NCBI GenBank assembly: GCA_031376085.1
Contig: JANMDA010000227.1
Span: 1-54,215 of the forward strand
DNA: 54,215 bases
Source of the DNA: Chloracidobacterium sp.
Lineage (GTDB): Bacteria > Acidobacteriota > Blastocatellia > Pyrinomonadales > Pyrinomonadaceae
Direction of reading: 5' to 3'
In this document: positions 1-54,215 of the stretch, in pieces
How the letters are laid out: each line of letters starts with the position of its first letter
How positions within the stretch are numbered: position 1 is the first letter of the stretch
Program-made: the position numbers and the translations under genes
The notes under the pieces: model-generated
The model's database searches: none
Told to the model about the DNA's origin: nothing
What the model saw: only the letters and a program-made list of their open reading frames with translations

Positions 1-1
1 T

Positions 2-541
2 GATTTGTTTCAGACGGGCTCGCTTTATAACTCAATCGATTCATTTCCAAAACCGGTGATCGCGATGGTCAATGGATTTTGCCTCGGCGGCGGAAATGAG
101 CTGGCGATGGCCTGCGACCTGCGGATGACAAGTGAAAATGCGCGCTTTTCCCAGCCCGAGATCAATCTTGGTATCATCTGCGGAGGCGGCGGAACGCAGC
201 GGCTCACAAATCTCGTCGGCGAAAGCCGCTCGATGGAAATGATACTGACCGGCGATATGATCGATGCCGCAACTGCCGAACGGATCGGCCTCGTCAATCA
301 CGTTTATCCTGCTGACCAACTCGAAGCAGAGACAATGAAACTTGCCGAAAAGATTGCCGAAAAAGCCCCAATCGCACTTCAGTTGTCGAAAGAGGCCGTC
401 AAATTTGCCTCACGCTCAAACCTCGACGAAGGACTTCGCCGCGAAGTCGACCTTTTTGCCATCTGCTTTTCGACTGAAGATAAACAGGAAGGCGTCGCGG
501 CTTTTCTCGAAAAGCGAAAACCTATTTTCAAGGGTAAATAA
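2..541 (+). CDS. enoyl-CoA hydratase/isomerase (crotonase) family protein, N-terminus outside window
   Basis: The frame is open from the window edge to TAA at 539-541. The translation carries crotonase hallmarks (PVIAMVNGFCLGGGNELAMACDLR, FSQPEINLGIICGGGGTQRL, C-terminal EGVAAFLEKRKPIFKG). Confidence 0.85.
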   Translation, partial: DLFQTGSLYNSIDSFPKPVIAMVNGFCLGGGNELAMACDLRMTSENARFSQPEINLGIICGGGGTQRLTNLVGESRSMEMILTGDMIDAATAERIGLVNHVYPADQLEAETMKLAEKIAEKAPIALQLSKEAVKFASRSNLDEGLRREVDLFAICFSTEDKQEGVAAFLEKRKPIFKGK

Positions 542-549
542 CCGCGTCC

Positions 550-578
550 TTGACGGTTCCGCCTAATTTCGATAAATT
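550..578 (+). promoter_or_regulatory. putative sigma70-type promoter of tRNA-Ala
   Basis: TTGACG (550-555), 17-nt spacer, TAAATT (573-578), about 60 nt upstream of the mature tRNA 5' end. Sequence match only. Confidence 0.35.
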
Positions 579-592
579 CGATGTTTGCCAAT

Positions 593-628
593 TCTGAACT
601 CGGAACTCCAAACTCTGAACTCGGAACT
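593..628 (+). repeat. perfect 15-bp direct repeat x2 (TCTGAACTCGGAACT) in the tRNA-Ala leader
   Basis: Copies at 593-607 and 614-628 in a 21-bp register. The second copy ends 8 nt before the tRNA. Confidence 0.9.
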
Positions 629-636
629 TGTCCTAT

Positions 637-712
637 GGGGACGTAGCTCAGCTGGGAGAGCGCTGCAATGGCATTGCAGAGGTCAGGGGTTCGATCCCCC
701 TCGTCTCCACCA
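637..712 (+). tRNA. tRNA-Ala (anticodon GGC), CCA encoded
   Basis: 76-nt cloverleaf read by hand. Acceptor GGGGACG/CGTCTCC with the G3:U70 alanine identity pair. D-arm GCTC-AGCTGGGA-GAGC. Anticodon stem CTGCA/TGCAG with loop A-T-GGC-A-T (anticodon at 670-672). T-arm AGGGG-TTCGATC-CCCCT. Discriminator A709 and CCA at 710-712. Confidence 0.95.
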
Positions 713-735
713 TTTATCTTCGCAAAAACAGAAAT

Positions 736-757
736 CAGGCCGAAAGGCCTGTTTTTT
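736..757. terminator. rho-independent terminator after tRNA-Ala (possibly bidirectional, also downstream of the convergent 784-3714 gene)
   Basis: CAGGCC-GAAA-GGCCTG hairpin (736-751) followed by T6 (752-757). The reverse strand gives the same stem followed by ATTTCTGTTTTT. Confidence 0.75.
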
Positions 758-783
758 ATACTTAAGGCTCGACTTGTCAGCAC

Positions 784-3714
784 TTACATAATGGCGAAAA
801 TATCTATCTTGCCGTCGGTTGTCTTTATCTGCGGTTCGCCATCATTGAGAAGAAAACGCTCCCAGACAAGCGGCGATGAAGTGCCTGAAGGGCCGATGGC
901 GATAAATTTTAATTTCATGAGAATGCCGTCAGCGTCGATCGGCATCGGCCCATACACGGCAACTCTCAAAAGGCCCACTTCTTCTGCGTTGAAAACAGCA
1001 TGAAGACCTCTGCTGACCGTATCAGTGACATCGACTGTATTTAGAAGCGGCTGGATCACGAGAGGATCATACCTAAGATCGAACTCGTAAGAGATAACCC
1101 CTTTATTTGCGACTCCCTTTACGATCACCGGCAGAGTTACCTCAGCTTCGGCTGCGGTAATGAGAGACGGGGCCGCGACATCGGCGCTAATCTCAGGCTC
1201 AAGGTCGCTCATCGGCCGCGCTCCGGTATTGTTCCAGTTTCCGGAAACCTCACCCATAAGAAATGCTGAATAGTCCGCACCTGTTATGTTGAGGCTGGTA
1301 AGATTAAAGGTCCTGCTCGCGGGGCTGAATATCCAGGTTCCGGTCGACCCGAACGGCGGCGTATTAATGCTGTAACGCGCAATCTGCGCGGCGTCAAACG
1401 AATTGACGAAGCCGTTTCCGGTTACATCGGCAGCGATGTGCTGAGCAGAAGTAAAAGTAATTTGGCCGGTGACAAGTTGGGCAATTTTTGCCGCATCGAA
1501 AGAACCTATCGCGGTGTTTTGTCCGCCGGTTTTTGAAGGGGTGATCGTATAAGTTCCGAGGCCCACGCCGAGCAGATAAGTTCCGCCGGGAAAAGCACTA
1601 AAGCCTGATGCTGGTGGTGAGCCCGCACCGCTTATCTGCACGTTTGAGACAAAACGCGGATTAGGCGAACCAACCGCATTCGCGTAAGTGACCGTTCCGG
1701 AAACGAAAGATATAGGTGTCGCGGTAGGCGTAAAGGTCGGCGTCGGAGTGAAAGTAGCCGTCGGTGTAAATGTTGCGGTCGGAGTGAAAGTTGGTGTAAA
1801 AGTACCCGTGGGCGTAAAAGTTGCGGTTCGAGTAAAAGTTGCCGTGGGGGTATGTGTCGGTGTAGGTGTTAACGGGACAGCATTTGGGACAACTATAAAT
1901 ACAGCAAAATTGGGCAGTGTAGAAGTTGGTGTATATGAGCTCCCAACCGGCGTTGCGACCGATGTCGAAACTCCGCTGAGAGGCAGATTTATCAAGGGCG
2001 ATGTAGAACTGTAAACGCCTGTTGCCACAACCGCTCCATTGAAATTGAACGCATTTCTAACAGTAAACTGCTGCCCGTCTGTAAGACCCGAGGAACTTAA
2101 ATTTACACTTATCGACGAAGCGGTTGATGAAGTGTAAACAATGATGTTGGCACGTCCCGATTGATAAGCGTTTGGGTTGACGATAACGGTATCGGGTAAT
2201 GGATTGGCGTTGATCGTACTCGCAGCATCAAAGCCTGTTGCCGACTTCCACTGAGTAAAGGTCTGGTTTTGATTAAGGGTCAGATTACCGAACTCATAAG
2301 CGTTGGACGCAGTACCGTAATACATGTTGTTATTGACAGTATAAGGGGACTGAGTCGTTTGAATATTTATACCGCCGAAGAATGTTGTATAAAATTTATT
2401 GCCCGCAGCGGTTATAGTCGTCGCATCATCAACCGTCAATCCGACACCGATGCCGCCGACAAAATAATTATTCAGGACATGGCCGTCATCTATACCGGAG
2501 CCGTATCCCATAGTAAGATTCGAGCCGTTGGCCGAGTGAGGATGGAACAGGAAATTATTTTGCACAGTGACATCAGGTATCCTCTGCGTCTCAGTGCCGA
2601 CGATCAGATTGCGGTTACGCTGTAACGGCACGGAAGCGAGAGGCGCACCCGAATTGGCAAAAACGCTCGCCTGTATATCACCGCCAACCGAAGCAGCCGA
2701 TCTGCCGTAGAATTGAGTGCCGTTATTGAAATTGTTAAGGACGATGTTGTCATAGACCTTTAAGAATCCTGCCGAGTTCTCAAGATACATACCGTGCCCT
2801 TTGCCGGGCGGGTCGGCAGCCAGATCATCCATTCCGTTGTTGTAGCTGAGGCATCCGTATATTTCTGTATTTGAACTTGAACTGCCAGTGAAGATGCCGC
2901 TCAGGTTGTCGTGGACGTTCAGATTGACAAACTTGTTGCCGTTCCCGGTGTTGAATATTCCATTTCCTCTCAAACCCTCGGCACCATCGGTCTGCCAGTT
3001 TCTTAGAGGCTCGCTGTTCAATATCTCTATGTCCTGATAAATCGTGTCGTTGCCCGCCGTGAACAATTGATTGCCCGCAAGCCTGACGAGGGTGCCGGTG
3101 ACATGCGGGACTGCCACGGTGCTGCTTCCTGCTGCTGCTCGATTAACATTCACGCCGTTGCCTACAATGCTGTTGATGTAAAATGCCTCACCATCAATGA
3201 TCAGGGATGTTGCACCGCCGTCGCGCCACGGGGTGAAGAAAGCCGACGCATTTGCCACCTTGAGGCTGGTTTGCAAATCATCAATATCTTCGGCGAGAGT
3301 CGTGTATACATATCCGTCGATTACGGGATATTCATTGAAGGCCGCACGAACCGTCCCGCCATTTAATGTCGATTTGAATTTACCTCGATAAATGCCGCCC
3401 TGGAGGCAAAGCGTTTTTCCTGCAACGATATACGACGTTTGATTAAGTGCAGTTTGCAGGCTCCACGGATTTGAAAGTGTACCGTTGCCTGAAGGCGAAC
3501 CAGTCGGGGATGCGTAGTAGTCACAGGTAAATGAGGGTGGAAGGTAAACGGCAACCGGGTGCACAGAGCTGCTTTTTAGATTTTCGTAACCTCTTACAAT
3601 CCCTACTCCATTTTGAAAAATAACAAAGAGCAGGATCAGCAGGCACAGTCCCACAGAACGGACGCAACGCGTCCGTATTGAAAGCGCGGGGCATAGCGCA
3701 AATTCTCGAGTCAT
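784..3714 (-). CDS. secreted right-handed beta-helix protein with Pro/Thr linker, carboxypeptidase-regulatory-like, dockerin-like and cohesin-like modules
   Basis: 976-aa ORF with an N-terminal basic plus hydrophobic signal-like segment. The central region has N/G-rich beta-helix-like turns (NGIFNTGNGNKFVNLNVHDN, YNNGMDD, VLNNFNNGTQF). A (TFTPTA)n linker follows. Dockerin-like F-hand ADVTGNGFVNSFDAAQIARY plus a degenerate copy GSFDAAKIAQLV. The C-terminal cohesin-like module reads VTLPVIVKGVANKGVISYEFDLRYDPLVIQP...ILMKLKFIAIGPSGTSSPL. Confidence 0.75.
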   Translation of the reverse strand: MTREFALCPALSIRTRCVRSVGLCLLILLFVIFQNGVGIVRGYENLKSSSVHPVAVYLPPSFTCDYYASPTGSPSGNGTLSNPWSLQTALNQTSYIVAGKTLCLQGGIYRGKFKSTLNGGTVRAAFNEYPVIDGYVYTTLAEDIDDLQTSLKVANASAFFTPWRDGGATSLIIDGEAFYINSIVGNGVNVNRAAAGSSTVAVPHVTGTLVRLAGNQLFTAGNDTIYQDIEILNSEPLRNWQTDGAEGLRGNGIFNTGNGNKFVNLNVHDNLSGIFTGSSSSNTEIYGCLSYNNGMDDLAADPPGKGHGMYLENSAGFLKVYDNIVLNNFNNGTQFYGRSAASVGGDIQASVFANSGAPLASVPLQRNRNLIVGTETQRIPDVTVQNNFLFHPHSANGSNLTMGYGSGIDDGHVLNNYFVGGIGVGLTVDDATTITAAGNKFYTTFFGGINIQTTQSPYTVNNNMYYGTASNAYEFGNLTLNQNQTFTQWKSATGFDAASTINANPLPDTVIVNPNAYQSGRANIIVYTSSTASSISVNLSSSGLTDGQQFTVRNAFNFNGAVVATGVYSSTSPLINLPLSGVSTSVATPVGSSYTPTSTLPNFAVFIVVPNAVPLTPTPTHTPTATFTRTATFTPTGTFTPTFTPTATFTPTATFTPTPTFTPTATPISFVSGTVTYANAVGSPNPRFVSNVQISGAGSPPASGFSAFPGGTYLLGVGLGTYTITPSKTGGQNTAIGSFDAAKIAQLVTGQITFTSAQHIAADVTGNGFVNSFDAAQIARYSINTPPFGSTGTWIFSPASRTFNLTSLNITGADYSAFLMGEVSGNWNNTGARPMSDLEPEISADVAAPSLITAAEAEVTLPVIVKGVANKGVISYEFDLRYDPLVIQPLLNTVDVTDTVSRGLHAVFNAEEVGLLRVAVYGPMPIDADGILMKLKFIAIGPSGTSSPLVWERFLLNDGEPQIKTTDGKIDIFAIM
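1715..1870 (-). repeat. imperfect 18-bp tandem repeats encoding the (T-F-T-P-T-A)n Pro/Thr linker
   Basis: The plus strand reads as reiterated GTnGGnGTnAAAGTn units. The protein segment is TPTPTHTPTATFTRTATFTPTGTFTPTFTPTATFTPTATFTPTPTFTPTATP. Boundaries are approximate. Confidence 0.8.
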
Positions 3715-3800
3715 ACCGTCATATTGCTAAGAGTCCGAACAGCATACTCCTAAAAAACATTTATTTCAACCTAAAAATGGGCAAAAACTGATCCACAATC

Positions 3801-3830
3801 ATTATAAAGACAGCCTGTCCCGTCGGACAA
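3801..3830 (-). promoter_or_regulatory. putative sigma70-type promoter of the beta-helix gene
   Basis: The minus strand reads TTGTCC (3830-3825), 18-nt spacer, TATAAT (3806-3801), about 87 nt upstream of ATG 3714. Sequence match only. Confidence 0.3.
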
Positions 3831-3866
3831 ACTACCGCTTTTCGGCCAAATTTTGTTTATTAAATG

Positions 3867-6800
3867 TTATTTCGCCGGCGGATCGTCCGATACCTGAAAG
3901 AAATCGCCTTTACCGTCGCTGGTTTTCAGCAGACGCATTACATCCTCGTAGCCAAAGGGATGTGCTCCGCGGCGGCCAAACACGGCGATCTGGTTGCCGC
4001 TCTCGTCGGCGGCACGATCGCGGTCGAGGCCTTTTGAAATGCCGACAGCCTCGCCTTTTGTTCTGAATGTGGCTATCAGCTTAGGTTCGGGGCGAGGGCT
4101 GAAACCGGAGAAATTCGGCATAGTTTCAGGATCGGTAAGCTGTAGAATTTTAAGCCCGTTCTTTCCGTCGGCGACGTAGCCGTAAAGGCTGGCATTTGTC
4201 ATTGCGACCTTGATCGAGTGAGCATCGTTTATCGAGCCATCGGCGTTGAATGTCTGATCGAGTTTTGGCTGTTCGGGTTTTTCGACATCGATTATCGCGA
4301 TGCCGTCCTCGCCATTGGCCACATAAGCGTAAGTCCTGGCGACATAAATATCGTGGGAGTGGGCAAGCTTGACCTCAGCACCCGCGATCAAACTAACTTC
4401 GCCACTGGACTGTAAATTTTTAATATCGAGTACTTCCATTCCGTCAGCATCGACAACGAAGGCATACATGAATTGCACGGCGATGGCTTTTGGATGATTT
4501 AACGCGACCTGTGCAGCGATCTTTGGCTGAAGCGGCGTTGAAAGATCGACGATCACGAGCGCAGTATCAGTTGTTATGTAGGCGAAGTTTCCGGCAATCG
4601 TGATGTTGTTTGCACCTGAAAGAGCGCCGTTCGGATTAAATGTAACGGCTCGTTTCAGGAAATTGTTTTGCGGATCGCCGTCAAGCAGCGTTGCAGCGTT
4701 GACGAGGATCAATCCTTCGTATTTATCAGCAATATACAAATAGGCGTAAAGCGGATGGATCGGGCCTTCTTCATTGATCGCGGGCCTTGGTTTGCCGGCT
4801 TTGTCTGCTTCTTCGTTCAGACGCAAGGCTTCGTCCGGCGGCACTTGTTTCAAGCTGCCGTCCTCGTTCCTAACGGTTCGCCAGCGTGCCGGATCAACGG
4901 CTAAAGTCGAAGGCGCGGCAACTGCGGCTGCATACTTGGTCGGAACATAGAATTTTTGACCCATCGGCGAAACCGGCGCCGTAGTTATACGCTCGGAAAA
5001 TCCTTTATGATCTATCTGGGCGACATCATAGACGCGCAGGCCGCCTTTTCCTGCTGCCGCGTAAGCGTATTCGCCGCGAACCTGGACTTGCAGCACCTCG
5101 GGACGGCCTTTGTTCTCATAAACCTCTTCAAGCTCGCGGCCGTCTTTTACAAACTTGTCGTAATTGTCCTTGTAGGCCAATTTATGGAGTGTACTGCCGT
5201 AAACTGCTTGCGGCTCGGTGTACTCGGTGACAGGGACGGCTTCGAGTGCGTGGGTTGCTGCTACATAGACATAGCGGCCCATGAAATTGACGAAATTCGT
5301 CCCTTGGAGCATCACCTGTGCGAGCCACGCATTGTTGTCCTTGTCTTTGGAAACGTGACAGTTGGAGCAGGTCTGCGTTTCCTTACCGCGAACGGTATGC
5401 GGCACATGAGTATTGAACGCTTGTCCCGAGAAACCCTCTGCCGATAGAGTTTGCTGCTGGCTGTAGATCCATTCACGATTTTGATTTCGGGAACTCACGA
5501 GGACAGCAGAACGAGAGGCCACAGGAGCGATCCGGTGTCCGGTGACGGTTCCATCCTTGCCAAGCATAAAAATATCGTCGCGAATCACCTGAAAGTTATA
5601 CTGCGTAAAATTGCGCGAATCGCCGCCCTCATTGTGGCGGTTCGGCATTTTACGGTTAGACTCCATACTCAAATGGCAGCCGAAACAGCTCGTGACCCAT
5701 GACGTATGACACGCATAGCACGTCATACTGCTGTCGCGGTGGGCCAATTTATCATCGCCAGCAGTCGAATCACCCCAAGTCTCATTGTCTTTTTGGATGG
5801 TCTTGGCATAAGCCGATGCGGGATTGTAATCGCGGTTTCCCTCAGTGATCGTGTCGGTCGTTTGTTTTACCCGCCACCAGTGATTTGGTTCGACGATAGA
5901 AATCTTCACGATGTCGCCTTTTTTGAGCGCTATATCACGTCCGCTTGCATTTTTTTGCTTTCTATCCGCTTTGACCACCTCAAGCACGAATTTCTGCTTG
6001 CCGTCGGCAGATCGGAATTTCAGACGAGTCAGATCGCGGCCGATCAGCGGTTTGTTATCTTTTGTTCTCTGGTTGATCTCACCTTTGTTCGTCGCCGGCA
6101 TCGCCGCAAAACCGCTCGTGATGCCGTTGGCTTTTGCTTTTACGGTGCCGTGGCAATCAACGCAGCCGACCTCCACCGCCGCACGCGGTTCGTTATAGAG
6201 AATTCCGGTGCCGTGACTGTCCTGCTGAAAATGACAGTCGGCGCAGTGCATTCCTTTTTCGAGATGGATGTCCTGTAGATGAACTGCCTTTTTGAATTTG
6301 TCAGGATCATTAGAATCAACGACGCGACCGCCGACATCGAGCAAATTTCCTTTGCGATCCTTTTTATATACGTTTTTAAAGATCCAGCCGTGCCCGTGTG
6401 AATCGGCAAACTGCACATTCTTAAGCTTCGCGTTGAAATCCGCCGTACCCGTCTGCTGAAGAAATACCGAATCCGACCAAAGCCCGCGAAGCGACGCTCC
6501 TTCTGGGTTTTTGTCCAGTTTAGCTTTTTCCTCGGATTGACTTGGCTCGATCTGCTTGTCAGTCGGATACATCATTTTTCCGTCGGTTTCGTTGTCCCAC
6601 CACGTCTGGCCGAGATAGGTTGCGACCATGTTCGTTCCGGGATGCATGTGACAGGTCATGCACTGAGTCGTCGGAATGTTTGAAGTGAATTGATGCTTGA
6701 TCGGGTGGCCGGGCTCGTTTTTTGGAATTTTTGTGTCGGCTGACTGCGAAAATCCCTGATTTCCCGCAGCAGCGTATGGCCCTGCGGCCTTTTTGCTTGT

Positions 6801-7832
6801 GTCGTTTGCGTAGATTACATGGCAAGCCGTGCATCCCGCCGAGCGGTAGTCGCCGGCGTGGTCATTCGTCCCGAGAAAATTTAGCGTCGGGTCTAGCAGC
6901 CGCGTTTTTTGCAGGCCGAGATAGACGGGATCAGTGCGGTTGTTAGTGCCGAGGCCACGCTGGCTCAATCCCTTGTCGGGCCTACCGTTGTCTTCGTCCT
7001 TGTCGGGATTTCCAACCTCGAGACGTCGTTTTCCACCGCGTTCGAAAACGCGAAGGATGTTGCCTGGCTGCGATATTTCCCAGCGCGGCAGCGGATAGAG
7101 CGATTCGAGAAAGCCATCTTTTGCCTGCTGTTCGCGTGTCGGGGCAGGTGATTGAAACAACGCCTGCGGCTTGCCGTCTTCGTTATAGCTTTCGCCAAAA
7201 GCAGCGTCCTTGATCGGATAACCGCCGTTGTTATAAAGCGCCGCTCCCCACAGCATCGCTCCGTGTGCCATCATGCTGCGCGGGCTGCGTTTAGTTTCTT
7301 CCGCATGGCAAGTGCCGCACGTTTGAGTGATCACGCGAAAATCACCGGGATTGATAAAACGAACAAAATCACGGCTTTCTTTGGCAAGCAGCGTATTAGT
7401 TCGCTCCGGATTTCTGCTCGAACAGTCGCCATTCTTGCAGCCCCACTCTTTTGGAAACTTCGGCTGGACGTGAGCCTCTGCCTGTGTCGTTGCCGCCGGA
7501 TTACCTCCGTGACACGAAGTGCAGCTTAGATCTTGAGCGTCTTTGCCGTCTTTTAATGTTTCGTAAACATCGCCGCTGCTGTTGTATTTGTGCATCGGCT
7601 CGATATTGTTATGACACTTCAGGCAGCCTTCCATTGGCGGGTCGTCCGTTTTTGTCAGAGGCGCCGGGGCAGCGGGCAGGACTTGACGGTCAGTTTGTGC
7701 GGCGGGCGCGGGTGATGCGTCGTTTAATTTGGCAAGAGCCACGCTCTTCCACAACGCTGCGGCTAAAAAGCAGGCAAAAATGAGCAGGACGATCAGCTTG
7801 ATCCGTTTATGCATGTTCGTAACTGCGGCCAT
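3867..7832 (-). CDS. decahaem c-type cytochrome fused to a C-terminal LVIVD-repeat beta-propeller
   Basis: 10 CXXCH motifs (CLKCH, CTSCH, CGTCH, CTACH, CMTCH, CADCH, CVDCH, CYACH, CFGCH, CSNCH). The C-terminal ~450 aa has at least 6 LVIVD-type repeats ([59 protein letters not shown]). N-terminal signal/anchor [16 protein letters not shown]. The ORF track starts at GTG 7841. I prefer ATG 7832, which sits 8 nt after AAGGAG. Confidence 0.85.
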
Positions 7833-7844
7833 TTTCCTCACTCC

Positions 7845-9956
7845 TTAGAATATTAGTTTCATTTGGCTGAACAGCGAATACTGCGGCTTGGACGGATTGA
7901 CAACGTCGCCCGTGCAGAAATTTGGTATCGGACAATTTCGTGATCTGTCAGTATAAATGTCTTTAAATCCTTTGCCGGCAAAAAAGACGCTTCCGCCAAA
8001 TGTAAATGTCACGTTATTTATCAGCCACGGACGATAAACGACGCCAAGACTGAGATCGCCGCCGATCTCGTGCCTGATGCCGGGCTGGAAAAGTACATAT
8101 TCGAGCGATTCGGTTCGGTGAAAGCGGAGATAATTTGCGTTGAATACCGCTTTCACGGTCTGAGTCAATTCGGCGTCGGCGCCGAGATTGAATATCTCAA
8201 TGCCCGGATTGACGAAATTCGCCTGTCCCTCACTTTTGCTCGAACGAAGTGTCGGTAAAAGGCTGTTGCCCTGAACCAAACCGACTTCGGTCGAAACCAG
8301 GCGAATTCCTTGTCGGTTCCAATATGAAAATTGTCCGCCGACAAAATTCGGATCGTCTAATATTGCGTCGAAACCTTTTGCTTTATCGTCAGTCGGATCG
8401 CTGTCACCTGAGGCGAAGAAAACCGATGCTCGAAAACGCAGCCAATCGCGGTCTATCGAGGCTTCGGCAGCCGCCATGTGCGCCCTGATGTCGGTCCTGC
8501 GGCCAGCTATTGGATTAAATTCGTCGTGGCCAAATGCAAAGTAATACGAATTAGATAAATTCAGCAATCCGATATGGCCATCGCCGTTAAAGCCGACATA
8601 ACCGGCTCGAACATTGTGCTCACGCGCACTGCCGATCAATGCCGGACGAACGAGAAAACCATTTTCGTCATAATGAATGCGGCCGCGATCGTCGTTAAAA
8701 GCTGCTATTGCCTGGATCGTATAGCCCTTGGTCAAAAAATCCTGATGATAGAAATTGGCGATGTAAACATTTTGATGACGCGTGTGAAATGTATTCAGGC
8801 CGCTGTTGGTGTCTTTTTCAAGCTGGTTGAAATAGGCGACGTTGAACTGATTTTTATTATTCGAAAACGCTCCGAAGAAACGTGCGCCTAAGTTATTGTC
8901 CGAATACAAAAATCCGCGAAAATCCGCATTGAACGGCTGAATACCTGCGCGAATAAATGCCGCATCGTAATTGTCATTTGTGTCAAAAAGCTTGACCTCG
9001 GCAAAAGCGTCTTCGAGCGAGGCATGATAATCGGTGCGGTTGGTGCCGCGTCGGACATCGATGTTTACGATGCCGTTCTCACGGGCATTGAGATAATTTG
9101 GAACGCTGAAAGTCGGCGATATTTTTATCGCCCATGCGCGCGGCCTGAAAACAGTGTCGCCCTTAAAGAACTCGAATGAAACCTGAACCGTTTCGTTAAG
9201 CGAAAAACTCTCGGGACGTCCAAAAAAATTATTGCTGTTCGGATCGGCTGTACTGACATTATTACCGGAAGGTGTCCTGCGGATCTCGGCACCTGTCGTA
9301 CTGACACCCGACAAGATCATAAAATACTTGTCGCCGATTGTCGGAAAATCGCCTTTTAAGACATTTCGGTCATAAGGGTTGTACCAGGCGTTTCGTTTAA
9401 ATGGAATGTCGCGTCCACGAGCACCTTTGTCGCCGTAACGATCGTATTCGGGAAATTCATAACGCCAGCGGTCACGAACCTCGCGGCGATCATAGCTGCT
9501 TTTTGCTGTCGTATCGGTCTTTTCGGTTTCATCTGGCTTTGATGAGCTTGTGTTAACGACCTTGAATTCTATTTTTCTCTCGCCGCCGTCGATGATGACA
9601 TTTTCGAGTATCGGACATTTTTCTTTTTTCCTGTCACAAAACACGTTTGAAAAAACGCCGTATTCGTCTGCCTTTCCCGGGCTGAAACGAGCTTCGAAAG
9701 GCAGCCCGACGGATATGCGATAAGCGCCAGCTCCGAGCCGAAAAGAAAATTCGCCGCCCGATCTTGTTACTTTGGTTTCTTCTTCGCCGGATGTTTGATT
9801 GGTGACTATCACAGTCACACCCGCGACCGGTTTGCCGTCGTCGTCAACGACTTTTCCTGAGAGGCGACCGCTGGACGACTGAGCAAGCGTGATTGAGGCT
9901 ATTGATAAAGCGAATAGGGCGAGAAAAAGAACACGTTTTGGAAAACTCAACGGCAT
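7845..9956 (-). CDS. outer-membrane beta-barrel protein with N-terminal carboxypeptidase-regulatory-like domain
   Basis: Signal peptide (LFLALFALSIASITLAQS). Ig-like domain GRLSGKVVDDDGKPVAGVTVIVTNQTSGEE...FSFRLGAGAYRISV. About 550 aa rich in Gly/Asn/Tyr/Phe with alternating hydrophobicity. The C-terminus ...YSLFSQMKLIF ends in Phe, typical of an OMP beta-signal. Its TAA overlaps the Shine-Dalgarno (SD) sequence of the downstream cytochrome gene. Confidence 0.7.
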   Translation of the reverse strand: MPLSFPKRVLFLALFALSIASITLAQSSSGRLSGKVVDDDGKPVAGVTVIVTNQTSGEEETKVTRSGGEFSFRLGAGAYRISVGLPFEARFSPGKADEYGVFSNVFCDRKKEKCPILENVIIDGGERKIEFKVVNTSSSKPDETEKTDTTAKSSYDRREVRDRWRYEFPEYDRYGDKGARGRDIPFKRNAWYNPYDRNVLKGDFPTIGDKYFMILSGVSTTGAEIRRTPSGNNVSTADPNSNNFFGRPESFSLNETVQVSFEFFKGDTVFRPRAWAIKISPTFSVPNYLNARENGIVNIDVRRGTNRTDYHASLEDAFAEVKLFDTNDNYDAAFIRAGIQPFNADFRGFLYSDNNLGARFFGAFSNNKNQFNVAYFNQLEKDTNSGLNTFHTRHQNVYIANFYHQDFLTKGYTIQAIAAFNDDRGRIHYDENGFLVRPALIGSAREHNVRAGYVGFNGDGHIGLLNLSNSYYFAFGHDEFNPIAGRRTDIRAHMAAAEASIDRDWLRFRASVFFASGDSDPTDDKAKGFDAILDDPNFVGGQFSYWNRQGIRLVSTEVGLVQGNSLLPTLRSSKSEGQANFVNPGIEIFNLGADAELTQTVKAVFNANYLRFHRTESLEYVLFQPGIRHEIGGDLSLGVVYRPWLINNVTFTFGGSVFFAGKGFKDIYTDRSRNCPIPNFCTGDVVNPSKPQYSLFSQMKLIF

Positions 9957-10087
9957 AGCGCAAATTCTTCCAACAAAACTTCGGGCAAGATAAAATCAGA
10001 CTTCTTCTTCGGAGTTACTGACAGTCGTTGTAACATAAATTGCGCCTAAATGCCAAGTACTGAAATGACTTGACTATCGGGCGGGTT

Positions 10088-10095
10088 TGTATAAT
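10088..10095 (+). promoter_or_regulatory. extended -10 element (TGTATAAT) upstream of the plus-strand cytochrome operon
   Basis: Perfect TGnTATAAT at 10088-10095, with TTGACT at 10070-10075 but only a 14-nt spacer. It lies just 13 nt before ATG 10109, so it would give a very short leader. Sequence match only. Confidence 0.25.
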
Positions 10096-10108
10096 ATTCA
10101 GAAACATC

Positions 10109-11779
10109 ATGAAAAGTAAACAACTGGTAAGGAAGTTTAAGTTTTTTGCCGGATTTGTGATCTTGCTGATTTTGGGCCTCGATGCATATGCGCAAAATAG
10201 CCTGACGGCTGCTGACGTGCAGCGTATCATTGCCCAGGCGGTTTCCGAAGCCGTCGCGTCTAATCAGAAGGTGACCGTTTCGGTACTTGATAAGGAAGGA
10301 CACGTCTTAGGAACTTTCGTGATGACCGGCGCCGCGCCGACGACCACGATACGCGGCACGGGCAGATCGGGACAAGGTTTTGAGAATGTTACAGTGCCAT
10401 CGCGCTTTGCGTCGCTTTCAAAAGCCGGCACAGGTGCGTTGCTTTCATCGGGCGGCAACGCTTTCTCGACTCGAACCGCGTCGTTTATCATTCAGGAACA
10501 TTTTCCAGCGGGTATCGATAATACACCCGGCGGGCCGCTGTTTGGCGTGCAGTTTTCGTCGTTGAAATGTTCGGATGTTGTTATAGCCGGACTTCCACTT
10601 GGTTTGTCAGGCGATGCGGGTGGAATACCGCTTTACAAAAATGGTGTTGAGGTTGGCGGTGTCGGGGTTGAGGGCGACGGCTTGTATACGGCTGACACCA
10701 ATCCGAGAGACAACGATCAATCTTACGAAGAGAGAATAGCCGTCGCGGCTTCGCGTGGGTTTGAGGCTCCGGCGTTGATTCGCGCCGATAATATTCTTGT
10801 CGCTGGGCTTCGCTTTCCGTTTGCGAATATTAATGTTTCCGATTTTCCGGTTGCGACCGCGATTCCATTCGGCATTTTGCCCGGAGCGGTAGATCCGTCG
10901 GACCCGATCATCGCTGCTCCGGCGAGTGATTTTATTGCAAGAACATTGAACGGCGTCAGCGGACAGGCCAGTTCGCGGTTTCCGACCATAGCAGGCTCGG
11001 CTCTTACCGTCGCCGAGGTCGATTCCGTACTGGGAGCCGCAGCAGGTATTGCCAATATTACGCGGGCAGGCATTCGCCAGCCACTCGGCAGCAATGCACG
11101 CGTCAATATTTCCGTTGTCGATACCGATGGCAAAGTCCTTGGGTTTTTCCGGCAGCTTGATGCTCCGGTATTCGGCTTTGACGTGTCTGTGCAGAAGGCT
11201 CGCTCGGTGAATTTTATATCACGCACCGATGCTGGTGCGAAACTGAGCGCGAACGGGTTTGGTTCTTATGTAGCGCGGGCAAATGCCGATGGTATTGCTC
11301 TCAACGGAACTATCGCATTTAGCGACAGAGGTTTTGGCTTTTTGCATCGTCCGCTGTTTCCCGACGGCATAAACGGAACAGATGCCGGGCCGTTCAGCAA
11401 AATATTGGCCGATTTCAGTCCTTTTAATAACGGGCTGCAAGTCGATCTGATCTTTACCAGGGTTACGACGCCGATGCCGATGTGCCGCGGCGCGGTTATG
11501 GAAAAGCGGATGGTATTACCGCCGCAATGTCAGTGCACAACAATTTCGGAATTGAAAAACGGCTTACAAATATTTGCGGGCGGCATTCCGCTTTATCGCG
11601 GCAGCACGCTTATCGGCGCAATCGGTATCAGCGGTGACGGTATTGAGCAGGACGATCTGATCGCAGCCGGCGGAGCAAACTTGTTTCCCGTACCAGTGGC
11701 TATGCGGTCCGACAATTTCTTTGTTCGCAACGTGCGTCTTCCATTTGTAAAGTTTCCACCCAGGCCATTTTTACCTTAA
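10109..11779 (+). CDS. secreted protein with two GlcG/HbpS-like (DUF336, haem-binding fold) domains
   Basis: Signal peptide MKSKQLVRKFKFFAGFVILLILGLDAYA|Q. Two copies of the DUF336 signature: AADVQRIIAQAV...VTVSVLDKEGHVLG...GGIPLYKNGVEVGGVGVEGDG and VAEVDSVLGAA...VNISVVDTDGKVLG...GGIPLYRGSTLIGAIGISGDGIEQDD. Start moved from the track's 10070 to the ATG that precedes the signal peptide. Confidence 0.7.
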   Translation: MKSKQLVRKFKFFAGFVILLILGLDAYAQNSLTAADVQRIIAQAVSEAVASNQKVTVSVLDKEGHVLGTFVMTGAAPTTTIRGTGRSGQGFENVTVPSRFASLSKAGTGALLSSGGNAFSTRTASFIIQEHFPAGIDNTPGGPLFGVQFSSLKCSDVVIAGLPLGLSGDAGGIPLYKNGVEVGGVGVEGDGLYTADTNPRDNDQSYEERIAVAASRGFEAPALIRADNILVAGLRFPFANINVSDFPVATAIPFGILPGAVDPSDPIIAAPASDFIARTLNGVSGQASSRFPTIAGSALTVAEVDSVLGAAAGIANITRAGIRQPLGSNARVNISVVDTDGKVLGFFRQLDAPVFGFDVSVQKARSVNFISRTDAGAKLSANGFGSYVARANADGIALNGTIAFSDRGFGFLHRPLFPDGINGTDAGPFSKILADFSPFNNGLQVDLIFTRVTTPMPMCRGAVMEKRMVLPPQCQCTTISELKNGLQIFAGGIPLYRGSTLIGAIGISGDGIEQDDLIAAGGANLFPVPVAMRSDNFFVRNVRLPFVKFPPRPFLP

Positions 11780-11783
11780 TACA

Positions 11784-12587
11784 ATGCGTAGTCTTTGTTG
11801 GTGTCTTCTTATCGGCTTAGTTTTGCTCTCCGGCTGTCAGGCGGTGTTTGCACAGGCAATTCCCGCAACCGCCGGTGCATTGATCGTCAATGGCCGCGCA
11901 AAAATGGCTTCTAAAACGGTCATTCTCAAAAAAAAGAGGTTCTATCTTTTCCGTGGCGACCGTGAAGCAAATAAAACATTAATTGAAAAACTCAAGGCTG
12001 CGAATGTGGCTTCGCGCAACTGCTTTTATTACCAGTTGAAGGCAAGTGCCGAATTTATGGACTGGCTCAAAACTGGCGATTGCGAATCTGTCCATTGCCG
12101 CGAGATCACACAGGAAGACATCACAAAAGTGCCGGAGTTTCGAGACGCAAAAAAAAAGGGATTAGAAGGGCCAAGAAATTTCAATAAAAAACCGGAACTT
12201 GCGACTAAATGGCTCGTCACAAATCTCGAACCGGGCTTCCGTTCAGGATTTTATGATGCGCGAAAAGCAATGATCGAAGGGTTGCTCAAAGATATGTCCG
12301 AAGATCGACTTCCCGTTCAATCTGCAATGACGGACAACGGCTCATCAGCATTGGCAAATTTTTCTAATATAGTTTTAAAAACTACGGTCGAAAAATTTAT
12401 TTTTGCGAATCTAGTCCCGATTGAACTCGGTGAAAGAAGTTATGTTTGGGTCTGTGAAGTGGATGTTGGAAAAGACAAGAAAACCCCAATCCTTGATATG
12501 CCGGAAAGCAGTAAGGTGGTCAAAAAATGTGAAATAATCGTCCGCGATCTGCCCGTTTGTAAAGCAGGGATGTGTGAGCAGAAATGA
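11784..12587 (+). CDS. Cys-rich lipoprotein of unknown function
   Basis: Signal peptide ending in lipobox L-S-G-C (LVLLSGC). Nine further Cys residues. No recognisable domain. Stop and start overlap (ATGA) with the next cytochrome gene. Confidence 0.6.
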   Translation: MRSLCWCLLIGLVLLSGCQAVFAQAIPATAGALIVNGRAKMASKTVILKKKRFYLFRGDREANKTLIEKLKAANVASRNCFYYQLKASAEFMDWLKTGDCESVHCREITQEDITKVPEFRDAKKKGLEGPRNFNKKPELATKWLVTNLEPGFRSGFYDARKAMIEGLLKDMSEDRLPVQSAMTDNGSSALANFSNIVLKTTVEKFIFANLVPIELGERSYVWVCEVDVGKDKKTPILDMPESSKVVKKCEIIVRDLPVCKAGMCEQK

Positions 12588-13666
12588 AACTCTTTGTCAG
12601 ACTCATTTTTGTCGGGTTAGGCGCTGCTATTTTTGGCAGCAGTTTTCTGACGCACTCGATCGCACAACGAACTGCCAAAACCTTTTCGCATACTACAAAG
12701 TCTCATCAATACGCCGACTGCAAGGTGTGTCATACTTTGCCCTCAAGGAACTGGATGTCGCCGAGGGCCGACAAGGCAGACACATTTCCTGACGTGACGG
12801 ACTATCCTTTCAATGTGCCGGACACACAGGGAGCAGCGAAGCATACAGCCTGTTTTGGATGTCACACTAAGGATATTTATGTTAACGGCGGAGTTTTTTG
12901 CGCCGGTTGTCATATTGCTGCCGGGCCGAAGGCAAGGCCTGGAAACGGGCTTCGTCCATTTCCAAATAAAGCGCATGGGACGCAGTTCACGACCATCTTT
13001 CCGCATGACGCACATCAGGACATTATTGCTTCGAATGACCGAAGGAGTGATATTGCTTTAGGACATTTTGTACTCGCAAGTTTTACTGAAGCGCCGGATG
13101 GCAAGAAAACCGAATTTTACAACTGCTCAGTCTGCCATCAATCCGCAAAAATCTTGCCGAAATTTGCGGCTCGTAAACCCTTAACCGATCAAAAGCCGAC
13201 TGCGGCGGCCCCGGACGGTTTTAAGCCAACTGCGAATTATTTCAAAGATGCTCCGATAAATCATGCGTCGTGTTTTAACTGTCACTATCAGCGGATTCAG
13301 CCCGTTTCCACAAACTGCTCAGGCTGTCACAAACTTGTTGACAAGCCTTACTTTCCATCGACTGTGGTGGAACGTTCCTCATTAAAGTTCAGCCACGAAC
13401 AATTGGGCAAGAAATCGCAGGCCGGAGAGAGAGTTCATGCAAAGGACTGTATGACTTGCCACCTTCGAACTGCCGGAAGTTCCGATCTGCAGGCATACAA
13501 AAACAAGAGTGAGCCTGAGGTGCCGTTTTCGACATGCATTTCCTGTCATGGCGATGATATAAAGGATCAGCTTGAAAAGCGCGAAAAAGATAAAAAGTTT
13601 CAGTGCAATTATTGTCATACCTCGGCCATCGGCAGGTTCGATAAGCCTGAGAACCATCACGAATAA
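12584..13666 (+). CDS. periplasmic nonahaem c-type cytochrome (c3/c7-like)
   Basis: Signal peptide plus 9 CXXCH motifs (CKVCH, CFGCH, CAGCH, CSVCH, CFNCH, CSGCH, CMTCH, CISCH, CNYCH), with distal His motifs such as FPHDAH and KFSHEQ. Confidence 0.9.
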   Translation: MKLFVRLIFVGLGAAIFGSSFLTHSIAQRTAKTFSHTTKSHQYADCKVCHTLPSRNWMSPRADKADTFPDVTDYPFNVPDTQGAAKHTACFGCHTKDIYVNGGVFCAGCHIAAGPKARPGNGLRPFPNKAHGTQFTTIFPHDAHQDIIASNDRRSDIALGHFVLASFTEAPDGKKTEFYNCSVCHQSAKILPKFAARKPLTDQKPTAAAPDGFKPTANYFKDAPINHASCFNCHYQRIQPVSTNCSGCHKLVDKPYFPSTVVERSSLKFSHEQLGKKSQAGERVHAKDCMTCHLRTAGSSDLQAYKNKSEPEVPFSTCISCHGDDIKDQLEKREKDKKFQCNYCHTSAIGRFDKPENHHE

Positions 13667-13676
13667 TTAGAAAAAG

Positions 13677-14585
13677 ATGAAAAACGGGACGCGTTCAAAA
13701 TACATATTGAAAGCTGTGCTCGTTTTCGGCAGCGCAGTTCTTTTTGCCGCAGCTTGCCTTCAGCAGGCGGCGAAGTCGCCGGTGACGCTAACTTCGGCGG
13801 AAACGCCCGATCCAATTCCGCAGCGGGTATCAAGCAAGACGTTCGAAGCCTTTTCGCATAAAATTCCCGAGCACACGCAGTTTGCCTGCAACACTTGTCA
13901 TTTTCGCGAGGAGCGCGGAGTCAAGAGCCAGTTGGGCGGTCATGAATCCTGCATCGGCTGCCATTTGAATCAGTTTGTGGACGAAGATCAAGTCATGTGT
14001 GCGATTTGCCACACAGATACGAAAGGACAAGATCCGCCGGTCAAGGCATTTCCCGCGAAGTTTATCGAGGGTTTCAATATGAAGTTTGACCACGCGGCCC
14101 ATGAAAAAGGCGCCGCTCGCCCTGCTGAAGGATGCGCGGCTTGTCATGACCCTTCCGGGCCGGGGAAAACGATACCAGTCGGTTTTCAGGCACATGCCAA
14201 TTGCTACGGATGCCATACGGCGGAGAGCAAGCTCGGCCAGTGCAGCGTATGCCACGAGCTGGCGCCTTACAACCGAACGCTTCAGTCAGAGTATTCATTC
14301 AAGTCGATCTTCCGCCACGGCGACCACAAAATGGACTGCAACGAATGTCACAATGTCATTGCCGGTGTGCCGAACGCCCGACAAGTGACCAACATTCAAA
14401 TACTCGAACACAGGACGAGCCCCGGCAACAATTGCCTTCAATGCCACAACGGCAGACGTGCCTTTACCGGCAATAATAGCCTTGATGTAACAAGTTGCGC
14501 TCGTTGCCACGGCGGTGCAGTCTACACAAAGCTGCCATCGGGAACATATGCAGACACTGCCGAGGAAGCACCGGCTGAAAATTAA
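13677..14585 (+). CDS. periplasmic nonahaem c-type cytochrome (c3/c7-like), possible lipoprotein
   Basis: Signal peptide (weak lipobox FAAAC) plus 9 CXXCH motifs (CNTCH, CIGCH, CAICH, CAACH, CYGCH, CSVCH, CNECH, CLQCH, CARCH) and KFDHAAH. Confidence 0.9.
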   Translation: MKNGTRSKYILKAVLVFGSAVLFAAACLQQAAKSPVTLTSAETPDPIPQRVSSKTFEAFSHKIPEHTQFACNTCHFREERGVKSQLGGHESCIGCHLNQFVDEDQVMCAICHTDTKGQDPPVKAFPAKFIEGFNMKFDHAAHEKGAARPAEGCAACHDPSGPGKTIPVGFQAHANCYGCHTAESKLGQCSVCHELAPYNRTLQSEYSFKSIFRHGDHKMDCNECHNVIAGVPNARQVTNIQILEHRTSPGNNCLQCHNGRRAFTGNNSLDVTSCARCHGGAVYTKLPSGTYADTAEEAPAEN

Positions 14586-14592
14586 AGGCATT

Positions 14593-15282
14593 ATGAAAAA
14601 AAGCGCCAAATTGATCGTGATCTTTGTCTTCTCTCTGTGCGTTCTTTCCATTTTTTTGAGCGACAGTAATTTTGCAGGAACCGGCTCGGCGGGATTTTCA
14701 CACGCTTCCCAAACTCCTACACCGCTATCTCCAAAGGAAACAGTGGCCGTAACCGTTTCACCAACGTTGCAGCCATCGCAAACGGCAATTCCGACAAAGA
14801 CAACGACAATGCCTTCTGGGAACAGCACGTCTTTGGCCACTGCGTCGCAATCAGTGAAGAAAGATCTCTGCGCTTTAGATGAGACCGGAGAAAAGGGTGT
14901 TGTGCGGTTTGATCACGACGCGCACGCGTTTATTCCTAGTTATAGTGAAGATGGAAAGTCACCTGCCGGGTGCGTCGTATGTCATCACACCGATAAGCCG
15001 CCCGCCCGGAGCGTGCCCATGAAGTTTGAACTTTGGAAAGACTGGAAGGGTGACGAGAAGAAGGTAAAGAATTGTAAGGAATGCCATTTTCCGCTCGGCG
15101 ATATTCCGGAAGGCAAGGAGATGCTCGTCTTTAAGGGTAAAGATTATGACGACGAGAGGGCCTATCACGAAAATTGCACTGTCTGTCACGCTCAGGCCGC
15201 GCAGCGTCCTGCTTTCAAACCCAAATCCGGTTTTGTGACCAAGGTCTCAGGAGAATGCGTCCATTGTCACATATCGCCGTAA
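14593..15282 (+). CDS. membrane-tethered tetrahaem cytochrome c3-like protein with Ser/Thr/Pro-rich linker
   Basis: MKKSAKLIVIFVFSLCVLSIFLS anchor or signal, about 85 aa of low-complexity T/S/P-rich sequence, then RFDHDAHAF and 4 CXXCH motifs (CVVCH, CKECH, CTVCH, CVHCH). Start moved from 14515 to ATG 14593. Confidence 0.85.
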   Translation: MKKSAKLIVIFVFSLCVLSIFLSDSNFAGTGSAGFSHASQTPTPLSPKETVAVTVSPTLQPSQTAIPTKTTTMPSGNSTSLATASQSVKKDLCALDETGEKGVVRFDHDAHAFIPSYSEDGKSPAGCVVCHHTDKPPARSVPMKFELWKDWKGDEKKVKNCKECHFPLGDIPEGKEMLVFKGKDYDDERAYHENCTVCHAQAAQRPAFKPKSGFVTKVSGECVHCHISP

Positions 15283-15351
15283 AAAATACCGACGGTCGTG
15301 CCGAACACCAAAAATATTGACTTCGAATTAAAAAGACGTTTTAATAGCGTT

Positions 15352-16113
15352 ATGAAAAACACGGCTAAATTGATAGTAATTTCTGTTTTTGCACTGGGTG
15401 CTTTGTTTGTTTTTTTGAGTGGCAATAATTACTACAAAATCGATGCGGCTGGTTTTTTTGTAGCGATGGCGCAGCCGACTCCGCCAAAAAATAAAAACAC
15501 AAATTCTTCAGGCGCAAACAGCAACACAAAACCGATAGCTGGAAATACAGCTGCAAATGCGAATGTTGTAAAAACAATGCCTGCAATGACGGCCACTCCT
15601 GCAACGGTTCCGGCAAATACCGCCTCAAATACAAGTACAGTTCCACCATCAACAGGAGGCAAATCGATCCCAAAATCGTTTACCTTGGGACTGGACAGTC
15701 AGTCGGAATATGGCGAGGCCGCTTTTGATCATGATACTCACGCTTTTAAGAATTACAGCCCGGATGGAAAATCGGTAATGGGCTGCGTCGAATGTCACCA
15801 TACAGATCAACCCAAATCGGCATTAAAACTGCCCTATGTTACGTCAGAACGGAATGAGACATTGACGTTTGATGTGTGGCAGAAGTCCTCACAAAAAGTC
15901 AGCAGCTGTCGGGATTGTCATTTTCAGGACGGAAATGTTCCGGATGGAAAAACAATGCCGACATCCGGCAGCAAAGACCTAAATAATCAGCTCGCATACC
16001 ATATCAACTGTAATTCATGTCATGACGCCGCGTTTAAGGCGCGTCCGGAATTAAAAACTCACAAAGGGTTTGCAACCTCAAAAGACTGCGCCGTTTGCCA
16101 CAAAACGAGTTAA
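15352..16113 (+). CDS. membrane-tethered tetrahaem cytochrome c3-like protein (tandem paralogue of 14593-15282)
   Basis: MKNTAKLIVISVFALGALFVFLS anchor, about 100 aa of N/T/A/P-rich low-complexity sequence, then AFDHDTHAF and 4 CXXCH motifs (CVECH, CRDCH, CNSCH, CAVCH). Start moved from GTG 15298 to ATG 15352. Confidence 0.85.
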   Translation: MKNTAKLIVISVFALGALFVFLSGNNYYKIDAAGFFVAMAQPTPPKNKNTNSSGANSNTKPIAGNTAANANVVKTMPAMTATPATVPANTASNTSTVPPSTGGKSIPKSFTLGLDSQSEYGEAAFDHDTHAFKNYSPDGKSVMGCVECHHTDQPKSALKLPYVTSERNETLTFDVWQKSSQKVSSCRDCHFQDGNVPDGKTMPTSGSKDLNNQLAYHINCNSCHDAAFKARPELKTHKGFATSKDCAVCHKTS

Positions 16114-16117
16114 CCGA

Positions 16118-16561
16118 ATGGCCTTGCGGCAATGCGACAAATGTAGTGAAATGGTTGACGAGGCCAAGGCATTTTGCCCTGGTTGCGGCAACGCTTTTGT
16201 AGAGGAAGAGAAAAGGCAGGAAGCATCGAAGTTCGAGAAATTGGAACACACTGTCCAATTCGGCCAGACGATGTATAACCAGATGCTCGAGGATATGGGG
16301 CTGAATATCTCCAACGCACCAAATCCTGTAGAAAGACGCGTCGAGGTGATCGCTCCGGTAAATACGGAAATTACTGCTCCTGCAAAAGCTGCGGTGACCG
16401 TCGCAGTGCCGCCTGCCGTAAAGACGCCGGAAGTAAGCGTAACATCGTCGAGCAATATAAAGTGGTATATTCTTATCGGCGCCGCTGTTATTTTGCTTTT
16501 ACCGATCGCTCTAGCATCTGCGATCTTGCTTGTTTTAGATATCTTGTCGCGCTTAAAGTAA
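16118..16561 (+). CDS. zinc-ribbon protein with C-terminal transmembrane anchor
   Basis: N-terminal CDKC-x12-CPGC zinc-ribbon, an Ala/Pro/Val-rich linker, and a C-terminal helix WYILIGAAVILLLPIALASAILLVLDIL. Start placed at ATG 16118. Confidence 0.55.
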   Translation: MALRQCDKCSEMVDEAKAFCPGCGNAFVEEEKRQEASKFEKLEHTVQFGQTMYNQMLEDMGLNISNAPNPVERRVEVIAPVNTEITAPAKAAVTVAVPPAVKTPEVSVTSSSNIKWYILIGAAVILLLPIALASAILLVLDILSRLK

Positions 16562-16593
16562 GGCATAAAATTTATCGATCGTCCTAACTCACA

Positions 16594-17193
16594 ATGCCAC
16601 GTGTAATAGAAAACCACGAGCAGATAGTAGAGGCATTTCAAAATGTTGACATCGTATCCGAACTAGTTGAAAAACTGCCAAACGGCGAGTTTCGGAACGA
16701 GCTTGACATGGATATTATCTTGTTCGGCCGCAGCTATCGCGGTAAACAGGTCGGTCCCTACACGCGTCTCCTCGAATTTCTGCCCGGCGAAATAATAGTC
16801 GAAGAAAACTCCTGGGAAAGCAGCATCTTTTACATCCTCGTAAAAGGCGATCTCGAAGCCTCGATCACTGACGAAAACGGAAAACAAAAAAAGGTTGGAG
16901 CGATCCCGGCCGGCAACTCATTTGGTGAAATGGCCTTGCTTTCCGGAACGCCGAGAACCGCGACTGTCTCAGTTGCTTCGAAAGGTGAACCTGCGCTTGT
17001 TCTGGAATTTACCCGTCCGGCAATACGGCTACTGCGAAAACTGCCGAAATTCGGCAAAGCTCTCGACCGCAATTATCGGGCATACGGGCTGACGCTCACT
17101 TTGAATGACCTTAAAGATTTCAGGCATCTCGATCTTGACCCCGCATTGCTGCAGCGTTTGAATGACGCCGCGCGTTTCGCGGTCTATGAATAG
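16594..17193 (+). CDS. cyclic-nucleotide-binding domain protein; N-terminal fragment of a longer gene interrupted by in-frame TAG 17191-17193
   Basis: cNMP-binding signature FGEMALLSGTPRTATVSVAS. The C-terminus ...AARFAVYE* stops inside the start of a second cNMP-binding domain, which continues in the same frame at 17194. Confidence 0.7.
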   Translation: MPRVIENHEQIVEAFQNVDIVSELVEKLPNGEFRNELDMDIILFGRSYRGKQVGPYTRLLEFLPGEIIVEENSWESSIFYILVKGDLEASITDENGKQKKVGAIPAGNSFGEMALLSGTPRTATVSVASKGEPALVLEFTRPAIRLLRKLPKFGKALDRNYRAYGLTLTLNDLKDFRHLDLDPALLQRLNDAARFAVYE

Positions 17194-17199
17194 GATCAT

Positions 17200-19077
17200 G
17201 TGCTGTTTCGCGAAGGCGACCCTGTAAATCGAGTCGTTTTTGTTCGAAATGGTTGGATACAGCGTGTAAGCGGCGTCGAATTTAACCCAAAGGCAGCTGA
17301 TATTTTGCTCGAATCAGACGAGTCGGTCGGACTCGATTTTCTCGGGGCCGGCAGCTGCCTCGGCCTCGAATCAATAGAGAAATCAGGCAACTGGAGCTAT
17401 ACGGCCACCGTTCGCTCTCGAAGTGAGGTGCTTGAGATCGCTATTTCAAGGCTTCGTGAAGATACCGGTATGAGCTCTGCGGTCATGCCTTTCTTACGGT
17501 CTTCGTCCGGGGCAGACGATTCAAATACGCCATCGCACCCTTCCGATACACGCGTAATAACCGCTGCCAGCCGTGAGATCGAAACCGGTGTTGTCGACGG
17601 CGTAAATCTGCTGGTAATGGACATGGCCAAGTGCATCCGCTGCGGCAACTGTTCGCTTGCGTGCCACAAGGTTCATGGTAATTCGCGCCTGACCAGACGC
17701 GGTATTCATATCGAACGGCCATTCAAAGCAAACAAACCGGCGATCCAAAGCGTCTTGGTGCCGACGGTTTGCATGCATTGCCAGGATCCGGAATGCCTGA
17801 CCGGCTGTCCGACCGGTGCGATCGCCCGCTTTCCGAACGGCGAGATCGACATCAATCCCACAACCTGCATAGGTTGCGGCGACTGCGCTACGCAATGTCC
17901 GTACAATGCCATTTCTATGATTCCCCGGCCTGATCCCAAAAATGCGAATGGCAAAGGAGTGGTTTCGAATCTCTTTTCGGCGTTCTCGCTCAGCGAAGCA
18001 AAAATGCCCGAGCCTGTCGAGCAAACAGAAAACTTGCTTGCCGTAAAGTGCAATCTTTGTCACGACACGGGAATGAATCCGAAGGGTGCAAAGACCGAAG
18101 CCTACTCGTGCGAAGAAAATTGTCCGACCGGCGCACTTGTTCGTGTAAACCCGCGCGAGTATTTTGACGAGGTAAACCAGGCGATTGGATTCATACAGCG
18201 GACCGAAACTCACGCGATCGGTGTCAATATACATAAATTCGATCTAAAGGCGACTATCTGGCATGTGATCGGTGTTTTTTTTGTTTTGGTACTCGGCGGC
18301 TTAGCTGTGTGGGCTACACGCTTTTTTGCACAAGATATTCCGTTGAGTACCGGCGGTTGGATGACGATGCGGTGGTTAACGGGACTTACTGGTTTGGTGA
18401 GCATCGTTTGGGTGATGGCCTATCCGCTTAGAAAACAGGTCTATCGCCGCCGAGCAGGAGCGTTGAGATATTGGATGCTTTCGCATATCTATCTGGGCGT
18501 TTTGGCTGGCGTTGTATTGTTGGTTCACGGCGGTACAAGCTCAGGCGGTTTATTGACCACGGCTTTGATGATCTCGTTCGATATGGTGATAGCCAGCGGG
18601 CTTTTCGGTGCCGCGTGCTACATCATTGTGCCGCGTTTTATGACTAAGATCGAACGCGAGCCTCTGCTTTTAGAAGACCTCGAAGCCCGCCGCGAAGAGC
18701 TCCGAGCCGAACTTGTTCGTGCAACCGAGCAAACTGCTAATGAAGAGCTTCATGTGTTGATCCAAAGAAAAGTACGTCGCCGTTTCCTCGGGCTGGGTTA
18801 CCTAATCCGGCAGTATTTTAAGAAAGAAGATTTGCCGACAATGCTGGCCGATGCCCGTGAAGAATTTCGCTCGGCGGCAGAAAAGATGAGCCGTTCCGAT
18901 GACGCGCGATTGATGGAAGCGGTCGAAAATGCTGCGACGCTGCGCCGTGTCGATGCACTTTGTTATCTTCACCAGTCACTTAAGTTGTGGGTCGCACCGC
19001 ATGTGCTGTTTACGGCTTTGATGTTAGTGCTTATGTTGATCCATATAGTTCAGGTTGTTTATTTTAATGTTCGATGA
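17200..19077 (+). CDS. cNMP-binding / 4x[4Fe-4S] ferredoxin / putative di-haem-b membrane protein (continuation of 16594-17193)
   Basis: (D)HVLFREGDPVNRVVFVRNG... is a cNMP-binding barrel. Four Cys clusters: CIRCGNCSLAC, CMHCQDPECLTGCP, CIGCGDCATQCP, CNLC...CEENCP. Five predicted TM helices, two of them with His-x13-His (His codons at 18484/18526 and 19000/19042). The only in-frame start after the TAG is GTG 17200. Confidence 0.75.
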   Translation: MLFREGDPVNRVVFVRNGWIQRVSGVEFNPKAADILLESDESVGLDFLGAGSCLGLESIEKSGNWSYTATVRSRSEVLEIAISRLREDTGMSSAVMPFLRSSSGADDSNTPSHPSDTRVITAASREIETGVVDGVNLLVMDMAKCIRCGNCSLACHKVHGNSRLTRRGIHIERPFKANKPAIQSVLVPTVCMHCQDPECLTGCPTGAIARFPNGEIDINPTTCIGCGDCATQCPYNAISMIPRPDPKNANGKGVVSNLFSAFSLSEAKMPEPVEQTENLLAVKCNLCHDTGMNPKGAKTEAYSCEENCPTGALVRVNPREYFDEVNQAIGFIQRTETHAIGVNIHKFDLKATIWHVIGVFFVLVLGGLAVWATRFFAQDIPLSTGGWMTMRWLTGLTGLVSIVWVMAYPLRKQVYRRRAGALRYWMLSHIYLGVLAGVVLLVHGGTSSGGLLTTALMISFDMVIASGLFGAACYIIVPRFMTKIEREPLLLEDLEARREELRAELVRATEQTANEELHVLIQRKVRRRFLGLGYLIRQYFKKEDLPTMLADAREEFRSAAEKMSRSDDARLMEAVENAATLRRVDALCYLHQSLKLWVAPHVLFTALMLVLMLIHIVQVVYFNVR

Positions 19078-20498
19078 GCAAGAAAACAGGAAAATTTACA
19101 GTCTCATATGCCGATCTGCTTCTCCAGACAAGATCGGTCGAGAAAGATGGCATCTATATTGGACGGCTGGAAACCTGTGAGGTCTTTTTAGATCATAAGA
19201 CCGTTTCGCGAATTCATGCGGGCATCAATTTTCAGGACGAAAATTACAATTTAGTAAATCTCTCGACATCAAATGTCCTAACGCTTAACGGCCGCCGTCT
19301 AGCATCGAAACAATCCGATGTCCTGGCCGACGGCGATACTATTCAGATCGGCCCGTTTACTATACTTGTCGCCCGTCTCGGCGATGAATTATTGTTGGTC
19401 GTCGATCAGCAATTTGCAGAGCGGACACCTCAGGGAGTGTTACATTCCCCTCAGGCCGCAAAGCCTTCTGCGGCTGAAGAAGCCGGAGGTGTCTTAGACG
19501 TATTTTGGGAAAAGCGTTCGCGAGACAAGGACGACTGGGGAACACGCCTTCGCCCGACGGAGAAACCAAAACCGGGCAAGGCAATGTTCAATTGGAAGCC
19601 AACGCGCGATCTACGGCCCACATGGCGAGCTGGATTATTTATTTGGGCATTTCTCATAATCGGTGCACTAGGCGTGTATGCGTTTTTTCGCCACCCGGAA
19701 ACCTATGCACCAAAACCTCTTTCAAATCCTCATGCCTCGAAGATCGAGAACAGCGTGATCGCCGCAGCAGCCAACGGAAACTCTTGCACGACATGTCACA
19801 CACTCAATGAAGGGGTCGAAAATTCCTGTATCAAATGTCATTCGGCGTCAGAATTTCACTCGACCAATACAAAGGCACACGAGCAAGCGGGCATAACCTG
19901 CACGATGTGTCACCGCGAACATCAGGGAGCCGATTTTGATATAATAGCGACTGCTATTCAAACATGTTCCGAATGTCATAACGACAAAAACTCAAATACT
20001 TACAAAGGGAAAACTGTTCACACCGCACACGAGGGCTCTTACGGTTACCCGGCGATTGGCGGCATCTGGAAATGGAAAGGTGTTTACCGCGAAGTTGCCG
20101 AAGCGATACCGGAGATCAATCGCAGCGCGACCGGCGACAAAGATGAACAGGCAAAATTGAGCCGTCAGTTTCATACTGTTCACTTATATCGCCTACAGGT
20201 GCCCGAACCATTAAAAGGTGACAAACGCGGTCTTGTAACGTGTTCCACATGTCATGATAGTTTCGGTACGGCTATCGACAGAGTGAAGCCGCGTCAAACC
20301 TGCGCAGCTTGCCATACGACACAGGCAGATGCGGCGAACCGTGACAAGCGTTTTAACGCAGGCGGTGCAAATTGTATTTCCTGCCACGTTCAGCATCCAT
20401 ACAGCACAGGAAGATGGAGCGAATTTCTAACCACGGACGCTTTAGACAGGCGAAAAGAAGCGATCACGAGTAAGATCAACCAACTTAGCGGACAATGA
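19074..20498 (+). CDS. FHA domain - single TM - heptahaem c-type cytochrome fusion
   Basis: N-terminal FHA signature (IGR...VSRIHAGI...LVNLSTSNVLTLNGRRL...GDTIQIG). TM helix AGLFIWAFLIIGALGVYAFF. Seven CXXCH motifs (CTTCH, CIKCH, CTMCH, CSECH, CSTCH, CAACH, CISCH). ATGA overlaps with both neighbouring genes. Confidence 0.85.
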   Translation: MSKKTGKFTVSYADLLLQTRSVEKDGIYIGRLETCEVFLDHKTVSRIHAGINFQDENYNLVNLSTSNVLTLNGRRLASKQSDVLADGDTIQIGPFTILVARLGDELLLVVDQQFAERTPQGVLHSPQAAKPSAAEEAGGVLDVFWEKRSRDKDDWGTRLRPTEKPKPGKAMFNWKPTRDLRPTWRAGLFIWAFLIIGALGVYAFFRHPETYAPKPLSNPHASKIENSVIAAAANGNSCTTCHTLNEGVENSCIKCHSASEFHSTNTKAHEQAGITCTMCHREHQGADFDIIATAIQTCSECHNDKNSNTYKGKTVHTAHEGSYGYPAIGGIWKWKGVYREVAEAIPEINRSATGDKDEQAKLSRQFHTVHLYRLQVPEPLKGDKRGLVTCSTCHDSFGTAIDRVKPRQTCAACHTTQADAANRDKRFNAGGANCISCHVQHPYSTGRWSEFLTTDALDRRKEAITSKINQLSGQ

Positions 20499-22390
20499 AA
20501 TTTTTTCATCTCTTCATTTGCGTTGTGCTCATCGGCTTTTTGATCTGGCTGAACCAGACGTTTGTCCCGGCGGACGTTACTCATTACGGCGGGCTGTCGT
20601 GGATCGGTTGGGCAAGCATTTTGTTTGTCGGTTTCGGCATCGGACTTCTCTTTGTATTTAATGATTCGTCACGCGCCTTTGGTTTCTTTAAAGCTCGCGA
20701 TGAGAAGGCCGCTCCGCCGACAAATATTCGAACGCTCTCGAAAGTGGAGCTTACCGAACTAGGCCTCGACAAATACCGCGGGCCGAGTTATCCGCACCCT
20801 GTGATTTTCCCGGAAAGATGCATCGGCTGTCAGGCTTGTGTCGATGCTTGTCCTCATGACGTGCTTGCGATCGTCGATGGAACTGCTTCGGCGGTTGCTC
20901 CCGACCTTTGCATGGAGGACACTGCCTGTCAGGCGGAATGTCCCGTTAATCCAAAAGCGTGCATTATCATCAACACGGCTAAGGATGTGCGCTCGCTTCC
21001 GACGCCGACGCGCGATGGGTCAACTTTTCAAACCAATGTGCCCGGATGTTTTATCATCGGCGATGTTTCCGGCGTTCCGCTGATCAAGAATGCGGTGAAG
21101 GAGGGTGCAGATGTAATTACCCATATTGTTGATGAACTAAAGCGCGCGCCACAGGAACCTAAGGCGGATTACGATGTAGCGATCATCGGCATCGGCCCGG
21201 GCGGAGCATCCGCAGCGGCCTCGGCTCAAGAGGCCAATCTTCGATATGTCGGTATCGAACAGGATAAGATATTGTCCACCATCGACCTGTATCCGAAAGG
21301 CAAATATATTTTCTTCAAACCAGATACAAAGGACTGGTCGGGAGGCATTCCGGTCACGGGCCTTGGCCTTTCAAAGGCTAAATACGGCGGCGGAGAAAGT
21401 GATGACGATCAGCCGATCTTTGACGCATTGGGACAAGACCTAAACACGATCGTGCATGAACAGGCCTCTGTGCTTCACAGCGAAATGATCACAAAGATCT
21501 CAACGTCACTCCATAAAAAACTTTCGCCAAAGCTGTCTGAAAAGCTTGAGAAGGAGTTGAAGAAACGTATTGCCGGTTATCTGCGTTCAAAAGGCTCGGC
21601 TGACTGGGCGAAGATTTTTCAAACGCAGTTCCTTAACGAACAAAATAATCTGTTACCGGTTTTCCGCTCCGATATAGCCGATCAGCTTCAAACCAAAATT
21701 CCGGGCGATCAGCGCGAGAACATTCTCGACATATGGCTCGGCAGCCTGAATGAGAAAGGAGTAAAGATCAACGAAAATGAAAGCTGCAAAACGGTAAATC
21801 GAGCCGAGGACGGCGATTATTTTGTGATCAATACCGAACGCAGCACTGAAAAATCTCCACAGACATACAAGGCACGACGAGTGATCATTGCCATCGGACT
21901 TCGCGGTGCGCCGAACAAACTTCGGCTGCCAAATGAAGATCTGAAATTTAAGATCGAAGGCCGCGAAGAACAAAAGGTCATCTATGGACTGTCAAATCCT
22001 GATGATTTTTGGGGAAACCGCATAATTGTCGTTGGCGGCGGTAATGTCGCCGTCGAAGCCGCCGTAGATCTGGTCGCCACACGCGACGGAGCTGCGATCA
22101 CTCCGCGAACGCCTGAGACAATGAATAAAGTGACATTGCTGGTTCGCGACTATCTTGCTCCAACGGTTAAGTTTGGAAATAAATTTCAACTTTACCAATG
22201 CGCTGATAACGGCATCATCGACCTGCAGTTCGGTGCAGGCATCAAGGAAATGCGCGAAAATGAAGTCGTGTTGGAAGATGTAAAAACTAAGAAGGAACTG
22301 GAAACGATCCCGAACGATTACATTTTTGCGCTAATCGGCGGCGAGAGGCCGAACAGGTTTTTAGAATCGATAGGTATTACGATCAAGTAG
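20495..22390 (+). CDS. membrane-anchored 4Fe-4S ferredoxin / FAD-NAD(P)-binding oxidoreductase
   Basis: Two N-terminal TM helices. CIGCQACVDACP and CQAECP ferredoxin motifs. GCFIIGDVSGVPLIKNAVKEG (FAD 'GD' motif). YDVAIIGIGPGGASAA (GxGxxG). IIVVGGGNVAVEAAVDL (second dinucleotide fold). Confidence 0.8.
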   Translation: MKFFHLFICVVLIGFLIWLNQTFVPADVTHYGGLSWIGWASILFVGFGIGLLFVFNDSSRAFGFFKARDEKAAPPTNIRTLSKVELTELGLDKYRGPSYPHPVIFPERCIGCQACVDACPHDVLAIVDGTASAVAPDLCMEDTACQAECPVNPKACIIINTAKDVRSLPTPTRDGSTFQTNVPGCFIIGDVSGVPLIKNAVKEGADVITHIVDELKRAPQEPKADYDVAIIGIGPGGASAAASAQEANLRYVGIEQDKILSTIDLYPKGKYIFFKPDTKDWSGGIPVTGLGLSKAKYGGGESDDDQPIFDALGQDLNTIVHEQASVLHSEMITKISTSLHKKLSPKLSEKLEKELKKRIAGYLRSKGSADWAKIFQTQFLNEQNNLLPVFRSDIADQLQTKIPGDQRENILDIWLGSLNEKGVKINENESCKTVNRAEDGDYFVINTERSTEKSPQTYKARRVIIAIGLRGAPNKLRLPNEDLKFKIEGREEQKVIYGLSNPDDFWGNRIIVVGGGNVAVEAAVDLVATRDGAAITPRTPETMNKVTLLVRDYLAPTVKFGNKFQLYQCADNGIIDLQFGAGIKEMRENEVVLEDVKTKKELETIPNDYIFALIGGERPNRFLESIGITIK

Positions 22391-22393
22391 CAG

Positions 22394-23140
22394 ATGAGAA
22401 AAGATAATATTATGTTTGCCATGCTTGGCCTGGTCGCAGGCCTCGCTATCGGATTTATCGGTGCCAACAGCATCAATAGATCAACCTTTGAAAAACAGCC
22501 TGCTTCTATGGCCTCTAGCGGCGAGTCAAACAGCAATCCGGCACTTCCGCCAAATCATCCGCCGCTCAACAATTCGGCCAGTAATTCATCTCAGAGCGAT
22601 CCGCGTCCGGAAGTGATGGTTGCGATCGAAAAGGCAAAAGCACAGCCGCAGAATTACGAAGCTCAAATGACGGCTGCCGATCTCTATTATCAGATACAGC
22701 GTTTTGACGAAGCGGCAAAATTTTATGAGGCGGCGGCAAAATTAAAACCTGCCGACATCGAACCGATGATAAAAGCAGGGAACGCCTTTTTTGATGCTGC
22801 ACAATTGGCCGCTGAGAATGATGACGATAAAGTCGCGACGCCAACGTTTGTGCTTGCGGAAAAATGGTATCAACAAGCTCTTCAAAAAGAGCCAAGGAAT
22901 TTAAGTGTAAGGACAGATCTCGGTTTGACATTTTTCCTTCGGATTCCGCGCGATGTTGATCGGGCGATCAAAGAGTTCAAGACATCGTTAAGCATTGACC
23001 CCAACCATGAGAAAAGCCTACAGAATCTTGCAACTGCTTATAAAGAAAACGGCGATAAAGAAAACTATCAATCAACGATAGAAAAGCTAAAAAAGATAAA
23101 TCCGAACAATCCCCTCTTTACAAAAACCGAGACAAAATAA
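22394..23140 (+). CDS. membrane-anchored TPR-repeat protein
   Basis: N-terminal helix MFAMLGLVAGLAIGFIGA, a low-complexity linker, then TPR-like repeats (AADLYYQIQRFDEAAKFYEAAAKLKPADIE, AEKWYQQALQKEPRN, AIKEFKTSLSIDPNHEKSLQNLATAY). Confidence 0.7.
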   Translation: MRKDNIMFAMLGLVAGLAIGFIGANSINRSTFEKQPASMASSGESNSNPALPPNHPPLNNSASNSSQSDPRPEVMVAIEKAKAQPQNYEAQMTAADLYYQIQRFDEAAKFYEAAAKLKPADIEPMIKAGNAFFDAAQLAAENDDDKVATPTFVLAEKWYQQALQKEPRNLSVRTDLGLTFFLRIPRDVDRAIKEFKTSLSIDPNHEKSLQNLATAYKENGDKENYQSTIEKLKKINPNNPLFTKTETK

Positions 23141-23163
23141 TTCTCATTTCACCGGTCTATTAA

Positions 23164-24930
23164 TTAGCGTGACGGCAGTACATATCTGCCGCCACATTTT
23201 TGCCAGTAACTGTGATAAGTCCAAGCGGGCCCGATGAGGTATTGATAATCGCGAAGGCCGGTTGCATGTATTAATGACGCCAATCTTAAATTTCGTCTAT
23301 TTAAAAGTTCTTTAGGAAAGTCAGCCGCATTTAACAGCTCGGAGGCCTGTCTAATCACACGGCGTTTGCGAGCAGAATGTTCGGCAGATTGATATTTCGC
23401 TGCCCATTGATAATCAAGGCCATCGGAAACCGGAACCGGACAAGACTGATGTCCCGGGTAAACCTGCCACGGAACTGCCGTGACAGCAGGCGGAAAAAGC
23501 GAGAGCCACTTTACATAGAATTTGTGCCTGAGACAAAGGTCTAGTGGGATCGATGCGATCAAGGCAAGAAACGAGCTGTCGAAGAAAGGTAATTGGAATT
23601 CCAGTCGGTGCAGATCAATATTTTCAAAATGGCCGACAAGTTTGCGGTGTTGATCATTGAGAAGAAGATGCAGGTAAAAATTGCGTGCAGGGTCGTGACA
23701 GTTAAAATTACTCAATTCTTCTTTAATGCCTTCTTTGATCGATCGCACAACTTTTTCAGATAACTCGGTTCGAAATATCTTTGGTGAAACGTGAGCTGAT
23801 TCACGCCGTAGGTGTTCATCTATCACTTCGTCGATTCGTCCGGCTCTCATCAGGCCCACAATTTCTTCTGTAAGATGCACATGGCCAAGAGCAACGCTGC
23901 CGCCTTCGCCGCTCCAGACGATGGCCGGACGCTCTGCGGGCGAATCGTTGCGGCTATTAAGCGCTGACCACGCCTCAGACATTAGCGATGAATAATCAGG
24001 CACGAGATCGCCCGCTTTTTTAGGCACTTCTTCGTGAACCGAGCCGATCTCAGCGGCAAATTGCAAACCGAAAGCCTGATCCTGCGTATGCGGCCGGGCA
24101 AAATTGAATGTGTGAACGCGAGCTTTTTTGTCACGCAATGCAGCAACGATACAGCGAGAATCTAGTCCGCCGCTTAAATATGCGGCCGTGGTTTTGTCGT
24201 TTCTTATTCGTCTCGACACCGCACCGTTAAAACGATGGTAGAGTTTTGACAACAGCTCGTCTTCAGTGTCAGACGAAGGTTCTATTTCGTCCCAATGCCA
24301 GTATTTTTGACGAGAAACATCGGTTTCAGTAACGGTGACAACTTCGGAGCCGCACAGCATGTGAATGTCGGCATATGGTGTGCGATCATCGAGCGGATAT
24401 CCGAGTCCAACCATTTGGGTCACGGCGCGAACATCCATTGTTTTTGGAATCTCAGCTATTTCCTCAAGGATTCGAAGGGCACTGGCAAAGATCAGATATT
24501 CATCATTGATCCAAAAATACAGGGGCCGTAAGCCTAATTTGTCTGCTATTAAATCAACAGTTCCGATACCCGGCTGATAATGAACTGCGCTAAAGACACC
24601 GTTCGCTTTTTGTAGAATACTGACATCGCGGCGAGAAAATGCGTCGTGAATTAAATCAACATCTTTTTCACGGCTATGCCGTTTTTCATCGCTGTCAGTG
24701 TCCAGCAATGGTTCACCCGTTACCATCGTGACTGCACTGTCTTGTCCTATGGTGTGGGAAGATTCGCCATAAGCATTGATATCGACCTTAACAAAGAAAC
24801 TTCGCTTGTCCTCAAAGACTATTTTCTCATCGCGCGGATCGCGCGAGATCGTTCTTCGCAGCGTCTCGCACACTGAGGCTGGAGCGCATCTATCTTTTTT
24901 TCGGCTGAAGATGCCGGCGATTAGTGTCAT
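23164..24930 (-). CDS. asparagine synthetase (AsnB) family protein lacking the N-terminal Cys nucleophile
   Basis: PP-loop AYLSGGLDSRCIVAAL and overall AsnB-like length. The N-terminus is MTLIAGIF rather than MCG. Confidence 0.7.
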   Translation of the reverse strand: MTLIAGIFSRKKDRCAPASVCETLRRTISRDPRDEKIVFEDKRSFFVKVDINAYGESSHTIGQDSAVTMVTGEPLLDTDSDEKRHSREKDVDLIHDAFSRRDVSILQKANGVFSAVHYQPGIGTVDLIADKLGLRPLYFWINDEYLIFASALRILEEIAEIPKTMDVRAVTQMVGLGYPLDDRTPYADIHMLCGSEVVTVTETDVSRQKYWHWDEIEPSSDTEDELLSKLYHRFNGAVSRRIRNDKTTAAYLSGGLDSRCIVAALRDKKARVHTFNFARPHTQDQAFGLQFAAEIGSVHEEVPKKAGDLVPDYSSLMSEAWSALNSRNDSPAERPAIVWSGEGGSVALGHVHLTEEIVGLMRAGRIDEVIDEHLRRESAHVSPKIFRTELSEKVVRSIKEGIKEELSNFNCHDPARNFYLHLLLNDQHRKLVGHFENIDLHRLEFQLPFFDSSFLALIASIPLDLCLRHKFYVKWLSLFPPAVTAVPWQVYPGHQSCPVPVSDGLDYQWAAKYQSAEHSARKRRVIRQASELLNAADFPKELLNRRNLRLASLIHATGLRDYQYLIGPAWTYHSYWQKCGGRYVLPSR

Positions 24931-24960
24931 TAGGATTTAACGGTCGTGAAAAACCTTAGT

Positions 24961-24983
24961 AAAAAGGAGCCGCAGAGGCTCCT
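24961..24983 (-). terminator. rho-independent terminator/attenuator downstream of the minus-strand LuxR gene
   Basis: The minus strand reads AGGAGCC-TCTGC-GGCTCCT followed by TTTT. It lies 49 nt after the stop of 25032-25736 and 31 nt before ATG 24930. Confidence 0.5.
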
Positions 24984-25031
24984 GATCGAAATTGGCTTCG
25001 CAATTGAGCCTAAAAATTTTGGACGAACATT

Positions 25032-25736
25032 TTAGTCGTCAATAGAATTATTATCGTTGAGATTGATCAGGCCTTTTGCAAAGGCATAAATAACCAGATT
25101 CAACCGGTCATCGACGCCGAGTTTGCCATAAATGGAACTGAGGTGGTGACGGACCGTTGCCTCGCTGATAGACAGACGTTCGGCTATTATTTTGCTTTTT
25201 AGGCCTTTTCCGATCATCGAAATTACCTCGACCTCACGCGGTGTTATGGTTTCGGGTGCAGGGCCGAGCTTGCCATTAGAAGGTTTTCCTTTGGATACGT
25301 CTCCATTCATTAGCAAGTTGGTTAAAAGTGCCTGATTAAGCCACGTTTCACCCTTGAATGCCCTCCGGATCGCTTCGATCAATAACTTGGAACTTTGGTC
25401 GGACCGGACAATTCCAACAGCTCCCAATTTCAGAGCATGCGTTGAAAAGTCAATTGCTTCTCCATCGGTTATCGCGACCACCTTTATATTCGGGCATGCG
25501 TCAAGAACGTCCTTAATGATCTCTACAGGATCTTCCGGCTGAAAATATATGACTGCGATATCCGAGCCTTTGATCTTGCTTAATTCTTCACGATCAACAA
25601 ACCCTAGGTTTGTGGCCGCTTCTAGGTCTTTGGTGCCCTCGATCAGACAAGTCAAACACTCACGAACAAGCTGGTGACGGGCTATTATGGATATGCTTAT
25701 CTGCACAGTGGGGCTTTTTGTGTCGGATTTAATCAT
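25032..25736 (-). CDS. LuxR/NarL-family transcription regulator with atypical receiver-like N-domain
   Basis: C-terminal LuxR HTH (ITPREVEVISMIGKGLKSKIIAERLSISEATVRHHLSSIYGKLGVDDRLNLV). The N-terminal ~130 aa are receiver-like but appear to lack the acidic pocket by eye. Confidence 0.8.
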   Translation of the reverse strand: MIKSDTKSPTVQISISIIARHQLVRECLTCLIEGTKDLEAATNLGFVDREELSKIKGSDIAVIYFQPEDPVEIIKDVLDACPNIKVVAITDGEAIDFSTHALKLGAVGIVRSDQSSKLLIEAIRRAFKGETWLNQALLTNLLMNGDVSKGKPSNGKLGPAPETITPREVEVISMIGKGLKSKIIAERLSISEATVRHHLSSIYGKLGVDDRLNLVIYAFAKGLINLNDNNSIDD

Positions 25737-26607
25737 ACAAAATGCTGAGCCGGTCTCAATAAATGTTCAAGCAGCGGAATTTTCCAACGGACTGTAGTGT
25801 CAGAATATTTTTTTTGGTATCGCATAAGCGAAACCCGTGTCATAATCGTACTATATATACGACATTTGGACAACAAATATTTTGATCACAATATAGAACA
25901 TTTATATTACATCCAATAGGTAAATCAGTGACATAAGAAGTAGTAATTGACTGCTTTTTCAAATCTACAGGAGGCGGTAAAAGCTGATCCTGGTTATTTC
26001 AACCGAAAAAGGATCGGGAGCTGAACCATAAATACCGAGAAAACAGGTCTTTTTGTGATTAGCCCGTAAGAAACCTGAGCTTTTTAAGATCTATATCTGA
26101 TCTGGATCATCGGAGCTTCCAATAATCCGTTGGATATCCTAAACGAGCGGTGAAAAACACCATAATAGTTGATTTTCACAGGCTTCACATCTGCGCGGTT
26201 CTTAAATAGAACAATTAGCCAACATGAAAATATCGTTTTTTCCGATGCGTTGTTAGACTAAGTGCAGTAGATTTTATCTACACTCACTCAATTTGGTTGG
26301 AAATTTCAGCGAGTATCATTGTCGCTGTAACAGAGCCGACCAGATTTATCATGTTTTGATTGTGTGTGATCAGTAGTCTTAAAAGACCATTTATTGTCGT
26401 TTAAGCGTTGAAATAAACACTGTGACCAGTGCGACAGTTTTTGTGAGACTCATTCATTACAATGACTGTCGAAAAAAACAAGGGAAATCGGGAAAATTTT
26501 GGCACATTAGAGGATTTTTAGCGTAATTCGTCTTTTTATTTGTCAACATCGGCATCGCGGGGCAACTCCATCCTGAGTGAAACGCTGCAATCCTCTGAAA
26601 AAAAACT

Positions 26608-27330
26608 ATGGTGAATACATCAATTAATATTTTTCTCATCTGCGACCTATCGATATTCCGGACGGCGCTTCGTATGTTGATAGAGTCCGATAATCGATTT
26701 CATGTGATTGGTGAGGCCTCGGATGCGAATACGGCCGTCGAACAGATCGCAAAGCTCCGTCCTAATATTATTCTTGTAGATGTTTCGGATATTGACGAAA
26801 GTGCTCTGCTGCCATTGTCGACACCTGAGATCGTCAAGATACCGGTATTAATTCTCACCAGAAAAGATCAGGTCGAGTTTTACCAACAATGCCTAAAACT
26901 TGGCATCAAAGGATTGGTGTCGAAGCAAAACGGGGCCGAAGTACTATACAAGGCCATAGAAAAGGTTTGCGAGGGTGAATTTTGGTTTGATAGGTCGATA
27001 ATGGGTGCGACGATCCGGCACATGCTCAATGAGAAGCAGTCCTTTATGGACAATCCTGCAATGCAGAAGGCGAACGGGATGACAGATCGCGAAAGAGAGG
27101 TCGTCGAGCTCATCTGTAGAGGTATGAAAAATAAGGGGATAGCAGAAAAACTCTTTATCGCCGAAACAACGGTCAGGCATCATTTAACATCTGTTTTCAA
27201 CAAACTCGAGGTAGCAAGCCGACTTGAGTTGGTCATTTATGCCTTTAAGCACCAGTTGGTAAAGATACCGAGTCAGCAGACATCTTTCGACGAAAACGGA
27301 GGCGACGGCAAAGAGCTTTATTACGCTTGA
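26608..27330 (+). CDS. LuxR/NarL-family response-regulator-like transcription factor (paralogue of 25032-25736)
   Basis: Receiver-like N-domain (IFLICDLSIFRTALRMLIE...PNIILVDVSD...VLILT...GIKGLVSK) and LuxR HTH (MTDREREVVELICRGMKNKGIAEKLFIAETTVRHHLTSVFNKLEVASRLELV). Confidence 0.8.
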   Translation: MVNTSINIFLICDLSIFRTALRMLIESDNRFHVIGEASDANTAVEQIAKLRPNIILVDVSDIDESALLPLSTPEIVKIPVLILTRKDQVEFYQQCLKLGIKGLVSKQNGAEVLYKAIEKVCEGEFWFDRSIMGATIRHMLNEKQSFMDNPAMQKANGMTDREREVVELICRGMKNKGIAEKLFIAETTVRHHLTSVFNKLEVASRLELVIYAFKHQLVKIPSQQTSFDENGGDGKELYYA

Positions 27331-27340
27331 AGAAAGAATT

Positions 27341-27367
27341 TGAATCGAGTTCGGATTCAGCCTTTTT
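27341..27367 (+). terminator. weak candidate terminator after the plus-strand LuxR gene
   Basis: TGAATC-GAGTTCG-GATTCA hairpin (27341-27359), then GCC and T5 (27363-27367). The stem is short and AT-rich and the T-run is offset. Confidence 0.3.
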
Positions 27368-27580
27368 GTTAATGAAGAGCGGTCAGAAAATTCGGTCAAA
27401 AATATATCGCGGCATCGGCCAAAATGAAACAAGGAATAGGTATGTGAACGTTCTATATTTTAGGCAAGGCTCATGGGAGATGGGCATACAATTTTCAAAC
27501 TTGCCTGGAGTTTCCAGGTTTCCCCATATCGGGGTCGTTATGTGCATTGATGGGCGCAGCGGTCAGGTGGCGCCGCAAAT

Positions 27581-27874
27581 ATGAACCAAGAAGATAAAAA
27601 AGAAAAAAAACGCAAAGAAAAAGAACAGCGTAAAAAGAAAAAAAATGCGCTGGTCGTGTGTAGTGATGGAAGAGACTATTGGACGACGCAGGCTCAATTT
27701 TGGCAATGGGTTCGTGAAAATGTTGTTGTAAAACTCGGCGACGGGCCGCTGCACGGAAAATTCGTGCGTGAAAATGAAGAATATAACGTTGTAATAAGTA
27801 ATACGGTTTTGAATTTGAGATGCCCAAACCATCTCAATGAGGCACTTGCGTCGCGAAGACGAGCTTTAATGTAA
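27581..27874 (+). CDS. small (97 aa) protein with Lys/Glu-rich N-terminus, unknown function
   Basis: The ORF's TAA overlaps the ATG of the downstream export gene (TAATG), which suggests translational coupling. The N-terminus is MNQEDKKEKKRKEKEQRKKKKN. No recognisable domain, and the coding status is unproven. Confidence 0.45.
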   Translation: MNQEDKKEKKRKEKEQRKKKKNALVVCSDGRDYWTTQAQFWQWVRENVVVKLGDGPLHGKFVRENEEYNVVISNTVLNLRCPNHLNEALASRRRALM

Positions 27875-28869
27875 TGAGAATATTTGTAACGACAAAAAAA
27901 ATAGCGGCAGGCACTGCAAGTTTAGCATTGATAATCGTTATGGCCGGAGCGATCGGAGTTTCCGCTCAAGACGGATCTCAGGGCCAATCCACCAGTCAAA
28001 ATCCTAACTACCGCATCGGGCCCGGCGACGTGATCGATGTCAACGTCAGTCAAAGCACACAGCTGACACGCACGGGAGTCCGAGTCAATAACCTGGGAAT
28101 GATACAACTTCCGATGCTCAATGAGGATATTCAGGCAGGATGCCGGACTGAACGCGAGCTTGCCGAACATGTCAAGGAAAAATATAAGAAATTCGTTATT
28201 AATCCTTATATTAACGTCGCCGTTCGGGAGTTTAACTCAAATCCGGTTGCCGTGATCGGAGCTGTCAACGCTCCGGGCCGATTTCAATTGCAGCGGCCGG
28301 TAAGGCTTATAGAACTATTAGCAAATGCTAACGGCCCGGCGGAAAGGGCCGGAACCACAGTCGAGATAATCAGGAGCAAAAGCATGCCGTTTTGCGACGG
28401 TTCGCAATTGGTCCTGACAGGTGGACTAGGGGACGAACTTATCACGTTAAGCCTGGCTGACACTTTTAAAGGCACGGAAGGTGCAAATCCATATGTTAGA
28501 GCGGGCGACATAGTCAGAATTCCAGACGCTGAAATCATAAAAGCATACATCGTCGGTAATGTCAGGAACCCTTCGTCGATCAGTCTAAAAGACCCTGTAA
28601 CGCTGTCTCAGGCAATTGCGATGGTGGGCGGGCTCGCGCCAGGAGCGCAGTCAGATAAGATAATTATTCGCAGACGGCTAAATGGTTCGATAAATCCAAC
28701 TGAACTTACAGCAAACCTAAAGGAAATAAATCTCCGGAAAAAGGACGATATCATTCTTCAGTCTAACGATATTGTCGAAGTTCCGGGGCCGCGAAAAACC
28801 TTTTTTGGCGAGGTCATAAAGACTTTACTTCCTGTGGTCACGACACTTCCGCTAAGAGTAATTCCGTAA
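27874..28869 (+). CDS. wza: polysaccharide export outer-membrane protein (Wza family: Poly_export + SLBB)
   Basis: Signal peptide, YRIGPGDVIDVNV...GMIQLPMLNEDIQAGCRTERELAEHVKEKY motif, then SLBB-like repeats. Confidence 0.85.
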   Translation: MRIFVTTKKIAAGTASLALIIVMAGAIGVSAQDGSQGQSTSQNPNYRIGPGDVIDVNVSQSTQLTRTGVRVNNLGMIQLPMLNEDIQAGCRTERELAEHVKEKYKKFVINPYINVAVREFNSNPVAVIGAVNAPGRFQLQRPVRLIELLANANGPAERAGTTVEIIRSKSMPFCDGSQLVLTGGLGDELITLSLADTFKGTEGANPYVRAGDIVRIPDAEIIKAYIVGNVRNPSSISLKDPVTLSQAIAMVGGLAPGAQSDKIIIRRRLNGSINPTELTANLKEINLRKKDDIILQSNDIVEVPGPRKTFFGEVIKTLLPVVTTLPLRVIP

Positions 28870-28895
28870 GGTTGGAGCCGATCCAATAGTATTAT

Positions 28896-31331
28896 ATGGC
28901 GAACGATAAATCATTAATTAAGTCAGAACAAGGCCCGGCGCCGATCCAGCCGTATGATCCCGATCCGGGATATGGTTATGACTTTTATGCTCCCAACTCG
29001 TCGGGAAGCGAAGTATCGCAAAAGAAGCAGTTTCTTAAATTTTTCTCGATCCTGCGCAAGCACTGGCGACTTATTGTGGGGACAATTCTCATTATAACGA
29101 CCCTCGTAATATTATACGAGGCGCAAAGGCCCGATTTTTATGTCGCCGTTGCCAGGATACAGGTGAATGGCGAAATGAATCCGGCAGCCGGAGGTTCCAT
29201 CGTCCTGAACCAGGGAAACGACCCAGTATATTTTACAACTCAATTACGAATTTTAGAGGGCAGCGGTTTGTTGCGCCGAGTGGCCAAAGCCATTGACCTA
29301 GAGCACAACGATGCCTTTGCCCACCCTAATAAGGGGAAAAAACTCAATGCCCTTCAAAATGTGTTGAAGATGTTCGGATTATATGAACCTGCACAATCAG
29401 AGATCTCGGATGCCGATATACAGCCCGTTAATAATCTCGAACTAACGCCTGAGGCCCTGACCGATCTCGACAAGGAAGCAGAAAAACTCGCCCCCTTTGT
29501 CGGCAAGATAAAAAAAGGCCTGACCATCATGCCGGTGAAAGACACAAGGACGACAAACAAAGAAACCCGTTTGATCGAAGTAGGTTTTACCCATGGCGAA
29601 CCGGGCATTGCGGCCAAGATCTCAAATGCTATCGCCGATACTTATGTGCTCCAGAATCTGGAGCGTAAGGTAGAGACAAATGCGACAGCCAGCGAATTCC
29701 TGCAAAAGCGGGTTGCGGAACTGCAGTCTCAAATTCGTCAGAGCGAAGAGCGCCTGATCAACTATTCAAGGGAAAATCAAATAATTTCTCTTGATGCCAG
29801 TCAGAACACAGTCGTCCAGCGCCTCGGCGATCTAAACATCAAGCTTGGAGCGGCTGAAAACGAACGCATATCTGCCGAAGCTGCATATAGAGCGGCGATG
29901 CAGAATCCAATGTCCGGAACAGCGGCGGAGAACACCGATCCGCGAACTGCCGGACTTCAAACACAGTTGACTGCGCTCAGGCAGCAGCTTGCCCAGTTAA
30001 AAACCGAATATACCGATGAGTGGCCGGAAGTGCAGCGCGTTCAGCGTCAGATAACTTTGCTGGAAAACGAACTTCAGTCAAACCGAAAACGGGCAAAGGA
30101 CACTCAATCTTCCCAACTGGAACAAAGGTATCGAGAGGCCGCAGCTAAAGAGCGTGCATTACGGATAGAATTTGATGCCCAGCGCGGCGCCGTGCTTTCA
30201 CAAAATCAAGCCGCCATCAACTATCGCATCATTCAGCAGGAGATCGACACAAACAGGACACTGTTAGCCGACCTTCTTCAAAAATCGAAAGAGACCGAGA
30301 TCATCCTTAACGGTACGCCGAATAATGTCCTTGTAGCCGACCGGGCACTTGTGCCTCGCGGGCCGGCCGGGCCCCAACGGGTCAAAGAAGTGATGACTGC
30401 TTTTGTATTGTCGATATTTTTGGGCCTGGGCCTGGCATTTTTAGTGAACTGGCTGGACGATACAATTCGCGTTTTTGATGATGTGGAGGCGAAGCTCGGA
30501 ATTCCTGTCATAGGAATGATCCCGGGAATCCATCAGGGAATGATGAAGAGGCTAATGTCGCCGCGTCGTCAATTGAACGGCGAAGGCGGCAGAGGATCGG
30601 CGATAGTTCCTAATAATTTTGATCAGTCTGTCGTTCGCGAAGCCTTTAATCAGGTTCGAACGTCACTCCTGCTATCAGGAAACGGTTCCGGCCCTAAAAC
30701 AGTGCTGGTTACATCGGGACAGCCATCGGAAGGAAAAACCCTGACCTCGCTCAATCTTGCAAAGTGCCTGTCGGAAATGGGCGGCAAGGTATTATTGATC
30801 GATGCCGATCTTCGCTGTCCAAAAATGCACTTGATCAACGGGTTTGACAATACAAAGGGACTTGGCGATCTACTGACAATGAATGGTGCCGCTCTGTATA
30901 ACATCGACGATACAATTATCGAAGATATTTCAGGTAATCTCGATCTGATGACTTCCGGAAAAGCTATTCCGAGTCCTGCGACCTTGTTTAGCATGGGCAA
31001 GATGCGCGAGATAATCGAGAAGCTCGGCGAGACCTATAAATATATTGTTATCGATTCACCGCCGGCCCTCTACTTTGCGGACAGTGTTTTGCTTGCTTCC
31101 GACGTCGATGCTGTGCTTCTCGTCGGGCGCGTTAATTTTAGCTCGTCAGAAATATTGTCCCTGGCTAAGAAGAAGCTGCAAGATGTAAATGCCAATATTG
31201 TGGGCATCGTTCTGAACGATATTCCGCTGAGCGGCTATCAATATTACGACAGCGAATATTATTCGGACGAAACTGAAACGAAACCTACAAGTGGAAACGG
31301 TGAGGGCGGAACAATTCTGAATCTCGAATAA
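28896..31331 (+). CDS. wzc: polysaccharide co-polymerase / tyrosine autokinase (Wzc/GumC-like)
   Basis: Wzz-type N-terminal TM segment, a long coiled-coil periplasmic region and a second TM segment. BY-kinase Walker A VTSGQPSEGKTLTSLNLA, A' LLIDADLRCP and B IVIDSPP. Tyr-rich tail SGYQYYDSEYYSDE. Confidence 0.9.
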   Translation: MANDKSLIKSEQGPAPIQPYDPDPGYGYDFYAPNSSGSEVSQKKQFLKFFSILRKHWRLIVGTILIITTLVILYEAQRPDFYVAVARIQVNGEMNPAAGGSIVLNQGNDPVYFTTQLRILEGSGLLRRVAKAIDLEHNDAFAHPNKGKKLNALQNVLKMFGLYEPAQSEISDADIQPVNNLELTPEALTDLDKEAEKLAPFVGKIKKGLTIMPVKDTRTTNKETRLIEVGFTHGEPGIAAKISNAIADTYVLQNLERKVETNATASEFLQKRVAELQSQIRQSEERLINYSRENQIISLDASQNTVVQRLGDLNIKLGAAENERISAEAAYRAAMQNPMSGTAAENTDPRTAGLQTQLTALRQQLAQLKTEYTDEWPEVQRVQRQITLLENELQSNRKRAKDTQSSQLEQRYREAAAKERALRIEFDAQRGAVLSQNQAAINYRIIQQEIDTNRTLLADLLQKSKETEIILNGTPNNVLVADRALVPRGPAGPQRVKEVMTAFVLSIFLGLGLAFLVNWLDDTIRVFDDVEAKLGIPVIGMIPGIHQGMMKRLMSPRRQLNGEGGRGSAIVPNNFDQSVVREAFNQVRTSLLLSGNGSGPKTVLVTSGQPSEGKTLTSLNLAKCLSEMGGKVLLIDADLRCPKMHLINGFDNTKGLGDLLTMNGAALYNIDDTIIEDISGNLDLMTSGKAIPSPATLFSMGKMREIIEKLGETYKYIVIDSPPALYFADSVLLASDVDAVLLVGRVNFSSSEILSLAKKKLQDVNANIVGIVLNDIPLSGYQYYDSEYYSDETETKPTSGNGEGGTILNLE

Positions 31332-31430
31332 CGATATACAGCGACCGTTTTTCCGGCTGCAAACTCCGCCAGTTTTCCACATAATCCACGATAAAATACC
31401 AGAAACTGTCGCTGTCAAGCCGGCTAAAAG

Positions 31431-32510
31431 ATGGAAACGACATTTAGAAATGAATGCATGAGCAAGATTAGCGTTCCATACGCAGAGGGACGCTGTCTGA
31501 TCGTGGGCGAGGTTGCGCAGTCCCATGACGGCAGCTTGGGAATGGCCCATTCATTTATCGACGCGATCGCTGATGCCGGGGCCGATGCAGTAAAGTTTCA
31601 GACGCACATTGCCGCCGAAGAAAGTACGCCGAGCGAGCCGTGGAGGATAAAATTCAGCCCACAGGACGAAACGCGATACGAATACTGGAAGCGAATGGAA
31701 TTTACCAAGCCGCAATGGCTTGGTTTGAAGGAACACGCTGACAAACGAGGACTTCTGTTTATGAGTTCGCCGTTTTCCGATTCGGCTGTCGAACTGCTTT
31801 CGGATATTGGGATGAAAATTTGGAAGATTCCGTCGGGCGAGATCGGGAGCCTACAGCTTCTAGAGCGTATTGCGGGAACGGGCGACCCAATCATACTTTC
31901 TTCAGGAATGAGCGACTGGGCAGAATTGGACGCTGCCGTCGATTTAGTTCGGGAAAGTGGAAACCCGCTTGCCGTAATGCAATGTACGACGGCTTATCCA
32001 TGTCCGGCAGAATCAGTCGGGCTTAACGTGCTCGACGTTTTAAGAGAGAGGTACCAAATCCCCGTCGGTTTGTCTGACCACACGGGCAATATATTTGCGG
32101 GATTGGCCGCTGTAACTTTGGGAGCAGAGATACTCGAGATCCATGTTGCAATGAGCCGTGAAATGTTCGGGCCAGACGTAAAAGCATCCGTCACCACTAG
32201 TGAACTTAGACAACTGGTCGATGGATGCAGGCAGATCGAAAAAATGATCGATTCACCTGTTGATAAGACGAAGATGGCAGGCGAAATGTCGCATCTGCGA
32301 TCATTGTTTACAAAAAGCGTTGTTGCTGGAGCCGAGCTTCCGGCCGGAACAGTTTTAGCCGAAGAACATTTGAAGCTAAAAAAACCCGGAACCGGAATGC
32401 CTGCTTCGCAATTGCCCAATGTTTTGGGTAAGAAGCTTCGCCGCGATATGCAAATCGACGAATTTCTTCAATTAAGCGACCTCGTCGAGACTAACGGCTC
32501 TGGAGATTAA
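31431..32510 (+). CDS. neuB: N-acetylneuraminate (nonulosonate) synthase
   Basis: IVGEVAQSHDGSLGMAHSFIDAIADAGADAVKFQTH, PVGLSDHTGNIFAGLAAVTLGAEILEIHV, and a C-terminal SAF-like domain. An alternative start is ATG 31458. Confidence 0.85.
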   Translation: METTFRNECMSKISVPYAEGRCLIVGEVAQSHDGSLGMAHSFIDAIADAGADAVKFQTHIAAEESTPSEPWRIKFSPQDETRYEYWKRMEFTKPQWLGLKEHADKRGLLFMSSPFSDSAVELLSDIGMKIWKIPSGEIGSLQLLERIAGTGDPIILSSGMSDWAELDAAVDLVRESGNPLAVMQCTTAYPCPAESVGLNVLDVLRERYQIPVGLSDHTGNIFAGLAAVTLGAEILEIHVAMSREMFGPDVKASVTTSELRQLVDGCRQIEKMIDSPVDKTKMAGEMSHLRSLFTKSVVAGAELPAGTVLAEEHLKLKKPGTGMPASQLPNVLGKKLRRDMQIDEFLQLSDLVETNGSGD

Positions 32511-32517
32511 CAATCTA

Positions 32518-33672
32518 ATGCCAAGAAAAATTTGTGTAGTAGTAACAGCCAGGCCAAGCTACAGCCGTGTAAAAACGGTGCTGCAGGCGATAAAGGATCA
32601 TCCCGATCTTGAATTGCAGCTTGTCGTTGCAGCATCTGCGTTGCTTGATCGATATGGCACAGCCGTAAACTTTATCGAGAAGGACGGCTTTGCGATCGAT
32701 GCTCGCGTTTATATGGTTCTCGAAGGCGAAAATCCTGCATCGATGGCAAAGACTACAGGTCTTGGAATTCTTGAGCTGGCAACTGTTTTCGATAATCTTA
32801 AACCGGACGTTGTGGTCACGGTCGCGGATCGCTTTGAGACTTTGGCGACTGCAGTGGCGGCATCGTATATGAATATTCCCGTCGCACACATTCAGGGCGG
32901 CGAAGTAACGGGTTCCATCGATGAAAAGGTGCGGCATTCTGTTACGAAACTAGCTGATCTGCATCTCGTCGCGACGCCTTTTGCCGGTGAGCGTGTTAAG
33001 AAAATGGGCGAAGAGACCAGCAAAATCCATGTCACCGGTTGCCCGTCCATTGACATCGCGACAGAGATCCTTGACGATCCGTCGTTAAATTTCAATCCAT
33101 TCGAACGCTACGGTGGTGTAGGCGTCCTTCACGAGCTGGTCAATGGTTATCTTGTTGTAATGCAGCATCCTGTCACAACGGAGCATGAGAAAGCGCGTAA
33201 GCATGTAATGGAAACCCTTGAGGCCGTTTACGAGATCAATATGCCAACGCTGTGGTTTTGGCCGAATGTTGACGCCGGTTCCGATGGCACATCAGGCGGG
33301 ATACGTTCATTCAGGGAACGGCACAACCCGGAGAATATACATTTCTTTAAGAGCATGTCGCCAACTGATTTTCTAAGGCTTCTATACAACTCCAAGTGTC
33401 TGATCGGTAATTCGAGTGTTGGAATTCGAGAATGTTCGTATCTTGGCGTGCCGGTCGTAAATATCGGTACACGACAAGTTGGACGTGAGAGAGGAAACAA
33501 CGTAATCGATGTCGGTTATGAGAAAGATGCGATCCTGGCTGCCGCACGTCAGCAGATCACCAGTGGTCGACGCGACATGGACAAACTATACGGCGACGGA
33601 AAGGCAGGTGAAAATATCGCAAAGGTTCTTGCCGAGGCTCCATTGAGCATCGAGAAAATGCTTACTTATTAA
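32518..33672 (+). CDS. neuC: UDP-N-acetylglucosamine 2-epimerase (hydrolysing)
   Basis: KICVVVTARPSYSRVKTVLQAI and HIQGGEVTGSIDEKVRHSVTKLADLHLVAT are typical of NeuC-type epimerases. Confidence 0.8.
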   Translation: MPRKICVVVTARPSYSRVKTVLQAIKDHPDLELQLVVAASALLDRYGTAVNFIEKDGFAIDARVYMVLEGENPASMAKTTGLGILELATVFDNLKPDVVVTVADRFETLATAVAASYMNIPVAHIQGGEVTGSIDEKVRHSVTKLADLHLVATPFAGERVKKMGEETSKIHVTGCPSIDIATEILDDPSLNFNPFERYGGVGVLHELVNGYLVVMQHPVTTEHEKARKHVMETLEAVYEINMPTLWFWPNVDAGSDGTSGGIRSFRERHNPENIHFFKSMSPTDFLRLLYNSKCLIGNSSVGIRECSYLGVPVVNIGTRQVGRERGNNVIDVGYEKDAILAAARQQITSGRRDMDKLYGDGKAGENIAKVLAEAPLSIEKMLTY

Positions 33673-34395
33673 ATGAAAGTATTAGGCATCATCCCCGCAC
33701 GCGGCGGATCAAAAGGAGTCCATCGCAAAAATATAAGGCCACTGTGCGGAAAACCTTTGCTGGCATATACCGCTGAAGCGGCACTGGCTGCCAAAAGCTT
33801 GACAAAAACGATATTGAGCACTGAAGACGAAGAAATAGCTGACATTGGCCGATCGCTTGGCATCGACGTTCCGTTCATGAGGCCTGTCGAACTTGCTGAA
33901 GATGCGACGGCGACGTTTCCCGTAATACTCCATGCTGTTACCAAGTTGGAATCGCTAGGTGAATTTTACGATGCTGTTTGTTTACTACAGCCGACTAATC
34001 CGCTCAGGCGGGCTGAAGACATAGATAATTGTATCGAATTATTGGAAACAACCAGGGCGGACTCGGTGGTAAGTATTTTACCGGTTCCGGCAACTTACAA
34101 TCCAAAATGGGTATATTGGCGTTCGCCTGACGGTGAGATGACGTTGTCGAGCAGTGATAGCGAACCGGTAAAAAGACGACAAGATCTGCCGCCGGCATTT
34201 CATCGCGAAGGTTCGGTTTACGTTACCAAACGTAGCGTGTTGTCTGAGTATGGAAATTTGTATGGCCGCGATGTTCGCGGTTACGAGATGAGCGAGGCTA
34301 ATTCGATAAACATTGATACTCAGGACGACTGGGATCGAGCCGAAGCGATGATCAAAAACCGTTCAATGCAATCAGGAGCATCGCAAACGATCTAA
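33673..34395 (+). CDS. neuA: acylneuraminate cytidylyltransferase (CMP-nonulosonate synthetase)
   Basis: GIIPARGGSKGVHRKNIRPLCGKPLLAYT and LLQPTNPLR motifs. Confidence 0.85.
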   Translation: MKVLGIIPARGGSKGVHRKNIRPLCGKPLLAYTAEAALAAKSLTKTILSTEDEEIADIGRSLGIDVPFMRPVELAEDATATFPVILHAVTKLESLGEFYDAVCLLQPTNPLRRAEDIDNCIELLETTRADSVVSILPVPATYNPKWVYWRSPDGEMTLSSSDSEPVKRRQDLPPAFHREGSVYVTKRSVLSEYGNLYGRDVRGYEMSEANSINIDTQDDWDRAEAMIKNRSMQSGASQTI

Positions 34396-34399
34396 ATTT

Positions 34400-36157
34400 A
34401 TGTGCGGAATTTCCGGAATATTAGGAAAATCATGGAGCGAGTACACCCTCGCCGCTATGGTCACTTCGCAGCGGCATCGCGGGCCGGATGGTGAAGGCAT
34501 ATTTATTTCTCCGGATCGTATTGCGGGGCTGGGACAAAACCGGTTGGCTATCATTGATCTGTCCGATGCGGCCAGCCAGCCTATGTTCAGTGCATCTGGA
34601 AATCTTGTGGTTGTCCTTAATGGAGAAATTTACAATTACCTTGAATTGAAACGAGAGCTTGAGGGCGAATACACATTCCGAACGAAATCCGACACCGAAG
34701 TTTTGTTGGCCGCCTATCAAAAATGGGGACGAGCTTGCTTGGACAAATTGATCGGAATGTTCGCCTTCATCATATGGGATGTGAAAGAGAAAAAGGCTTT
34801 CGCTGCACGGGATCGTTTCGGCGTAAAGCCTTTGAATTTTCATCAGAAGAGTGACGGCACACTGCTTATCGCCAGCGAGATAAAGGCATTGCAAGCCGCC
34901 GGTGTATTACTTGTTCCTGATGAAGTTACTTGGGCGACCTATCTCACCAACGGCCAATATGACCACTCAAAGCGGACGTTTTGGGAAACGATCGAATCCT
35001 TGCCGCCGGGACATTATTTGGAGTGGAGCGACCACAAAATAAAAATCACACGTTGGTATGACATTGCAGAACGCTCAGGCGAAGAATTCGATACGCGGTC
35101 CGAAAATGAAGTTGCGGAAGAGTATCTAGCCTTAATGAAGGAAAGCGTGAAGTTTCGTTTCCGTTCAGATGTTCCTGTTGGCATCAATCTCAGTGGTGGG
35201 TTGGATTCATCGACTCTTTTAGGTTTAGTCCATGCCGTACAAGGCGAAGATAGTGCGGTAAAAGTTTTTACGTTTGCAACGGGCGATGAGAATTATGACG
35301 AATTGCCATGGGTAGAACGAATGATCGCCAAAACAAAGCATGATCTCGTTGTCTGCAAATTGACATCAGATGATGTTCCGGTTTTGGCAAATGAAATTCA
35401 GGCCAGTCAGGACGAACCATTTGGAGGCCTGCCGACGATCGCCTATTCAAATGTCTTTAAGAAAGCAAAGGAAAACGGGGTTACCGTTTTGCTAGACGGA
35501 AACGGGATGGATGAGCAATGGGCCGGCTACGATTATTATATTCCAACCACTAATGGACATAAGCCCGGTTTGATCCAGGGCACAAGGGAATCTCCGGTCA
35601 AGCCGGATTGTCTCATGCCTGAGTTTCGCAATCTGGCCGAGTCGATTGAGTTTCCAACAGTTTTTACAGATAGCGTTCGAAATCTCCAGTATCGTGACAC
35701 ACGATATACCAAGATTCCAAAGGTGCTGCGATTTAACGACCGCATTTCGATGAAGTACTCGACAGAATTGCGGGAACCTTTTTTGGATCACAGGCTTTTC
35801 GAGTTGGCGTTTCGTCAACCAATCGAACGCAAGATCAATAACGGTACACGCAAGGCAATGCTGCGTCAGATAGCAAGCGGATTAATTCCTGAGAGCCTGA
35901 CAGAATCTCCAAAGCGGCCGCTGCAAACTCCGCAGCGTGAATGGCTGCGTCATGAGCTTAGAGACTGGGCGGATCAGACGATCAATACGGCGCTGGATAG
36001 TTTTGCCGGCAACTGGCTTGACCACGGATCGGTGAAGAACACATGGTCGGATTTTTACGGCGGAAAAAGTGACAATAGCTTCTATGTTTGGCAATGGATA
36101 AGTATAGGTTTAATGGCCTCGACACATAAACTGATGCCAGCAGCGGAACGTGTTTGA
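34400..36157 (+). CDS. asparagine synthetase (glutamine-hydrolysing) family amidotransferase
   Basis: MCGISGILG Ntn-Cys N-terminus and PP-loop GINLSGGLDSSTLLG. Confidence 0.85.
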   Translation: MCGISGILGKSWSEYTLAAMVTSQRHRGPDGEGIFISPDRIAGLGQNRLAIIDLSDAASQPMFSASGNLVVVLNGEIYNYLELKRELEGEYTFRTKSDTEVLLAAYQKWGRACLDKLIGMFAFIIWDVKEKKAFAARDRFGVKPLNFHQKSDGTLLIASEIKALQAAGVLLVPDEVTWATYLTNGQYDHSKRTFWETIESLPPGHYLEWSDHKIKITRWYDIAERSGEEFDTRSENEVAEEYLALMKESVKFRFRSDVPVGINLSGGLDSSTLLGLVHAVQGEDSAVKVFTFATGDENYDELPWVERMIAKTKHDLVVCKLTSDDVPVLANEIQASQDEPFGGLPTIAYSNVFKKAKENGVTVLLDGNGMDEQWAGYDYYIPTTNGHKPGLIQGTRESPVKPDCLMPEFRNLAESIEFPTVFTDSVRNLQYRDTRYTKIPKVLRFNDRISMKYSTELREPFLDHRLFELAFRQPIERKINNGTRKAMLRQIASGLIPESLTESPKRPLQTPQREWLRHELRDWADQTINTALDSFAGNWLDHGSVKNTWSDFYGGKSDNSFYVWQWISIGLMASTHKLMPAAERV

Positions 36158-36189
36158 AGTAAAGGCAGAATGAAGGCACAAATTTAACG

Positions 36190-37086
36190 ATGGAAGAAAT
36201 GGCTGAGATCAAGATGGAAAACCATCAACCAAAGGGTGCAAATAATTCCGAAGACTGGACGCTCGTGATACGTCCGAAGAGCGGCTGGTTCGATCTTCAC
36301 CTGTCAGATCTGTGGCGGTATCGCGACCTGATCATAATGTTTGTCCGGCGCGATTTTTTCTCGCTTTATAAACAGACGATCCTCGGACCGCTTTGGTTTT
36401 TCATACAGCCTTTGCTGACAACCCTTACGTTTACTGTGATTTTTGGAAATATTGCCAAGCTCGACACCGACGGTATGCCAAAAGTCTTATTTTATCTATC
36501 GGGCATAACGGCGTGGAATTATTTCTCTGATTGCCTCATGAAAACCTCGGAGACATTTAATGTAAATGCGAGCATTTTCGGCAAAGTGTTTTTTCCGCGG
36601 CTTGTTGTGCCTCTATCCGTGGTTATCTCAAACCTGATCAAATTCGGCATTCAGCTCCTTTTGTTTCTTGCATTTTATCTTTATTTTCTTCTCGGCGACA
36701 ACAATATTCATCCAACGTCAGCTATATTGCTGCTGCCTGTTCTGCTTTTGATGATGGCTGCGCTCGGATTGGGCACCGGCATCCTGGTTTCATCTTTGAC
36801 AACTAAATACCGCGATCTTAGATTTCTGGTTCAATTTGGAACGCAGTTGTTGATGTATACAACGCCGGTCATCTTTCCACTTTCCAAATTGCCCGAGCAG
36901 TATAAGTGGATAATGGCGGCAAACCCGATGACACCGATCATCGAAACATTCCGTTACGCATTTCTGGGAACAGGAACATTCAGTTGGGGACTGCTCGGAT
37001 ATTCTGCCGCGGTTACGGTGATCATTTTTGCAGTTGGGATTGTGCTCTTCAACCGGGTGCAAAAGACGTTTATGGATACGGTTTAA
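36190..37086 (+). CDS. wzm: ABC-2 type polysaccharide export permease
   Basis: LWRYRDLIIMFVRRDFFSLYKQTILGPLWFFIQPLL followed by about 6 TM helices. Adjacent to the ATPase gene. Confidence 0.8.
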   Translation: MEEMAEIKMENHQPKGANNSEDWTLVIRPKSGWFDLHLSDLWRYRDLIIMFVRRDFFSLYKQTILGPLWFFIQPLLTTLTFTVIFGNIAKLDTDGMPKVLFYLSGITAWNYFSDCLMKTSETFNVNASIFGKVFFPRLVVPLSVVISNLIKFGIQLLLFLAFYLYFLLGDNNIHPTSAILLLPVLLLMMAALGLGTGILVSSLTTKYRDLRFLVQFGTQLLMYTTPVIFPLSKLPEQYKWIMAANPMTPIIETFRYAFLGTGTFSWGLLGYSAAVTVIIFAVGIVLFNRVQKTFMDTV

Positions 37087-37165
37087 GAGTCGAAAGTCAT
37101 AGCAATATGAAAGGCATCATTCGTCCTAAAGATTTGGCCTGCAGTAAAGTTTCAGTTTTGTAAAT

Positions 37166-38458
37166 ATGTCTCGAACGGTAATTCAAGTTGAAAATCTTTC
37201 AAAACACTATCGCCTCGGCGTCCTTGGTGGAAAGCGCCTTGTTGACGACTTTAGCCGGCAATGGGCAAAGTTAACTGGGAAACCTGACCCGCTGTCCAAG
37301 ATCGGAGGCAATCCACGCGCAAAGAACAATGGGAAAAATGGTAACAGTGCCGATGAGCTGTGGGCTCTCAACGACGTGTCTTTCGACGTCAAAGAAGGCG
37401 AAGTGCTCGGTATCATAGGCCGCAACGGCGCAGGCAAAAGCACACTGCTCAAGATACTTTCGCGGGTGACCGCTCCGACAACTGGCGAAGTGCGCGTTAA
37501 AGGACGCATCGCGAGTTTATTAGAAGTGGGAACAGGTTTTCATCCTGAACTTACCGGCCGCGAGAATCTCTTTCTAAACGGGGCCATTCTTGGCATGACT
37601 AAGACCGAGATCCGAGCGAAGTTTGATGAAATTGTCGATTTTGCCGAGGTCGAGAAATTTATCGATACGCCGGTCAAACGTTATTCGAGCGGTATGTATG
37701 TGCGCCTCGCGTTTGCCGTCGCGGCGCATCTCGAGCCTGAGATACTGATCGTCGATGAAGTGTTGGCAGTCGGTGATGCGGAATTTCAAAAGAAGTGTTT
37801 GGGTAAGATGGGGAATGTGGCTTCGCAGGGCAGGACAGTGCTTTTTGTAAGTCACAACATGGTTGCCGTGCAAACACTTTGTCGCCGTGCAATTATGCTG
37901 AGTGACGGACAATTAACAGGACAAGGCGAGCCGGCGGATATGATAACTGAATATCTGCAGAGTTTCACTGTTCAGGAACAAGTCTCCAAATGGGATTCAC
38001 CGGATGCAGCCCCAGGTAATGATGTATTAAAGATCAAAAGCATCAAAATTGCTCCTGAGGGCAGCCAGCCCGACGGGATAATCAGTATGCAGGCTCCGAT
38101 CAATATTGAAACGGAATTCTGGTCGATAACGCCTGGTCGGGCGGTCCATATTAGTTATCATTTGCTCAATGAACAAGGGATCGTTGTGTTGACAACCAGC
38201 TCCACCTCAACCCAGTACGATACAGGTATTTATAGATCTGCGTTACAGATACCGGGCGGATTACTTAATTCCGGGCTCTACCATCTTAAGCTGATCATCG
38301 TTGAGAGCGGAGCACGGGCGACATACACCAATAATGGGATTGCCTCGTTCAGTGTCGTTGATGTGTCGTCAAGGACAATTGGTTACTTGGGCAAAGAACC
38401 AGGTGTAGTTCAGCCTTCTCTGGCCTGGCATACCGAGAGTATCGGCAATATTAAATGA
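37166..38458 (+). CDS. wzt: polysaccharide ABC transporter ATP-binding protein with C-terminal glycan-binding-type extension
   Basis: Walker A GRNGAGKST, signature YSSGMYVRLAFA and Walker B ILIVDEVLAVGD. An extra ~180-aa C-terminal beta-rich domain resembles that of Wzt/TagH. Confidence 0.85.
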   Translation: MSRTVIQVENLSKHYRLGVLGGKRLVDDFSRQWAKLTGKPDPLSKIGGNPRAKNNGKNGNSADELWALNDVSFDVKEGEVLGIIGRNGAGKSTLLKILSRVTAPTTGEVRVKGRIASLLEVGTGFHPELTGRENLFLNGAILGMTKTEIRAKFDEIVDFAEVEKFIDTPVKRYSSGMYVRLAFAVAAHLEPEILIVDEVLAVGDAEFQKKCLGKMGNVASQGRTVLFVSHNMVAVQTLCRRAIMLSDGQLTGQGEPADMITEYLQSFTVQEQVSKWDSPDAAPGNDVLKIKSIKIAPEGSQPDGIISMQAPINIETEFWSITPGRAVHISYHLLNEQGIVVLTTSSTSTQYDTGIYRSALQIPGGLLNSGLYHLKLIIVESGARATYTNNGIASFSVVDVSSRTIGYLGKEPGVVQPSLAWHTESIGNIK

Positions 38459-38502
38459 ACGGTTGACCGGCTTAAGATAGGTAGCAATCTCTGTCAGCAA
38501 TA

Positions 38503-39666
38503 ATGCTAAATCAGCTTACACAACCGTCCTCCAAAACCGTAACCGCCCCAAATCCGGCTACTTCGCTTATGGCTGAGTGGAAGGAAGTGCCTACAGTGGA
38601 CGTTAAACACTGGGGTGATATGTTGGAATCGACATCGTGTTCGTATCGCCAGTTTCCATACTGGGTAAAAGCATACGAAGCGGAAAATCATAAAGCCCGC
38701 TTTTTTTATTGCGGGAGCAAGGATCAGCCAACAGCATTTGCCGCGATCGTCGAAGTCGGCACTTATCCTTTTCGCTTTGGTTTGATCGATCGCGGCCCGT
38801 TTTTCTTTGAGCCGGAAAACACTGACATCGCTGCACGCTTAGCAGATTTGGTTGAACTGTTAAAGAAGGAAGACTATGTTTTTGTTCGATTTACGCAGGG
38901 GCAGGAAGTTATATTTGAAGAAGTTCGTGCCTTGAAAAATATTGAGCAGATGGAACCATATCCATTTTGCCGAGATTCACGGAATTCATTGCTGATCGAG
39001 CAAAAAGCTGACGATGCTGAAACTATCCAGAGTTTTAGTGAGACGGCAAGGCAGGATATAAGGCGAGCGATGCGTTTTAATTACGAAATACGCTCATCGG
39101 ATACCGATGCGGATTTTGAGACAGCATGGCAAATGTTCGAAAAACTTGCATTAAAAAAAGGATTTTTACTGTCACCCAGGCCTAAAAAATTTTGGCGTGA
39201 AGTTTTCAAACTGGGCTCACAGGAAAACCGTGCTGAGCTGCATCTTTGTTCCGATCAGGGAGAACTGAACGCCGCCCAGCTTTATGTGAGAGACGGAGCG
39301 ATCTGTGAAGTGACGCTCGCAGCTTTGGACCAAGAAGTTTTGGGCAAAAAGCCAAGCCCGGCCGCTCTGATGTTTTTTACGGGGATGCGTTTCGGTTATG
39401 AATACGGCTGCGGCCACTTCAATATCGGCGGCCCCGGCGATTCAAAAAGAAATAATCATCTTTTTGAATTTAAAAGAAAATTCAAGCCGACACTGCATGT
39501 CGCTCCCGAACCGCTTTGCCTCGTTTTGGCGCCTCGACGCTATCAACTATGGATGAAAGTTATTCTCAGAGGATGGCGGGCATGGCGGGCTCGATTTGGC
39601 AAGCGTCGCGCGAAGCAGCTAAATCAGATAACATCAGCCAAGACGGATAAATTAAATAACCTTTAA
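38503..39666 (+). CDS. FemAB-like / GNAT-fold acyl(aminoacyl)transferase (tentative)
   Basis: The length, two-lobed organisation and context resemble the FemAB-related proteins of EPS loci. No sharp motif was verified by eye. Confidence 0.4.
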   Translation: MLNQLTQPSSKTVTAPNPATSLMAEWKEVPTVDVKHWGDMLESTSCSYRQFPYWVKAYEAENHKARFFYCGSKDQPTAFAAIVEVGTYPFRFGLIDRGPFFFEPENTDIAARLADLVELLKKEDYVFVRFTQGQEVIFEEVRALKNIEQMEPYPFCRDSRNSLLIEQKADDAETIQSFSETARQDIRRAMRFNYEIRSSDTDADFETAWQMFEKLALKKGFLLSPRPKKFWREVFKLGSQENRAELHLCSDQGELNAAQLYVRDGAICEVTLAALDQEVLGKKPSPAALMFFTGMRFGYEYGCGHFNIGGPGDSKRNNHLFEFKRKFKPTLHVAPEPLCLVLAPRRYQLWMKVILRGWRAWRARFGKRRAKQLNQITSAKTDKLNNL

Positions 39667-39674
39667 TTAACCTT

Positions 39675-40577
39675 ATGCCAAAGCGTATCTTCCGCATTCT
39701 GAACTCATATATCGTGCGTGCCGGCCCGTATCGTTTTATTACGAAACGATATTTCGGGACAAATAATATTACTTTGACCTCGCGAATCCTCGAGATCGAA
39801 TCATTCAGGCATGATGTAGTCCCGCAGCGTCTGCCGGTTGCATCCTGCAAGTCGATTCTTTTGCTTGCACCTCACCAGGACGACGAGGTGGTCGGAGCGG
39901 GCGGCACACTCGCTTTGGCAAGAGATGCAGGTGTCGAGATCTCTATCGTTTACTGCACTGACGGCCAGCAAAACGATGTAGAAAGTGAGGTGCGAAGAAA
40001 GGAAAGCCAAAATGTTTGCAAACGGCTGGGCGCGAAGATGTTCGAATTGAATATCTCAAATCTAAAGCCAAAGCCGGAAAAGAAAGATCTAGAGAATCTT
40101 AATGAGATAATTCATACTGTCAATCCTGATGTGATCCTGTGTCCGTGGCTATTTGATGGTGCGCCGAAGCACCGGATGATCAATCACATTCTCTGGTTGG
40201 CGAATAAACTGGCTCGATTACCTGACATCGAGATCTGGGGTTATCAGGTTCAAAATACGCTTCTTCCTAATGGTTTTGTCGATATTACATCGGTAGCTGA
40301 CGAAAAACGCGCGCTGCTTGAGTGCTTTCCATCACAAAATGTTGACAGACATTACGATCATCTTGCAATGGGGCTTGCGGCGTGGAATTCCCGATTACTT
40401 TCAAAAAGTGCAGCACCTGCTTTCGTTGAGATATTCTTCACCTTGCCGGCACGCGAATTGATGAAACTGATCGACCGTTTTTATTTCGAAGATATTGAAA
40501 TTACTTATGCCGGAGAGCCGACAATTACAGCAAATCTCAAGGAACTGCATCAATCCATTACAAAGAAAGAATTATGA
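39675..40577 (+). CDS. PIG-L/LmbE family N-acetylglucosaminyl deacetylase
   Basis: LLLAPHQDDEVVGAGGT zinc-site motif and downstream HYDH. Confidence 0.75.
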   Translation: MPKRIFRILNSYIVRAGPYRFITKRYFGTNNITLTSRILEIESFRHDVVPQRLPVASCKSILLLAPHQDDEVVGAGGTLALARDAGVEISIVYCTDGQQNDVESEVRRKESQNVCKRLGAKMFELNISNLKPKPEKKDLENLNEIIHTVNPDVILCPWLFDGAPKHRMINHILWLANKLARLPDIEIWGYQVQNTLLPNGFVDITSVADEKRALLECFPSQNVDRHYDHLAMGLAAWNSRLLSKSAAPAFVEIFFTLPARELMKLIDRFYFEDIEITYAGEPTITANLKELHQSITKKEL

Positions 40578-41485
40578 ACAGCAGGATGAGATCGATAATA
40601 AGGTCTGTAAAAAAGACAGATTTGGTGTGGCGTTACGGATCAAACCTTTCGCCGACTATTGATTACAAGATCAATAATAAAAGCCCGCTTAGTGGTATCG
40701 AAAAAAGTATCACTAAAACGCTTAATTCAGATGGTATAGCCGTTACCTCAGTCGAAGAACTTTTTGATAACGACTCGGAGTTCTTAGCATTGAAAGAAGC
40801 CACTAGACGTTTGTTGGAAGACAAAAAATCAGAGATCGATGACCTCAAGTCAAAGGTAAATGACCAGGCCATCGGTGATAAGACTTTTAATTTGGAAATG
40901 TTGGGCAGCGAATTAACTTTCGATACTGAAAGCGCATTTGCGCGGTTTGCACTGAATAACCGCTTGTTGAATATAGCGAATGCGTATTTTGGGATGTACG
41001 CCAAATTGCGTTATTACAATGTGTGGAAGACGTTCGCGTCGCAGGGCAAAGCGCGTGAGTCTCAGCTTTGGCATTTTGATCGTGAGGACAATTACATACT
41101 CAAGCTTTTTCTTTATTTAGATGATGTAGACGAGGGAGCCGGGCCATTTACCTACGCACCGGGAACGCATAGAAAAGGCCAGTTTCGGTCGATCGAGCCG
41201 GAATTTTTCATAGAGGGCGGAGTGCGTCGCACGACTGACGACCAGATGAACGCAGTCTTTCCAAAGGAAAATTGGAAAAAAGGCACTGGTAAGAAGGGAA
41301 CCATAATTTTTGCCGACACCAGAGGCTTTCACAAAGGCGGAGAGGCGAGAACAAAGGATCGGCTGATGTACACCTGCATGTATACATCTCGAGCCTCGGA
41401 ATCAAAGGAACTTCTCAAGATTCCATCGAATCTCGGGGCTAACGCATTGACCACGGATCAATTGAGAAATTTAGGTATTCGATAA
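40574..41485 (+). CDS. phytanoyl-CoA dioxygenase-like Fe(II)/2-oxoglutarate oxygenase
   Basis: WHFDRED (H-x-D), LYLDDVDEGAGPFTYAPGTH, and a distal FHKGG. ATGA overlap with the previous gene. Confidence 0.55.
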   Translation: MNSRMRSIIRSVKKTDLVWRYGSNLSPTIDYKINNKSPLSGIEKSITKTLNSDGIAVTSVEELFDNDSEFLALKEATRRLLEDKKSEIDDLKSKVNDQAIGDKTFNLEMLGSELTFDTESAFARFALNNRLLNIANAYFGMYAKLRYYNVWKTFASQGKARESQLWHFDREDNYILKLFLYLDDVDEGAGPFTYAPGTHRKGQFRSIEPEFFIEGGVRRTTDDQMNAVFPKENWKKGTGKKGTIIFADTRGFHKGGEARTKDRLMYTCMYTSRASESKELLKIPSNLGANALTTDQLRNLGIR

Positions 41486-41522
41486 CGATTAGGCGTTTCT
41501 TATCTAATCATTTTAGTGCCCG

Positions 41523-42977
41523 ATGACTAAACTTGACTCCACAATTTCCAACGGCAATTTGTCCGACGCCGAGAAGTCCAAGAATATTAATATTCTCCTT
41601 CTTTCCACATCTTTATTAGTCGATCGTGTGTTTTTGCACACCGAACTAGTCAAAACGCTGACGCAAAAAGGAAGTGTGTCGGTATGGGCGAGTTCATATA
41701 CCGAAGGTGCGGAATCCTGCTGGTCTGATGTGGACGCCGATATTAAAACTTTCCCTCACATTCGAGCTTTCAAGGAAATTCCTCATAACTATCTTCGCAG
41801 GCTCAATGAATTTGTTTGGGATTATCGTTATTTGCCGGCAAGCCGGATGAGCATGATGGAGCATGTGAGAGACAAGCGCTCCGCACTGCGAATACGCGCA
41901 TTAAAGCCGCCCGCCAAGCTGCTCGCGATGCTCCAAACAGAACGCGGAGTGGAGAACAATCTTGAGAAATTACTGCTGTCATATCCGCGTTCGGATGAGG
42001 CCGAAGCTCGTCTTAAAGAAAGCAGGCCGGATGTAATCGTTTCAACCGGCCCTTTCCAATTTGAGCAACCAGCGGTTTTTGCAGCGGCGAAAAAATTAGG
42101 CATCCCGACTCTGGCATATATTCCCTCATGGGATAACATCTCAACAAAAAACCGAATGGTATTTAAATATGACGGTTATATTGTTTGGAATGAAAAAGCG
42201 AAAGAGGAGTTACATGAATTCTACCCGGAAACAAAAAATTCTCCGGTTTACGCTGTCGGAGCACCTCAGTTCGATATTTTTTTTCAGGAACGCTTTTATG
42301 TAGATCGAAAAGAGTTTTGCAGTCAACAGAGTCTGGATCCAAATCTTCCGATCATCGTTTACGCAGTTGGCTCGCCGAATTTTCTACAAGAGAAACACGG
42401 TGCGGAATACATGGCAAAGCGTGTTGCGAATGGCGACCTCGGCAATATGCAGCTTTTGGTCAGGCCGCATCCGATCCACGACAATGCTGAGATGAAGGAA
42501 CTCTTCGATCTCTATCAACCGAAGGTTCGACTGCAAGAGACGCCCAACACGGGCAAAGCATTAACCAAGAGAACTCAGGATGAGCTACAGATCGTCGAAT
42601 GGGTAAATACATTCAGACACGCGGATGTTGTCGTTAATCTATCTTCGACCGTCACGATCGATGCCGCAATATTTGATAAGCCCGTTGTGAATCTTGATTT
42701 CGATCCCCAACCCGGGCAGGCAGATCAGCAATTGATCAAAGATGTAAATCACAAATGGAGCCACTTTAAACCAATAGCAGAGTCGGGCGGTGTTTGGTTA
42801 GTGAATGATTTTGATGAAATGGTAAATGCGGTCAGAGTTTATTTGGAACAGCCCGATCTTCATCGTGAAAAGCGAAGGTGGATGGCCGAATATGTTTGCG
42901 GACATTTGGACGGCAAAAATAGTGAGCGCATGGCGAATGCGATAATTGATTTTACAACGGGGAAATCGGCGAACTAA
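41523..42977 (+). CDS. GT-B-like transferase of unknown specificity (TagF/KpsS/sialyltransferase-like 'HP' motif), paralogue of 45713-47161
   Basis: Aligns by eye with 45713-47161 (IPTLAYIPSWDN / IPTATFIFSWDN; GAPQFDIFFQ / GTPQFDFHFQ; FDKPVVNL / FDKPVINV). Carries LLVRPHPIHD. Confidence 0.45.
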   Translation: MTKLDSTISNGNLSDAEKSKNINILLLSTSLLVDRVFLHTELVKTLTQKGSVSVWASSYTEGAESCWSDVDADIKTFPHIRAFKEIPHNYLRRLNEFVWDYRYLPASRMSMMEHVRDKRSALRIRALKPPAKLLAMLQTERGVENNLEKLLLSYPRSDEAEARLKESRPDVIVSTGPFQFEQPAVFAAAKKLGIPTLAYIPSWDNISTKNRMVFKYDGYIVWNEKAKEELHEFYPETKNSPVYAVGAPQFDIFFQERFYVDRKEFCSQQSLDPNLPIIVYAVGSPNFLQEKHGAEYMAKRVANGDLGNMQLLVRPHPIHDNAEMKELFDLYQPKVRLQETPNTGKALTKRTQDELQIVEWVNTFRHADVVVNLSSTVTIDAAIFDKPVVNLDFDPQPGQADQQLIKDVNHKWSHFKPIAESGGVWLVNDFDEMVNAVRVYLEQPDLHREKRRWMAEYVCGHLDGKNSERMANAIIDFTTGKSAN

Positions 42978-42981
42978 TAAT

Positions 42982-44856
42982 ATGTGCGGCATATCCGGAA
43001 TGTTTCAACGAAACGGGGGCCAGGCCTCGTTAGAGACCGTCAAAGAGATCGGCCTGACAATGGCGCATCGCGGGCCGGATAATTTCGGCATTCAGCAGCG
43101 CGGTAAAGTTGCGATGGCACATAATCGCCTGAGTTTACTTGACCTATCGGAAGCAGCAAACCAGCCTTTCTCAAACGACAGATATAACCTTTCTTACAAC
43201 GGCGAGATATACAATTTCCAACAAATACGAGACAAACTCGAGAGGGAATACAATTTAGAATTTAAGACAACATCGGATACCGAAGTTTTGTTTTATTCCC
43301 TCATTCATGAGGGCGTCGATGCATGTTTGCAGCAGGTCAAAGGCATGTTTTCCTTCGCTTTTTATGATGAAGTAGAAGACACACTTATTCTCGCTCGCGA
43401 TCGGATGGGAATAAAACCGCTCTACTATTATGAAAAAGGCGGAGCACTCTATTGGGCGTCTGAAATAAAAGCTCTCGCAAAAGTACTGGACTTAAAACCT
43501 GACCCGATCAGAACTCTTTTTGCTGCCAATAATATGGCAGAAAAATCGGTAGAGCATACTTTATTCAAAGGGCTGCGCTCCGTCCATCCCGGTTGCTATT
43601 TACGCGTTGCCAAAAATAATGATCCGCAAACAATCACCTATTACGATGTGCTGGACGATTTCGATCCCGATCTCTATCGTGAATTGAATGGACAAACATC
43701 GGACAAAGTTTTAGCGACCTTTGAAGATCTTTTCACTGAGAGCGTGCGAAGCATGTTGATCAGTGATGCACCTGTCGGAGCTTTTGTAAGCGGCGGGATC
43801 GACTCCAGTCTTATCTCTGCGGTCGCAACAAAGTGCAGTGCCGACATTAAGTTGTTTACGGCAAATGTGGTAGGAAAATATTCCGAATTTCCAGATGTTG
43901 AAAGGTTGTCAAAACATCTTAACAAGGAAGTTTTTTCATATAAGTTCGAGCCGGAAATGATCCTTCGCGACTGGGCCGATGTAACTTACTTTTACGATTG
44001 CCCTATCGTCATTCATGTTAATTCCATTCCTTTTTCAAATGTGGCGCGTCTGGCTCGTGATTCCGGCGTAAAAGCTGTCTTGACCGGTGAGGGAGCAGAT
44101 GAACTGTTTCTTGGTTACCCTCAATTATTGGCTAAACGGTTTAAGTCTCTGGCTTCGTCTCCGGTTAACGCTGTTAAATCACTGTATAAGTTCGCTCCAA
44201 AATTAGATAAGTTTTTATTTCCGGAAAATGTGAATACACCCGTGTCATTCATCAGCAAACTGGTCGAGGGATTTGAGCTGCCGCATCTGCGGATGAGAGC
44301 GGAAGAAAAATTTAGTTTTCTTGGTAAACAGAATCAGGGCGAACAGTATTTAACTATCAATATGATCAGAGAACATCTGGTCACTTTGCTTCACCGCAAC
44401 GATCGGATGGGAATGATGTCCTCGATCGAGGCGAGATTTCCTTTTTTAGACGAAAGCCTCGTGAAATTTGCAATAAATTTGCCGTCCAAATTCAAGATCG
44501 GAAGGTCAAGCAGATTTCATAATTATCGGCATCCTTTTCTCATCGATAAATGGATCGTGCGAAAGACAGCAGAAAAATACTTACCTGCGGAATTGGTGAC
44601 TAAGCAAAAGAACGGCTTCCCGATGTTTGGCCATAAATTTATCAAGATCAAAGACGGATTTTTTGAAAACGGCTGGGTGGCGGACAGCCTCGGTTTAAGT
44701 AAAGAAGCTCAGGCGTTTTTCATTAAAACGCAGGATCCATATTTTGTCGCCAAGCTTGCTTCGGTCGAAATATTTGGCCGAATGTTCGATCAGGGAGATT
44801 CGCTGGAAAAGACTAAAGAGCACGTTCTAAAATACGCCGAGATCACAAACGTATAA
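42982..44856 (+). CDS. asparagine synthetase (glutamine-hydrolysing) family amidotransferase
   Basis: MCGISGMF Ntn-Cys start (start moved from 42946) and PP-loop GAFVSGGIDSSLISA. Confidence 0.85.
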   Translation: MCGISGMFQRNGGQASLETVKEIGLTMAHRGPDNFGIQQRGKVAMAHNRLSLLDLSEAANQPFSNDRYNLSYNGEIYNFQQIRDKLEREYNLEFKTTSDTEVLFYSLIHEGVDACLQQVKGMFSFAFYDEVEDTLILARDRMGIKPLYYYEKGGALYWASEIKALAKVLDLKPDPIRTLFAANNMAEKSVEHTLFKGLRSVHPGCYLRVAKNNDPQTITYYDVLDDFDPDLYRELNGQTSDKVLATFEDLFTESVRSMLISDAPVGAFVSGGIDSSLISAVATKCSADIKLFTANVVGKYSEFPDVERLSKHLNKEVFSYKFEPEMILRDWADVTYFYDCPIVIHVNSIPFSNVARLARDSGVKAVLTGEGADELFLGYPQLLAKRFKSLASSPVNAVKSLYKFAPKLDKFLFPENVNTPVSFISKLVEGFELPHLRMRAEEKFSFLGKQNQGEQYLTINMIREHLVTLLHRNDRMGMMSSIEARFPFLDESLVKFAINLPSKFKIGRSSRFHNYRHPFLIDKWIVRKTAEKYLPAELVTKQKNGFPMFGHKFIKIKDGFFENGWVADSLGLSKEAQAFFIKTQDPYFVAKLASVEIFGRMFDQGDSLEKTKEHVLKYAEITNV

Positions 44857-44858
44857 TC

Positions 44859-45713
44859 ATGTTAAAAACAGCCTTTATCGGCAACGAAAATTTTTACGAC
44901 GAAAAAATATGCGAATGGTTAAGCCAGCACACTGACCTTTCACTGATCATCTGGACCGATAAGATGCATTGGTCGTTTAACGGAGATGGCGGGAGACGGG
45001 AAAGAGTCATGCAGCGTTTTAAGGAGCGATCAAAACGCTACGGTACGATCCGCACTGCCAACGAATTTCTTTACTACCTGTTGTATAGGACTTTTATTGC
45101 GCAGAAAGATATTCCAAAAGTAAAACAGGTCGTCGCTACACTGAAGTTCAGTCCTAAGAAAGATCTATCGCAGATCGAGCAGATCAGGCCGGACAATATT
45201 AAGTCGAAAGAGTTGCTGGCAGCGATCGAAGCACACAAACTGGATGCGATGTTTGCCATGTGCGTCGATGTGTATATGCCAAACACACTTATCAACGCAC
45301 CGAAATACGGTACCTTTTTGTGGCACGAGGGTATCACCCCAAATTACCGCGGCGTATATTCGCCATTTTGGGCTCTTGTTAACAAAGATTACGACAATCT
45401 CGGATATACATTGCTTCGTATGAATGCGAAATTGGATGCCGGAGAAATTTATGTTCAGGGACAGGCGGAAGACATTGATCTCGTCAACGATTGGCACAGT
45501 TACATTGGGCATAAAGCTGTCCTCGACAGCCTGCCAAAAGTAGAAATGTTTCTTGCAGATCTTGAAGCGCACAAACTTCAACCAATAGACCGGTCGGATG
45601 AAAAAGACGGCTATTACTCGTATCCGACCGCGACCGCACTTTTCAAACTAATGTTTACTCGAATATTTTCCCGTAACTCTATTCCTCGATCTGCAGTTAA
45701 TAACGGCAAATAA
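44859..45713 (+). CDS. formyltransferase family protein
   Basis: WHEGITPNYRGVYSPFWAL (the H...P.YRG formyltransferase motif) and NAKLDAGEIY. Confidence 0.6.
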   Translation: MLKTAFIGNENFYDEKICEWLSQHTDLSLIIWTDKMHWSFNGDGGRRERVMQRFKERSKRYGTIRTANEFLYYLLYRTFIAQKDIPKVKQVVATLKFSPKKDLSQIEQIRPDNIKSKELLAAIEAHKLDAMFAMCVDVYMPNTLINAPKYGTFLWHEGITPNYRGVYSPFWALVNKDYDNLGYTLLRMNAKLDAGEIYVQGQAEDIDLVNDWHSYIGHKAVLDSLPKVEMFLADLEAHKLQPIDRSDEKDGYYSYPTATALFKLMFTRIFSRNSIPRSAVNNGK

Positions 45714-47161
45714 TGCAATTGGTTCAAGGCGTAGAAAAAAATAAACCACCAAAAGAGGTTGGTAAACACGACAGTTGTATGGTCGCTCTCATACCGAGAG
45801 GGGAAGTTATCAGGAATTTTGTCCATTCGGGGATACTCGATGAGATCGAAGCAAATACCAGACTGTCATTATTCACTGTTTCGCCCGAAGCAGAGACTGA
45901 CCGCATGCTCCGCGAACGGTTTGATCATGTCCATCCGCTAACGGAATATCGAGAGAAATGGCTGATCCGTTTTCAGAGGGAGATCATTGATATTGCGCAT
46001 GGACGGTGGCTTTGGTCGCGAGCCGCGCAAGAGCGCTGGAGATTAAGAGACAGCGAAGCCAGGACTCTTCGTCAAAAAACCTTTAGAGCAATAAAAAAAG
46101 TGCTTAGTTTGCCGTTTGCAAGCAATAGCGGAATAAATATTCTCACCAAGACCGAAAGGGTAAGCAGCCGATTACTAAATCCAACTGATGAATACACCGA
46201 TCTATACAAGACGATCAAACCTACTCTTGTTTTTAACGGTTCACACATTCATAGCCGTAATGCGATCCAGGCGATACAGTCGGCTCAATGGCTCGGCATT
46301 CCTACGGCCACGTTCATTTTTAGTTGGGATAATCTGACGTCACAAGGGCGGATCACATTGCCCTATGATTATTTCCTCGTTTGGAATGAATCTCTAAAGA
46401 AGCAGTTGCTCGATATGTACGGGTGGATAAAACCTGAAAATGTGTTCGTAACTGGTACACCGCAATTTGATTTTCATTTTCAAACGAAATTTTATTTATC
46501 TCGCGACGAATACTGTAGCCAAATTGGGGCGGACCCGGAACGTCCGATCGTGCTTTATACTACGGGGATGCCGAATCACATGCCCGGCGAGCCGGAGATC
46601 GTTGAAGAGATCGCAGACATGCTTGCAGAATTTGCGGAGACTGAGAAACCGCAATTGTTAGTCAGAGTTTATGCGAAGGATCTGACGGGGCGTTTTGACG
46701 ACTTAAGACGCCGGCGGCCGGATATTCTGTTTGCCGATCCACTTTGGGAACCTGCGTGGCTTACGCCAAAATATGAAGATTCTTTTGCATTGGTGAATGC
46801 TCTTAGGCATTGTTCGCTTGGAATTAACGTAGCTTCAACAGTGTCGTTGGAACTTTGTATGTTCGATAAACCGGTCATCAACGTAGGTTATAATCCGAGA
46901 TCCGTACCTTTAGAAGAACTTTCGTATGCGGATTATTATCAATTCGACCATTACAAACCCGTTGTTGACAGCGAAGCTATTCATGTTGCCTGGGATGCCG
47001 AAAACATGAGGTTACTGCTAAAGAATTCTCTGACAAATCCAGATGAATATTCTAAGCAGCGTGAGAAATTGATCGATCAAATGTTTGGTTCAATGCTCGA
47101 TGGTAAATCGGGAGAACGAGTTGCCGAGACCCTACTCAAAATTGCTCGAAAGAAAAAATAG
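45713..47161 (+). CDS. GT-B-like transferase of unknown specificity, paralogue of 41523-42977
   Basis: See 41523-42977. Here the 'RPHP' position reads LLVRVYAKD. TAATG overlap with the formyltransferase gene. Confidence 0.45.
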   Translation: MQLVQGVEKNKPPKEVGKHDSCMVALIPRGEVIRNFVHSGILDEIEANTRLSLFTVSPEAETDRMLRERFDHVHPLTEYREKWLIRFQREIIDIAHGRWLWSRAAQERWRLRDSEARTLRQKTFRAIKKVLSLPFASNSGINILTKTERVSSRLLNPTDEYTDLYKTIKPTLVFNGSHIHSRNAIQAIQSAQWLGIPTATFIFSWDNLTSQGRITLPYDYFLVWNESLKKQLLDMYGWIKPENVFVTGTPQFDFHFQTKFYLSRDEYCSQIGADPERPIVLYTTGMPNHMPGEPEIVEEIADMLAEFAETEKPQLLVRVYAKDLTGRFDDLRRRRPDILFADPLWEPAWLTPKYEDSFALVNALRHCSLGINVASTVSLELCMFDKPVINVGYNPRSVPLEELSYADYYQFDHYKPVVDSEAIHVAWDAENMRLLLKNSLTNPDEYSKQREKLIDQMFGSMLDGKSGERVAETLLKIARKKK

Positions 47162-47173
47162 TTCGCGCAAAAA

Positions 47174-48112
47174 ATGGACATCCCAACAATTTCTGTAGTT
47201 ACACCAACCTTTCATCGTCCTGAAGAAGTAAGAGGATTATTGTCCAATCTTTCAGAGCAATCACTATTGCCGACTGAAGTCATTCTCATTGATAGTTCTC
47301 CAGATGATGAAACGGAAATGATCGTCCGGGCAGTCAAGGATCAATACCAATTCGACGTTAAGTACATACGCCAGGGTGGCGGAACGGCAATTCAAAGAAA
47401 CCACGGCATTAACGCCGCCACCGGACATTTTGTTGCGTTTGTAGATGACGATGTCAGGCTGGACAAAGATTTTTTCAAAAATATTCTCGATGTATTTGGC
47501 CAGGATTCGGAATGCAAGATCGGCGGTGTCGTCGGTTATCGTGCAAATGAATATTTTGGCGCAGACGCATCACAGCGATGGCGGTGGTATAAGCGTTTAG
47601 GACTATTGACGGAATTCGAGCCCGGTCGTTATGACTTTAAAAGCGGTTATCCGATCAATAACAGTTTACAGCCGCCTTTTTCGGGAACGAGGGAAGTTGA
47701 TTTTATGACAACGGCTTGTGCGGTTTGGCGGCGTGAAGTATTTGATGCGGGCGGGCGCTTCCATGAATTTTTTCGGGATTATGGAGTTCTCGAAGACGCA
47801 CATTTTTCTCTAAAGGCCGGCCGCACATGGACATTGCTGCAATGCGGCGACGCTAAATGTGAAGAACTTCGCTCTCCGCACGGGAGGGCGGACCGGCGCC
47901 GAATAGGTTACAAATGTGTCGCGAATTATTATTTTGTCTTTCGTGATATTGTCGGGCCACTCGGTGTTCGACGGTCATTCCGTTTTTGGCGTTATCAAGC
48001 CTTCGAATTTTTACGGATCGCAGCTTCGGCTTTGCGGCGGCGACGCTGGAGCGATGTGCAGGAGCTGCTCGGAAGGATCGAGGGAGTGCTTAGCGTCGCT
48101 CGGGGAATATGA
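47174..48112 (+). CDS. family 2 glycosyltransferase
   Basis: ISVVTPTFHRPEEV...LIDSSPDDET...FVAFVDDDV (DxD). Confidence 0.8.
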   Translation: MDIPTISVVTPTFHRPEEVRGLLSNLSEQSLLPTEVILIDSSPDDETEMIVRAVKDQYQFDVKYIRQGGGTAIQRNHGINAATGHFVAFVDDDVRLDKDFFKNILDVFGQDSECKIGGVVGYRANEYFGADASQRWRWYKRLGLLTEFEPGRYDFKSGYPINNSLQPPFSGTREVDFMTTACAVWRREVFDAGGRFHEFFRDYGVLEDAHFSLKAGRTWTLLQCGDAKCEELRSPHGRADRRRIGYKCVANYYFVFRDIVGPLGVRRSFRFWRYQAFEFLRIAASALRRRRWSDVQELLGRIEGVLSVARGI

Positions 48113-48154
48113 ATGTTCAAAGGTCTTTCGATCATGCCTCGATAAGCAAACGGA

Positions 48155-49315
48155 ATGTTTCTCGCTGTAATATCACACAAAATTTGCTGGCCGTCTGAAA
48201 GTTCGCTATCCGGATTTTCAACTGACGGCGGTTTTCCGCTTCACATGGAGGCGATCTCAGAGCTTTTCGCTAAAACCACCTTAGTAATTCCTTCCGAAAA
48301 TTCAGCATCGTTAAACGGTGCATCGCCGCTAAAGGGCCGCAATTTAGAAGTTGTTCCTTTGTCAGTACCTGGCGGTTCCGGTTTGCGAAGAAAGCTGGGC
48401 ATTCCATTGTGGATTATCCGCAATGGAAAAATTATCTGGAGCGAAGTAAAAAAAGCCGACGCGGTCCATACGCCGATACCGGGCGATGTTGGAACGATCG
48501 GAATGATCTTTGCCCTGCTGATGCGTAAACCGCTCTTTGTGAGGCATTGCGGAAATTGGTTCGTGCAGCGCACTGTGGCAGAGAGATTTTGGAAATGGAG
48601 TATGGAATTTTTTGGCGGCGGACGGAATGTAATGTTTGCAACCGGCGGTTCATCCGAGGCTCCATCGCGTTGTAATTCGAGTGTGAAATGGATATTTTCA
48701 TCATCACTGAGACGCGAACAGATCGCTGGAAGCAAGTCTCTTACACTGCCGACAGACGGCAAAATTAAATTAGCGATCGCGTGCAGACAGGAAGCAAGAA
48801 AGGGAACGGACGTTGTTATCGACAGCATGCCTGACATATTGCGAGCGTTTCCGAATGCTTCGCTTGATGTGATCGGTGACGGCTCATTGCTGCCGACATT
48901 AAAACAACAAGTGCAGGATCTTGGTTTGAACGACAAAGTGACGTTTCACGGAAAACTTGAGCAAGCAAAGGTCATTTCGCTGTTAAAACAGAATCACGTT
49001 TTTTGTTATCCAACTTCAGCTTCCGAAGGTTTTCCGAAAGTCGTTCTCGAGGCTCTCGCGAGCGGGATGCCGGTAATAACGACTAAAGTTTCAGTGCTGC
49101 CCGAACTCATCTCGTCCGGTTGCGGAGTTTTGCTCGATTCGCCATCGTCAGCAGAATTGTCGAAAGCCGTTATAGATGTTTGTTCGAATCCGAACAAGTA
49201 TGAAGAAATGTCTACAAAAGCAATCGAGACCGCACAGAAATACAGTCTTGAGGACTGGCGGGATTATATTGGTAAGACCCTTCGAGAGGCTTGGAACGTT
49301 CCCACGCTTTCCTAA
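48155..49315 (+). CDS. family 4 (GT-B) glycosyltransferase
   Basis: PTSASEGFPKVVLEALASGMPVITTKV (E-x7-E region). Confidence 0.8.
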   Translation: MFLAVISHKICWPSESSLSGFSTDGGFPLHMEAISELFAKTTLVIPSENSASLNGASPLKGRNLEVVPLSVPGGSGLRRKLGIPLWIIRNGKIIWSEVKKADAVHTPIPGDVGTIGMIFALLMRKPLFVRHCGNWFVQRTVAERFWKWSMEFFGGGRNVMFATGGSSEAPSRCNSSVKWIFSSSLRREQIAGSKSLTLPTDGKIKLAIACRQEARKGTDVVIDSMPDILRAFPNASLDVIGDGSLLPTLKQQVQDLGLNDKVTFHGKLEQAKVISLLKQNHVFCYPTSASEGFPKVVLEALASGMPVITTKVSVLPELISSGCGVLLDSPSSAELSKAVIDVCSNPNKYEEMSTKAIETAQKYSLEDWRDYIGKTLREAWNVPTLS

Positions 49316-49338
49316 TCCGGACAGATCCATTTTAGAAT

Positions 49339-50421
49339 ATGAAAGTCGCTTTTCTTGCCGGAACACTTGGACGCGGCGGTGCTGAAAGGCAGCTCATCTA
49401 TATGCTCCAGGCATTAAAGGCCGAGGAGATTGAAACCCGCGTTTTGTGCCTTACAAAAGGAGAAGCATTTGAAAAAGATATTCAGGAACTCGGGATCGAT
49501 GTCGATTGGGTCGGCGGCTCACAAAATCAGTTTGTAAGGCTCGGCAAAATAATTCAGAACGTTCGAAAACATCCGGTAGAAATTTTACAAAGCGCGCATT
49601 TTTTTACAAACATTTACGCGGCTCTTACGGGGCGTATTTTGGGTGTTCAAAATATCGGTGCGATACGGAGCGATATGCTAAATGAGGTCGCATCAAATGG
49701 TTTTTTCAGCAAATGGCAATTGCAGTCTCCGCAAAATCTAATCGCAAATTCACAAATAGCCATCGACAGGGCAATTAAAATTGGGCTCGATCCCAAAAAA
49801 ATTCAGCTTGTCCGTAACGTAGTCGGAAACATCGAAGGCGATTATTATCGTTTGTCGAATAATGAAGGCGTTATCAGGATTCTGTTTGCCGGCCGACTCG
49901 TTCACCAAAAACGCTGTGAGTTATTTATTGAAATGGCGTCAAAAGTACTCAACAGATTGCCCGATGTAGAGGCAGAATTTATTATTGCGGGCGATGGGCC
50001 GCTTCGAGCCGAACTTGAACGGTTCGCCCGCGAACAAGGAATTGGTGAACCTAAATTATCATTCCTGGGTGAACAGGAAGATATGGCCGAAGTTTATAGA
50101 AAATCGGACATCCTTGTCCTCACCTCCGAACATGAAGGCACGCCAAACGTCATTTTAGAAGCAATGGCCCACGGCATAGCCGTAGTTGCCACAAAAGTTG
50201 GAGGCGTCCCGGATATAGTAAATGAACGCACGGGAATATTGGTTGAACCGGCAAATGTTGAAGAATTGACCGCAGCCGCGACGAAACTTATTCTTGATAA
50301 AGAGCTTCGACAGGAATTAGGATCAAGGGGAAAGGAATATGTCGGGAAAAATCACTCGATCGGCTATTTACAAGATAGGTTAAAGTGTATTTATTCCGAT
50401 TTAATGAGAAATCCGAAATAA
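49339..50421 (+). CDS. family 4 (GT-B) glycosyltransferase
   Basis: GGAERQL N-terminus and TSEHEGTPNVILEAMAHGIAVVATKVGGVPDIV. Confidence 0.85.
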   Translation: MKVAFLAGTLGRGGAERQLIYMLQALKAEEIETRVLCLTKGEAFEKDIQELGIDVDWVGGSQNQFVRLGKIIQNVRKHPVEILQSAHFFTNIYAALTGRILGVQNIGAIRSDMLNEVASNGFFSKWQLQSPQNLIANSQIAIDRAIKIGLDPKKIQLVRNVVGNIEGDYYRLSNNEGVIRILFAGRLVHQKRCELFIEMASKVLNRLPDVEAEFIIAGDGPLRAELERFAREQGIGEPKLSFLGEQEDMAEVYRKSDILVLTSEHEGTPNVILEAMAHGIAVVATKVGGVPDIVNERTGILVEPANVEELTAAATKLILDKELRQELGSRGKEYVGKNHSIGYLQDRLKCIYSDLMRNPK

Positions 50422-50424
50422 AGA

Positions 50425-51843
50425 ATGAGAGCAGAAGCATTAATCAATCGGCCCATCGCCCGCAGTACGAAACTCAGCGGAGTGAAAAGCAAAGTTTCGC
50501 GAGATTTTTTGATCGTGATGCTGCTGACACTTGTCCATATACCATTGGGAGTAGGTCTTTACAGCGGTGGATCGGCGGCAATACTTCACCCAGCTCTGGT
50601 CTTCTCGTTGGGATTATTTCTTGCGTTGCGAAAAAAGGTAAATACCGGTCATGTGACGTTAGTCGTCGCGTATATAGTTGGTGCAGAGGTGCTGTGGAGA
50701 ATGGCTGGTGTGCCGACACCGTGGGAATTTGGAAAATATGCCTCGGCTGCCATCCTGTTTGTCGCGTTAGTTCGCACCAAACGATTCAATTTTCCCAAAC
50801 TTCCCCTGTTGTATTTTGTATGTCTTCTTCCCGCGTGTGTTTTGACTATTTTGCAGCTGGATCTGAGCCGCGTGACGCCCACGTTGAGTTTCAACATATC
50901 AGGTCCGCTGCTGTTGATGGTAAGCTGTTGGTTTTTCTATAATGTCAGGATCAGTCCGGCACAATTTCAGAGGCTTTTATTTGCGATCATTTTGCCTCTT
51001 ATCAGCGTTGCGATTTCCGCACTTTTCTACACGGTGACGGCCGAAGAACTTAATTTCAACGGCGAATCGAATTTCACGACCAGCGGCGGTTTTGGGCCCA
51101 ATCAGGTGTCAGGAATGCTGGGCTTGGGTGCTTTTCTCTCGGTAGCCGGCCTTATGCTGCTCAAGCGAAGGCCGGGGGTCAAGATCTACTTCACAATTTC
51201 GGCTCTGTTGTTTTCTGCGCTTTCCGTAATGACGTTTTCGCGCGGAGGAATGTATAACGCTGTGGGCGCCATAACGATTCTTCTGTTATTCGGGCTACAA
51301 GATGTGGCCGCAGGATTGAAGAAGATCTTTCCCGCAATCGTTTTGGCAGGGTTTTTTCTATTCTTTATTTATCCCATGCTGAATGATTTCACCGGCGGAG
51401 CCCTACAGGAGCGTTTCGAAGATACGGGTACGACCCAGCGTTCGGAAATTGCCTCATCGGATATTGACATTTTTTTGGAGAATCCTGTATTTGGTGTCGG
51501 GGTCGGTTCTGCATACACTTACCGCGAAAAATTCTTCTTGAATAAGGCCGCAAGCCATACTGAGTTTTCGCGAATGCTGTCCGAACACGGAGGTTTTGGG
51601 CTTGCTGCATTAGCTTGTATGCTCGCAATGATGGTTGCCAACATAACACGCGCGAATTCGAAACCCGGCAAAGCTTTTGTGGCTGGAATCATGGTCTGGA
51701 CGGCCATGTTTATGATGAATACAGGTATGAGATTAGCGGCACCTGGTTTTATTTGGGGACTTAGCTTTATAACAATCGTTACTCTCCGCCAGCCGTCGCC
51801 GACGAAATCTCGCAGGACGATCACACCACAAATTCAGACATAA
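50425..51843 (+). CDS. O-antigen ligase/polymerase (Wzy_C) family membrane protein
   Basis: At least 10 predicted TM helices, a TFSRGGMYNAVGAI loop and a large periplasmic-type loop before the last helices. Confidence 0.6.
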   Translation: MRAEALINRPIARSTKLSGVKSKVSRDFLIVMLLTLVHIPLGVGLYSGGSAAILHPALVFSLGLFLALRKKVNTGHVTLVVAYIVGAEVLWRMAGVPTPWEFGKYASAAILFVALVRTKRFNFPKLPLLYFVCLLPACVLTILQLDLSRVTPTLSFNISGPLLLMVSCWFFYNVRISPAQFQRLLFAIILPLISVAISALFYTVTAEELNFNGESNFTTSGGFGPNQVSGMLGLGAFLSVAGLMLLKRRPGVKIYFTISALLFSALSVMTFSRGGMYNAVGAITILLLFGLQDVAAGLKKIFPAIVLAGFFLFFIYPMLNDFTGGALQERFEDTGTTQRSEIASSDIDIFLENPVFGVGVGSAYTYREKFFLNKAASHTEFSRMLSEHGGFGLAALACMLAMMVANITRANSKPGKAFVAGIMVWTAMFMMNTGMRLAAPGFIWGLSFITIVTLRQPSPTKSRRTITPQIQT

Positions 51844-51875
51844 CAAATTTACCATCTAACGCTGGCGATATTATT

Positions 51876-52988
51876 TTGAACCAACCCGTAGCCACCAAAG
51901 AGATCAAGCAAATGCGTTTGTGCGTTGTTGGTAACCTGCTCGGTAGAAATGCAGGTTACGTTACGTCGCAGGGACAGATATTGGCCGATCTTTTGTCGAA
52001 AGAAGGCTACACGGTGATCAGTTGCTCCTCAAAGATAAATAAGCTGTGGCGTTTGCTTGATATTGTTTGGACAGTTCTTTGGAATCGAAAAAACTTTGAC
52101 GTTCTTATTCTCGAAGTCTACAGCGGACTAAATATTTTTATGTCCGAGACGGTCAGTTTTTTTGGGCGAATTTTAGGCGTCCCAATGATCTTCGTTCTTC
52201 ACGGCGGTAATTTACCTGCGTTTTCAAAAAAGTATCCGCGTTCGGTGAAACGCGTGCTGGCAAGAGCGGACATACTTGTCGCACCTTCTACGTTTTTGGT
52301 TCGCGGACTTAAACATTTGGGATTTCCTATTCGAGTGATTCCCAATATTGTTGAGGTAGATAATTATCTATGCAGGTTCAGAAGCAAGATCGAGCCGCGA
52401 TTGATATGGATGAGGTCATTTCATCCGATTTACAATCCACAAATGGCAGTGAAGGTTTTAAAGTCGGTCAGAAATTCTCATCCTGATGCGAGCTTGGTCA
52501 TGGCGGGTCTGGATAAAGGCCTGGAGCCCGAGATCAAGAAGATGGCAGCGGACTTAGGTTTACAAGATGCGATTCGCTTTCCGGGTTTTCTTAACCATGA
52601 AGAAAAGATCAAGGAATTTTCCGAAGCCGACATTTACCTGAACACAAACAGAATAGATAATATGCCGGTCGCCGTTGTCGAAGCATGCGCAATAGGGCTG
52701 CCGGTGATTGCAACCGCGGTCGGGGGCTTGTCAGATCTTTTAGAAGATGGCACGAATGGAATGTTGGTCGCTGATGAAGATGTTGACGGTATGGCAAATG
52801 CAGTCAATTCGCTTTTGCAAGACCCGGAACTGACAAAAAAACTTTCAAAGAATGGACGATTGTTGGCGGAGTTGTCTTCGTGGAAAGCTGTTCGAATCTG
52901 TTGGGACGAACTTTTCGCTGAGATCATGAAAACCAAGCCTCAAGAACAAACGCCAAAAGATTTTTCATTCCTTACTTCGAATAAATGA
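51876..52988 (+). CDS. family 4 (GT-B) glycosyltransferase
   Basis: NTNRIDNMPVAVVEACAIGLPVIATAVGGLSDLLEDGTNG. The track start is TTG 51876. An alternative start is ATG 51912 (MRLCVVGNLLG). Confidence 0.8.
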   Translation: MNQPVATKEIKQMRLCVVGNLLGRNAGYVTSQGQILADLLSKEGYTVISCSSKINKLWRLLDIVWTVLWNRKNFDVLILEVYSGLNIFMSETVSFFGRILGVPMIFVLHGGNLPAFSKKYPRSVKRVLARADILVAPSTFLVRGLKHLGFPIRVIPNIVEVDNYLCRFRSKIEPRLIWMRSFHPIYNPQMAVKVLKSVRNSHPDASLVMAGLDKGLEPEIKKMAADLGLQDAIRFPGFLNHEEKIKEFSEADIYLNTNRIDNMPVAVVEACAIGLPVIATAVGGLSDLLEDGTNGMLVADEDVDGMANAVNSLLQDPELTKKLSKNGRLLAELSSWKAVRICWDELFAEIMKTKPQEQTPKDFSFLTSNK

Positions 52989-54215
52989 GTCTCGCGCTGG
53001 ATATTTATCACAAATTGCCCGCTTCATCGCGCACGCTGGTTGCGAGCGCGCGTGGGTATTACCTGCGATGGTGTAGGTACGATAAAGAAACCGACAAACT
53101 GGTTGAAGAAGCATTGGAGCGCGATATGTGGGACGAAAACCAATGGGCTGATTGGCGCGCGGGAAGGCTTTCATACATCTTGCACCGGGCAGCGACTGAG
53201 GTTCCTTACTATCGTCACCAATGGCAAGAGAGACGGCGGCAGGGCGATACTGCATCGTGGGAATATTTAGAAAACTGGCCGATCCTTGAAAAACAAACTT
53301 TGAGAGAGAGCGGTAACGAGTTTGTTGCTGATGACTGTTCGATCTCGAAAATGTTTCACGATCACACAAGCGGCACTACAGGCACTTCGCTTGATCTGTG
53401 GTTCTCGTTTCAGTCGGTGAAGCAGTGGTATGCGCTTTTAGAAGCGCGAGCAAAAAAATGGTACGGCATTTCGCGAAAGGATCGTTGGGCGATCCTCGGC
53501 GGCCAGCTTGTTACGCCCGTTGGACAGCAGAAGCCACCTTTTTGGGTTTGGAACGCCGGGCTGAATCAACTGTATCTATCCTCATATCACCTTGCTCCGC
53601 ATCTGATCCCGTCGTACTTGCAGGCAATCGTTGATCACAAGATCAAATATATTCTTGGTTATTCTTCTGCGATCTATACGCTGGCCCAGGAAACACTAAA
53701 ACTTGGACGCAAAGATCTCAAAATGGAGGTCGTAATAACAAACGCCGAACCATTATATGAACATCAACGACAGACGATAAGCGAAGCCTTTAGTTGTCCG
53801 GTCCGTGAGACTTACGGGATGTCCGAGACTGCCGCAGCCGCCAGCGAGTGCGAGCACGGATCGATGCATCAATGGCCGGATACCGGAATCATTGAAACTG
53901 TCGAAAGTGGTGATGACTCTTCAGACTTTATCTGTACGGGCCTGATCAATGTCGACATGCCACTTATTAGATACAGAGTCGGCGACGCCGGCAAACTTTC
54001 GGACGCGAAGTGTGATTGCGGAAGAAAACTGCCGCTTATTGAAAAGATCGAGGGCCGAAGCGACGACCTCTTATACACTGCGGATGGAAGGCGTGTCGGG
54101 CGATTAGATCCGATCTTTAAGAGTAACTTTCCCATCACTGAGGCACAGATCATTCAGAAAACACTGAAGCAGGTCAATGTTAAATATGTTCCGGCCCACG
54201 ACTTTACTAAAGACA
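52985..54215 (+). CDS. phenylacetate-CoA ligase-like (PaaK/CapK family) adenylate-forming enzyme, C-terminus outside window
   Basis: Not in the supplied ORF track because it has no stop inside the window. I translated it by hand from ATG 52985 (ATGA overlap with the preceding stop) and it stays open to the window end. It contains the adenylation motif HTSGTTGTSL, plus YGMSE and IRYRVGD. Confidence 0.7.
   Translation, partial: MSLALDIYHKLPASSRTLVASARGYYLRWCRYDKETDKLVEEALERDMWDENQWADWRAGRLSYILHRAATEVPYYRHQWQERRRQGDTASWEYLENWPILEKQTLRESGNEFVADDCSISKMFHDHTSGTTGTSLDLWFSFQSVKQWYALLEARAKKWYGISRKDRWAILGGQLVTPVGQQKPPFWVWNAGLNQLYLSSYHLAPHLIPSYLQAIVDHKIKYILGYSSAIYTLAQETLKLGRKDLKMEVVITNAEPLYEHQRQTISEAFSCPVRETYGMSETAAAASECEHGSMHQWPDTGIIETVESGDDSSDFICTGLINVDMPLIRYRVGDAGKLSDAKCDCGRKLPLIEKIEGRSDDLLYTADGRRVGRLDPIFKSNFPITEAQIIQKTLKQVNVKYVPAHDFTKD

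What the first reader, a model, noticed from the sequence alone, without database searches (positions are those of the whole stretch)
3867..23140. Candidate trans-envelope electron conduit: six cytochromes (43 CXXCH), an OM barrel, an FeS/His-x13-His membrane module and a flavoprotein, with cNMP and FHA domains fused on
Two divergent operons share the 9957-10108 intergenic region. On the minus strand, an OM beta-barrel gene (7845-9956) has a TAA that overlaps the AAGGAG SD of a decahaem cytochrome/LVIVD-propeller fusion (3867-7832). The plus strand is mostly coupled by ATGA overlaps or short gaps. In order it encodes a secreted double GlcG-like protein, a Cys-rich lipoprotein, two nonahaem cytochromes, two tethered tetrahaem cytochromes and a Zn-ribbon membrane protein. 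These are followed by a cNMP-binding/4x[4Fe-4S]/His-x13-His membrane protein, an FHA-TM-heptahaem cytochrome, a TM-ferredoxin-flavoprotein and an anchored TPR protein. My CXXCH count is 10+9+9+4+4+7 = 43. The parts cover cytoplasm, inner membrane, periplasm and outer membrane. I do not see a NapC/NirT/CymA-type tetrahaem quinol dehydrogenase or an obvious MtrCAB-like arrangement, and the OM module differs from the Geobacter porin-cytochrome layout. Cytoplasmic signalling domains (cNMP-binding, FHA) are fused directly to redox subunits instead of sitting in separate regulators. The direction of electron flow and the substrate cannot be deduced.
Basis: partly seen in the sequence, partly recalled or inferred. 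Interest (0 to 1): 0.85.

Follow-up and report, generated by a model that had tools for sequence, protein, structure and literature searches.

The report
Regulated multihaem trans-envelope electron conduit
A 19-kb gene cluster, conserved in common soil Acidobacteria (Pyrinomonadaceae), appears to encode an undescribed electron pathway from cytoplasmic NAD(P)H through iron-sulfur clusters, a membrane cytochrome b and 43 c-type haems to an outer-membrane barrel, with cyclic-nucleotide and phosphothreonine sensors fused to the redox subunits.

Summary
All ORFs, domains, the 43 CXXCH motifs, the ATGA overlaps and the TAA/AAGGAG junction are present as described. One correction: the cNMP/FeS/membrane gene is split here by an in-frame TAG (17194-17196); it is a single ~826-aa ORF in 67 of 67 other loci.

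The gene set is co-inherited. K-L-M-N is the constant core in loci from the 103 matching species genomes, all Pyrinomonadaceae or related Blastocatellia. Barrel C sits directly upstream of decahaem/propeller B in every informative locus, down to 47% identity. In distant, rearranged versions the inner- and outer-membrane modules stay together, sometimes in one operon.

The membrane domain of L has four invariant histidines (two H-x13-H pairs) and recurrent weak similarity to dihaem cytochrome b families. Three non-orthologous NAD(P)H-type flavoprotein modules attach to the same core, one of them NuoEF-like.

Best reading: a cNMP- and phospho-gated electron export chain that may bypass quinones. 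Electrons would pass from NAD(P)H through FeS clusters and haem b to periplasmic cytochromes and the barrel/decahaem module.

No component reaches a curated family threshold, no solved homologue exists for B or the L membrane domain, and I found no literature. Direction, acceptor and outer-membrane crossing are inferred.

The parts
3867..7832 (-). B: secreted decahaem c-type cytochrome (about residues 1-900) fused to a C-terminal LVIVD beta-propeller (about 915-1324)
   Evidence: It has 10 CXXCH. Pfam gives LVIVD at 65-78 bits with 5 repeats. There is a weak 'choice-of-anchor B' match. The protein is 71-78% identical over its full length in relatives, and the 10 haem motifs are kept. Neither the sequence nor a profile of it finds a PDB homologue.
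7845..9956 (-). C: outer-membrane beta-barrel protein with an N-terminal CarboxypepD_reg beta-sandwich, translationally coupled to B
   Evidence: It has a signal peptide and ends in ...KLIF. CarboxypepD_reg scores 45 bits, and the barrel part has no Pfam family even at E<=10. The AF2 model (pLDDT 50) shows about 19 long strands between residues 211 and 702. Foldseek finds generic OM barrels such as AlgE, porins and OccK. C lies directly upstream of B in every informative locus.
9957..10108 (.). Divergent intergenic region between C and D
   Evidence: The sequence was read. A TTGACT-16-TAATAT promoter-like site lies at 10070-10097, but promoter-like sites in the region are no more frequent than chance.
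10109..11779 (+). D: secreted tandem HbpS/GlcG (DUF336)-like protein
   Evidence: Pfam HbpS-like scores 67 bits over 3 stretches. It has weak PDB matches to EfgA/GlcG proteins. It stays next to C-B even in distant relatives.
11784..12587 (+). E: Cys-rich lipoprotein of unknown family
   Evidence: It has the lipobox LSGC and 10 Cys, and matches no Pfam or NCBIfam family. It is conserved in position.
12584..13666 (+). F: periplasmic nonahaem cytochrome c
   Evidence: It has 9 CXXCH. The Pfam MtrC/MtrF domain II/IV scores 42 bits against a cut-off of 30. Homologues carry 8-9 haems.
13677..14585 (+). G: periplasmic nonahaem cytochrome c built from c7/c3-type modules
   Evidence: It has 9 CXXCH, and Cytochrome_C7 scores 53 bits. 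All 58 homologues with adequate coverage have 9 haems.
14593..15282 (+). H: membrane-anchored tetrahaem cytochrome on a Pro/Thr/Ser-rich tether, a paralogue of I
   Evidence: It has an N-terminal TM helix, a low-complexity linker of about 75 aa and 4 CXXCH.
15352..16113 (+). I: membrane-anchored tetrahaem cytochrome on a tether; this is the copy conserved in other genomes
   Evidence: It has 4 CXXCH, a TM anchor and a linker of about 90 aa. Sixty-four loci carry exactly one such gene.
16118..16561 (+). J: cytoplasmic zinc ribbon (CxxC...CxxC) with a C-terminal TM helix; function unknown
   Evidence: It gives weak DZR/Zn-ribbon matches and has a TM helix at 138-156. It is conserved in position.
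16594..17196 (+). K: first cNMP-binding domain, cut off by an in-frame TAG (17194-17196). In relatives it is the N-terminus of L.
   Evidence: cNMP_binding scores 52 bits. It has the canonical phosphate-binding cassette FGEMALLSGTPRTATV. The TAG was read. The homologue consensus at that position is K. K and L form one ORF in 67 of 67 other loci.
17197..19077 (+). L: second (degenerate) cNMP domain, a four-cluster [4Fe-4S] ferredoxin domain, and a 5-TM domain with two H-x13-H pairs (putative dihaem cytochrome b)
   Evidence: Fer4 families and cNMP match. PDB matches are to ArrB, PsrB and NrfC-type subunits. All 16 Cys are invariant. H429, H443, H601 and H615 are invariant in 48 of 48 and 30 of 30 diverse relatives. 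Relatives give recurrent sub-threshold matches to DUF4405, Ni_hydr_CYTB and Ferric_reduct.
19074..20498 (+). M: cytoplasmic FHA domain, one TM helix, and a periplasmic heptahaem cytochrome c
   Evidence: FHA scores 51.5 bits and there are 7 CXXCH. The pThr-binding residues G30, R31, S45, R46, H48, N72 and G73 are invariant. Of 78 homologues with adequate coverage, 77 have 7 haems.
20495..22390 (+). N: two TM helices, a 2x[4Fe-4S] ferredoxin domain, and a cytoplasmic YpdA/TrxR-type FAD/NAD(P)H flavoprotein
   Evidence: Pyr_redox_3 scores 92 bits and Fer4 also matches. PDB matches are to 7a76, 7a7b (Bdr/YpdA) and TrxR-type FNRs. GxGxxG motifs are present in the sequence.
22394..23140 (+). O: membrane-anchored TPR protein, possibly an apocytochrome or assembly chaperone
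   Evidence: TPR families match, with a weak TPR_CcmH_CycH match of 21 bits against a cut-off of 42. It follows N in most loci.
3809..3836 (-). Terminator-like hairpin after B
   Evidence: It has a 12-bp stem followed by a T-run.
23173..23191 (+). Terminator-like hairpin after O
   Evidence: It has a 6-bp GC-rich stem followed by a T-run.

Best explanation
The two divergent operons encode one co-inherited electron-transfer system that spans the cell envelope.

Proposed path:
1. The membrane-anchored flavoprotein N oxidises cytoplasmic NAD(P)H.
2. Electrons pass through the two [4Fe-4S] clusters of N and the four clusters of L.
3. They enter two b-type haems stacked across the inner membrane, held by four invariant histidines on two helices of L.
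4. They are taken up on the periplasmic side by the heptahaem domain of M.
5. The soluble nonahaem cytochromes F and G, and the long-tethered tetrahaems H and I, carry them across the periplasm.
6. They reach the outer-membrane module: barrel C with the decahaem/LVIVD-propeller protein B, probably assisted by the HbpS-like protein D.
7. An extracellular or cell-surface acceptor is reduced there.

Electron flux would be gated from the cytoplasm by cyclic nucleotide, through the two cNMP domains on L, and by Ser/Thr phosphorylation, through the FHA domain on M.

What is shown: the domain content, the membrane topology signals, the invariance of the cofactor ligands, and the co-inheritance of the genes.

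What is inferred: haem b binding, NAD(P)H as donor, outward direction, independence from quinone, crossing of the outer membrane, and the gating itself.
For: Co-inheritance:
- K-L-M-N is the constant core, and D-E-F-G-(H/I)-J and O flank it in nearly all of 80 loci drawn from 103 matching Pyrinomonadaceae/Blastocatellia species genomes.
- Complete C-B / D...N clusters were seen in further genomes.
- C is directly upstream of B in every informative locus out of 80 metagenome loci, down to 47% identity for B.
- When the cluster is rearranged, C-B moves but stays linked. It lies downstream of N or O in L049, L058, L071 and L081.
- In distant high-GC relatives the parts form a single operon: cNMP-FeS, TM-b, decahaem c, FHA protein, C, B, flavoprotein (L156 and L172).

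Dihaem b:
- The four His, in two H-x13-H pairs on two parallel helices, are the only invariant His in 48 diverse relatives at 21-81% identity. They are also invariant in 30 stand-alone homologues and in the distant operons.
- Of those 30 stand-alone homologues, 17 give sub-threshold matches to DUF4405, 12 to Ni_hydr_CYTB and 5 to Ferric_reduct.
- DUF4405 has been shown experimentally to bind haem b through four central His (PMC11334425).

NAD(P)H input:
- N resembles YpdA/Bdr and TrxR-type ferredoxin-NADP reductases.
- In other lineages the same core is joined to a Pyr_redox+FHA+Fer2 protein (L156) or to a NuoE/NuoF-like FMN/NADH module plus a NuoG-like N-terminus (L140). Three non-orthologous NAD(P)H-type modules therefore attach to the same core.

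Topology:
- L has no export signal and cytoplasmic cNMP domains.
- M runs FHA (inside), TM, haems (outside).
- B, C, D, F and G have signal peptides.

Regulation:
- K has a canonical cNMP phosphate-binding cassette.
- The FHA pThr-binding residues are invariant.
- FHA persists in distant systems but sits on different subunits.
- A Ser/Thr kinase gene is adjacent in L091.

Direction (established bioenergetics): electron movement from the N-side to the P-side runs with the membrane potential, and NAD(P)H at about -320 mV lies below typical c-type haem potentials.

Surface location of B: the LVIVD and 'choice-of-anchor B' similarity, and a C-terminal TM-plus-basic tail that looks like a sorting signal in 5 homologue loci.
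Against: - There are no expression, biochemical or phenotype data.
- Both AF2 models are of low confidence, with pLDDT 45 and 50. The fold search for L found nothing.
- The barrel model has only about 19 strands, and its best structural matches are 16-18-strand porins and AlgE rather than the 26-strand MtrB. Whether a haem domain can thread through it is open, so B could be wholly periplasmic.
- The membrane domain of L could carry a quinone site, in which case the path would not be independent of quinone.
- NuoEF-type and TrxR-type modules are reversible in principle.
- From my own knowledge, not tested here: cultured Pyrinomonadaceae are described as aerobic heterotrophs, and no cultured strain appeared among the 80 listed genome hits.
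- In this window the K/L gene carries an in-frame TAG, so the system may be impaired in this genome, or the base call may be wrong.
Confidence: 0.55

Rival explanations
1. This is a periplasmic redox enzyme system, not an extracellular conduit. B would be a periplasmic multihaem oxidoreductase whose propeller binds a soluble substrate that enters through porin C. The L-M-N complex and F, G, H and I would only supply or remove electrons.
For: The haems of B are widely spaced, with long and very strongly conserved non-haem segments at 71-78% identity over 1,324 aa, which looks more like an enzyme than a wire. The best structural matches to the barrel are substrate channels: AlgE, chitoporin and OccK. 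Most B homologues have no surface-anchor signal.
Against: B has no CXXCK or other known catalytic haem motif and 17 invariant non-motif His for 10 haems. It matches no curated nitrite, sulfite, tetrathionate or hydroxylamine enzyme family. LVIVD and choice-of-anchor B domains are typical of cell-surface proteins. Strict C-to-B translational coupling is the pattern seen in porin-cytochrome pairs.
Confidence: 0.2
2. The inner-membrane module is coupled to quinone. The dihaem b domain of L would reduce or oxidise menaquinone. N-L would then act as an alternative NAD(P)H:quinone oxidoreductase, and L-M as a quinol:cytochrome c oxidoreductase that feeds the periplasmic chain.
For: Four-cluster ferredoxin subunits of the NrfC/PsrB/DmsB/FdnH type normally work with quinone-reactive membrane anchors. 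Some relatives give weak Ni_hydr_CYTB matches.
Against: No known quinone-anchor family is matched above threshold: NrfD, NarI and FdnI all fail, and DUF4405 reaches only E=0.22. The haem-c subunit M is always adjacent, or a cytochrome is even fused to this membrane domain (P0375). That fits direct b-to-c transfer. The L-M pair occurs without N next to it in L089 and L092, but never alongside a recognisable quinol oxidase.
Confidence: 0.15
3. The system takes electrons up. Electrons from extracellular Fe(II), Mn(II), reduced humics or a cathode would enter through B-C and the periplasmic cytochromes, cross the membrane through M-L, and reduce NAD(P)+ at N.
For: NuoEF-like and TrxR/FNR-like modules are reversible. 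Similar uncertainty about direction exists for the Mto/Pio homologues of Mtr (own knowledge).
Against: Inward electron movement works against the membrane potential. Reducing NAD(P)+ would need a donor well below -320 mV, and no proton-coupling or bifurcating element is recognisable.
Confidence: 0.07
4. This is a redox-sensing or signalling device. The haem chain would report extracellular or periplasmic redox state to cytoplasmic cNMP, FHA and kinase signalling, rather than carry a metabolic electron flux.
For: Two kinds of signalling domain are fused to redox subunits and are conserved. Two LuxR-type regulators lie nearby. HbpS-type proteins act as extracellular redox sensors in Streptomyces (own knowledge).
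Against: cNMP-binding and FHA domains receive signals; they do not emit them. No cyclase, kinase or DNA-binding output is fused. Forty-three haems, 24 Fe-S irons and a dedicated NAD(P)H flavoprotein are far more than sensing requires.
Confidence: 0.05
5. These are two unrelated operons that are neighbours by chance. The C-B pair and the D...O operon would have separate functions.
For: In the 4.5-Mb genome (L003/L010), C is not found within the 10 kb upstream of the D...O operon.
Against: C-B remains linked to the L-M-N set after rearrangement and across deep divergence, including single-operon versions.
Confidence: 0.02

Closest known systems
MtrCAB / MtoAB / PioAB porin-cytochrome conduits (Shewanella and Fe(II) oxidisers)
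   Same: An outer-membrane barrel gene is tightly coupled to a decahaem cytochrome gene, and periplasmic multihaem carriers are present. F carries a pentahaem domain that passes the Pfam threshold for MtrC/MtrF domain II/IV.
   Different: The barrel gives no MtrB/PioB match, and no MtrA/DmsE-family protein reaches threshold. A single decahaem fused to an LVIVD propeller replaces the MtrA plus MtrC pair. The barrel model has about 19 strands, against 26 in MtrB. The inner-membrane entry is not a CymA-type quinol dehydrogenase.
Geobacter porin-cytochrome complexes (OmaB-OmbB-OmcB, ExtABCD/ExtHIJKL) with ImcH/CbcL/CbcBA inner-membrane cytochromes
   Same: It shares the concept of a modular trans-envelope chain, with several periplasmic c7/c3-type multihaem carriers and a b-type plus c-type cytochrome pairing at the inner membrane.
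   Different: It lacks the periplasmic-octahaem / porin / lipoprotein-dodecahaem gene trio. B scores only 61 bits against the ExtM model, whose cut-off is 800. The b-type domain is not HydC/FdnI-like. It is fused to a cytoplasmic four-cluster ferredoxin and cNMP domains, and is partnered with an NAD(P)H flavoprotein.
Tmc/Hmc/DsrMKJOP-type transmembrane redox complexes of sulfate reducers
   Same: These also combine a periplasmic multihaem cytochrome c, a membrane cytochrome b and a cytoplasmic Fe-S protein, moving electrons across the inner membrane without an obligatory quinone step. In architecture they are the closest analogue of L-M.
   Different: They use a different cytochrome b family (NarI-like) and a different Fe-S family (HdrD/CCG-type). 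Flow in them is inward to DsrC. They have no flavoprotein, no signalling domains and no outer-membrane module. G gives only a weak QrcA match and the Hmc/Tmc matches are far below threshold.
NOX/FRE ferric-reductase-domain enzymes and the bacterial MsrQ / PepSY-like / DUF4405 cytochromes b
   Same: The route NAD(P)H to flavin to two haems b, stacked across the membrane on two helices carrying His pairs, is the same. The H-x13-H spacing is the same as in NOX TM3, from my own knowledge. DUF4405 is a proven haem-b protein with four central His. Relatives give recurrent weak Pfam matches to these families.
   Different: No Pfam threshold is reached. The flavoprotein is a separate TrxR/YpdA-type subunit, and six [4Fe-4S] clusters lie between the flavin and the haem b. 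The acceptor is a multihaem cytochrome c, not O2, Fe(III) chelate or MsrP.
Flavin-based extracellular electron transfer of Listeria (Ndh2-DMK-EetAB-PplA)
   Same: Both have a dedicated NAD(P)H dehydrogenase that feeds an extracellular electron sink, kept separate from aerobic respiration.
   Different: The Listeria system is Gram-positive, depends on quinone (DMK), uses flavinylated proteins and has no haem. There is no sequence relationship.

Membership tests
MtrCAB-type conduit | MtrB/PioB-family outer-membrane porin | tested here: not met
   The barrel part of C matches no Pfam family even at E<=10. The PDB profile search finds nothing. MtrB is not among the top 50 Foldseek matches, though the model is of low confidence.
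MtrCAB-type conduit | MtrA/DmsE-family periplasmic decahaem cytochrome | tested here: not met
   Only M matches TIGR03508, at 40.5 bits against a cut-off of 192. B does not match it.
MtrCAB-type conduit | MtrC/OmcA-type surface decahaem with pentahaem domains II and IV | tested here: inconclusive
   F passes PF22113 at 42.4 bits against a cut-off of 30. However, it is a 360-aa nonahaem protein with one such domain and none of the flanking beta-barrel domains.
Geobacter Ext / porin-cytochrome complexes | NCBIfam equivalog models ExtM/ExtN/ExtO at their cut-offs | tested here: not met
   B scores 61 bits against 800 for ExtM, 19.7 against 200 for ExtN and 19.3 against 200 for ExtO.
NapC/NirT/CymA quinol dehydrogenases | A match to a NapC/NirT-type tetrahaem family in a membrane-anchored cytochrome | tested here: not met
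   No NapC/NirT-type family appears in the Pfam or NCBIfam match lists for B, F, G, H, I or M at E<=0.01.
Dihaem cytochrome b superfamily (DUF4405 / Ni_hydr_CYTB / Ferric_reduct) | Four conserved haem-ligand His on two transmembrane helices | tested here: met
   H429, H443, H601 and H615, as two H-x13-H pairs, are invariant in 48 of 48 relatives, in 30 of 30 stand-alone homologues and in the 5 distant operon proteins aligned.
Dihaem cytochrome b superfamily (DUF4405 / Ni_hydr_CYTB / Ferric_reduct) | A Pfam family score above the gathering threshold | tested here: not met
   The window sequence reaches only DUF4405 at E=0.22, 12.5 bits against 26.7. Relatives match DUF4405 in 17 of 30 cases, Ni_hydr_CYTB in 12 of 30 and Ferric_reduct in 5 of 30, with best E about 2e-4.
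Dihaem cytochrome b superfamily (DUF4405 / Ni_hydr_CYTB / Ferric_reduct) | Binding of two haems b | not testable with these tools
   This needs purified protein and a pyridine haemochrome assay, as was done for DUF4405 in PMC11334425.
Four-cluster ferredoxins (NrfC/PsrB/DmsB/ArrB/DsrO type) | Sixteen Cys in four [4Fe-4S] motifs, and homology to solved members | tested here: met
   All 16 Cys are invariant. PDB matches include 6cz7_B at E 5e-17 and 2vpw_B at 1.5e-11.
Four-cluster ferredoxins (NrfC/PsrB/DmsB/ArrB/DsrO type) | Equivalog membership in a named enzyme subunit | tested here: not met
   The best scores are ArrB at 65.8 bits against 450 and DsrO at 65.3 against 200.
cNMP-binding domain proteins | PF00027 above threshold, with an intact phosphate-binding cassette (GE...PR[ST]A) | tested here: met
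   K scores 51.8 bits and the N-terminus of L scores 31.1, against a cut-off of 27.5. K has FGEMALLSGTPRTATV. The second domain lacks the Arg.
FHA domain proteins | PF00498 above threshold, with the pThr-binding Arg/Ser/His/Asn residues | tested here: met
   The score is 51.5 bits against a cut-off of 20.7. G30, R31, S45, R46, H48, N72 and G73 are invariant in 11 diverse homologues.
YpdA/Bdr and TrxR-type FNR flavoproteins | The two-dinucleotide-fold Pyr_redox domain; equivalog score for YpdA | tested here: inconclusive
   Pyr_redox_3 scores 92 bits and so passes. TIGR04018 scores 114 bits against a cut-off of 340 and so fails. PDB matches are 7a76 at E 2.5e-16 and 7a7b. It belongs to the fold class but not to the named equivalog.
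NADPH oxidase (NOX/FRE) | Ferric_reduct membrane domain fused to FAD_binding_8 and NAD_binding_6 | tested here: not met
   None of these Pfam families matches L or N.
Tmc/Hmc/Qrc complexes | Equivalog scores for the HmcA, TmcA or QrcA/QrcC subunits | tested here: not met
   QrcA scores 37.9 bits against 180, HmcA 25 or less against 400, TmcA 24 against 114 and QrcC 31.7 against 400.

The most novel reading that the evidence does not exclude
The L-M-N module, together with its NuoEF- and Fer2-bearing variants, is a previously unrecognised class of bacterial inner-membrane enzyme. It would be a quinone-independent, electrogenic NAD(P)H:periplasmic-cytochrome-c oxidoreductase, functionally analogous to eukaryotic NADPH oxidases. 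Its electron flux would be switched on and off directly by a cyclic nucleotide and by Ser/Thr phosphorylation. Coupled to a new type of barrel/decahaem-propeller outer-membrane module, it would give abundant soil Acidobacteria, usually regarded as aerobic, a regulated route for placing reducing equivalents on extracellular acceptors.
Probability: 0.35. Interest if true: 0.9.

Novelty: new variant of a known kind. Interest (0 to 1): 0.78.

Why it matters
Known extracellular electron-transfer pathways (Mtr, the Geobacter porin-cytochrome complexes, Cyc2, flavin-based EET) all start from the quinone pool, and they are regulated mostly at the level of transcription.

This system is conserved in at least 103 species-level genomes of Pyrinomonadaceae and related Blastocatellia, a lineage common in soils, streams and wastewater. 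It is built almost entirely from unclassified protein families. It appears to draw on NAD(P)H directly through an Fe-S/dihaem-b wire, and it carries second-messenger and phosphothreonine receivers on the redox subunits themselves.

If the reading is right, three things follow:
- The set of organisms expected to reduce minerals, humics or electrodes would grow.
- A bacterial counterpart of NOX-type electrogenic electron export would be defined.
- There would be a tractable model for post-translational gating of respiratory electron flow.

The wider family of the dihaem-b membrane domain has 1,481 cluster representatives at E<=1e-3 and no Pfam family.

Tried and rejected
1. AF2 model of L from 26 homologues at 75% identity or more gave pLDDT 45. 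Foldseek against the PDB found nothing credible, best E 0.07. I drew no structural conclusion from it.
2. AF2 model of C gave pLDDT 50. Foldseek returned only generic outer-membrane barrels with TM-scores of 0.25-0.4. This supports 'a beta-barrel' but cannot fix the strand count or the family.
3. PDB sequence and profile searches for B, for the barrel and for the L membrane domain found no homologues.
4. NCBIfam scans of all 17 ORFs gave no equivalog at its cut-off. I therefore rejected assignment to Ext, Nrf, Hmc, Tmc, Qrc, Arr, Dsr or YpdA.
5. Literature searches for Pyrinomonadaceae or Blastocatellia with multihaem or porin-cytochrome terms, for FHA plus multihaem, for cNMP plus FHA plus 4Fe-4S, for LVIVD plus cytochrome, and for quinone-independent EET found no description of this cluster.
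6. I looked up the 199-aa K product to test whether the TAG recurs in independent assemblies. It is not on record, so the result is inconclusive. Contigs L001 and L002 carry an identical M protein but do not reach the TAG site.
7. The promoter scan of the divergent region found one -35/-10-like site, but such sites are no more frequent in the region than in shuffled sequence.
8. The Rfam scan found only a tRNA outside the cluster.
9. I considered iron acquisition as the purpose and rejected it as the main role. A 43-haem, Fe-S-rich apparatus is a poor investment under iron limitation. This is inference only.

Full report
**Observation**

I label them B to O. The six cytochromes carry 10+9+9+4+4+7 = 43 CXXCH motifs. 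The 8,475 aa of other plus-strand ORFs in the window contain none, so chance is excluded.

Pfam confirms the following domains:
- B: LVIVD repeats
- C: a CarboxypepD_reg domain
- D: three HbpS/GlcG-like stretches
- K, and the start of L: cNMP-binding domains
- L: Fer4 families
- M: FHA
- N: Fer4 plus Pyr_redox_2/3
- O: TPR repeats

The stop codon of C overlaps a TAAGGAG Shine-Dalgarno sequence 8 nt before the ATG of B. E/F, L/M and M/N overlap by ATGA, and most other gaps are 3-10 nt. Terminator-like hairpins follow B and O.

One thing was missed. K and L are a single reading frame interrupted by TAG at 17194-17196. Homologues have Lys at that position, and K and L are one ~826-aa ORF in 67 of 67 other loci. 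I could not decide whether the TAG is real.

**Origin and conservation**

The closest relatives of M, L and C are all from Pyrinomonadaceae (Acidobacteriota, Blastocatellia) MAGs and metagenomes. They are annotated only by domain names.

A scan of species-representative genomes with an M alignment found 103 genomes, all from this lineage. In the 80 loci fetched:
- K-L-M-N is the constant core.
- D-E-F-G-(one tetrahaem)-J lies upstream and O downstream in nearly all.
- C is divergent from D wherever the flank reaches that far.

Full C-B / D...N clusters were confirmed in two more contigs. Haem counts are conserved: B 10, F 8-9, G 9, H/I 4, M 7. B, C, L and N are far more conserved (about 70-89% identity) than F, E and J (about 30-50%).

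**Linkage of the two operons**

Where the cluster is rearranged, C-B is found downstream of N or O instead of upstream of D (L049, L058, L071, L081).

A metagenome scan with a B alignment found 324 relatives. In every informative locus among the 80 fetched, C is immediately upstream of B on the same strand, down to 47% identity for B. D is usually adjacent.

In distant, high-GC relatives the whole ensemble recurs in other arrangements.
- L156 and L172 have one operon: cNMP-Fer4 protein, stand-alone TM protein, decahaem cytochrome, FHA protein, barrel C, B, and a Pyr_redox+FHA+Fer2 flavoprotein.
- L140, L129 and L159 have D-C-B facing an operon of decahaem cytochrome, TM protein and cNMP-FeS protein.

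This co-inheritance across deep divergence and rearrangement is the main evidence that the inner- and outer-membrane parts form one system.

**The inner-membrane module**

The Fe-S domain of L is a four-cluster ferredoxin of the NrfC/PsrB/ArrB type, with 16 invariant Cys. It has no export signal, because cytoplasmic cNMP domains precede it.

The C-terminal membrane domain of L has no Pfam family and no PDB relative. A search of 1.8 billion cluster representatives found 1,481 relatives. These include:
- proteins with the same cNMP-Fer4-TM architecture
- stand-alone proteins of about 280 aa
- one cytochrome-c fusion

Across 48 diverse relatives at 21-81% identity, the only invariant histidines are H429, H443, H601 and H615. 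They form two H-x13-H pairs on two helices of the same orientation. This is the ligand pattern of a haem pair stacked across a membrane, as in cytochrome b of bc1 and in NOX (my own knowledge).

Of 30 stand-alone relatives, 17 give sub-threshold matches to DUF4405, 12 to Ni_hydr_CYTB and 5 to Ferric_reduct. DUF4405 has been shown experimentally to be a haem-b protein with four central His (PMC11334425). I conclude that L very probably carries two haems b, but this remains an inference.

M has its FHA domain inside, one TM helix, and seven haems outside. N has two TM helices, a 2x[4Fe-4S] domain and a flavoprotein related to YpdA/Bdr and TrxR-type ferredoxin-NADP reductases, without a CxxC motif.

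**NAD(P)H as the cytoplasmic partner**

The same cNMP-FeS / TM-b / cytochrome core is joined in different lineages to:
- the N-type flavoprotein (this window, L091)
- an FHA-Fer4-Pyr_redox fusion (L090)
- a Pyr_redox+FHA+Fer2 protein (L156)
- in L140, a NuoE/NuoF-like FMN/NADH module plus a NuoG-like N-terminal extension on the cNMP-FeS protein

Non-orthologous replacement among NAD(P)H-type modules points to NAD(P)H as the substrate.

Established bioenergetics then favours outward flow. Electrons moving from the N-side to the P-side run with the membrane potential, and the redox drop runs from about -320 mV to the potentials of c-type haems. The reverse direction would oppose both.

Export of this kind dissipates membrane potential. 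That would explain why receiver domains sit on the redox subunits.
- K has a canonical cNMP phosphate-binding cassette, whereas the second cNMP domain is degenerate.
- The pThr-binding residues of the FHA domain are invariant.
- FHA persists in distant systems but on different subunits.
- A Ser/Thr kinase gene is adjacent in L091.

**Periplasm and outer membrane**

F and G are soluble nonahaem cytochromes built from c7/c3-type modules. F passes the Pfam threshold for the MtrC/MtrF pentahaem domain. H and I are anchored in the inner membrane and carry their tetrahaem domains on low-complexity linkers of 75-90 residues. These plausibly act as tethered shuttles.

The N-terminal beta-sandwich of C is modelled well. 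The rest forms about 19 long strands at low confidence, and Foldseek finds only generic barrels.

B has no solved or curated relative. Two observations suggest surface exposure. Its propeller belongs to the LVIVD and 'choice-of-anchor B' classes, which are associated with the cell surface. Five homologue loci carry a C-terminal TM-plus-basic tail that looks like a sorting signal. Neither proves it. Whether a haem domain passes through C is open.

**Comparison with known systems**

In concept this is a porin-cytochrome type trans-envelope conduit. However, every defining feature of MtrCAB, of the Geobacter PCC/Ext complexes, of CymA/NapC, of Tmc/Hmc/Qrc and of NOX that I could test by profile was not met. 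The exceptions are generic domain classes. The membership table gives the details.
- The closest architectural analogue of L-M is the Tmc/Hmc type of transmembrane redox complex.
- The closest mechanistic analogue of N-L is NOX/FRE.

Eight searches of the paper library found no description of this cluster.

**Verdict**

I rate the system a new variant of a known kind, a trans-envelope multihaem conduit. It is built from unclassified families and has an inner-membrane module that may be a new enzyme class. My confidence in the proposed chain is 0.55.

The main rivals are a periplasmic enzyme system (0.2) and a quinone-coupled version (0.15).

Interest is 0.78: high for specialists in extracellular electron transfer, bioenergetics and soil microbiology, but entirely computational so far.

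Noticed in passing
window 17194-17196: An in-frame TAG splits the cNMP/FeS/dihaem-b gene into K and L. Homologues have Lys (AAG) there, and the gene is one ORF in 67 of 67 other loci. This could be a nonsense mutation, a population variant or an assembly error.
   Followed up: partly
window 14593-16113: This window has two tethered tetrahaem paralogues (H and I, about 35-40% identical to each other's relatives). Sixty-four other loci have one such gene, and only one other locus has two.
   Followed up: partly
window 784-3714 (-): A secreted 976-aa protein combines a right-handed beta-helix, a long Pro/Thr repeat linker, a dockerin-like domain and a cohesin domain. Cohesin and dockerin together in one acidobacterial protein is unusual. 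It is not conserved next to the cluster in other genomes.
   Followed up: no
window 27874-~53000 (+): A long polysaccharide export and biosynthesis cluster: Wza-like Poly_export/SLBB, a Wzc-like GNVR+AAA protein, NeuB, UDP-GlcNAc 2-epimerase, a CMP-sugar cytidylyltransferase, asparagine synthase and an ABC-2 exporter. This suggests a capsule or EPS containing a nonulosonic acid.
   Followed up: partly
window 25032-25736 (-) and 26608-27330 (+): Two LuxR/GerE-type regulators lie just beyond the cluster. The first gives no detectable receiver-domain match. P (23164-24930, an Asn-synthase-like protein) and Q are conserved next to the cluster only in the two closest relatives, L076 and L077.
   Followed up: partly
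window 637-709 (+): A tRNA gene, Rfam RF00005 at 63.5 bits.
   Followed up: no
L140:10695-16830 (-): In a distant relative, the N-type flavoprotein is replaced by a NuoE/NuoF-like fusion (2Fe-2S_thioredx + Complex1_51K + NADH_4Fe-4S). The cNMP-FeS protein there also gains a NuoG-like N-terminus (Fer2_4 + NADH-G_4Fe-4S_3).
   Followed up: yes
L071, L105, L106, L111, L123 (C-termini of B homologues): Five homologue loci of B (L071 and L106 are identical in sequence) end in an extra hydrophobic helix followed by a basic cluster, for example ...GFVLVGLHLKRKTM. This resembles a C-terminal sorting or anchoring signal. An exosortase gene lies near an L-M pair in L092.
   Followed up: partly
L088:9852-13685: A 1,277-aa protein fuses a multihaem cytochrome c region to the same dihaem-b-type membrane domain. 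It lies directly downstream of TIR/iSTAND and AAA ATPase genes, which is a defence-like context.
   Followed up: no
L089:15135-17405; L091:9347-10840; L092:1009-3042: A multicopper oxidase gene lies about 1.2 kb downstream of a distant L-M pair, with two small ORFs between (L089). VWA/VIT proteins lie next to two other distant L-type genes (L091, L092). Their significance is unknown.
   Followed up: no

Follow-up and report, generated by a model that had tools for sequence, protein, structure and literature searches.

Can a single inner-membrane protein pass electrons from a cytoplasmic iron-sulfur (FeS) wire straight across the membrane and, if so, from which donor and to which acceptor? The question is raised by a gene in the window studied here, the whole 54,215-nt stretch of a Chloracidobacterium sp. 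contig. The original prediction for this gene was a four-cluster FeS module fused to a membrane domain with two His-x13-His helices, preceded by tandem cyclic-nucleotide (cNMP) sensors. We think it probable that the complete gene, 16594-19077, encodes a modular inner-membrane redox protein, composed of two CRP-type cNMP-binding domains, an FeS domain and a membrane domain. In the window copy a single TAG codon breaks it.

Reading frame and N-terminal cNMP domains

The open reading frame at 17200-19077 is real, lies on the forward strand and encodes 625 aa. A shorter frame just upstream (16594-17193, +) is in the same phase, and between the two stands a TAG at 17191-17193 (+; FAVYE*DHVLFREGDP). 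The fragment ahead of this codon (16594..17190, +) is collinear with residues 1-199 of 827-aa orthologues, which carry Lys where the window has its stop; the difference is presumably a single-base change, AAG to TAG. At least 80 GTDB species of Pyrinomonadaceae and other Blastocatellia carry the fused form. More than 80 Pyrinomonadaceae orthologues are intact proteins of ~826 aa, and in all 80 species-representative loci the match is either full-length or limited by a contig end.

The stop falls inside a domain. The 5′ fragment contains cNMP domain 1, whose Pfam cNMP_binding score (51.8 bits; cut-off, 27.5), canonical phosphate-binding cassette (FGEMALLSGTPRTATV) and cassette Glu and Arg together make up the full PF00027 definition, in which the cassette reads FGE...R[ST]A. 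What is left of domain 2 after the TAG (17200..17457, +; residues 1-86 of the longer frame, LGAGSCLG...WSYTATV) is degenerate; it scores 31.1 bits and, as read from the sequence, has neither the cassette Glu nor the Arg. Since it is also cut by the TAG, domain 1 alone answers to the full cNMP definition. A split homologue from Nitrospinota keeps FGE...RTA in both of its cNMP domains. The two sensors had been predicted to sit on one polypeptide, and for the window copy this does not hold, the TAG lying within the second of them. The N-terminus of the orthologues consists of two cytoplasmic cNMP domains and no signal peptide was found, in agreement with its predicted absence.

A stop codon at this position may mean that the window copy is dead: the family would work as proposed below, while here the protein would end after cNMP domain 1 and the rest would not be made. 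In favor of this, the in-frame TAG interrupts a domain, TAG is an ordinary stop elsewhere in the window (e.g. 22388-22390), and the only in-frame start past it is the GTG at 17200. On the other side, pN/pS relative to an 87%-identical orthologue (locus L008) is 0.10 5′ of the TAG and 0.08 3′ of it, the TAG is the sole lesion in that comparison, and the remaining species representatives are all intact. The single-base nature of the change, the low pN/pS and the intact relatives make an error of sequencing or assembly, or a variant of very recent origin, at least as likely, so we hold a dead copy to be a serious but minority possibility. With its premature TAG the protein may be inactive in this Chloracidobacterium sp. 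host. The domains described next are those of the family, numbered by the 625-aa frame of the window.

Iron-sulfur and membrane domains

Between the cytoplasmic cNMP domains and the first transmembrane helix (TM1), and with no signal peptide ahead of it, lies a ferredoxin-like domain (17602..18159, +) that is predicted to hold four [4Fe-4S] clusters in the cytoplasm. The four predicted Cys motifs were all located, at C145/148/151/155 (CxxCxxCxxxC), C191/194/199/203 (CxxCx4CxxxCP), C223/226/229/233 (CxxCxxCxxxCP) and C284/287/304/308 (CxxCxnCxxxCP). Each of these 16 Cys is at least 90% conserved among homologues, and two Pfam families score above threshold (Fer4_11, 33.2 against 26.2; Fer4_7, 47.1 against 27). 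Foldseek, run with the full-length model, matched HycB (7z0s_B, 8e-7), ArrB (6cz7_B, 1e-5), HDCR (7qv7_B) and PsrB (2vpw_B, 4e-4). The HycB, ArrB, PsrB, NrfC, DmsB and FdnH subunits share with this domain the four Cys groups, the 16 Cys and an above-threshold Fer4_11 match, and the first three of them are its best structural matches. These are FeS subunits of Mo/W-bisPGD enzymes and of the hydrogenase family, whereas the window protein has neither a catalytic partner subunit nor an NrfD-type anchor, and its FeS domain is covalently joined to a haem-type membrane domain and to cNMP sensors. Assignment to a specific equivalog (NrfC, DsrO, ArrB, DmsB or HybA) was rejected, every NCBIfam score lying well under its cut-off and the best being 65.8 for ArrB (cut-off, 450) and 65.3 for DsrO (cut-off, 200).

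The C-terminal membrane domain (18202..19074, +) belongs to an uncharacterised family. AlphaFold2 models it with pLDDT 92.1 and pTM 0.84 (pTM 0.79 for the 625-aa frame as a whole), with the five long TM helices that had been predicted: TM1 at 18244-18324, TM2 at 18367-18438, TM3 at 18463-18531, TM4 at 18550-18633 and TM5 at 18991-19071 (all +). A charged helical insert of ~110 aa had also been proposed between TM4 and TM5. The region is there (18634-18984, +; cytoplasmic, ~115 aa, 22 K/R and 22 D/E) and is modelled as helical, but it is not an insertion, since it is conserved in every family member, standalone forms of ~280 aa included. The loop between TM2 and TM3 has six K/R and those between TM1 and TM2 and between TM3 and TM4 have none, which by the positive-inside rule points to an N-in topology.

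The His codons lie at 18484, 18526, 19000 and 19042, as predicted, two 14 positions apart on TM3 (H429, 18484-18486, and H443, 18526-18528; pair at 18484..18528, +) and two on TM5 (H601, 19000-19002, and H615, 19042-19044; pair at 19000..19044, +). By the predicted topology, H429 and H601 lie toward the cytoplasmic side of the membrane and H443 and H615 toward the periplasmic side, an arrangement that a stack of two bis-His haems would need. The family numbers 1,482 clusters at 50% identity (E ≤ 1e-3), and in 53 sequences drawn from it, down to ~20% identity, all four His are invariant and the paired His are never separated by an indel. So constant a pattern over such divergence goes beyond chance. 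The TM3 and TM5 His are likewise invariant in 40 of 40 sequences. A Trp four residues ahead of the His (W-x3-H) is near-invariant on both helices, and the Gly, Arg and Trp around the His are conserved. The conservation moment, calculated without the His, falls on the side of the His in both helices (offsets of 10 degrees for TM3 and 34 degrees for TM5; permutation p = 0.017 and <0.0002, respectively), so that by this proxy the His sit on the conserved side of each helix and are not turned toward lipid. The sequence features expected of a dihaem transmembrane cytochrome b are thus present: two invariant His pairs, on interior faces, with one His per helix at each membrane face. The earlier proposal that the domain binds two stacked b-haems is supported by these features.

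Searches for known relatives returned only faint signals. No Pfam or NCBIfam family reached threshold on the membrane domain, and Foldseek against the PDB gave no match for it, NOX, STEAP and DUOX included. The sole family signals, all sub-threshold, come from dihaem-b families and fall on the His-bearing helices of family relatives (Ni_hydr_CYTB, 2.2e-4; DUF4405, 2.3e-4; Ferric_reduct, 1.3e-3); phmmer added a weak match to the haem helix of DUOX1 (E 0.31). Among the families named in advance as worth searching, NarI/DsrM/HmeC, ferric reductase and DUF4405, the last two accordingly left traces and the first did not. PF02665 (NarI/DsrM/HmeC) is missing from the match list of the window protein, from the 25 of 29 matching families listed for the 53 relatives and from the complete E ≤ 1 lists of 10 standalone relatives. 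PF01292 (cytochrome b561/FdnI/HyaC) and PF14358 (DUF4405) were rejected, their best relatives reaching 21.5 bits (threshold, 30.1) and 19.8 bits (threshold, 26.7), each over one His-bearing helix only; hhalign against a single E. coli YodB sequence found nothing. PF01794 (ferric reductase) was rejected too, with the window protein unmatched and 3 of the 53 relatives below threshold (best, 1.3e-3), and hhalign of A2 against a single E. coli MsrQ sequence gave a probability of 0.4%. On these comparisons, homology of the domain to known dihaem-b proteins is unproven.

The lack of significant homology to haem proteins in Foldseek, hhalign and profile searches gives some room to a reading in which the His bind a non-haem metal (di-iron, Cu or Zn) or line an ion path, making the protein an FeS- and cNMP-controlled transporter or sensor. 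Two His 14 residues apart on a helix are, however, ~21 Å apart (1.5 Å per residue) and cannot share a metal site; the geometry fits two sites at opposite membrane faces, each built from TM3 and TM5. Moreover, such family signals as exist lead only to dihaem cytochromes, and the partners described below are all redox proteins. We therefore consider a domain free of haem most improbable and continue with the dihaem reading.

In layout the domain may be compared with the ferric-reductase superfamily (NOX/DUOX, FRE, STEAP and MsrQ; PF01794), which has bis-His pairs on TM3 (x13) and TM5 (x12-13) that run from the cytoplasm to the outside. The His pairs of the window domain lie on TM3 and TM5 with x13 spacing and, by the predicted topology, have that orientation too; for DUOX1 there is also a weak sequence echo of the ‘RRR..FW..H..LLIIHG’ helix. 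In NOX, a module in the cytoplasm that is linked to NAD(P)H feeds electrons across the membrane with no quinone involved, and the path that we propose here would do likewise. Members of the superfamily have six TM helices, while the window domain has five with the large ~115-aa cytoplasmic region before TM5. The donor there is a fused FAD/NADPH domain and here would be an FeS wire; the acceptor there is O2, Fe(III) or MsrP and here would be a multihaem cytochrome c.

Gene neighbourhood and modular forms

The genes around the target offer candidates for both ends of such a wire. Neighbouring genes share start-stop overlaps at 19074-19077 and at 20495-20498. At the first overlap (ATGA) the stop of the target meets the start of a gene (19074..20498, +) for a protein with a cytoplasmic FHA domain, one TM helix (residues 183-207) and a periplasmic heptahaem cytochrome c domain (Pfam FHA and Cytochrom_c3_2; 7 CxxCH). 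A heptahaem cytochrome c gene lies directly 3′ of the target in 37 of 37 loci. At the second overlap begins a gene (20495..22390, +; present in 29 of the 37 loci) whose product has two N-terminal TM helices, a ferredoxin domain with 2x[4Fe-4S] and an FAD/NAD(P)H pyridine-nucleotide oxidoreductase domain (Pfam Pyr_redox_3, Pyr_redox_2 and Fer4), and which is the probable electron input. The co-directional run ends with a TPR protein (22394..23140, +; Pfam TPR families) that has an N-terminal TM helix and occurs in 22 of 37 loci and also in L001-L003.

Upstream of the target lie four secreted or anchored multihaem cytochromes c, at 12584-13666 and 13677-14585 with 9 CxxCH each and at 14515-15282 and 15298-16113 with 4 each (all +; Pfam Cytochrome_C7, CIII and MtrC/MtrF domains), homologues of which are found in 32 of 37 loci. 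They are followed, immediately 5′ of the target, by a small zinc-ribbon protein (16070..16561, +; sub-threshold Pfam zinc-ribbon matches) with a C-terminal TM helix at residues 128-163, whose gene is in 15 of 37 loci. Farther upstream a divergent gene pair (3867..9956, −) encodes a 1324-aa decahaem cytochrome c with LVIVD repeats (3867-7841; 10 CxxCH) and a 703-aa protein with a signal peptide and a CarboxypepD_reg domain (7845-9956), both by Pfam; L001-L003 have the same neighbours, and the pair are candidate outer components. Between this pair and the cytochromes (10070..12587, +) are encoded a 569-aa HbpS-like protein, of a haem-binding or haem-degrading type (Pfam, 1.8e-18), and a 267-aa secreted protein of unknown family, with homologues in 24 and 26 of the 37 loci, respectively. 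In L090, a distant locus, the module is likewise followed by an HbpS-like gene. Altogether the neighbourhood encodes 43 CxxCH sites, in cytochromes with 4, 4, 7, 9, 9 and 10, while a Pfam scan of the cluster found no NrfD-like or other quinone-handling gene.

So many c-type haem sites, the recurrent HbpS-like gene and the four invariant TM His could also suggest haem handling of the CcsBA or CcmF kind, in which the membrane domain would bind haem transiently and deliver or reduce it for cytochrome c maturation. We give this very little credence. The periplasmic loops are of ~8-13 residues and carry no WWD-type motif, x13 pairs on two helices are a dihaem signature, and the partners that stay constant, NAD(P)H flavoproteins and an FeS protein with four clusters, fit steady electron flow better than haem export.

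The same parts recur in other lineages as separate or differently fused genes: a cNMP-FeS protein, a four-His membrane protein, an FHA protein or multihaem cytochrome c, and an NAD(P)H-type flavo-FeS protein. Four loci (L004, L005, L088 and L089) have a separate cNMP-FeS gene directly 5′ of a standalone membrane gene, and the cNMP-FeS protein of L005 aligns collinearly with the fused form over residues 22-530 of the latter (E 6e-46). In P0134 the membrane domain is instead fused to a heptahaem c domain, to which the haem domain of 19074..20498 is 33% identical (E 5e-30). Modules equivalent to the 20495..22390 product are present in L005, L006, L088, L090 and L091; across lineages the input is in every case a flavo-FeS protein of NAD(P)H type, although its family varies (Pyr_redox, Glu_synthase-FMN or NuoE/F-like), and in some cases it forms one chain with the cNMP-FeS or FHA part. 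By the Rosetta-stone principle, these fusions and splits link the parts to one another.

A gene set of this kind has been described as the ptdABCDEFG operon, in which PtdC is an FAD/NAD(P)-binding oxidoreductase and which also encodes multihaem cytochromes and a porin; the preprint calls its function ‘completely unknown’ and contains no analysis of His ligands or mechanism (bioRxiv 10.1101/2023.11.21.568154). Compared by description, the two agree in part list and local order (cNMP-FeS protein, membrane protein, multihaem c and NAD(P)-flavoprotein), and the window genes at 16594-22390 and 12584-16113 fit the Ptd description, which includes a ‘ferric reductase-like’ TM protein. The four split loci named above resemble the Ptd arrangement, whereas the Pyrinomonadaceae form joins the PtdE-like and PtdF-like parts in a single protein of ~826 aa. 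Further differences are that Ptd is described with two FeS clusters where the window FeS domain has four, and that the window cytochromes are hepta-, nona-, tetra- and decahaem proteins, with FHA and LVIVD domains; by CxxCH count none is a PtdA-like pentahaem, and the evidence on the 703-aa protein fell short of a porin role like that of PtdB. The hosts are a marine proteobacterium or Nitrospirales for Ptd and a soil Pyrinomonadaceae for the window.

Proposed electron path

The mechanism we favour, as probable though not assured, is a regulated conduit in which electrons of NAD(P)H pass by way of FeS clusters and a pair of b-haems to multihaem cytochrome c in the periplasm. The membrane-anchored ferredoxin-flavoprotein (20495-22390) would oxidise NAD(P)H and pass electrons to its own two FeS clusters. 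From there they would enter the four clusters of the target protein and cross the membrane by way of an inner haem b, ligated by H429 of TM3 and H601 of TM5, and an outer haem b, ligated by H443 and H615 of the same two helices. The outer haem would reduce the heptahaem cytochrome that the FHA protein (19074-20498) carries in the periplasm, and this cytochrome would pass electrons to the other multihaem cytochromes of the cluster and so, presumably, to an extracellular or periplasmic acceptor. Such a path would conserve no energy and would act as a gated electron outlet, opened or closed by cAMP or cGMP at cNMP domain 1 and by recognition of phospho-Thr by the FHA domain. We infer haem binding, donor, acceptor, cNMP/FHA gating and independence of quinone from the sequences and their neighbours, and the direction of electron flow from thermodynamic reasoning alone.

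Quinone independence is the part of this scheme with the most obvious rival. Most characterised prokaryotic dihaem-b subunits (FdnI, NarI, SdhC/FrdC and CybB) have quinone sites, and Ni_hydr_CYTB is among the sub-threshold Pfam signals of the family. The dihaem domain might carry electrons between the FeS wire on the cytoplasmic side and quinone in the membrane, like the dihaem succinate:quinone oxidoreductases or as the reverse of FdnI/NarI, with the multihaem cytochromes exchanging only secondarily with the quinone pool or the outer haem. Against this, among the profile matches listed, quinone-related families score nowhere on the domain, NarI/DsrM being unmatched, and by Pfam the cluster is devoid of NrfD-like or other quinone-handling genes. 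The adjacency of the heptahaem c in 37 of 37 loci and its fusion to the membrane domain in P0134 suggest, rather, a direct protein acceptor. We regard the quinone-coupled form as unlikely, while giving it more weight than the other readings of the membrane domain, and return to the direct route.

To our knowledge, electron exit from the cytoplasmic membrane to periplasmic or extracellular cytochromes is known for only a few model organisms. There it depends on quinol dehydrogenases, CymA in Shewanella and ImcH, CbcL and CbcBA in Geobacter, which have no cytoplasmic FeS or flavin module; CbcL and CbcBA combine dihaem b with multihaem c. These enzymes and the proposed window system would be alike in that electrons leave the inner membrane for multihaem cytochromes of the periplasm, but the conserved partners of the window system point to NAD(P)H as donor and a bypass of the quinone pool.

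More tentatively, the family could be the inner-membrane core of a widespread and previously unrecognised quinone-independent NAD(P)H:multihaem-cytochrome-c oxidoreductase, a respiratory bypass amounting, in prokaryotes, to a ‘NOX for extracellular acceptors’. Its modules (a flavo-FeS input for NAD(P)H, an FeS wire of four clusters, a dihaem-b fold of five helices that would be new, and anchored multihaem c) would be interchangeable, and cyclic nucleotides and Ser/Thr phosphorylation would switch it; we would sooner doubt this generalisation than accept it. If true, it would account for the step from cytoplasm to periplasm that is missing from extracellular electron transfer in Acidobacteriota, Nitrospinota and the marine Ptd lineages. 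The route would be a distinct one, with FeS clusters and two b-haems standing between NAD(P)H and the multihaem cytochromes. Because this route would conserve no energy it would need regulation, for which the cAMP/cGMP and FHA modules would be fitting. The membrane family is large, neither Pfam nor NCBIfam has an entry for it and no structural relative of it has been solved, so that one biochemical characterisation would annotate thousands of genes and would bear on redox balancing and on metal or humic reduction in abundant soil Acidobacteriota and in marine carriers of the ‘Ptd’ operon.

The logic of the arrangement has precedents in sulfate reducers, where in TmcABCD, HmcABCDEF and DsrMKJOP a membrane cytochrome b joins periplasmic cytochromes c to cytoplasmic FeS proteins. 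The window system has the same three elements, periplasmic multihaem c, putative membrane haem b and cytoplasmic FeS protein, but the parts differ. Those complexes use a NarI/DsrM-type cytochrome b (PF02665) and an HdrD-like CCG FeS protein, while here PF02665 is unmatched and the FeS domain is of HycB/PsrB type. The cNMP and FHA modules are new in the window system.

The interrupted gene and its soluble domains

A 625-aa ORF with a GTG start occupies 17200-19077 on the plus strand, as the original prediction had it. Direct inspection confirms its four ferredoxin-type motifs, with 16 Cys (C145/148/151/155, C191/194/199/203, C223/226/229/233 and C284/287/304/308, numbered within this ORF), and Pfam matches to Fer4_11 (33.2 bits) and Fer4_7 (47.1 bits) indicate a dicluster or four-cluster Fer4 region. 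The codons of H429, H443, H601 and H615 fall exactly where predicted, at 18484, 18526, 19000 and 19042. The sequence CNLCH (residues 284-288, 18049-18063) was rejected as a c-haem site because it lies within cytoplasmic FeS motif IV; it is a false positive for scripts that count c-type haem motifs. AlphaFold2 modelled the ORF with pLDDT 82.5 and pTM 0.79, and Foldseek searches with the full model matched the FeS domain to HycB (7z0s_B, 8e-7), ArrB, HDCR and PsrB, and the cNMP domain to CRP, CLP, Vfr and FNR.

Tandem cNMP-binding domains had been placed on one polypeptide with the FeS and membrane parts, which is not so here, as an in-frame TAG had been missed. Pfam finds one such domain at the N-terminus of 17200-19077 and the other in the ORF upstream, 16594-17193; the two ORFs share a frame, and the single TAG between them (17191-17193) interrupts the second cNMP domain (...FAVYE*DHVLFREGDP...) of an otherwise intact gene of ~828 codons. 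Domain 1 has a canonical phosphate-binding cassette, FGEMALLSGTPRTATV, and domain 2 lacks the cassette Glu and Arg; in a Nitrospinota homologue both domains keep the cassette.

Two explanations of the TAG were rejected. Recoding is not the explanation, since TAG is the normal terminator of other genes in the window, and the closest homologues, single proteins of 824-830 aa, carry Lys at its position. Decay of a pseudogene was rejected on pN/pS: compared with an orthologue of 87% identity, the ratio is 0.10 before the TAG and 0.08 after it. Each of the 80 species-representative GTDB loci recovered matched either over the full length or as far as its contig end allowed. Low pN/pS (~0.1) on both sides points to a lesion of very recent origin, to a variant within the population or to an error in sequencing or assembly, and not to an old pseudogene. 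That the TAG leaves this particular copy inactive is a real possibility, though we lean against it; the matter is separate from the alternatives for the function of the gene.

The histidine-bearing membrane domain

Residues ~335-625 match no Pfam or NCBIfam family. A HMMER scan of residues 335-625 against 1.84 billion cluster representatives (E<=1e-3) matched 1,482 proteins, among them ~825-aa fusions like the target, other fusions of 620-950 aa, one protein of 1,277 aa and many standalone proteins of 265-320 aa. The domain is always at the C-terminal end of the protein and always takes in the helical region that separates TM4 from TM5. This region had been described as a charged insert; it is indeed helical, but since every family member includes it, it is, judged by these sequences, integral to the family.

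Alignments of 53, 40 and 32 sequences, reaching down to ~20% identity, bear out the proposed conservation of the His residues: the four His, together with a Gly in TM4 (G467), make up the invariant columns, with zero indels between the members of each His pair. Near-invariant in the same alignments are G395, R411, W425, G470, P478 and W597, and the pattern W-x3-H-x13-H is common to both His-bearing helices. With the His excluded, the conservation moment points 10 degrees (TM3) and 34 degrees (TM5) from the His face (permutation p = 0.017 and <0.0002, respectively). These moments argue against lipid-facing His, an arrangement that the original prediction had named as contrary to its reading.

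Six K/R in the TM2-TM3 loop and none in the TM1-2 and TM3-4 loops give a predicted N-in topology. This would put H429 and H601 at the ends of TM3 and TM5 that face the cytoplasm and H443 and H615 at those that face the periplasm, as expected for two bis-His haems stacked ~21 Å apart (14 residues × 1.5 Å). The stacked bis-His dihaem arrangement is established for cytochrome b and NOX. AlphaFold2, run on the 40-sequence domain alignment (pLDDT 92.1, pTM 0.84), predicts five long TM helices, the number anticipated, with six cytoplasmic helices separating TM4 from TM5.

No known family reaches threshold on the membrane domain in HMM searches with the 53 relatives. NarI and DsrM, which had been suggested for comparison, gave zero signal for the window protein, among the 25 of 29 matching families listed for the 53 relatives, and at E<=1 for 10 standalone relatives; of the other families suggested, DUF4405 and ferric reductase gave sub-threshold matches only. 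Among the families listed for the relatives, signals on the membrane domain, all at the His-bearing helices, were limited to DUF4405 (7 of 53, best 2.3e-4), Ni_hydr_CYTB (5 of 53, best 2.2e-4) and Ferric_reduct (3 of 53, best 1.3e-3). Using phmmer against PDB sequences, the domain matched only DUOX1 (E 0.31; ...RKQVYRRRAGALRYWMLSHIYLGVLAGVVLLVHGG of the domain aligned with the NOX-type haem helix) and FdnI (E 2.8); with the family profile, the helical region produced coiled-coil noise and nothing else matched. The profile aligned with neither E. coli MsrQ nor YodB in hhalign, where a single-sequence template gives low sensitivity. Foldseek found no PDB match to the membrane-domain model at E<=1e-3, the best matches being unrelated four-helix bundles (E 0.12, TM-score ~0.25); this is weak negative evidence because all-helical bundles are hard for Foldseek. 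Membership in FRD, cytochrome b561, DUF4405 or NarI is thus not established, and the domain behaves as a dihaem b by every sequence criterion applied. For the same four invariant His, a role in a haem-handling protein is very improbable, and we give equally little credence to a non-haem metal or ion function.

Gene neighbourhood and proposed electron route

The target belongs to a co-directional run that begins, 5' of it, with four multihaem cytochromes c (9, 9, 4 and 4 CxxCH). Directly upstream is a small zinc-ribbon/TM protein (16070-16561; CxxC...CxxC, a linker rich in Pro, Ala and Val, and a TM helix at the C-terminus), conserved in 15 of 37 related loci. An FHA–TM–heptahaem cytochrome c (19074-20498) follows, its start overlapping the target stop, then a 2-TM–2x[4Fe-4S]–FAD/NAD(P)H oxidoreductase (20495-22390), again with an overlapping start, and finally a TPR protein. 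The ATGA start/stop overlaps that join the target to the genes for the heptahaem cytochrome and the oxidoreductase, at 19074-19077 and 20495-20498, suggest translational coupling of these three membrane-anchored partners. The ORFs at 14515-15282 and 15298-16113 encode paralogous tetrahaem cytochromes, each anchored at its N-terminus and with a long low-complexity linker rich in Thr, Pro, Ala and Asn; the GTG codons listed as their starts probably lie too far upstream, the likely starts being at MKKSAKL and MKNTAKL.

Further upstream of the target are genes for a 267-aa secreted protein and an HbpS-like protein (10070-11779). The latter type (529-569 aa, with a haem-binding/degrading-type domain) also sits beside the module at the very distant locus L090 (8653-10242), which makes it a possible additional conserved component. 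Beyond these, on the minus strand, are a 703-aa protein (7845-9956), lacking any PDB sequence relative, with a signal peptide, an N-terminal CarboxypepD_reg and no family for the remaining ~620 aa, and a 1,324-aa secreted protein (3867-7841) with 10 CxxCH, an LVIVD beta-propeller repeat and a weak SH3 match. The decahaem protein has a partial likeness to Geobacter ExtM of a selenite/tellurite-reduction operon (NCBIfam 6e-17, far under cut-off) and is a candidate terminal or extracellular component; the 703-aa protein might be its outer-membrane, porin-like partner.

In the route that we propose, electrons would pass from NAD(P)H to FAD and two FeS clusters, all in the protein at 20495-22390, then to the four FeS clusters of the target protein, its putative inner haem b (H429/H601) and outer haem b (H443/H615), the heptahaem c (19074-20498), further multihaem cytochromes and an external or periplasmic acceptor. 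Outward flow we infer from redox potentials and from the membrane potential, which would assist outward electron movement. Such a route would pump no protons, and a redox-balancing outlet of this kind would explain the cNMP and phospho-Thr (FHA) control modules, the presumptive gates. What the sequences show directly is the motifs, how well they are conserved, the signals of topology and the linkage of the genes; cofactors, direction, donor, acceptor, gating and the lack of a quinone step belong to the proposal. A quinone-coupled dihaem enzyme, which would share the two haems and add the quinone step that the proposed route omits, is an unlikely reading, though the most credible of the functional alternatives.

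Related loci and other genes of the window

A full-length alignment search recovered 80 loci, all in Acidobacteriota MAGs (Pyrinomonadaceae/Blastocatellia, some labelled Chloracidobacterium), so breadth in other phyla comes from a few named proteins of Nitrospinota and Polyangiaceae; a profile search of the standalone subfamily gave at least nine proteins. Neighbours were counted in 37 Pyrinomonadaceae/Blastocatellia loci whose flanks are complete. In all 37 the next gene 3' of the target homologue encodes the FHA-heptahaem protein; multihaem cytochromes are present in 32 and the ferredoxin-flavoprotein in 29.

Elsewhere the parts are joined differently. At four loci (L004, L005 from a Nitrospinota MAG, L088 and L089) a separate cNMP+Fer4 gene immediately precedes a standalone membrane gene; the L005 protein and the fused protein are collinear over residues 22-530 of the latter (E 6e-46), the alignment stopping where the membrane domain starts. 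The input module of L005 is a Glu_synthase-type FMN/Fer4 protein, and the Fer4–Pyr_redox protein of L088 carries a fused FHA. L090 has a flavoprotein-cNMP-FeS fusion, followed in order by the membrane gene, the gene for an FHA–multihaem–FHA protein and the HbpS-like gene. In L091 the input is a NuoE/NuoF-like NADH-dehydrogenase module, and the membrane gene is flanked on either side by multihaem cytochromes. In the related protein P0134 the membrane domain is preceded, on its N-terminal side, by one extra TM helix that connects it to a heptahaem domain 33% identical to that of the window FHA-cytochrome (E 5e-30). Constant across loci are an NAD(P)H-type flavo-FeS input, the FeS wire with the four-His membrane protein, and periplasmic multihaem c; the cNMP and FHA regulatory modules shift between partner proteins. 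The original reading, a dihaem transmembrane conduit, passes all tests run and is strengthened considerably by this comparative genomics, while still a prediction. Transmembrane electron transfer by bis-His dihaem proteins is already known; the membrane fold here is unclassified and the regulatory architecture unusual.

At the distant locus L006 (ENA contig_157197, 2993-17007) the module consists of cNMP, Fer4, Fer4-membrane fusion and Fer4-Pyr_redox genes. Encoded around it are fragments of Ser/Thr kinases, a PP2C phosphatase and an FHA protein, surroundings consistent with regulation of the system through phospho-Thr.

Searches of the literature for this combination of domains returned one preprint alone. 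It describes the ptdABCDEFG operon, found in marine Alpha- and Gammaproteobacteria, Nitrospirales and Planctomycetes, which includes multihaem cytochromes and a porin and whose function 'remains completely unknown' (bioRxiv 10.1101/2023.11.21.568154). Going by the description of the Ptd gene set, the gene studied here resembles a fusion of PtdE and PtdF.

The 23-54 kb part of the window is an unrelated polysaccharide-biosynthesis cluster. At 27874-52988 it is a large cluster of exopolysaccharide/nonulosonic-acid type, with genes for Poly_export/SLBB, GNVR-AAA_31 tyrosine-kinase-like, NeuB, UDP-GlcNAc 2-epimerase and ABC transporter proteins and two or more full-length asparagine-synthase paralogues; just upstream lies a third ORF that is Asn_synthase-like, though more weakly so (23164-24930, minus strand). 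At the other end of the window, a 976-aa protein (784-3714, minus strand) combines beta-helix, dockerin and cohesin domains, a cellulosome-type set unusual in an acidobacterium.

Follow-up and report, generated by a model that had tools for sequence, protein, structure and literature searches.

The window analysed here, a stretch of 54,215 nucleotides from Chloracidobacterium sp., carries a gene cluster whose products contain 43 CXXCH motifs in six proteins. A divergent pair on the minus strand (3867..9956) codes for a 703-aa CarboxypepD_reg protein, possibly an outer-membrane component, and a 1324-aa LVIVD-repeat protein with 10 CXXCH motifs, as identified by Pfam and CXXCH count; the 703-aa gene is syntenic in the 29 loci whose flank extends that far. 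On the plus strand, the cluster is headed by genes for two secreted proteins with signal-like N-termini (10070..12587), one of 569 aa that is HbpS-like (Pfam, 67 bits) and one of 267 aa with no family match, both syntenic in 41-45 of the 80 genome loci compared. Genes for four exported multihaem cytochromes follow (12584..16113, +), recognized by CXXCH counts, N-terminal hydrophobic segments and Pfam as a 9-haem MtrC-like protein, 9-haem cytA, 4-haem cytB and 4-haem cytC, and multihaem cytochromes are linked to the core genes in each of the two acidobacterial clades as well as in the metagenome loci. A small zinc-ribbon protein that ends in a TM helix (16070..16561, +; weak Pfam zinc-ribbon matches, 49/80 loci) lies between the cytochromes and the core, and a membrane-anchored TPR protein (22394..23140, +; Pfam TPR, N-terminal hydrophobic segment, 54/80 loci) lies beyond it.

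The main subject of this work is the FHA-TM-heptahaem cytochrome c coded by the middle core gene (19074..20498, +), an ORF with an ATG start codon and a 474-aa translation, for which more than 120 full-length homologs share the FHA-TM-heptahaem architecture. The gene is coupled by ATGA to both of its neighbours (overlaps 19074-19077 and 20495-20498), as reported in the initial annotation. The periplasmic domain (residues 206-474; 19689..20495, +) has the seven CXXCH motifs claimed earlier, at residues 238, 252, 276, 298, 390, 410 and 434, and these account for 14 of the 15 cysteines in the protein; 20,000 shuffles of its sequence averaged 0.019 motifs and never gave more than 2. The Cytochrom_c3_2, Paired_CXXCH_1 and Cytochrome_C7 profiles each score above their own Pfam thresholds. 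Every complete ortholog at the 80 loci (L001-L080) has seven CXXCH motifs, and eight more histidines of the domain are listed as invariant in alignment sets A1 and A2; down to 23% identity, all seven motifs and six other histidines are invariant, with a seventh histidine present in at least 90% of the sequences. All seven haems c would probably be bis-His ligated. The AlphaFold model of the haem domain, with pLDDT below 50, is unusable.

The only strongly hydrophobic segment of the protein, AGLFIWAFLIIGALGVYAFF (residues 186-205; 19629..19688, +), is the single TM helix that had been placed near residue 190. AlphaFold2 (AF2) models a helix at 184-206, and its position is common to all relatives. 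Its flanks carry a net charge of about +5 before the helix and about +1 after it, which favours an N-in orientation, and the FHA end has no signal peptide. The arrangement proposed earlier, with the FHA domain inside and the haems outside, is upheld by these features and by gene fusions that have a hydrophobic segment at either side of the haem domain.

The cytoplasmic FHA domain (residues 1-112; 19074..19409, +) had been located at about residues 25-100, with failure to reach the family profile threshold named as a possible refutation. PF00498 matches residues 28-93 (E=1.4e-13; 51.5 bits, gathering score 20.7), and the motifs quoted for the core are present as G30-R31, S45-R46-x-H48, N72-G73 and G87-D88-T-I-Q-I-G93. 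Residues 1-112 are modelled by AlphaFold as a beta-sandwich (pLDDT 60-87), to which Foldseek assigned a probability of 1.0 against the FHA domains of Ki67, DgcB, GarA, OdhI and FhaA, and the nearest solved relatives (GarA, OdhI, EmbR, FhaA and DgcB) are true phospho-threonine readers. R31, S45, R46, H48 and N67 are conserved in the window's clade, the first four with few or no exceptions among 119 sequences; the Arg/Ser pair that contacts the phosphate is kept in 117/119 and the full R/S/H/N set in 109/119. Conservation of R31, S45, R46 and H48 implies that the phosphate pocket would be under purifying selection in this clade, and the domain, to judge from its sequence, may bind phospho-threonine. 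Distant and fused relatives keep the Arg/Ser pair in only 10 of 34 cases and have lost it in 24, but retain the FHA domain itself, sometimes in 2-5 copies, which suggests that phospho-independent docking may have been the ancestral function. Between the FHA domain and the helix lies a conserved juxtamembrane segment (residues 138-185; 19485..19628, +) that is almost invariant in set A1 and includes a W-K-P-T177-R-D-L motif, with W-x-P-T-x-D-L invariant or nearly so in set A2 (23-40% identity). T177 is the sole invariant cytoplasmic threonine, and the leucine at +3 is also invariant.

It is possible, if short of probable, that the FHA domain serves an electron conduit as a purely phospho-independent structural adaptor, like YscD/PrgH of type III secretion systems (T3SS), with no link to Ser/Thr phosphorylation even in the window's clade. 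The Yop-YscD_cpl profile also passes (36.4 bits against a threshold of 33.2), most distant and fused relatives keep the domain without the Arg/Ser pair, and neither the window nor the flanks fetched for the 80 loci, at up to 10 kb per side, gave a Hanks kinase motif or a linked kinase or phosphatase gene. However, the window's clade keeps its pocket residues, an invariant T-x-x-L motif lies within the same protein, and bacterial Ser/Thr kinases often act on unlinked targets. As for the Ser/Thr-kinase link in the initial annotation, the Arg/Ser pair and the phospho-threonine-reading relatives speak for it, but given the missing kinase motif and the loss of the pair in most distant relatives the link is not established.

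The upstream partner (16594..19077, +) combines a pair of cNMP-binding domains with four [4Fe-4S] motifs, and its five TM helices carry two His-x13-His pairs, according to Pfam, NCBIfam, homologs and AF2. Its earlier description as an FeS/His-x13-His protein is right about the clusters and the histidine pairs but incomplete, since it lacked the two cNMP domains and the gene is split in the window by an in-frame TAG at 17191-17193, whereas relatives have a single protein of about 826 aa (unbroken, 824-828 aa) with Lys where the window has TAG. Because of this TAG, the module in this window may be impaired, or the partner may be made as two chains. Among 67 orthologs, the 16 cysteines of the four ferredoxin motifs are conserved in at least 99% and H429/H443 and H601/H615 are invariant. 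The FeS part resembles the four-cluster subunits ArrB, PsrB and FdnH, and NCBIfam gives it the highest scores with four-cluster ferredoxins of the ArrB and DsrO type. In the AF2 model the histidine pairs lie on TM3 and TM5 of the five helices in equal orientation, the TM-domain model being of low confidence (pLDDT 60). A His-x13-His on each of two parallel helices is how two stacked haems b are classically ligated, and this histidine pattern is what makes the partner a candidate dihaem b protein. The TM domain is covered by no Pfam family and had no match among solved folds (best E 0.5).

The downstream partner (20495..22390, +) has two TM helices at its N-terminus, a ferredoxin domain with 2x[4Fe-4S] and an FAD/NAD(P)H flavoprotein of TrxR fold (Pfam Fer4, Pyr_redox_2/3). 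It contains a GxGxxG FAD site and GGGNVA as second Rossmann motif, lacks the redox CxxC of TrxR, and scores 114 bits with the YpdA-like NCBIfam model, under the cutoff. The FHA-cytochrome and this ferredoxin-flavoprotein are fused in more than 25 representative clusters (50% level), and in 13 metagenome loci the order FHA-TM-7xCXXCH-TM-Fer4-Pyr_redox was verified from DNA as a single ORF. In the fusions the FHA domain precedes the haem domain and the FeS and flavin domains follow it, and a hydropathy scan of the DNA-verified fusions with an FHA end found exactly one hydrophobic segment on each side of the haem domain in 11/12. The 13 single-ORF fusions support both a complex and an in/out/in topology. 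Haem-less fusions also occur, with FHA-TM joined straight to the flavoprotein (P0289, P0304, P0333 and P0345), and other chains combine the haem domain with a cytA-like domain (P0262) or TPR (P0341), or have a DZR zinc ribbon inserted within the flavoprotein part of a fusion (P0265).

The FHA-TM-heptahaem family was found in 132 species genomes, of which the 80 examined all belong to Acidobacteriota and, where their classification goes deeper, to Pyrinomonadaceae/Blastocatellia; a Deltaproteobacteria MAG has one distant member. This is a large, unstudied family. Essentially all of the 80 genome loci have the same unit in the order cNMP/FeS-TM protein, FHA-cytochrome and ferredoxin-FAD protein, which recurs in the metagenome loci long enough to reach the upstream gene (partner identity 40-59%), and the upstream partner is directly 5' of the FHA gene in all long loci. 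About 130 loci keep this order, even where identity falls to about 30% for the FHA-cytochrome and about 40% for the FeS-TM partner, and together with the fusions to the ferredoxin-flavoprotein it supports the stoichiometric complex with both neighbours that had been suggested. The statement that no FHA-cytochrome fusion had been characterised also holds, although two papers on Gallionellaceae mention such proteins in passing, uncharacterised, as a 'Forkhead-associated protein' with 10 CXXCH motifs (in a table of PMC10734462, 2023) and as the nonahaem 'NHC' of Ferrigenium straubiae (bioRxiv 10.64898/2026.01.22.701106, 2026).

The reading that we consider probable is a three-protein inner-membrane electron-transfer module with the FHA-cytochrome as periplasm-facing subunit, an NAD(P)H-to-haem-c path and docking by the FHA domain. 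The analysis shows the domains present, the conserved residues, the logic of the topology, the synteny and the fusions; cofactor binding, electron direction, the FHA ligand and the physiological acceptor are inferred. The FHA-cytochrome, with its cytoplasmic FHA domain and juxtamembrane segment, one TM helix and periplasmic heptahaem c domain, would have as obligate partners the five-TM protein with two cNMP domains and four [4Fe-4S] clusters and the membrane-anchored ferredoxin-flavoprotein. Electrons would pass in the cytoplasm from NAD(P)H to FAD and the FeS chain, cross the membrane by way of two haems b to the seven haems c, and continue to the co-encoded periplasmic and surface multihaem cytochromes, in a quinone-independent or quinone-optional export route. 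The FHA domain, at the cytoplasmic face beside the FeS and flavin domains, would most likely dock or position these, in a manner that may depend on phospho-threonine in the Pyrinomonadaceae clade, and the N-terminal cNMP domain of the upstream partner could provide second-messenger control. Such a module in a soil acidobacterium points to an uncharacterised, regulated electron route crossing the inner membrane.

The argument that electrons would flow outward is purely thermodynamic. Inward uptake, in which donors in the periplasm or outside the cell, Fe(II) for example, would pass electrons through the seven haems, the haem b pair and cytoplasmic FeS to NAD(P)+, seems very unlikely to us: on bioenergetic grounds it would be strongly uphill, since electrons would move inward against the membrane potential and would pass from c haems of higher potential to NAD(P)+, there is no evident subunit for energy coupling, and Pyrinomonadaceae are known as aerobic heterotrophs. 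Redox chains are nonetheless reversible in principle, and reverse flow has been considered for iron oxidisers with FHA-multihaem proteins; Fe(II)-oxidising Gallionellaceae conserve such proteins and express them during Fe(II) oxidation (PMC10734462; bioRxiv 10.64898/2026.01.22.701106), but these proteins are likened to the FHA-heptahaem family by description only.

A quinol dehydrogenase of the CymA/NapC/NrfH/ActA type, taking electrons from menaquinol through the TM helix and membrane-proximal haems to periplasmic cytochromes, with the FeS and flavoprotein neighbours as accessories or a separate input branch, would fit an architecture of one TM helix and a periplasmic multihaem domain. Residues 188-258 (the helix and first haems) weakly match the c7-like subunit of entry 8k9e, which we take to be Alternative Complex III (ACIII) and which also has a polyferredoxin subunit, and the same analogy is drawn for the Ferrigenium FHA-nonahaem protein (bioRxiv 10.64898/2026.01.22.701106). 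We still regard this explanation as unlikely, since the Pfam NapC/NirT family gave no match, the NrfH NCBIfam score is 14.5 bits against a cutoff of 134, and the helix lies within the chain, with 185 cytoplasmic residues before it and about 30 residues between it and the first CXXCH; obligate linkage and fusion to a cytoplasmic ferredoxin-FAD enzyme would also be unexpected for a simple quinol oxidase. Quite unlikely, too, is a transmembrane redox sensor, in which the haems would sense the redox state of the periplasm or of the extracellular acceptor pool and alter the binding of FHA to cytoplasmic (phospho)proteins, making the protein a signalling device and no wire. In its favour, FHA domains serve in signalling, the solved proteins that come closest (GarA, OdhI, DgcB, EmbR) are regulators, the upstream partner has cNMP-binding domains and the juxtamembrane segment is conserved in a receptor-like way. 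However, seven invariant haem sites with bis-His-type ligands typify wires rather than sensors, many lineages fuse the FHA-cytochrome to an oxidoreductase, haem-less variants retain FHA and flavoprotein and so show FHA to be independent of the haem domain, and no linked kinase, transcription-factor or output domain was found.

The electron-transfer module that we favour resembles TmcABCD, HmcABCDEF and DsrMKJOP of sulfate reducers in co-encoding a periplasmic multihaem cytochrome c, a probable haem-b membrane protein and cytoplasmic FeS proteins that take electrons across the inner membrane. Unlike those complexes, it has no HdrD/CCG-type subunit, its four-cluster ferredoxin lies in the cytoplasm, on one chain with the membrane domain, and not in the periplasm, its input is an NAD(P)H-type flavoprotein, and the partner scores far under the family cutoffs (DsrO 65 against 200 bits, HmcB 41 against 420); to our knowledge, FHA and cNMP-binding domains do not occur in them. 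With NADPH oxidases and ferric reductases (NOX, FRE, STEAP; bacterial MsrQ-Fre) it would share the path from NAD(P)H through flavin and two stacked bis-His haems b to an outside acceptor, and, on each of two parallel helices, a pair of histidines spaced by about 13 residues. The Ferric_reduct Pfam profile, however, gave no match, the flavoprotein is a separate chain of TrxR fold in contrast to the FNR fold of NOX-type enzymes, six FeS clusters would be inserted between flavin and haem b, and the acceptor would be a covalently anchored heptahaem cytochrome c. NapC/NirT/NrfH/CymA and ACIII ActA likewise use one TM helix to anchor a periplasmic multihaem domain, which supplies redox partners in the same compartment, but they have four or five haems rather than seven, their profiles are unmatched here, and the helix of the FHA-cytochrome is internal, following 185 residues of FHA domain and linker.

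On the FHA side, the fold is shared with GarA/OdhI, DgcB, FhaA, FhaB/FipA, T3SS YscD and T6SS TagH/Fha, with a full phospho-threonine pocket in the window's clade, and the succession of FHA, one TM helix and periplasmic domain is common to YscD, FipA and GltG-type proteins. None of these proteins is known to have a redox domain, while the FHA-cytochrome lacks a secretion-system or cell-division context and scores far under the NCBIfam cutoffs for TagH (46/120 bits), OdhI (35/200) and FipA (23/125). GarA, OdhI and DgcB bind a phosphorylated threonine in their own tail, to which the invariant T177-x-x-L of the FHA-cytochrome is a parallel. Compared by description, the FHA-multihaem proteins of Gallionellaceae belong to another phylum, with nine to ten haems instead of seven, split neighbours and no flavoprotein reported, but they share the cytosolic FHA domain, the one TM helix and the periplasmic multihaem domain. 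The Ferrigenium gene adjoins genes for a 5-TM protein and a [4Fe-4S] protein (bioRxiv 10.64898/2026.01.22.701106), which, as described, is the same parts list as our FeS-TM partner in split form.

Our results on the 474-aa FHA-cytochrome (19074-20498, +) agree with the initial annotation, since Pfam profiles, hydropathy and motif positions recovered every element it had described: an FHA domain, one transmembrane helix, seven CXXCH motifs, and ATGA overlaps of the start codon with the upstream stop and of the stop codon with the downstream start. The FHA domain passes its profile threshold by a wide margin (PF00498, residues 28-93, 51.5 bits against a gathering score of 20.7, E=1.4e-13), and AF2 modelled residues 6-112 as a beta-sandwich of about 11 strands with moderate confidence (pLDDT 60-87). 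Foldseek matched residues 1-112 of this model with probability 1.0 to the FHA structures of Ki67, DgcB, GarA, OdhI and FhaA, and the closest solved sequences are the pThr readers GarA/Rv1827, OdhI, EmbR, FhaA and DgcB. The Yop-YscD_cpl profile also passes over the same stretch (36.4 against 33.2 bits), and no secretion genes were found in the window. From the AF2 model of the entire protein, which had a mean pLDDT of 49.5, no more than the FHA domain and the helix could be used; pLDDT was below 50 in the haem domain, so no fold was inferred for it.

The seven CXXCH motifs lie between residues 238 and 434 and hold 14 of the 15 cysteines of the protein, and 20,000 shuffles of the same protein gave a mean of 0.019 such motifs and a maximum of 2. 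Every complete ortholog among 80 genome loci has exactly seven. All seven motifs and eight further histidines are invariant in an alignment of 20 close homologs; in a divergent alignment of 18 sequences (23-40% identity) the motifs show no variation, nor do six further histidines, and a seventh reaches at least 90% conservation. This number of histidines is sufficient for bis-His ligation of all the haems, whose covalent attachment as haem c is predicted from the motifs, and a bis-His-type pattern would be typical of electron wires. Much less probably, the FHA-cytochrome could instead act as a redox sensor, a reading that accords with a signalling-type domain on the haem-bearing chain, while the wire-like ligand pattern speaks for electron transfer. 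Cytochrom_c3_2 (38.9 against 25 bits), Paired_CXXCH_1 (28.4 against 20.6) and Cytochrome_C7 (26.4 against 24.8) match above threshold, and short partial similarities to DmsE/MtrA-type, CctA-type and c7-like cytochromes all stay far below the family cutoffs.

A word-indexed search returned 771 relatives; the best 120 of these all have full length and share the Pfam architecture of the window protein, and those that carry a name are Pyrinomonadaceae MAG proteins annotated merely as 'FHA domain-containing protein'. Scanning one genome per species placed the family in 132 species, and the 80 loci retrieved from these are all from Acidobacteriota, including a divergent clade of about 40% identity. 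Searched exhaustively with a profile, 1.84 billion cluster representatives gave 69 clusters at E<=1e-30, and sub-profile dissection identified many complete FHA-TM-heptahaem clusters below 50% identity, with variants of two to five FHA domains and long forms of 930-1380 aa. Taxon names were recovered for 3 of 30 representatives: a fused form comes from Blastocatellia, a further cluster from Acidobacteriota, and a protein with two FHA domains, a helix and seven haem motifs from a 'Deltaproteobacteria bacterium' MAG. A third word-indexed search, with distant representatives, returned mainly a second Pyrinomonadaceae clade. The single candidate for a cultured host, a record of EMBL-type source, turned out to be a groundwater metagenome assembly.

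The FHA-cytochrome is found with the same two partners throughout this family. The order of the upstream cNMP/FeS-TM gene (16594-19077, +), the FHA-cytochrome and the downstream ferredoxin-flavoprotein gene, Fdx-FAD (20495-22390, +), is maintained in virtually all of the 80 genome loci; in the clade of about 40% identity the other cytochrome genes lie on the opposite strand yet are still linked. Fusions of the FHA-cytochrome to Fdx-FAD occur in more than 25 representative clusters, and at 13 loci in metagenome DNA one unbroken ORF encodes FHA, a hydrophobic segment, seven CXXCH motifs, a second hydrophobic segment and the ferredoxin-flavoprotein, with both segments resolved by hydropathy in 11 of the 12 fusions that contain the FHA end. 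Another 36 metagenome loci have the two as adjacent genes, and the FeS-TM gene is directly upstream, with 40-59% identity, in every metagenome locus of sufficient length. In the haem-less representatives P0289, P0304, P0333 and P0345, the FHA domain, juxtamembrane segment and helix are joined straight to the ferredoxin-flavoprotein, which suggests that FHA-flavoprotein association is the more fundamental pairing. Other variants fuse the haem domain to a TPR domain or to a cytochrome like the nine-haem cytA, both being neighbours in the window. Fusions and synteny together reject chance adjacency of the three core genes, and the fusions are strong evidence for a predicted physical complex; the complex with both neighbours that had been proposed from gene coupling is thus strongly supported, by fusion for Fdx-FAD and by conserved gene order.

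The same fusions bear on topology. The single strongly hydrophobic segment of the FHA-cytochrome (residues 186-205) has a net charge of about +5 on its N-terminal side against +1 on its C-terminal side, in line with the positive-inside rule, and the haem domain is predicted to lie outside the cytoplasm, as haem c maturation requires. In the 13 natural fusions the haem domain is bracketed by transmembrane segments between cytoplasmic-type domains. Since the FeS/flavin and FHA domains are cytoplasmic and each is one helix away from the haem domain, the fusions are strong topology evidence; together with the flanking charge they strongly favour the arrangement suggested at the outset, with the FHA domain inside and the haems outside.

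A link between this protein and Ser/Thr signalling had also been proposed. The residues of the pThr pocket (R31, S45, H48 and N67) are all in place in the window protein, and the 20 close homologs show no variation at G30-R31, S45-R46-x-H48 or N72-G73 and at least 90% conservation at N67. R31 and S45 are kept in 117 of 119 members of the window's clade (the full R/S/H/N set in 109), a second acidobacterial clade has the Arg/Ser phosphate pair in 109 of its 119 members, and among 34 distant or fused representatives no more than 10 retain it. The pocket is therefore under selection in the window's clade and is not universal in the family. A purely structural role for the FHA domain would suit the distant forms in which the pair is lost, whereas retention in the window's clade makes a pThr-peptide binder, as predicted from the pocket residues, plausible there.

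A candidate ligand is found in the FHA-cytochrome itself. Residues 138-185 are nearly invariant among the close homologs, and a W-x-P-T-x-D-L motif just N-terminal of the helix is invariant or almost so even in the divergent alignment. Its threonine, T177, is the sole invariant cytoplasmic threonine of the protein and always has leucine at +3; pT-x-x-(I/L/V) is a frequent FHA ligand pattern, and GarA, OdhI and DgcB each bind a pThr of their own tail, which makes T177 a candidate self-ligand. Relatives with a decayed FHA pocket still keep the motif, which must therefore have an additional role. As for the kinase, the Hanks catalytic-loop motif was absent from all six frames of the window and the 80 loci in a regex search that misses atypical kinases, Pfam gave no Ser/Thr kinase among the other large ORFs of the window, and the remaining, polysaccharide-related part contains no kinase or phosphatase. 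The signalling link is a plausible proposal and is probably clade-specific.

In relatives, the upstream partner is a single chain of about 826 aa. It begins with a canonical cNMP-binding domain (FGE...PRTA cassette) and a second, degenerate one, followed by 16 cysteines, at least 99% conserved among orthologs, that form four ferredoxin motifs closest to the four-cluster subunits ArrB, PsrB/NrfC and FdnH. AF2 modelled the membrane domain as five helices with a cytoplasmic helical insert (pLDDT 60). H429/H443 on TM3 and H601/H615 on TM5 do not vary across 67 orthologs drawn from both clades, and since TM3 and TM5 are parallel, two inner and two outer histidines are in register. Dihaem cytochromes b, among them bc1 cytochrome b and NOX, ligate their haems by such pairs on parallel helices, and by this pattern the partner is a putative b-haem protein. 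The two invariant pairs follow the NOX/ferric-reductase pattern (12-13 residues apart on two parallel helices), and membership of that superfamily is a possibility; no Pfam family, Ferric_reduct included, matched the membrane domain, and Foldseek found nothing below E 0.5 in the PDB with this low-confidence model, so its fold family could not be assigned. In the window an in-frame TAG (17191-17193) divides a 199-aa cNMP ORF from a 625-aa FeS-TM ORF. It is a one-base change from AAG, turning Lys into a stop (VYE-stop-DHVLF against VYEKDHVLF), and all homologs examined have Lys at this position. AGGA lies a few bases 5' of GTG 17200, which makes re-initiation conceivable, and the TAG could be a sequencing error, a true split with re-initiation at this GTG, or an inactivation.

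Fdx-FAD starts with two hydrophobic helices, followed by a 2x[4Fe-4S] ferredoxin domain and then a flavoprotein of thioredoxin-reductase fold. It lacks the redox-active CxxC; a genuine thioredoxin reductase was therefore rejected, and it is better termed a ferredoxin:NAD(P)H-type reductase. Residues ~295-403 are an insertion, some 110 residues long, rich in Lys, Glu and Ser and predicted to be helical, that is missing from fused and distant relatives, whose alignments skip from ~294 to ~404.

The best-supported reading of these three proteins is an inner-membrane electron conduit. Electrons would pass from NAD(P)H to FAD and the two FeS clusters of the flavoprotein, then to the four FeS clusters and the two putative haems b of the upstream partner, and from these through the seven haems c of the FHA-cytochrome to periplasmic and surface cytochromes. 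As a neighbour of the FeS and flavin domains, the FHA domain would dock or regulate them, and the cNMP domain would provide a second regulatory input. Much less probably, the same carriers would instead serve inward electron uptake from periplasmic or extracellular donors; redox potentials and membrane potential would favour the outward flow of the conduit. A more far-reaching proposal, which we consider improbable at present, is that the module represents an unrecognised class of NAD(P)H:multihaem-cytochrome oxidoreductase that exports electrons free of the quinone pool and is gated by pThr. Here, a Ser/Thr kinase would phosphorylate T177 (P-T-R-D-L) or a partner, and the FHA domain would bind the resulting pThr, coupling or uncoupling the cytoplasmic FeS/flavin donors and the haem wire, with cAMP or cGMP on the upstream partner as a second switch.

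The module is part of a wider cluster (3.8-23.1 kb) that encodes a 10-haem LVIVD-repeat protein, an outer-membrane type CarboxypepD_reg protein, an HbpS-like secreted protein, a secreted protein with no family assignment, a 9-haem MtrC-like protein, a 9-haem cytochrome, two 4-haem cytochromes, a zinc-ribbon membrane protein, the three core genes and a membrane TPR protein. The cluster totals 43 CXXCH motifs, and most of its genes are syntenic in relatives. The two 4-haem cytochromes, cytB and cytC, are tandem paralogs (14515-16113, +); most related loci have one gene at this position, where both queries match the same stretch, and the pair looks like a local duplication common to a few loci such as genome locus L003. 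The zinc-ribbon protein (16070-16561, +), which has a C-terminal transmembrane helix and lies between the cytochromes and the core genes, is kept in 49 of the 80 loci, and a double zinc ribbon is inserted within the flavoprotein domain of the fused representative P0265 (residues 902-946), which hints that the zinc ribbon may be a functional part of the module. The 10-haem protein with LVIVD beta-propeller repeats is 1324 aa long and lies on the minus strand next to a 976-aa protein bearing cohesin, dockerin and beta-helix domains; the pair (784-7841) points to a redox assembly at the cell surface. The TPR protein (22394-23140, +) has a sub-threshold match to the CcmH/CycH apocytochrome-chaperone TPR (PF23914, 21 against 42 bits), its homolog in loci L161/L162 has the same faint match, and it might be a dedicated cytochrome maturation helper. 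Beyond the cluster, three asparagine-synthase-like (AsnB-type amidotransferase) paralogs (23164-24930, -; 34400-36157, +; 42946-44856, +) sit in or beside a polysaccharide biosynthesis/export cluster (27.8-53 kb) with Poly_export, GNVR/AAA_31 Wzc-like, NeuB, UDP-GlcNAc 2-epimerase, ABC transporter and Wzy_C genes.

Pyrinomonadaceae and other Blastocatellia are among the commonest Acidobacteria of soil and wastewater, and their energy metabolism is poorly understood. To our knowledge, no extracellular electron-transfer route of this kind has been assigned to them so far. If the conduit is correct, FeS clusters, putative b haems and more than 40 c-type haems would wire an NAD(P)H-type reductant to the cell surface, giving Blastocatellia extracellular electron transfer with iron, manganese or humics as possible acceptors, and it would be the first such conduit with built-in signalling inputs (FHA and cNMP). 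Were the gated proposal also true, it would provide the first case of direct pThr-recognition control in a respiratory or extracellular electron-transfer conduit. The module is a direct test case for whether respiratory electron export is gated by Ser/Thr phosphorylation or cyclic nucleotides, and biochemical reconstitution is straightforward to design because the natural fusions predefine subunit composition and topology.

Apart from its FHA and c3/c7-type domain matches, the FHA-cytochrome falls outside the named families compared here. A quinol dehydrogenase like CymA or NrfH would draw electrons from quinol into a membrane-anchored multihaem domain, and one helix followed by haems is compatible with this; however, Cytochrom_NNT gave no match at E<=0.1, NrfH (TIGR03153) scored 14.5 against 134.2 bits, and NapC/NirT/NrfH/CymA proteins have an N-terminal helix followed by four haems, unlike the helix at 186-205 and seven haems found here. 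The MtrA/DmsE decahaem family was rejected as well (TIGR03508, 40.5 against 192.2 bits, partial, residues 248-317 only), as were TagH (46.2 against 120 bits), OdhI (34.6 against 200), GltG (32 against 650) and FipA (22.9 against 125). Among Dsr/Hmc/Tmc equivalogs, DsrO (65.3 against 200 bits), HmcB (41.5 against 420), TmcA and HmcA all fell below cutoff, and a CCG domain was found in none of the cluster proteins. A full-text literature search found the architecture mentioned only in a Gallionellaceae paper and a Ferrigenium preprint. The former tabulates, in a pangenome, a 'Forkhead-associated protein' with 10 CXXCH in 27 genomes (PMC10734462). The latter describes in Ferrigenium straubiae a nonahaem cytochrome of the membrane whose FHA domain is cytosolic and whose gene adjoins those of a 5-TM protein and a [4Fe-4S] protein, and calls the combination previously unreported and of unknown function (2026, bioRxiv 10.64898/2026.01.22.701106). 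Compared by description, this parts list agrees with our fused FeS-TM partner and suggests that the Ferrigenium set may be this module, split into separate genes, in a different phylum. The module also gives a testable framework for the FHA-multihaem proteins of iron-oxidising Gallionellaceae. We regard the system as a variant of transmembrane redox complexes that is so far uncharacterised and whose regulatory domains are without precedent.
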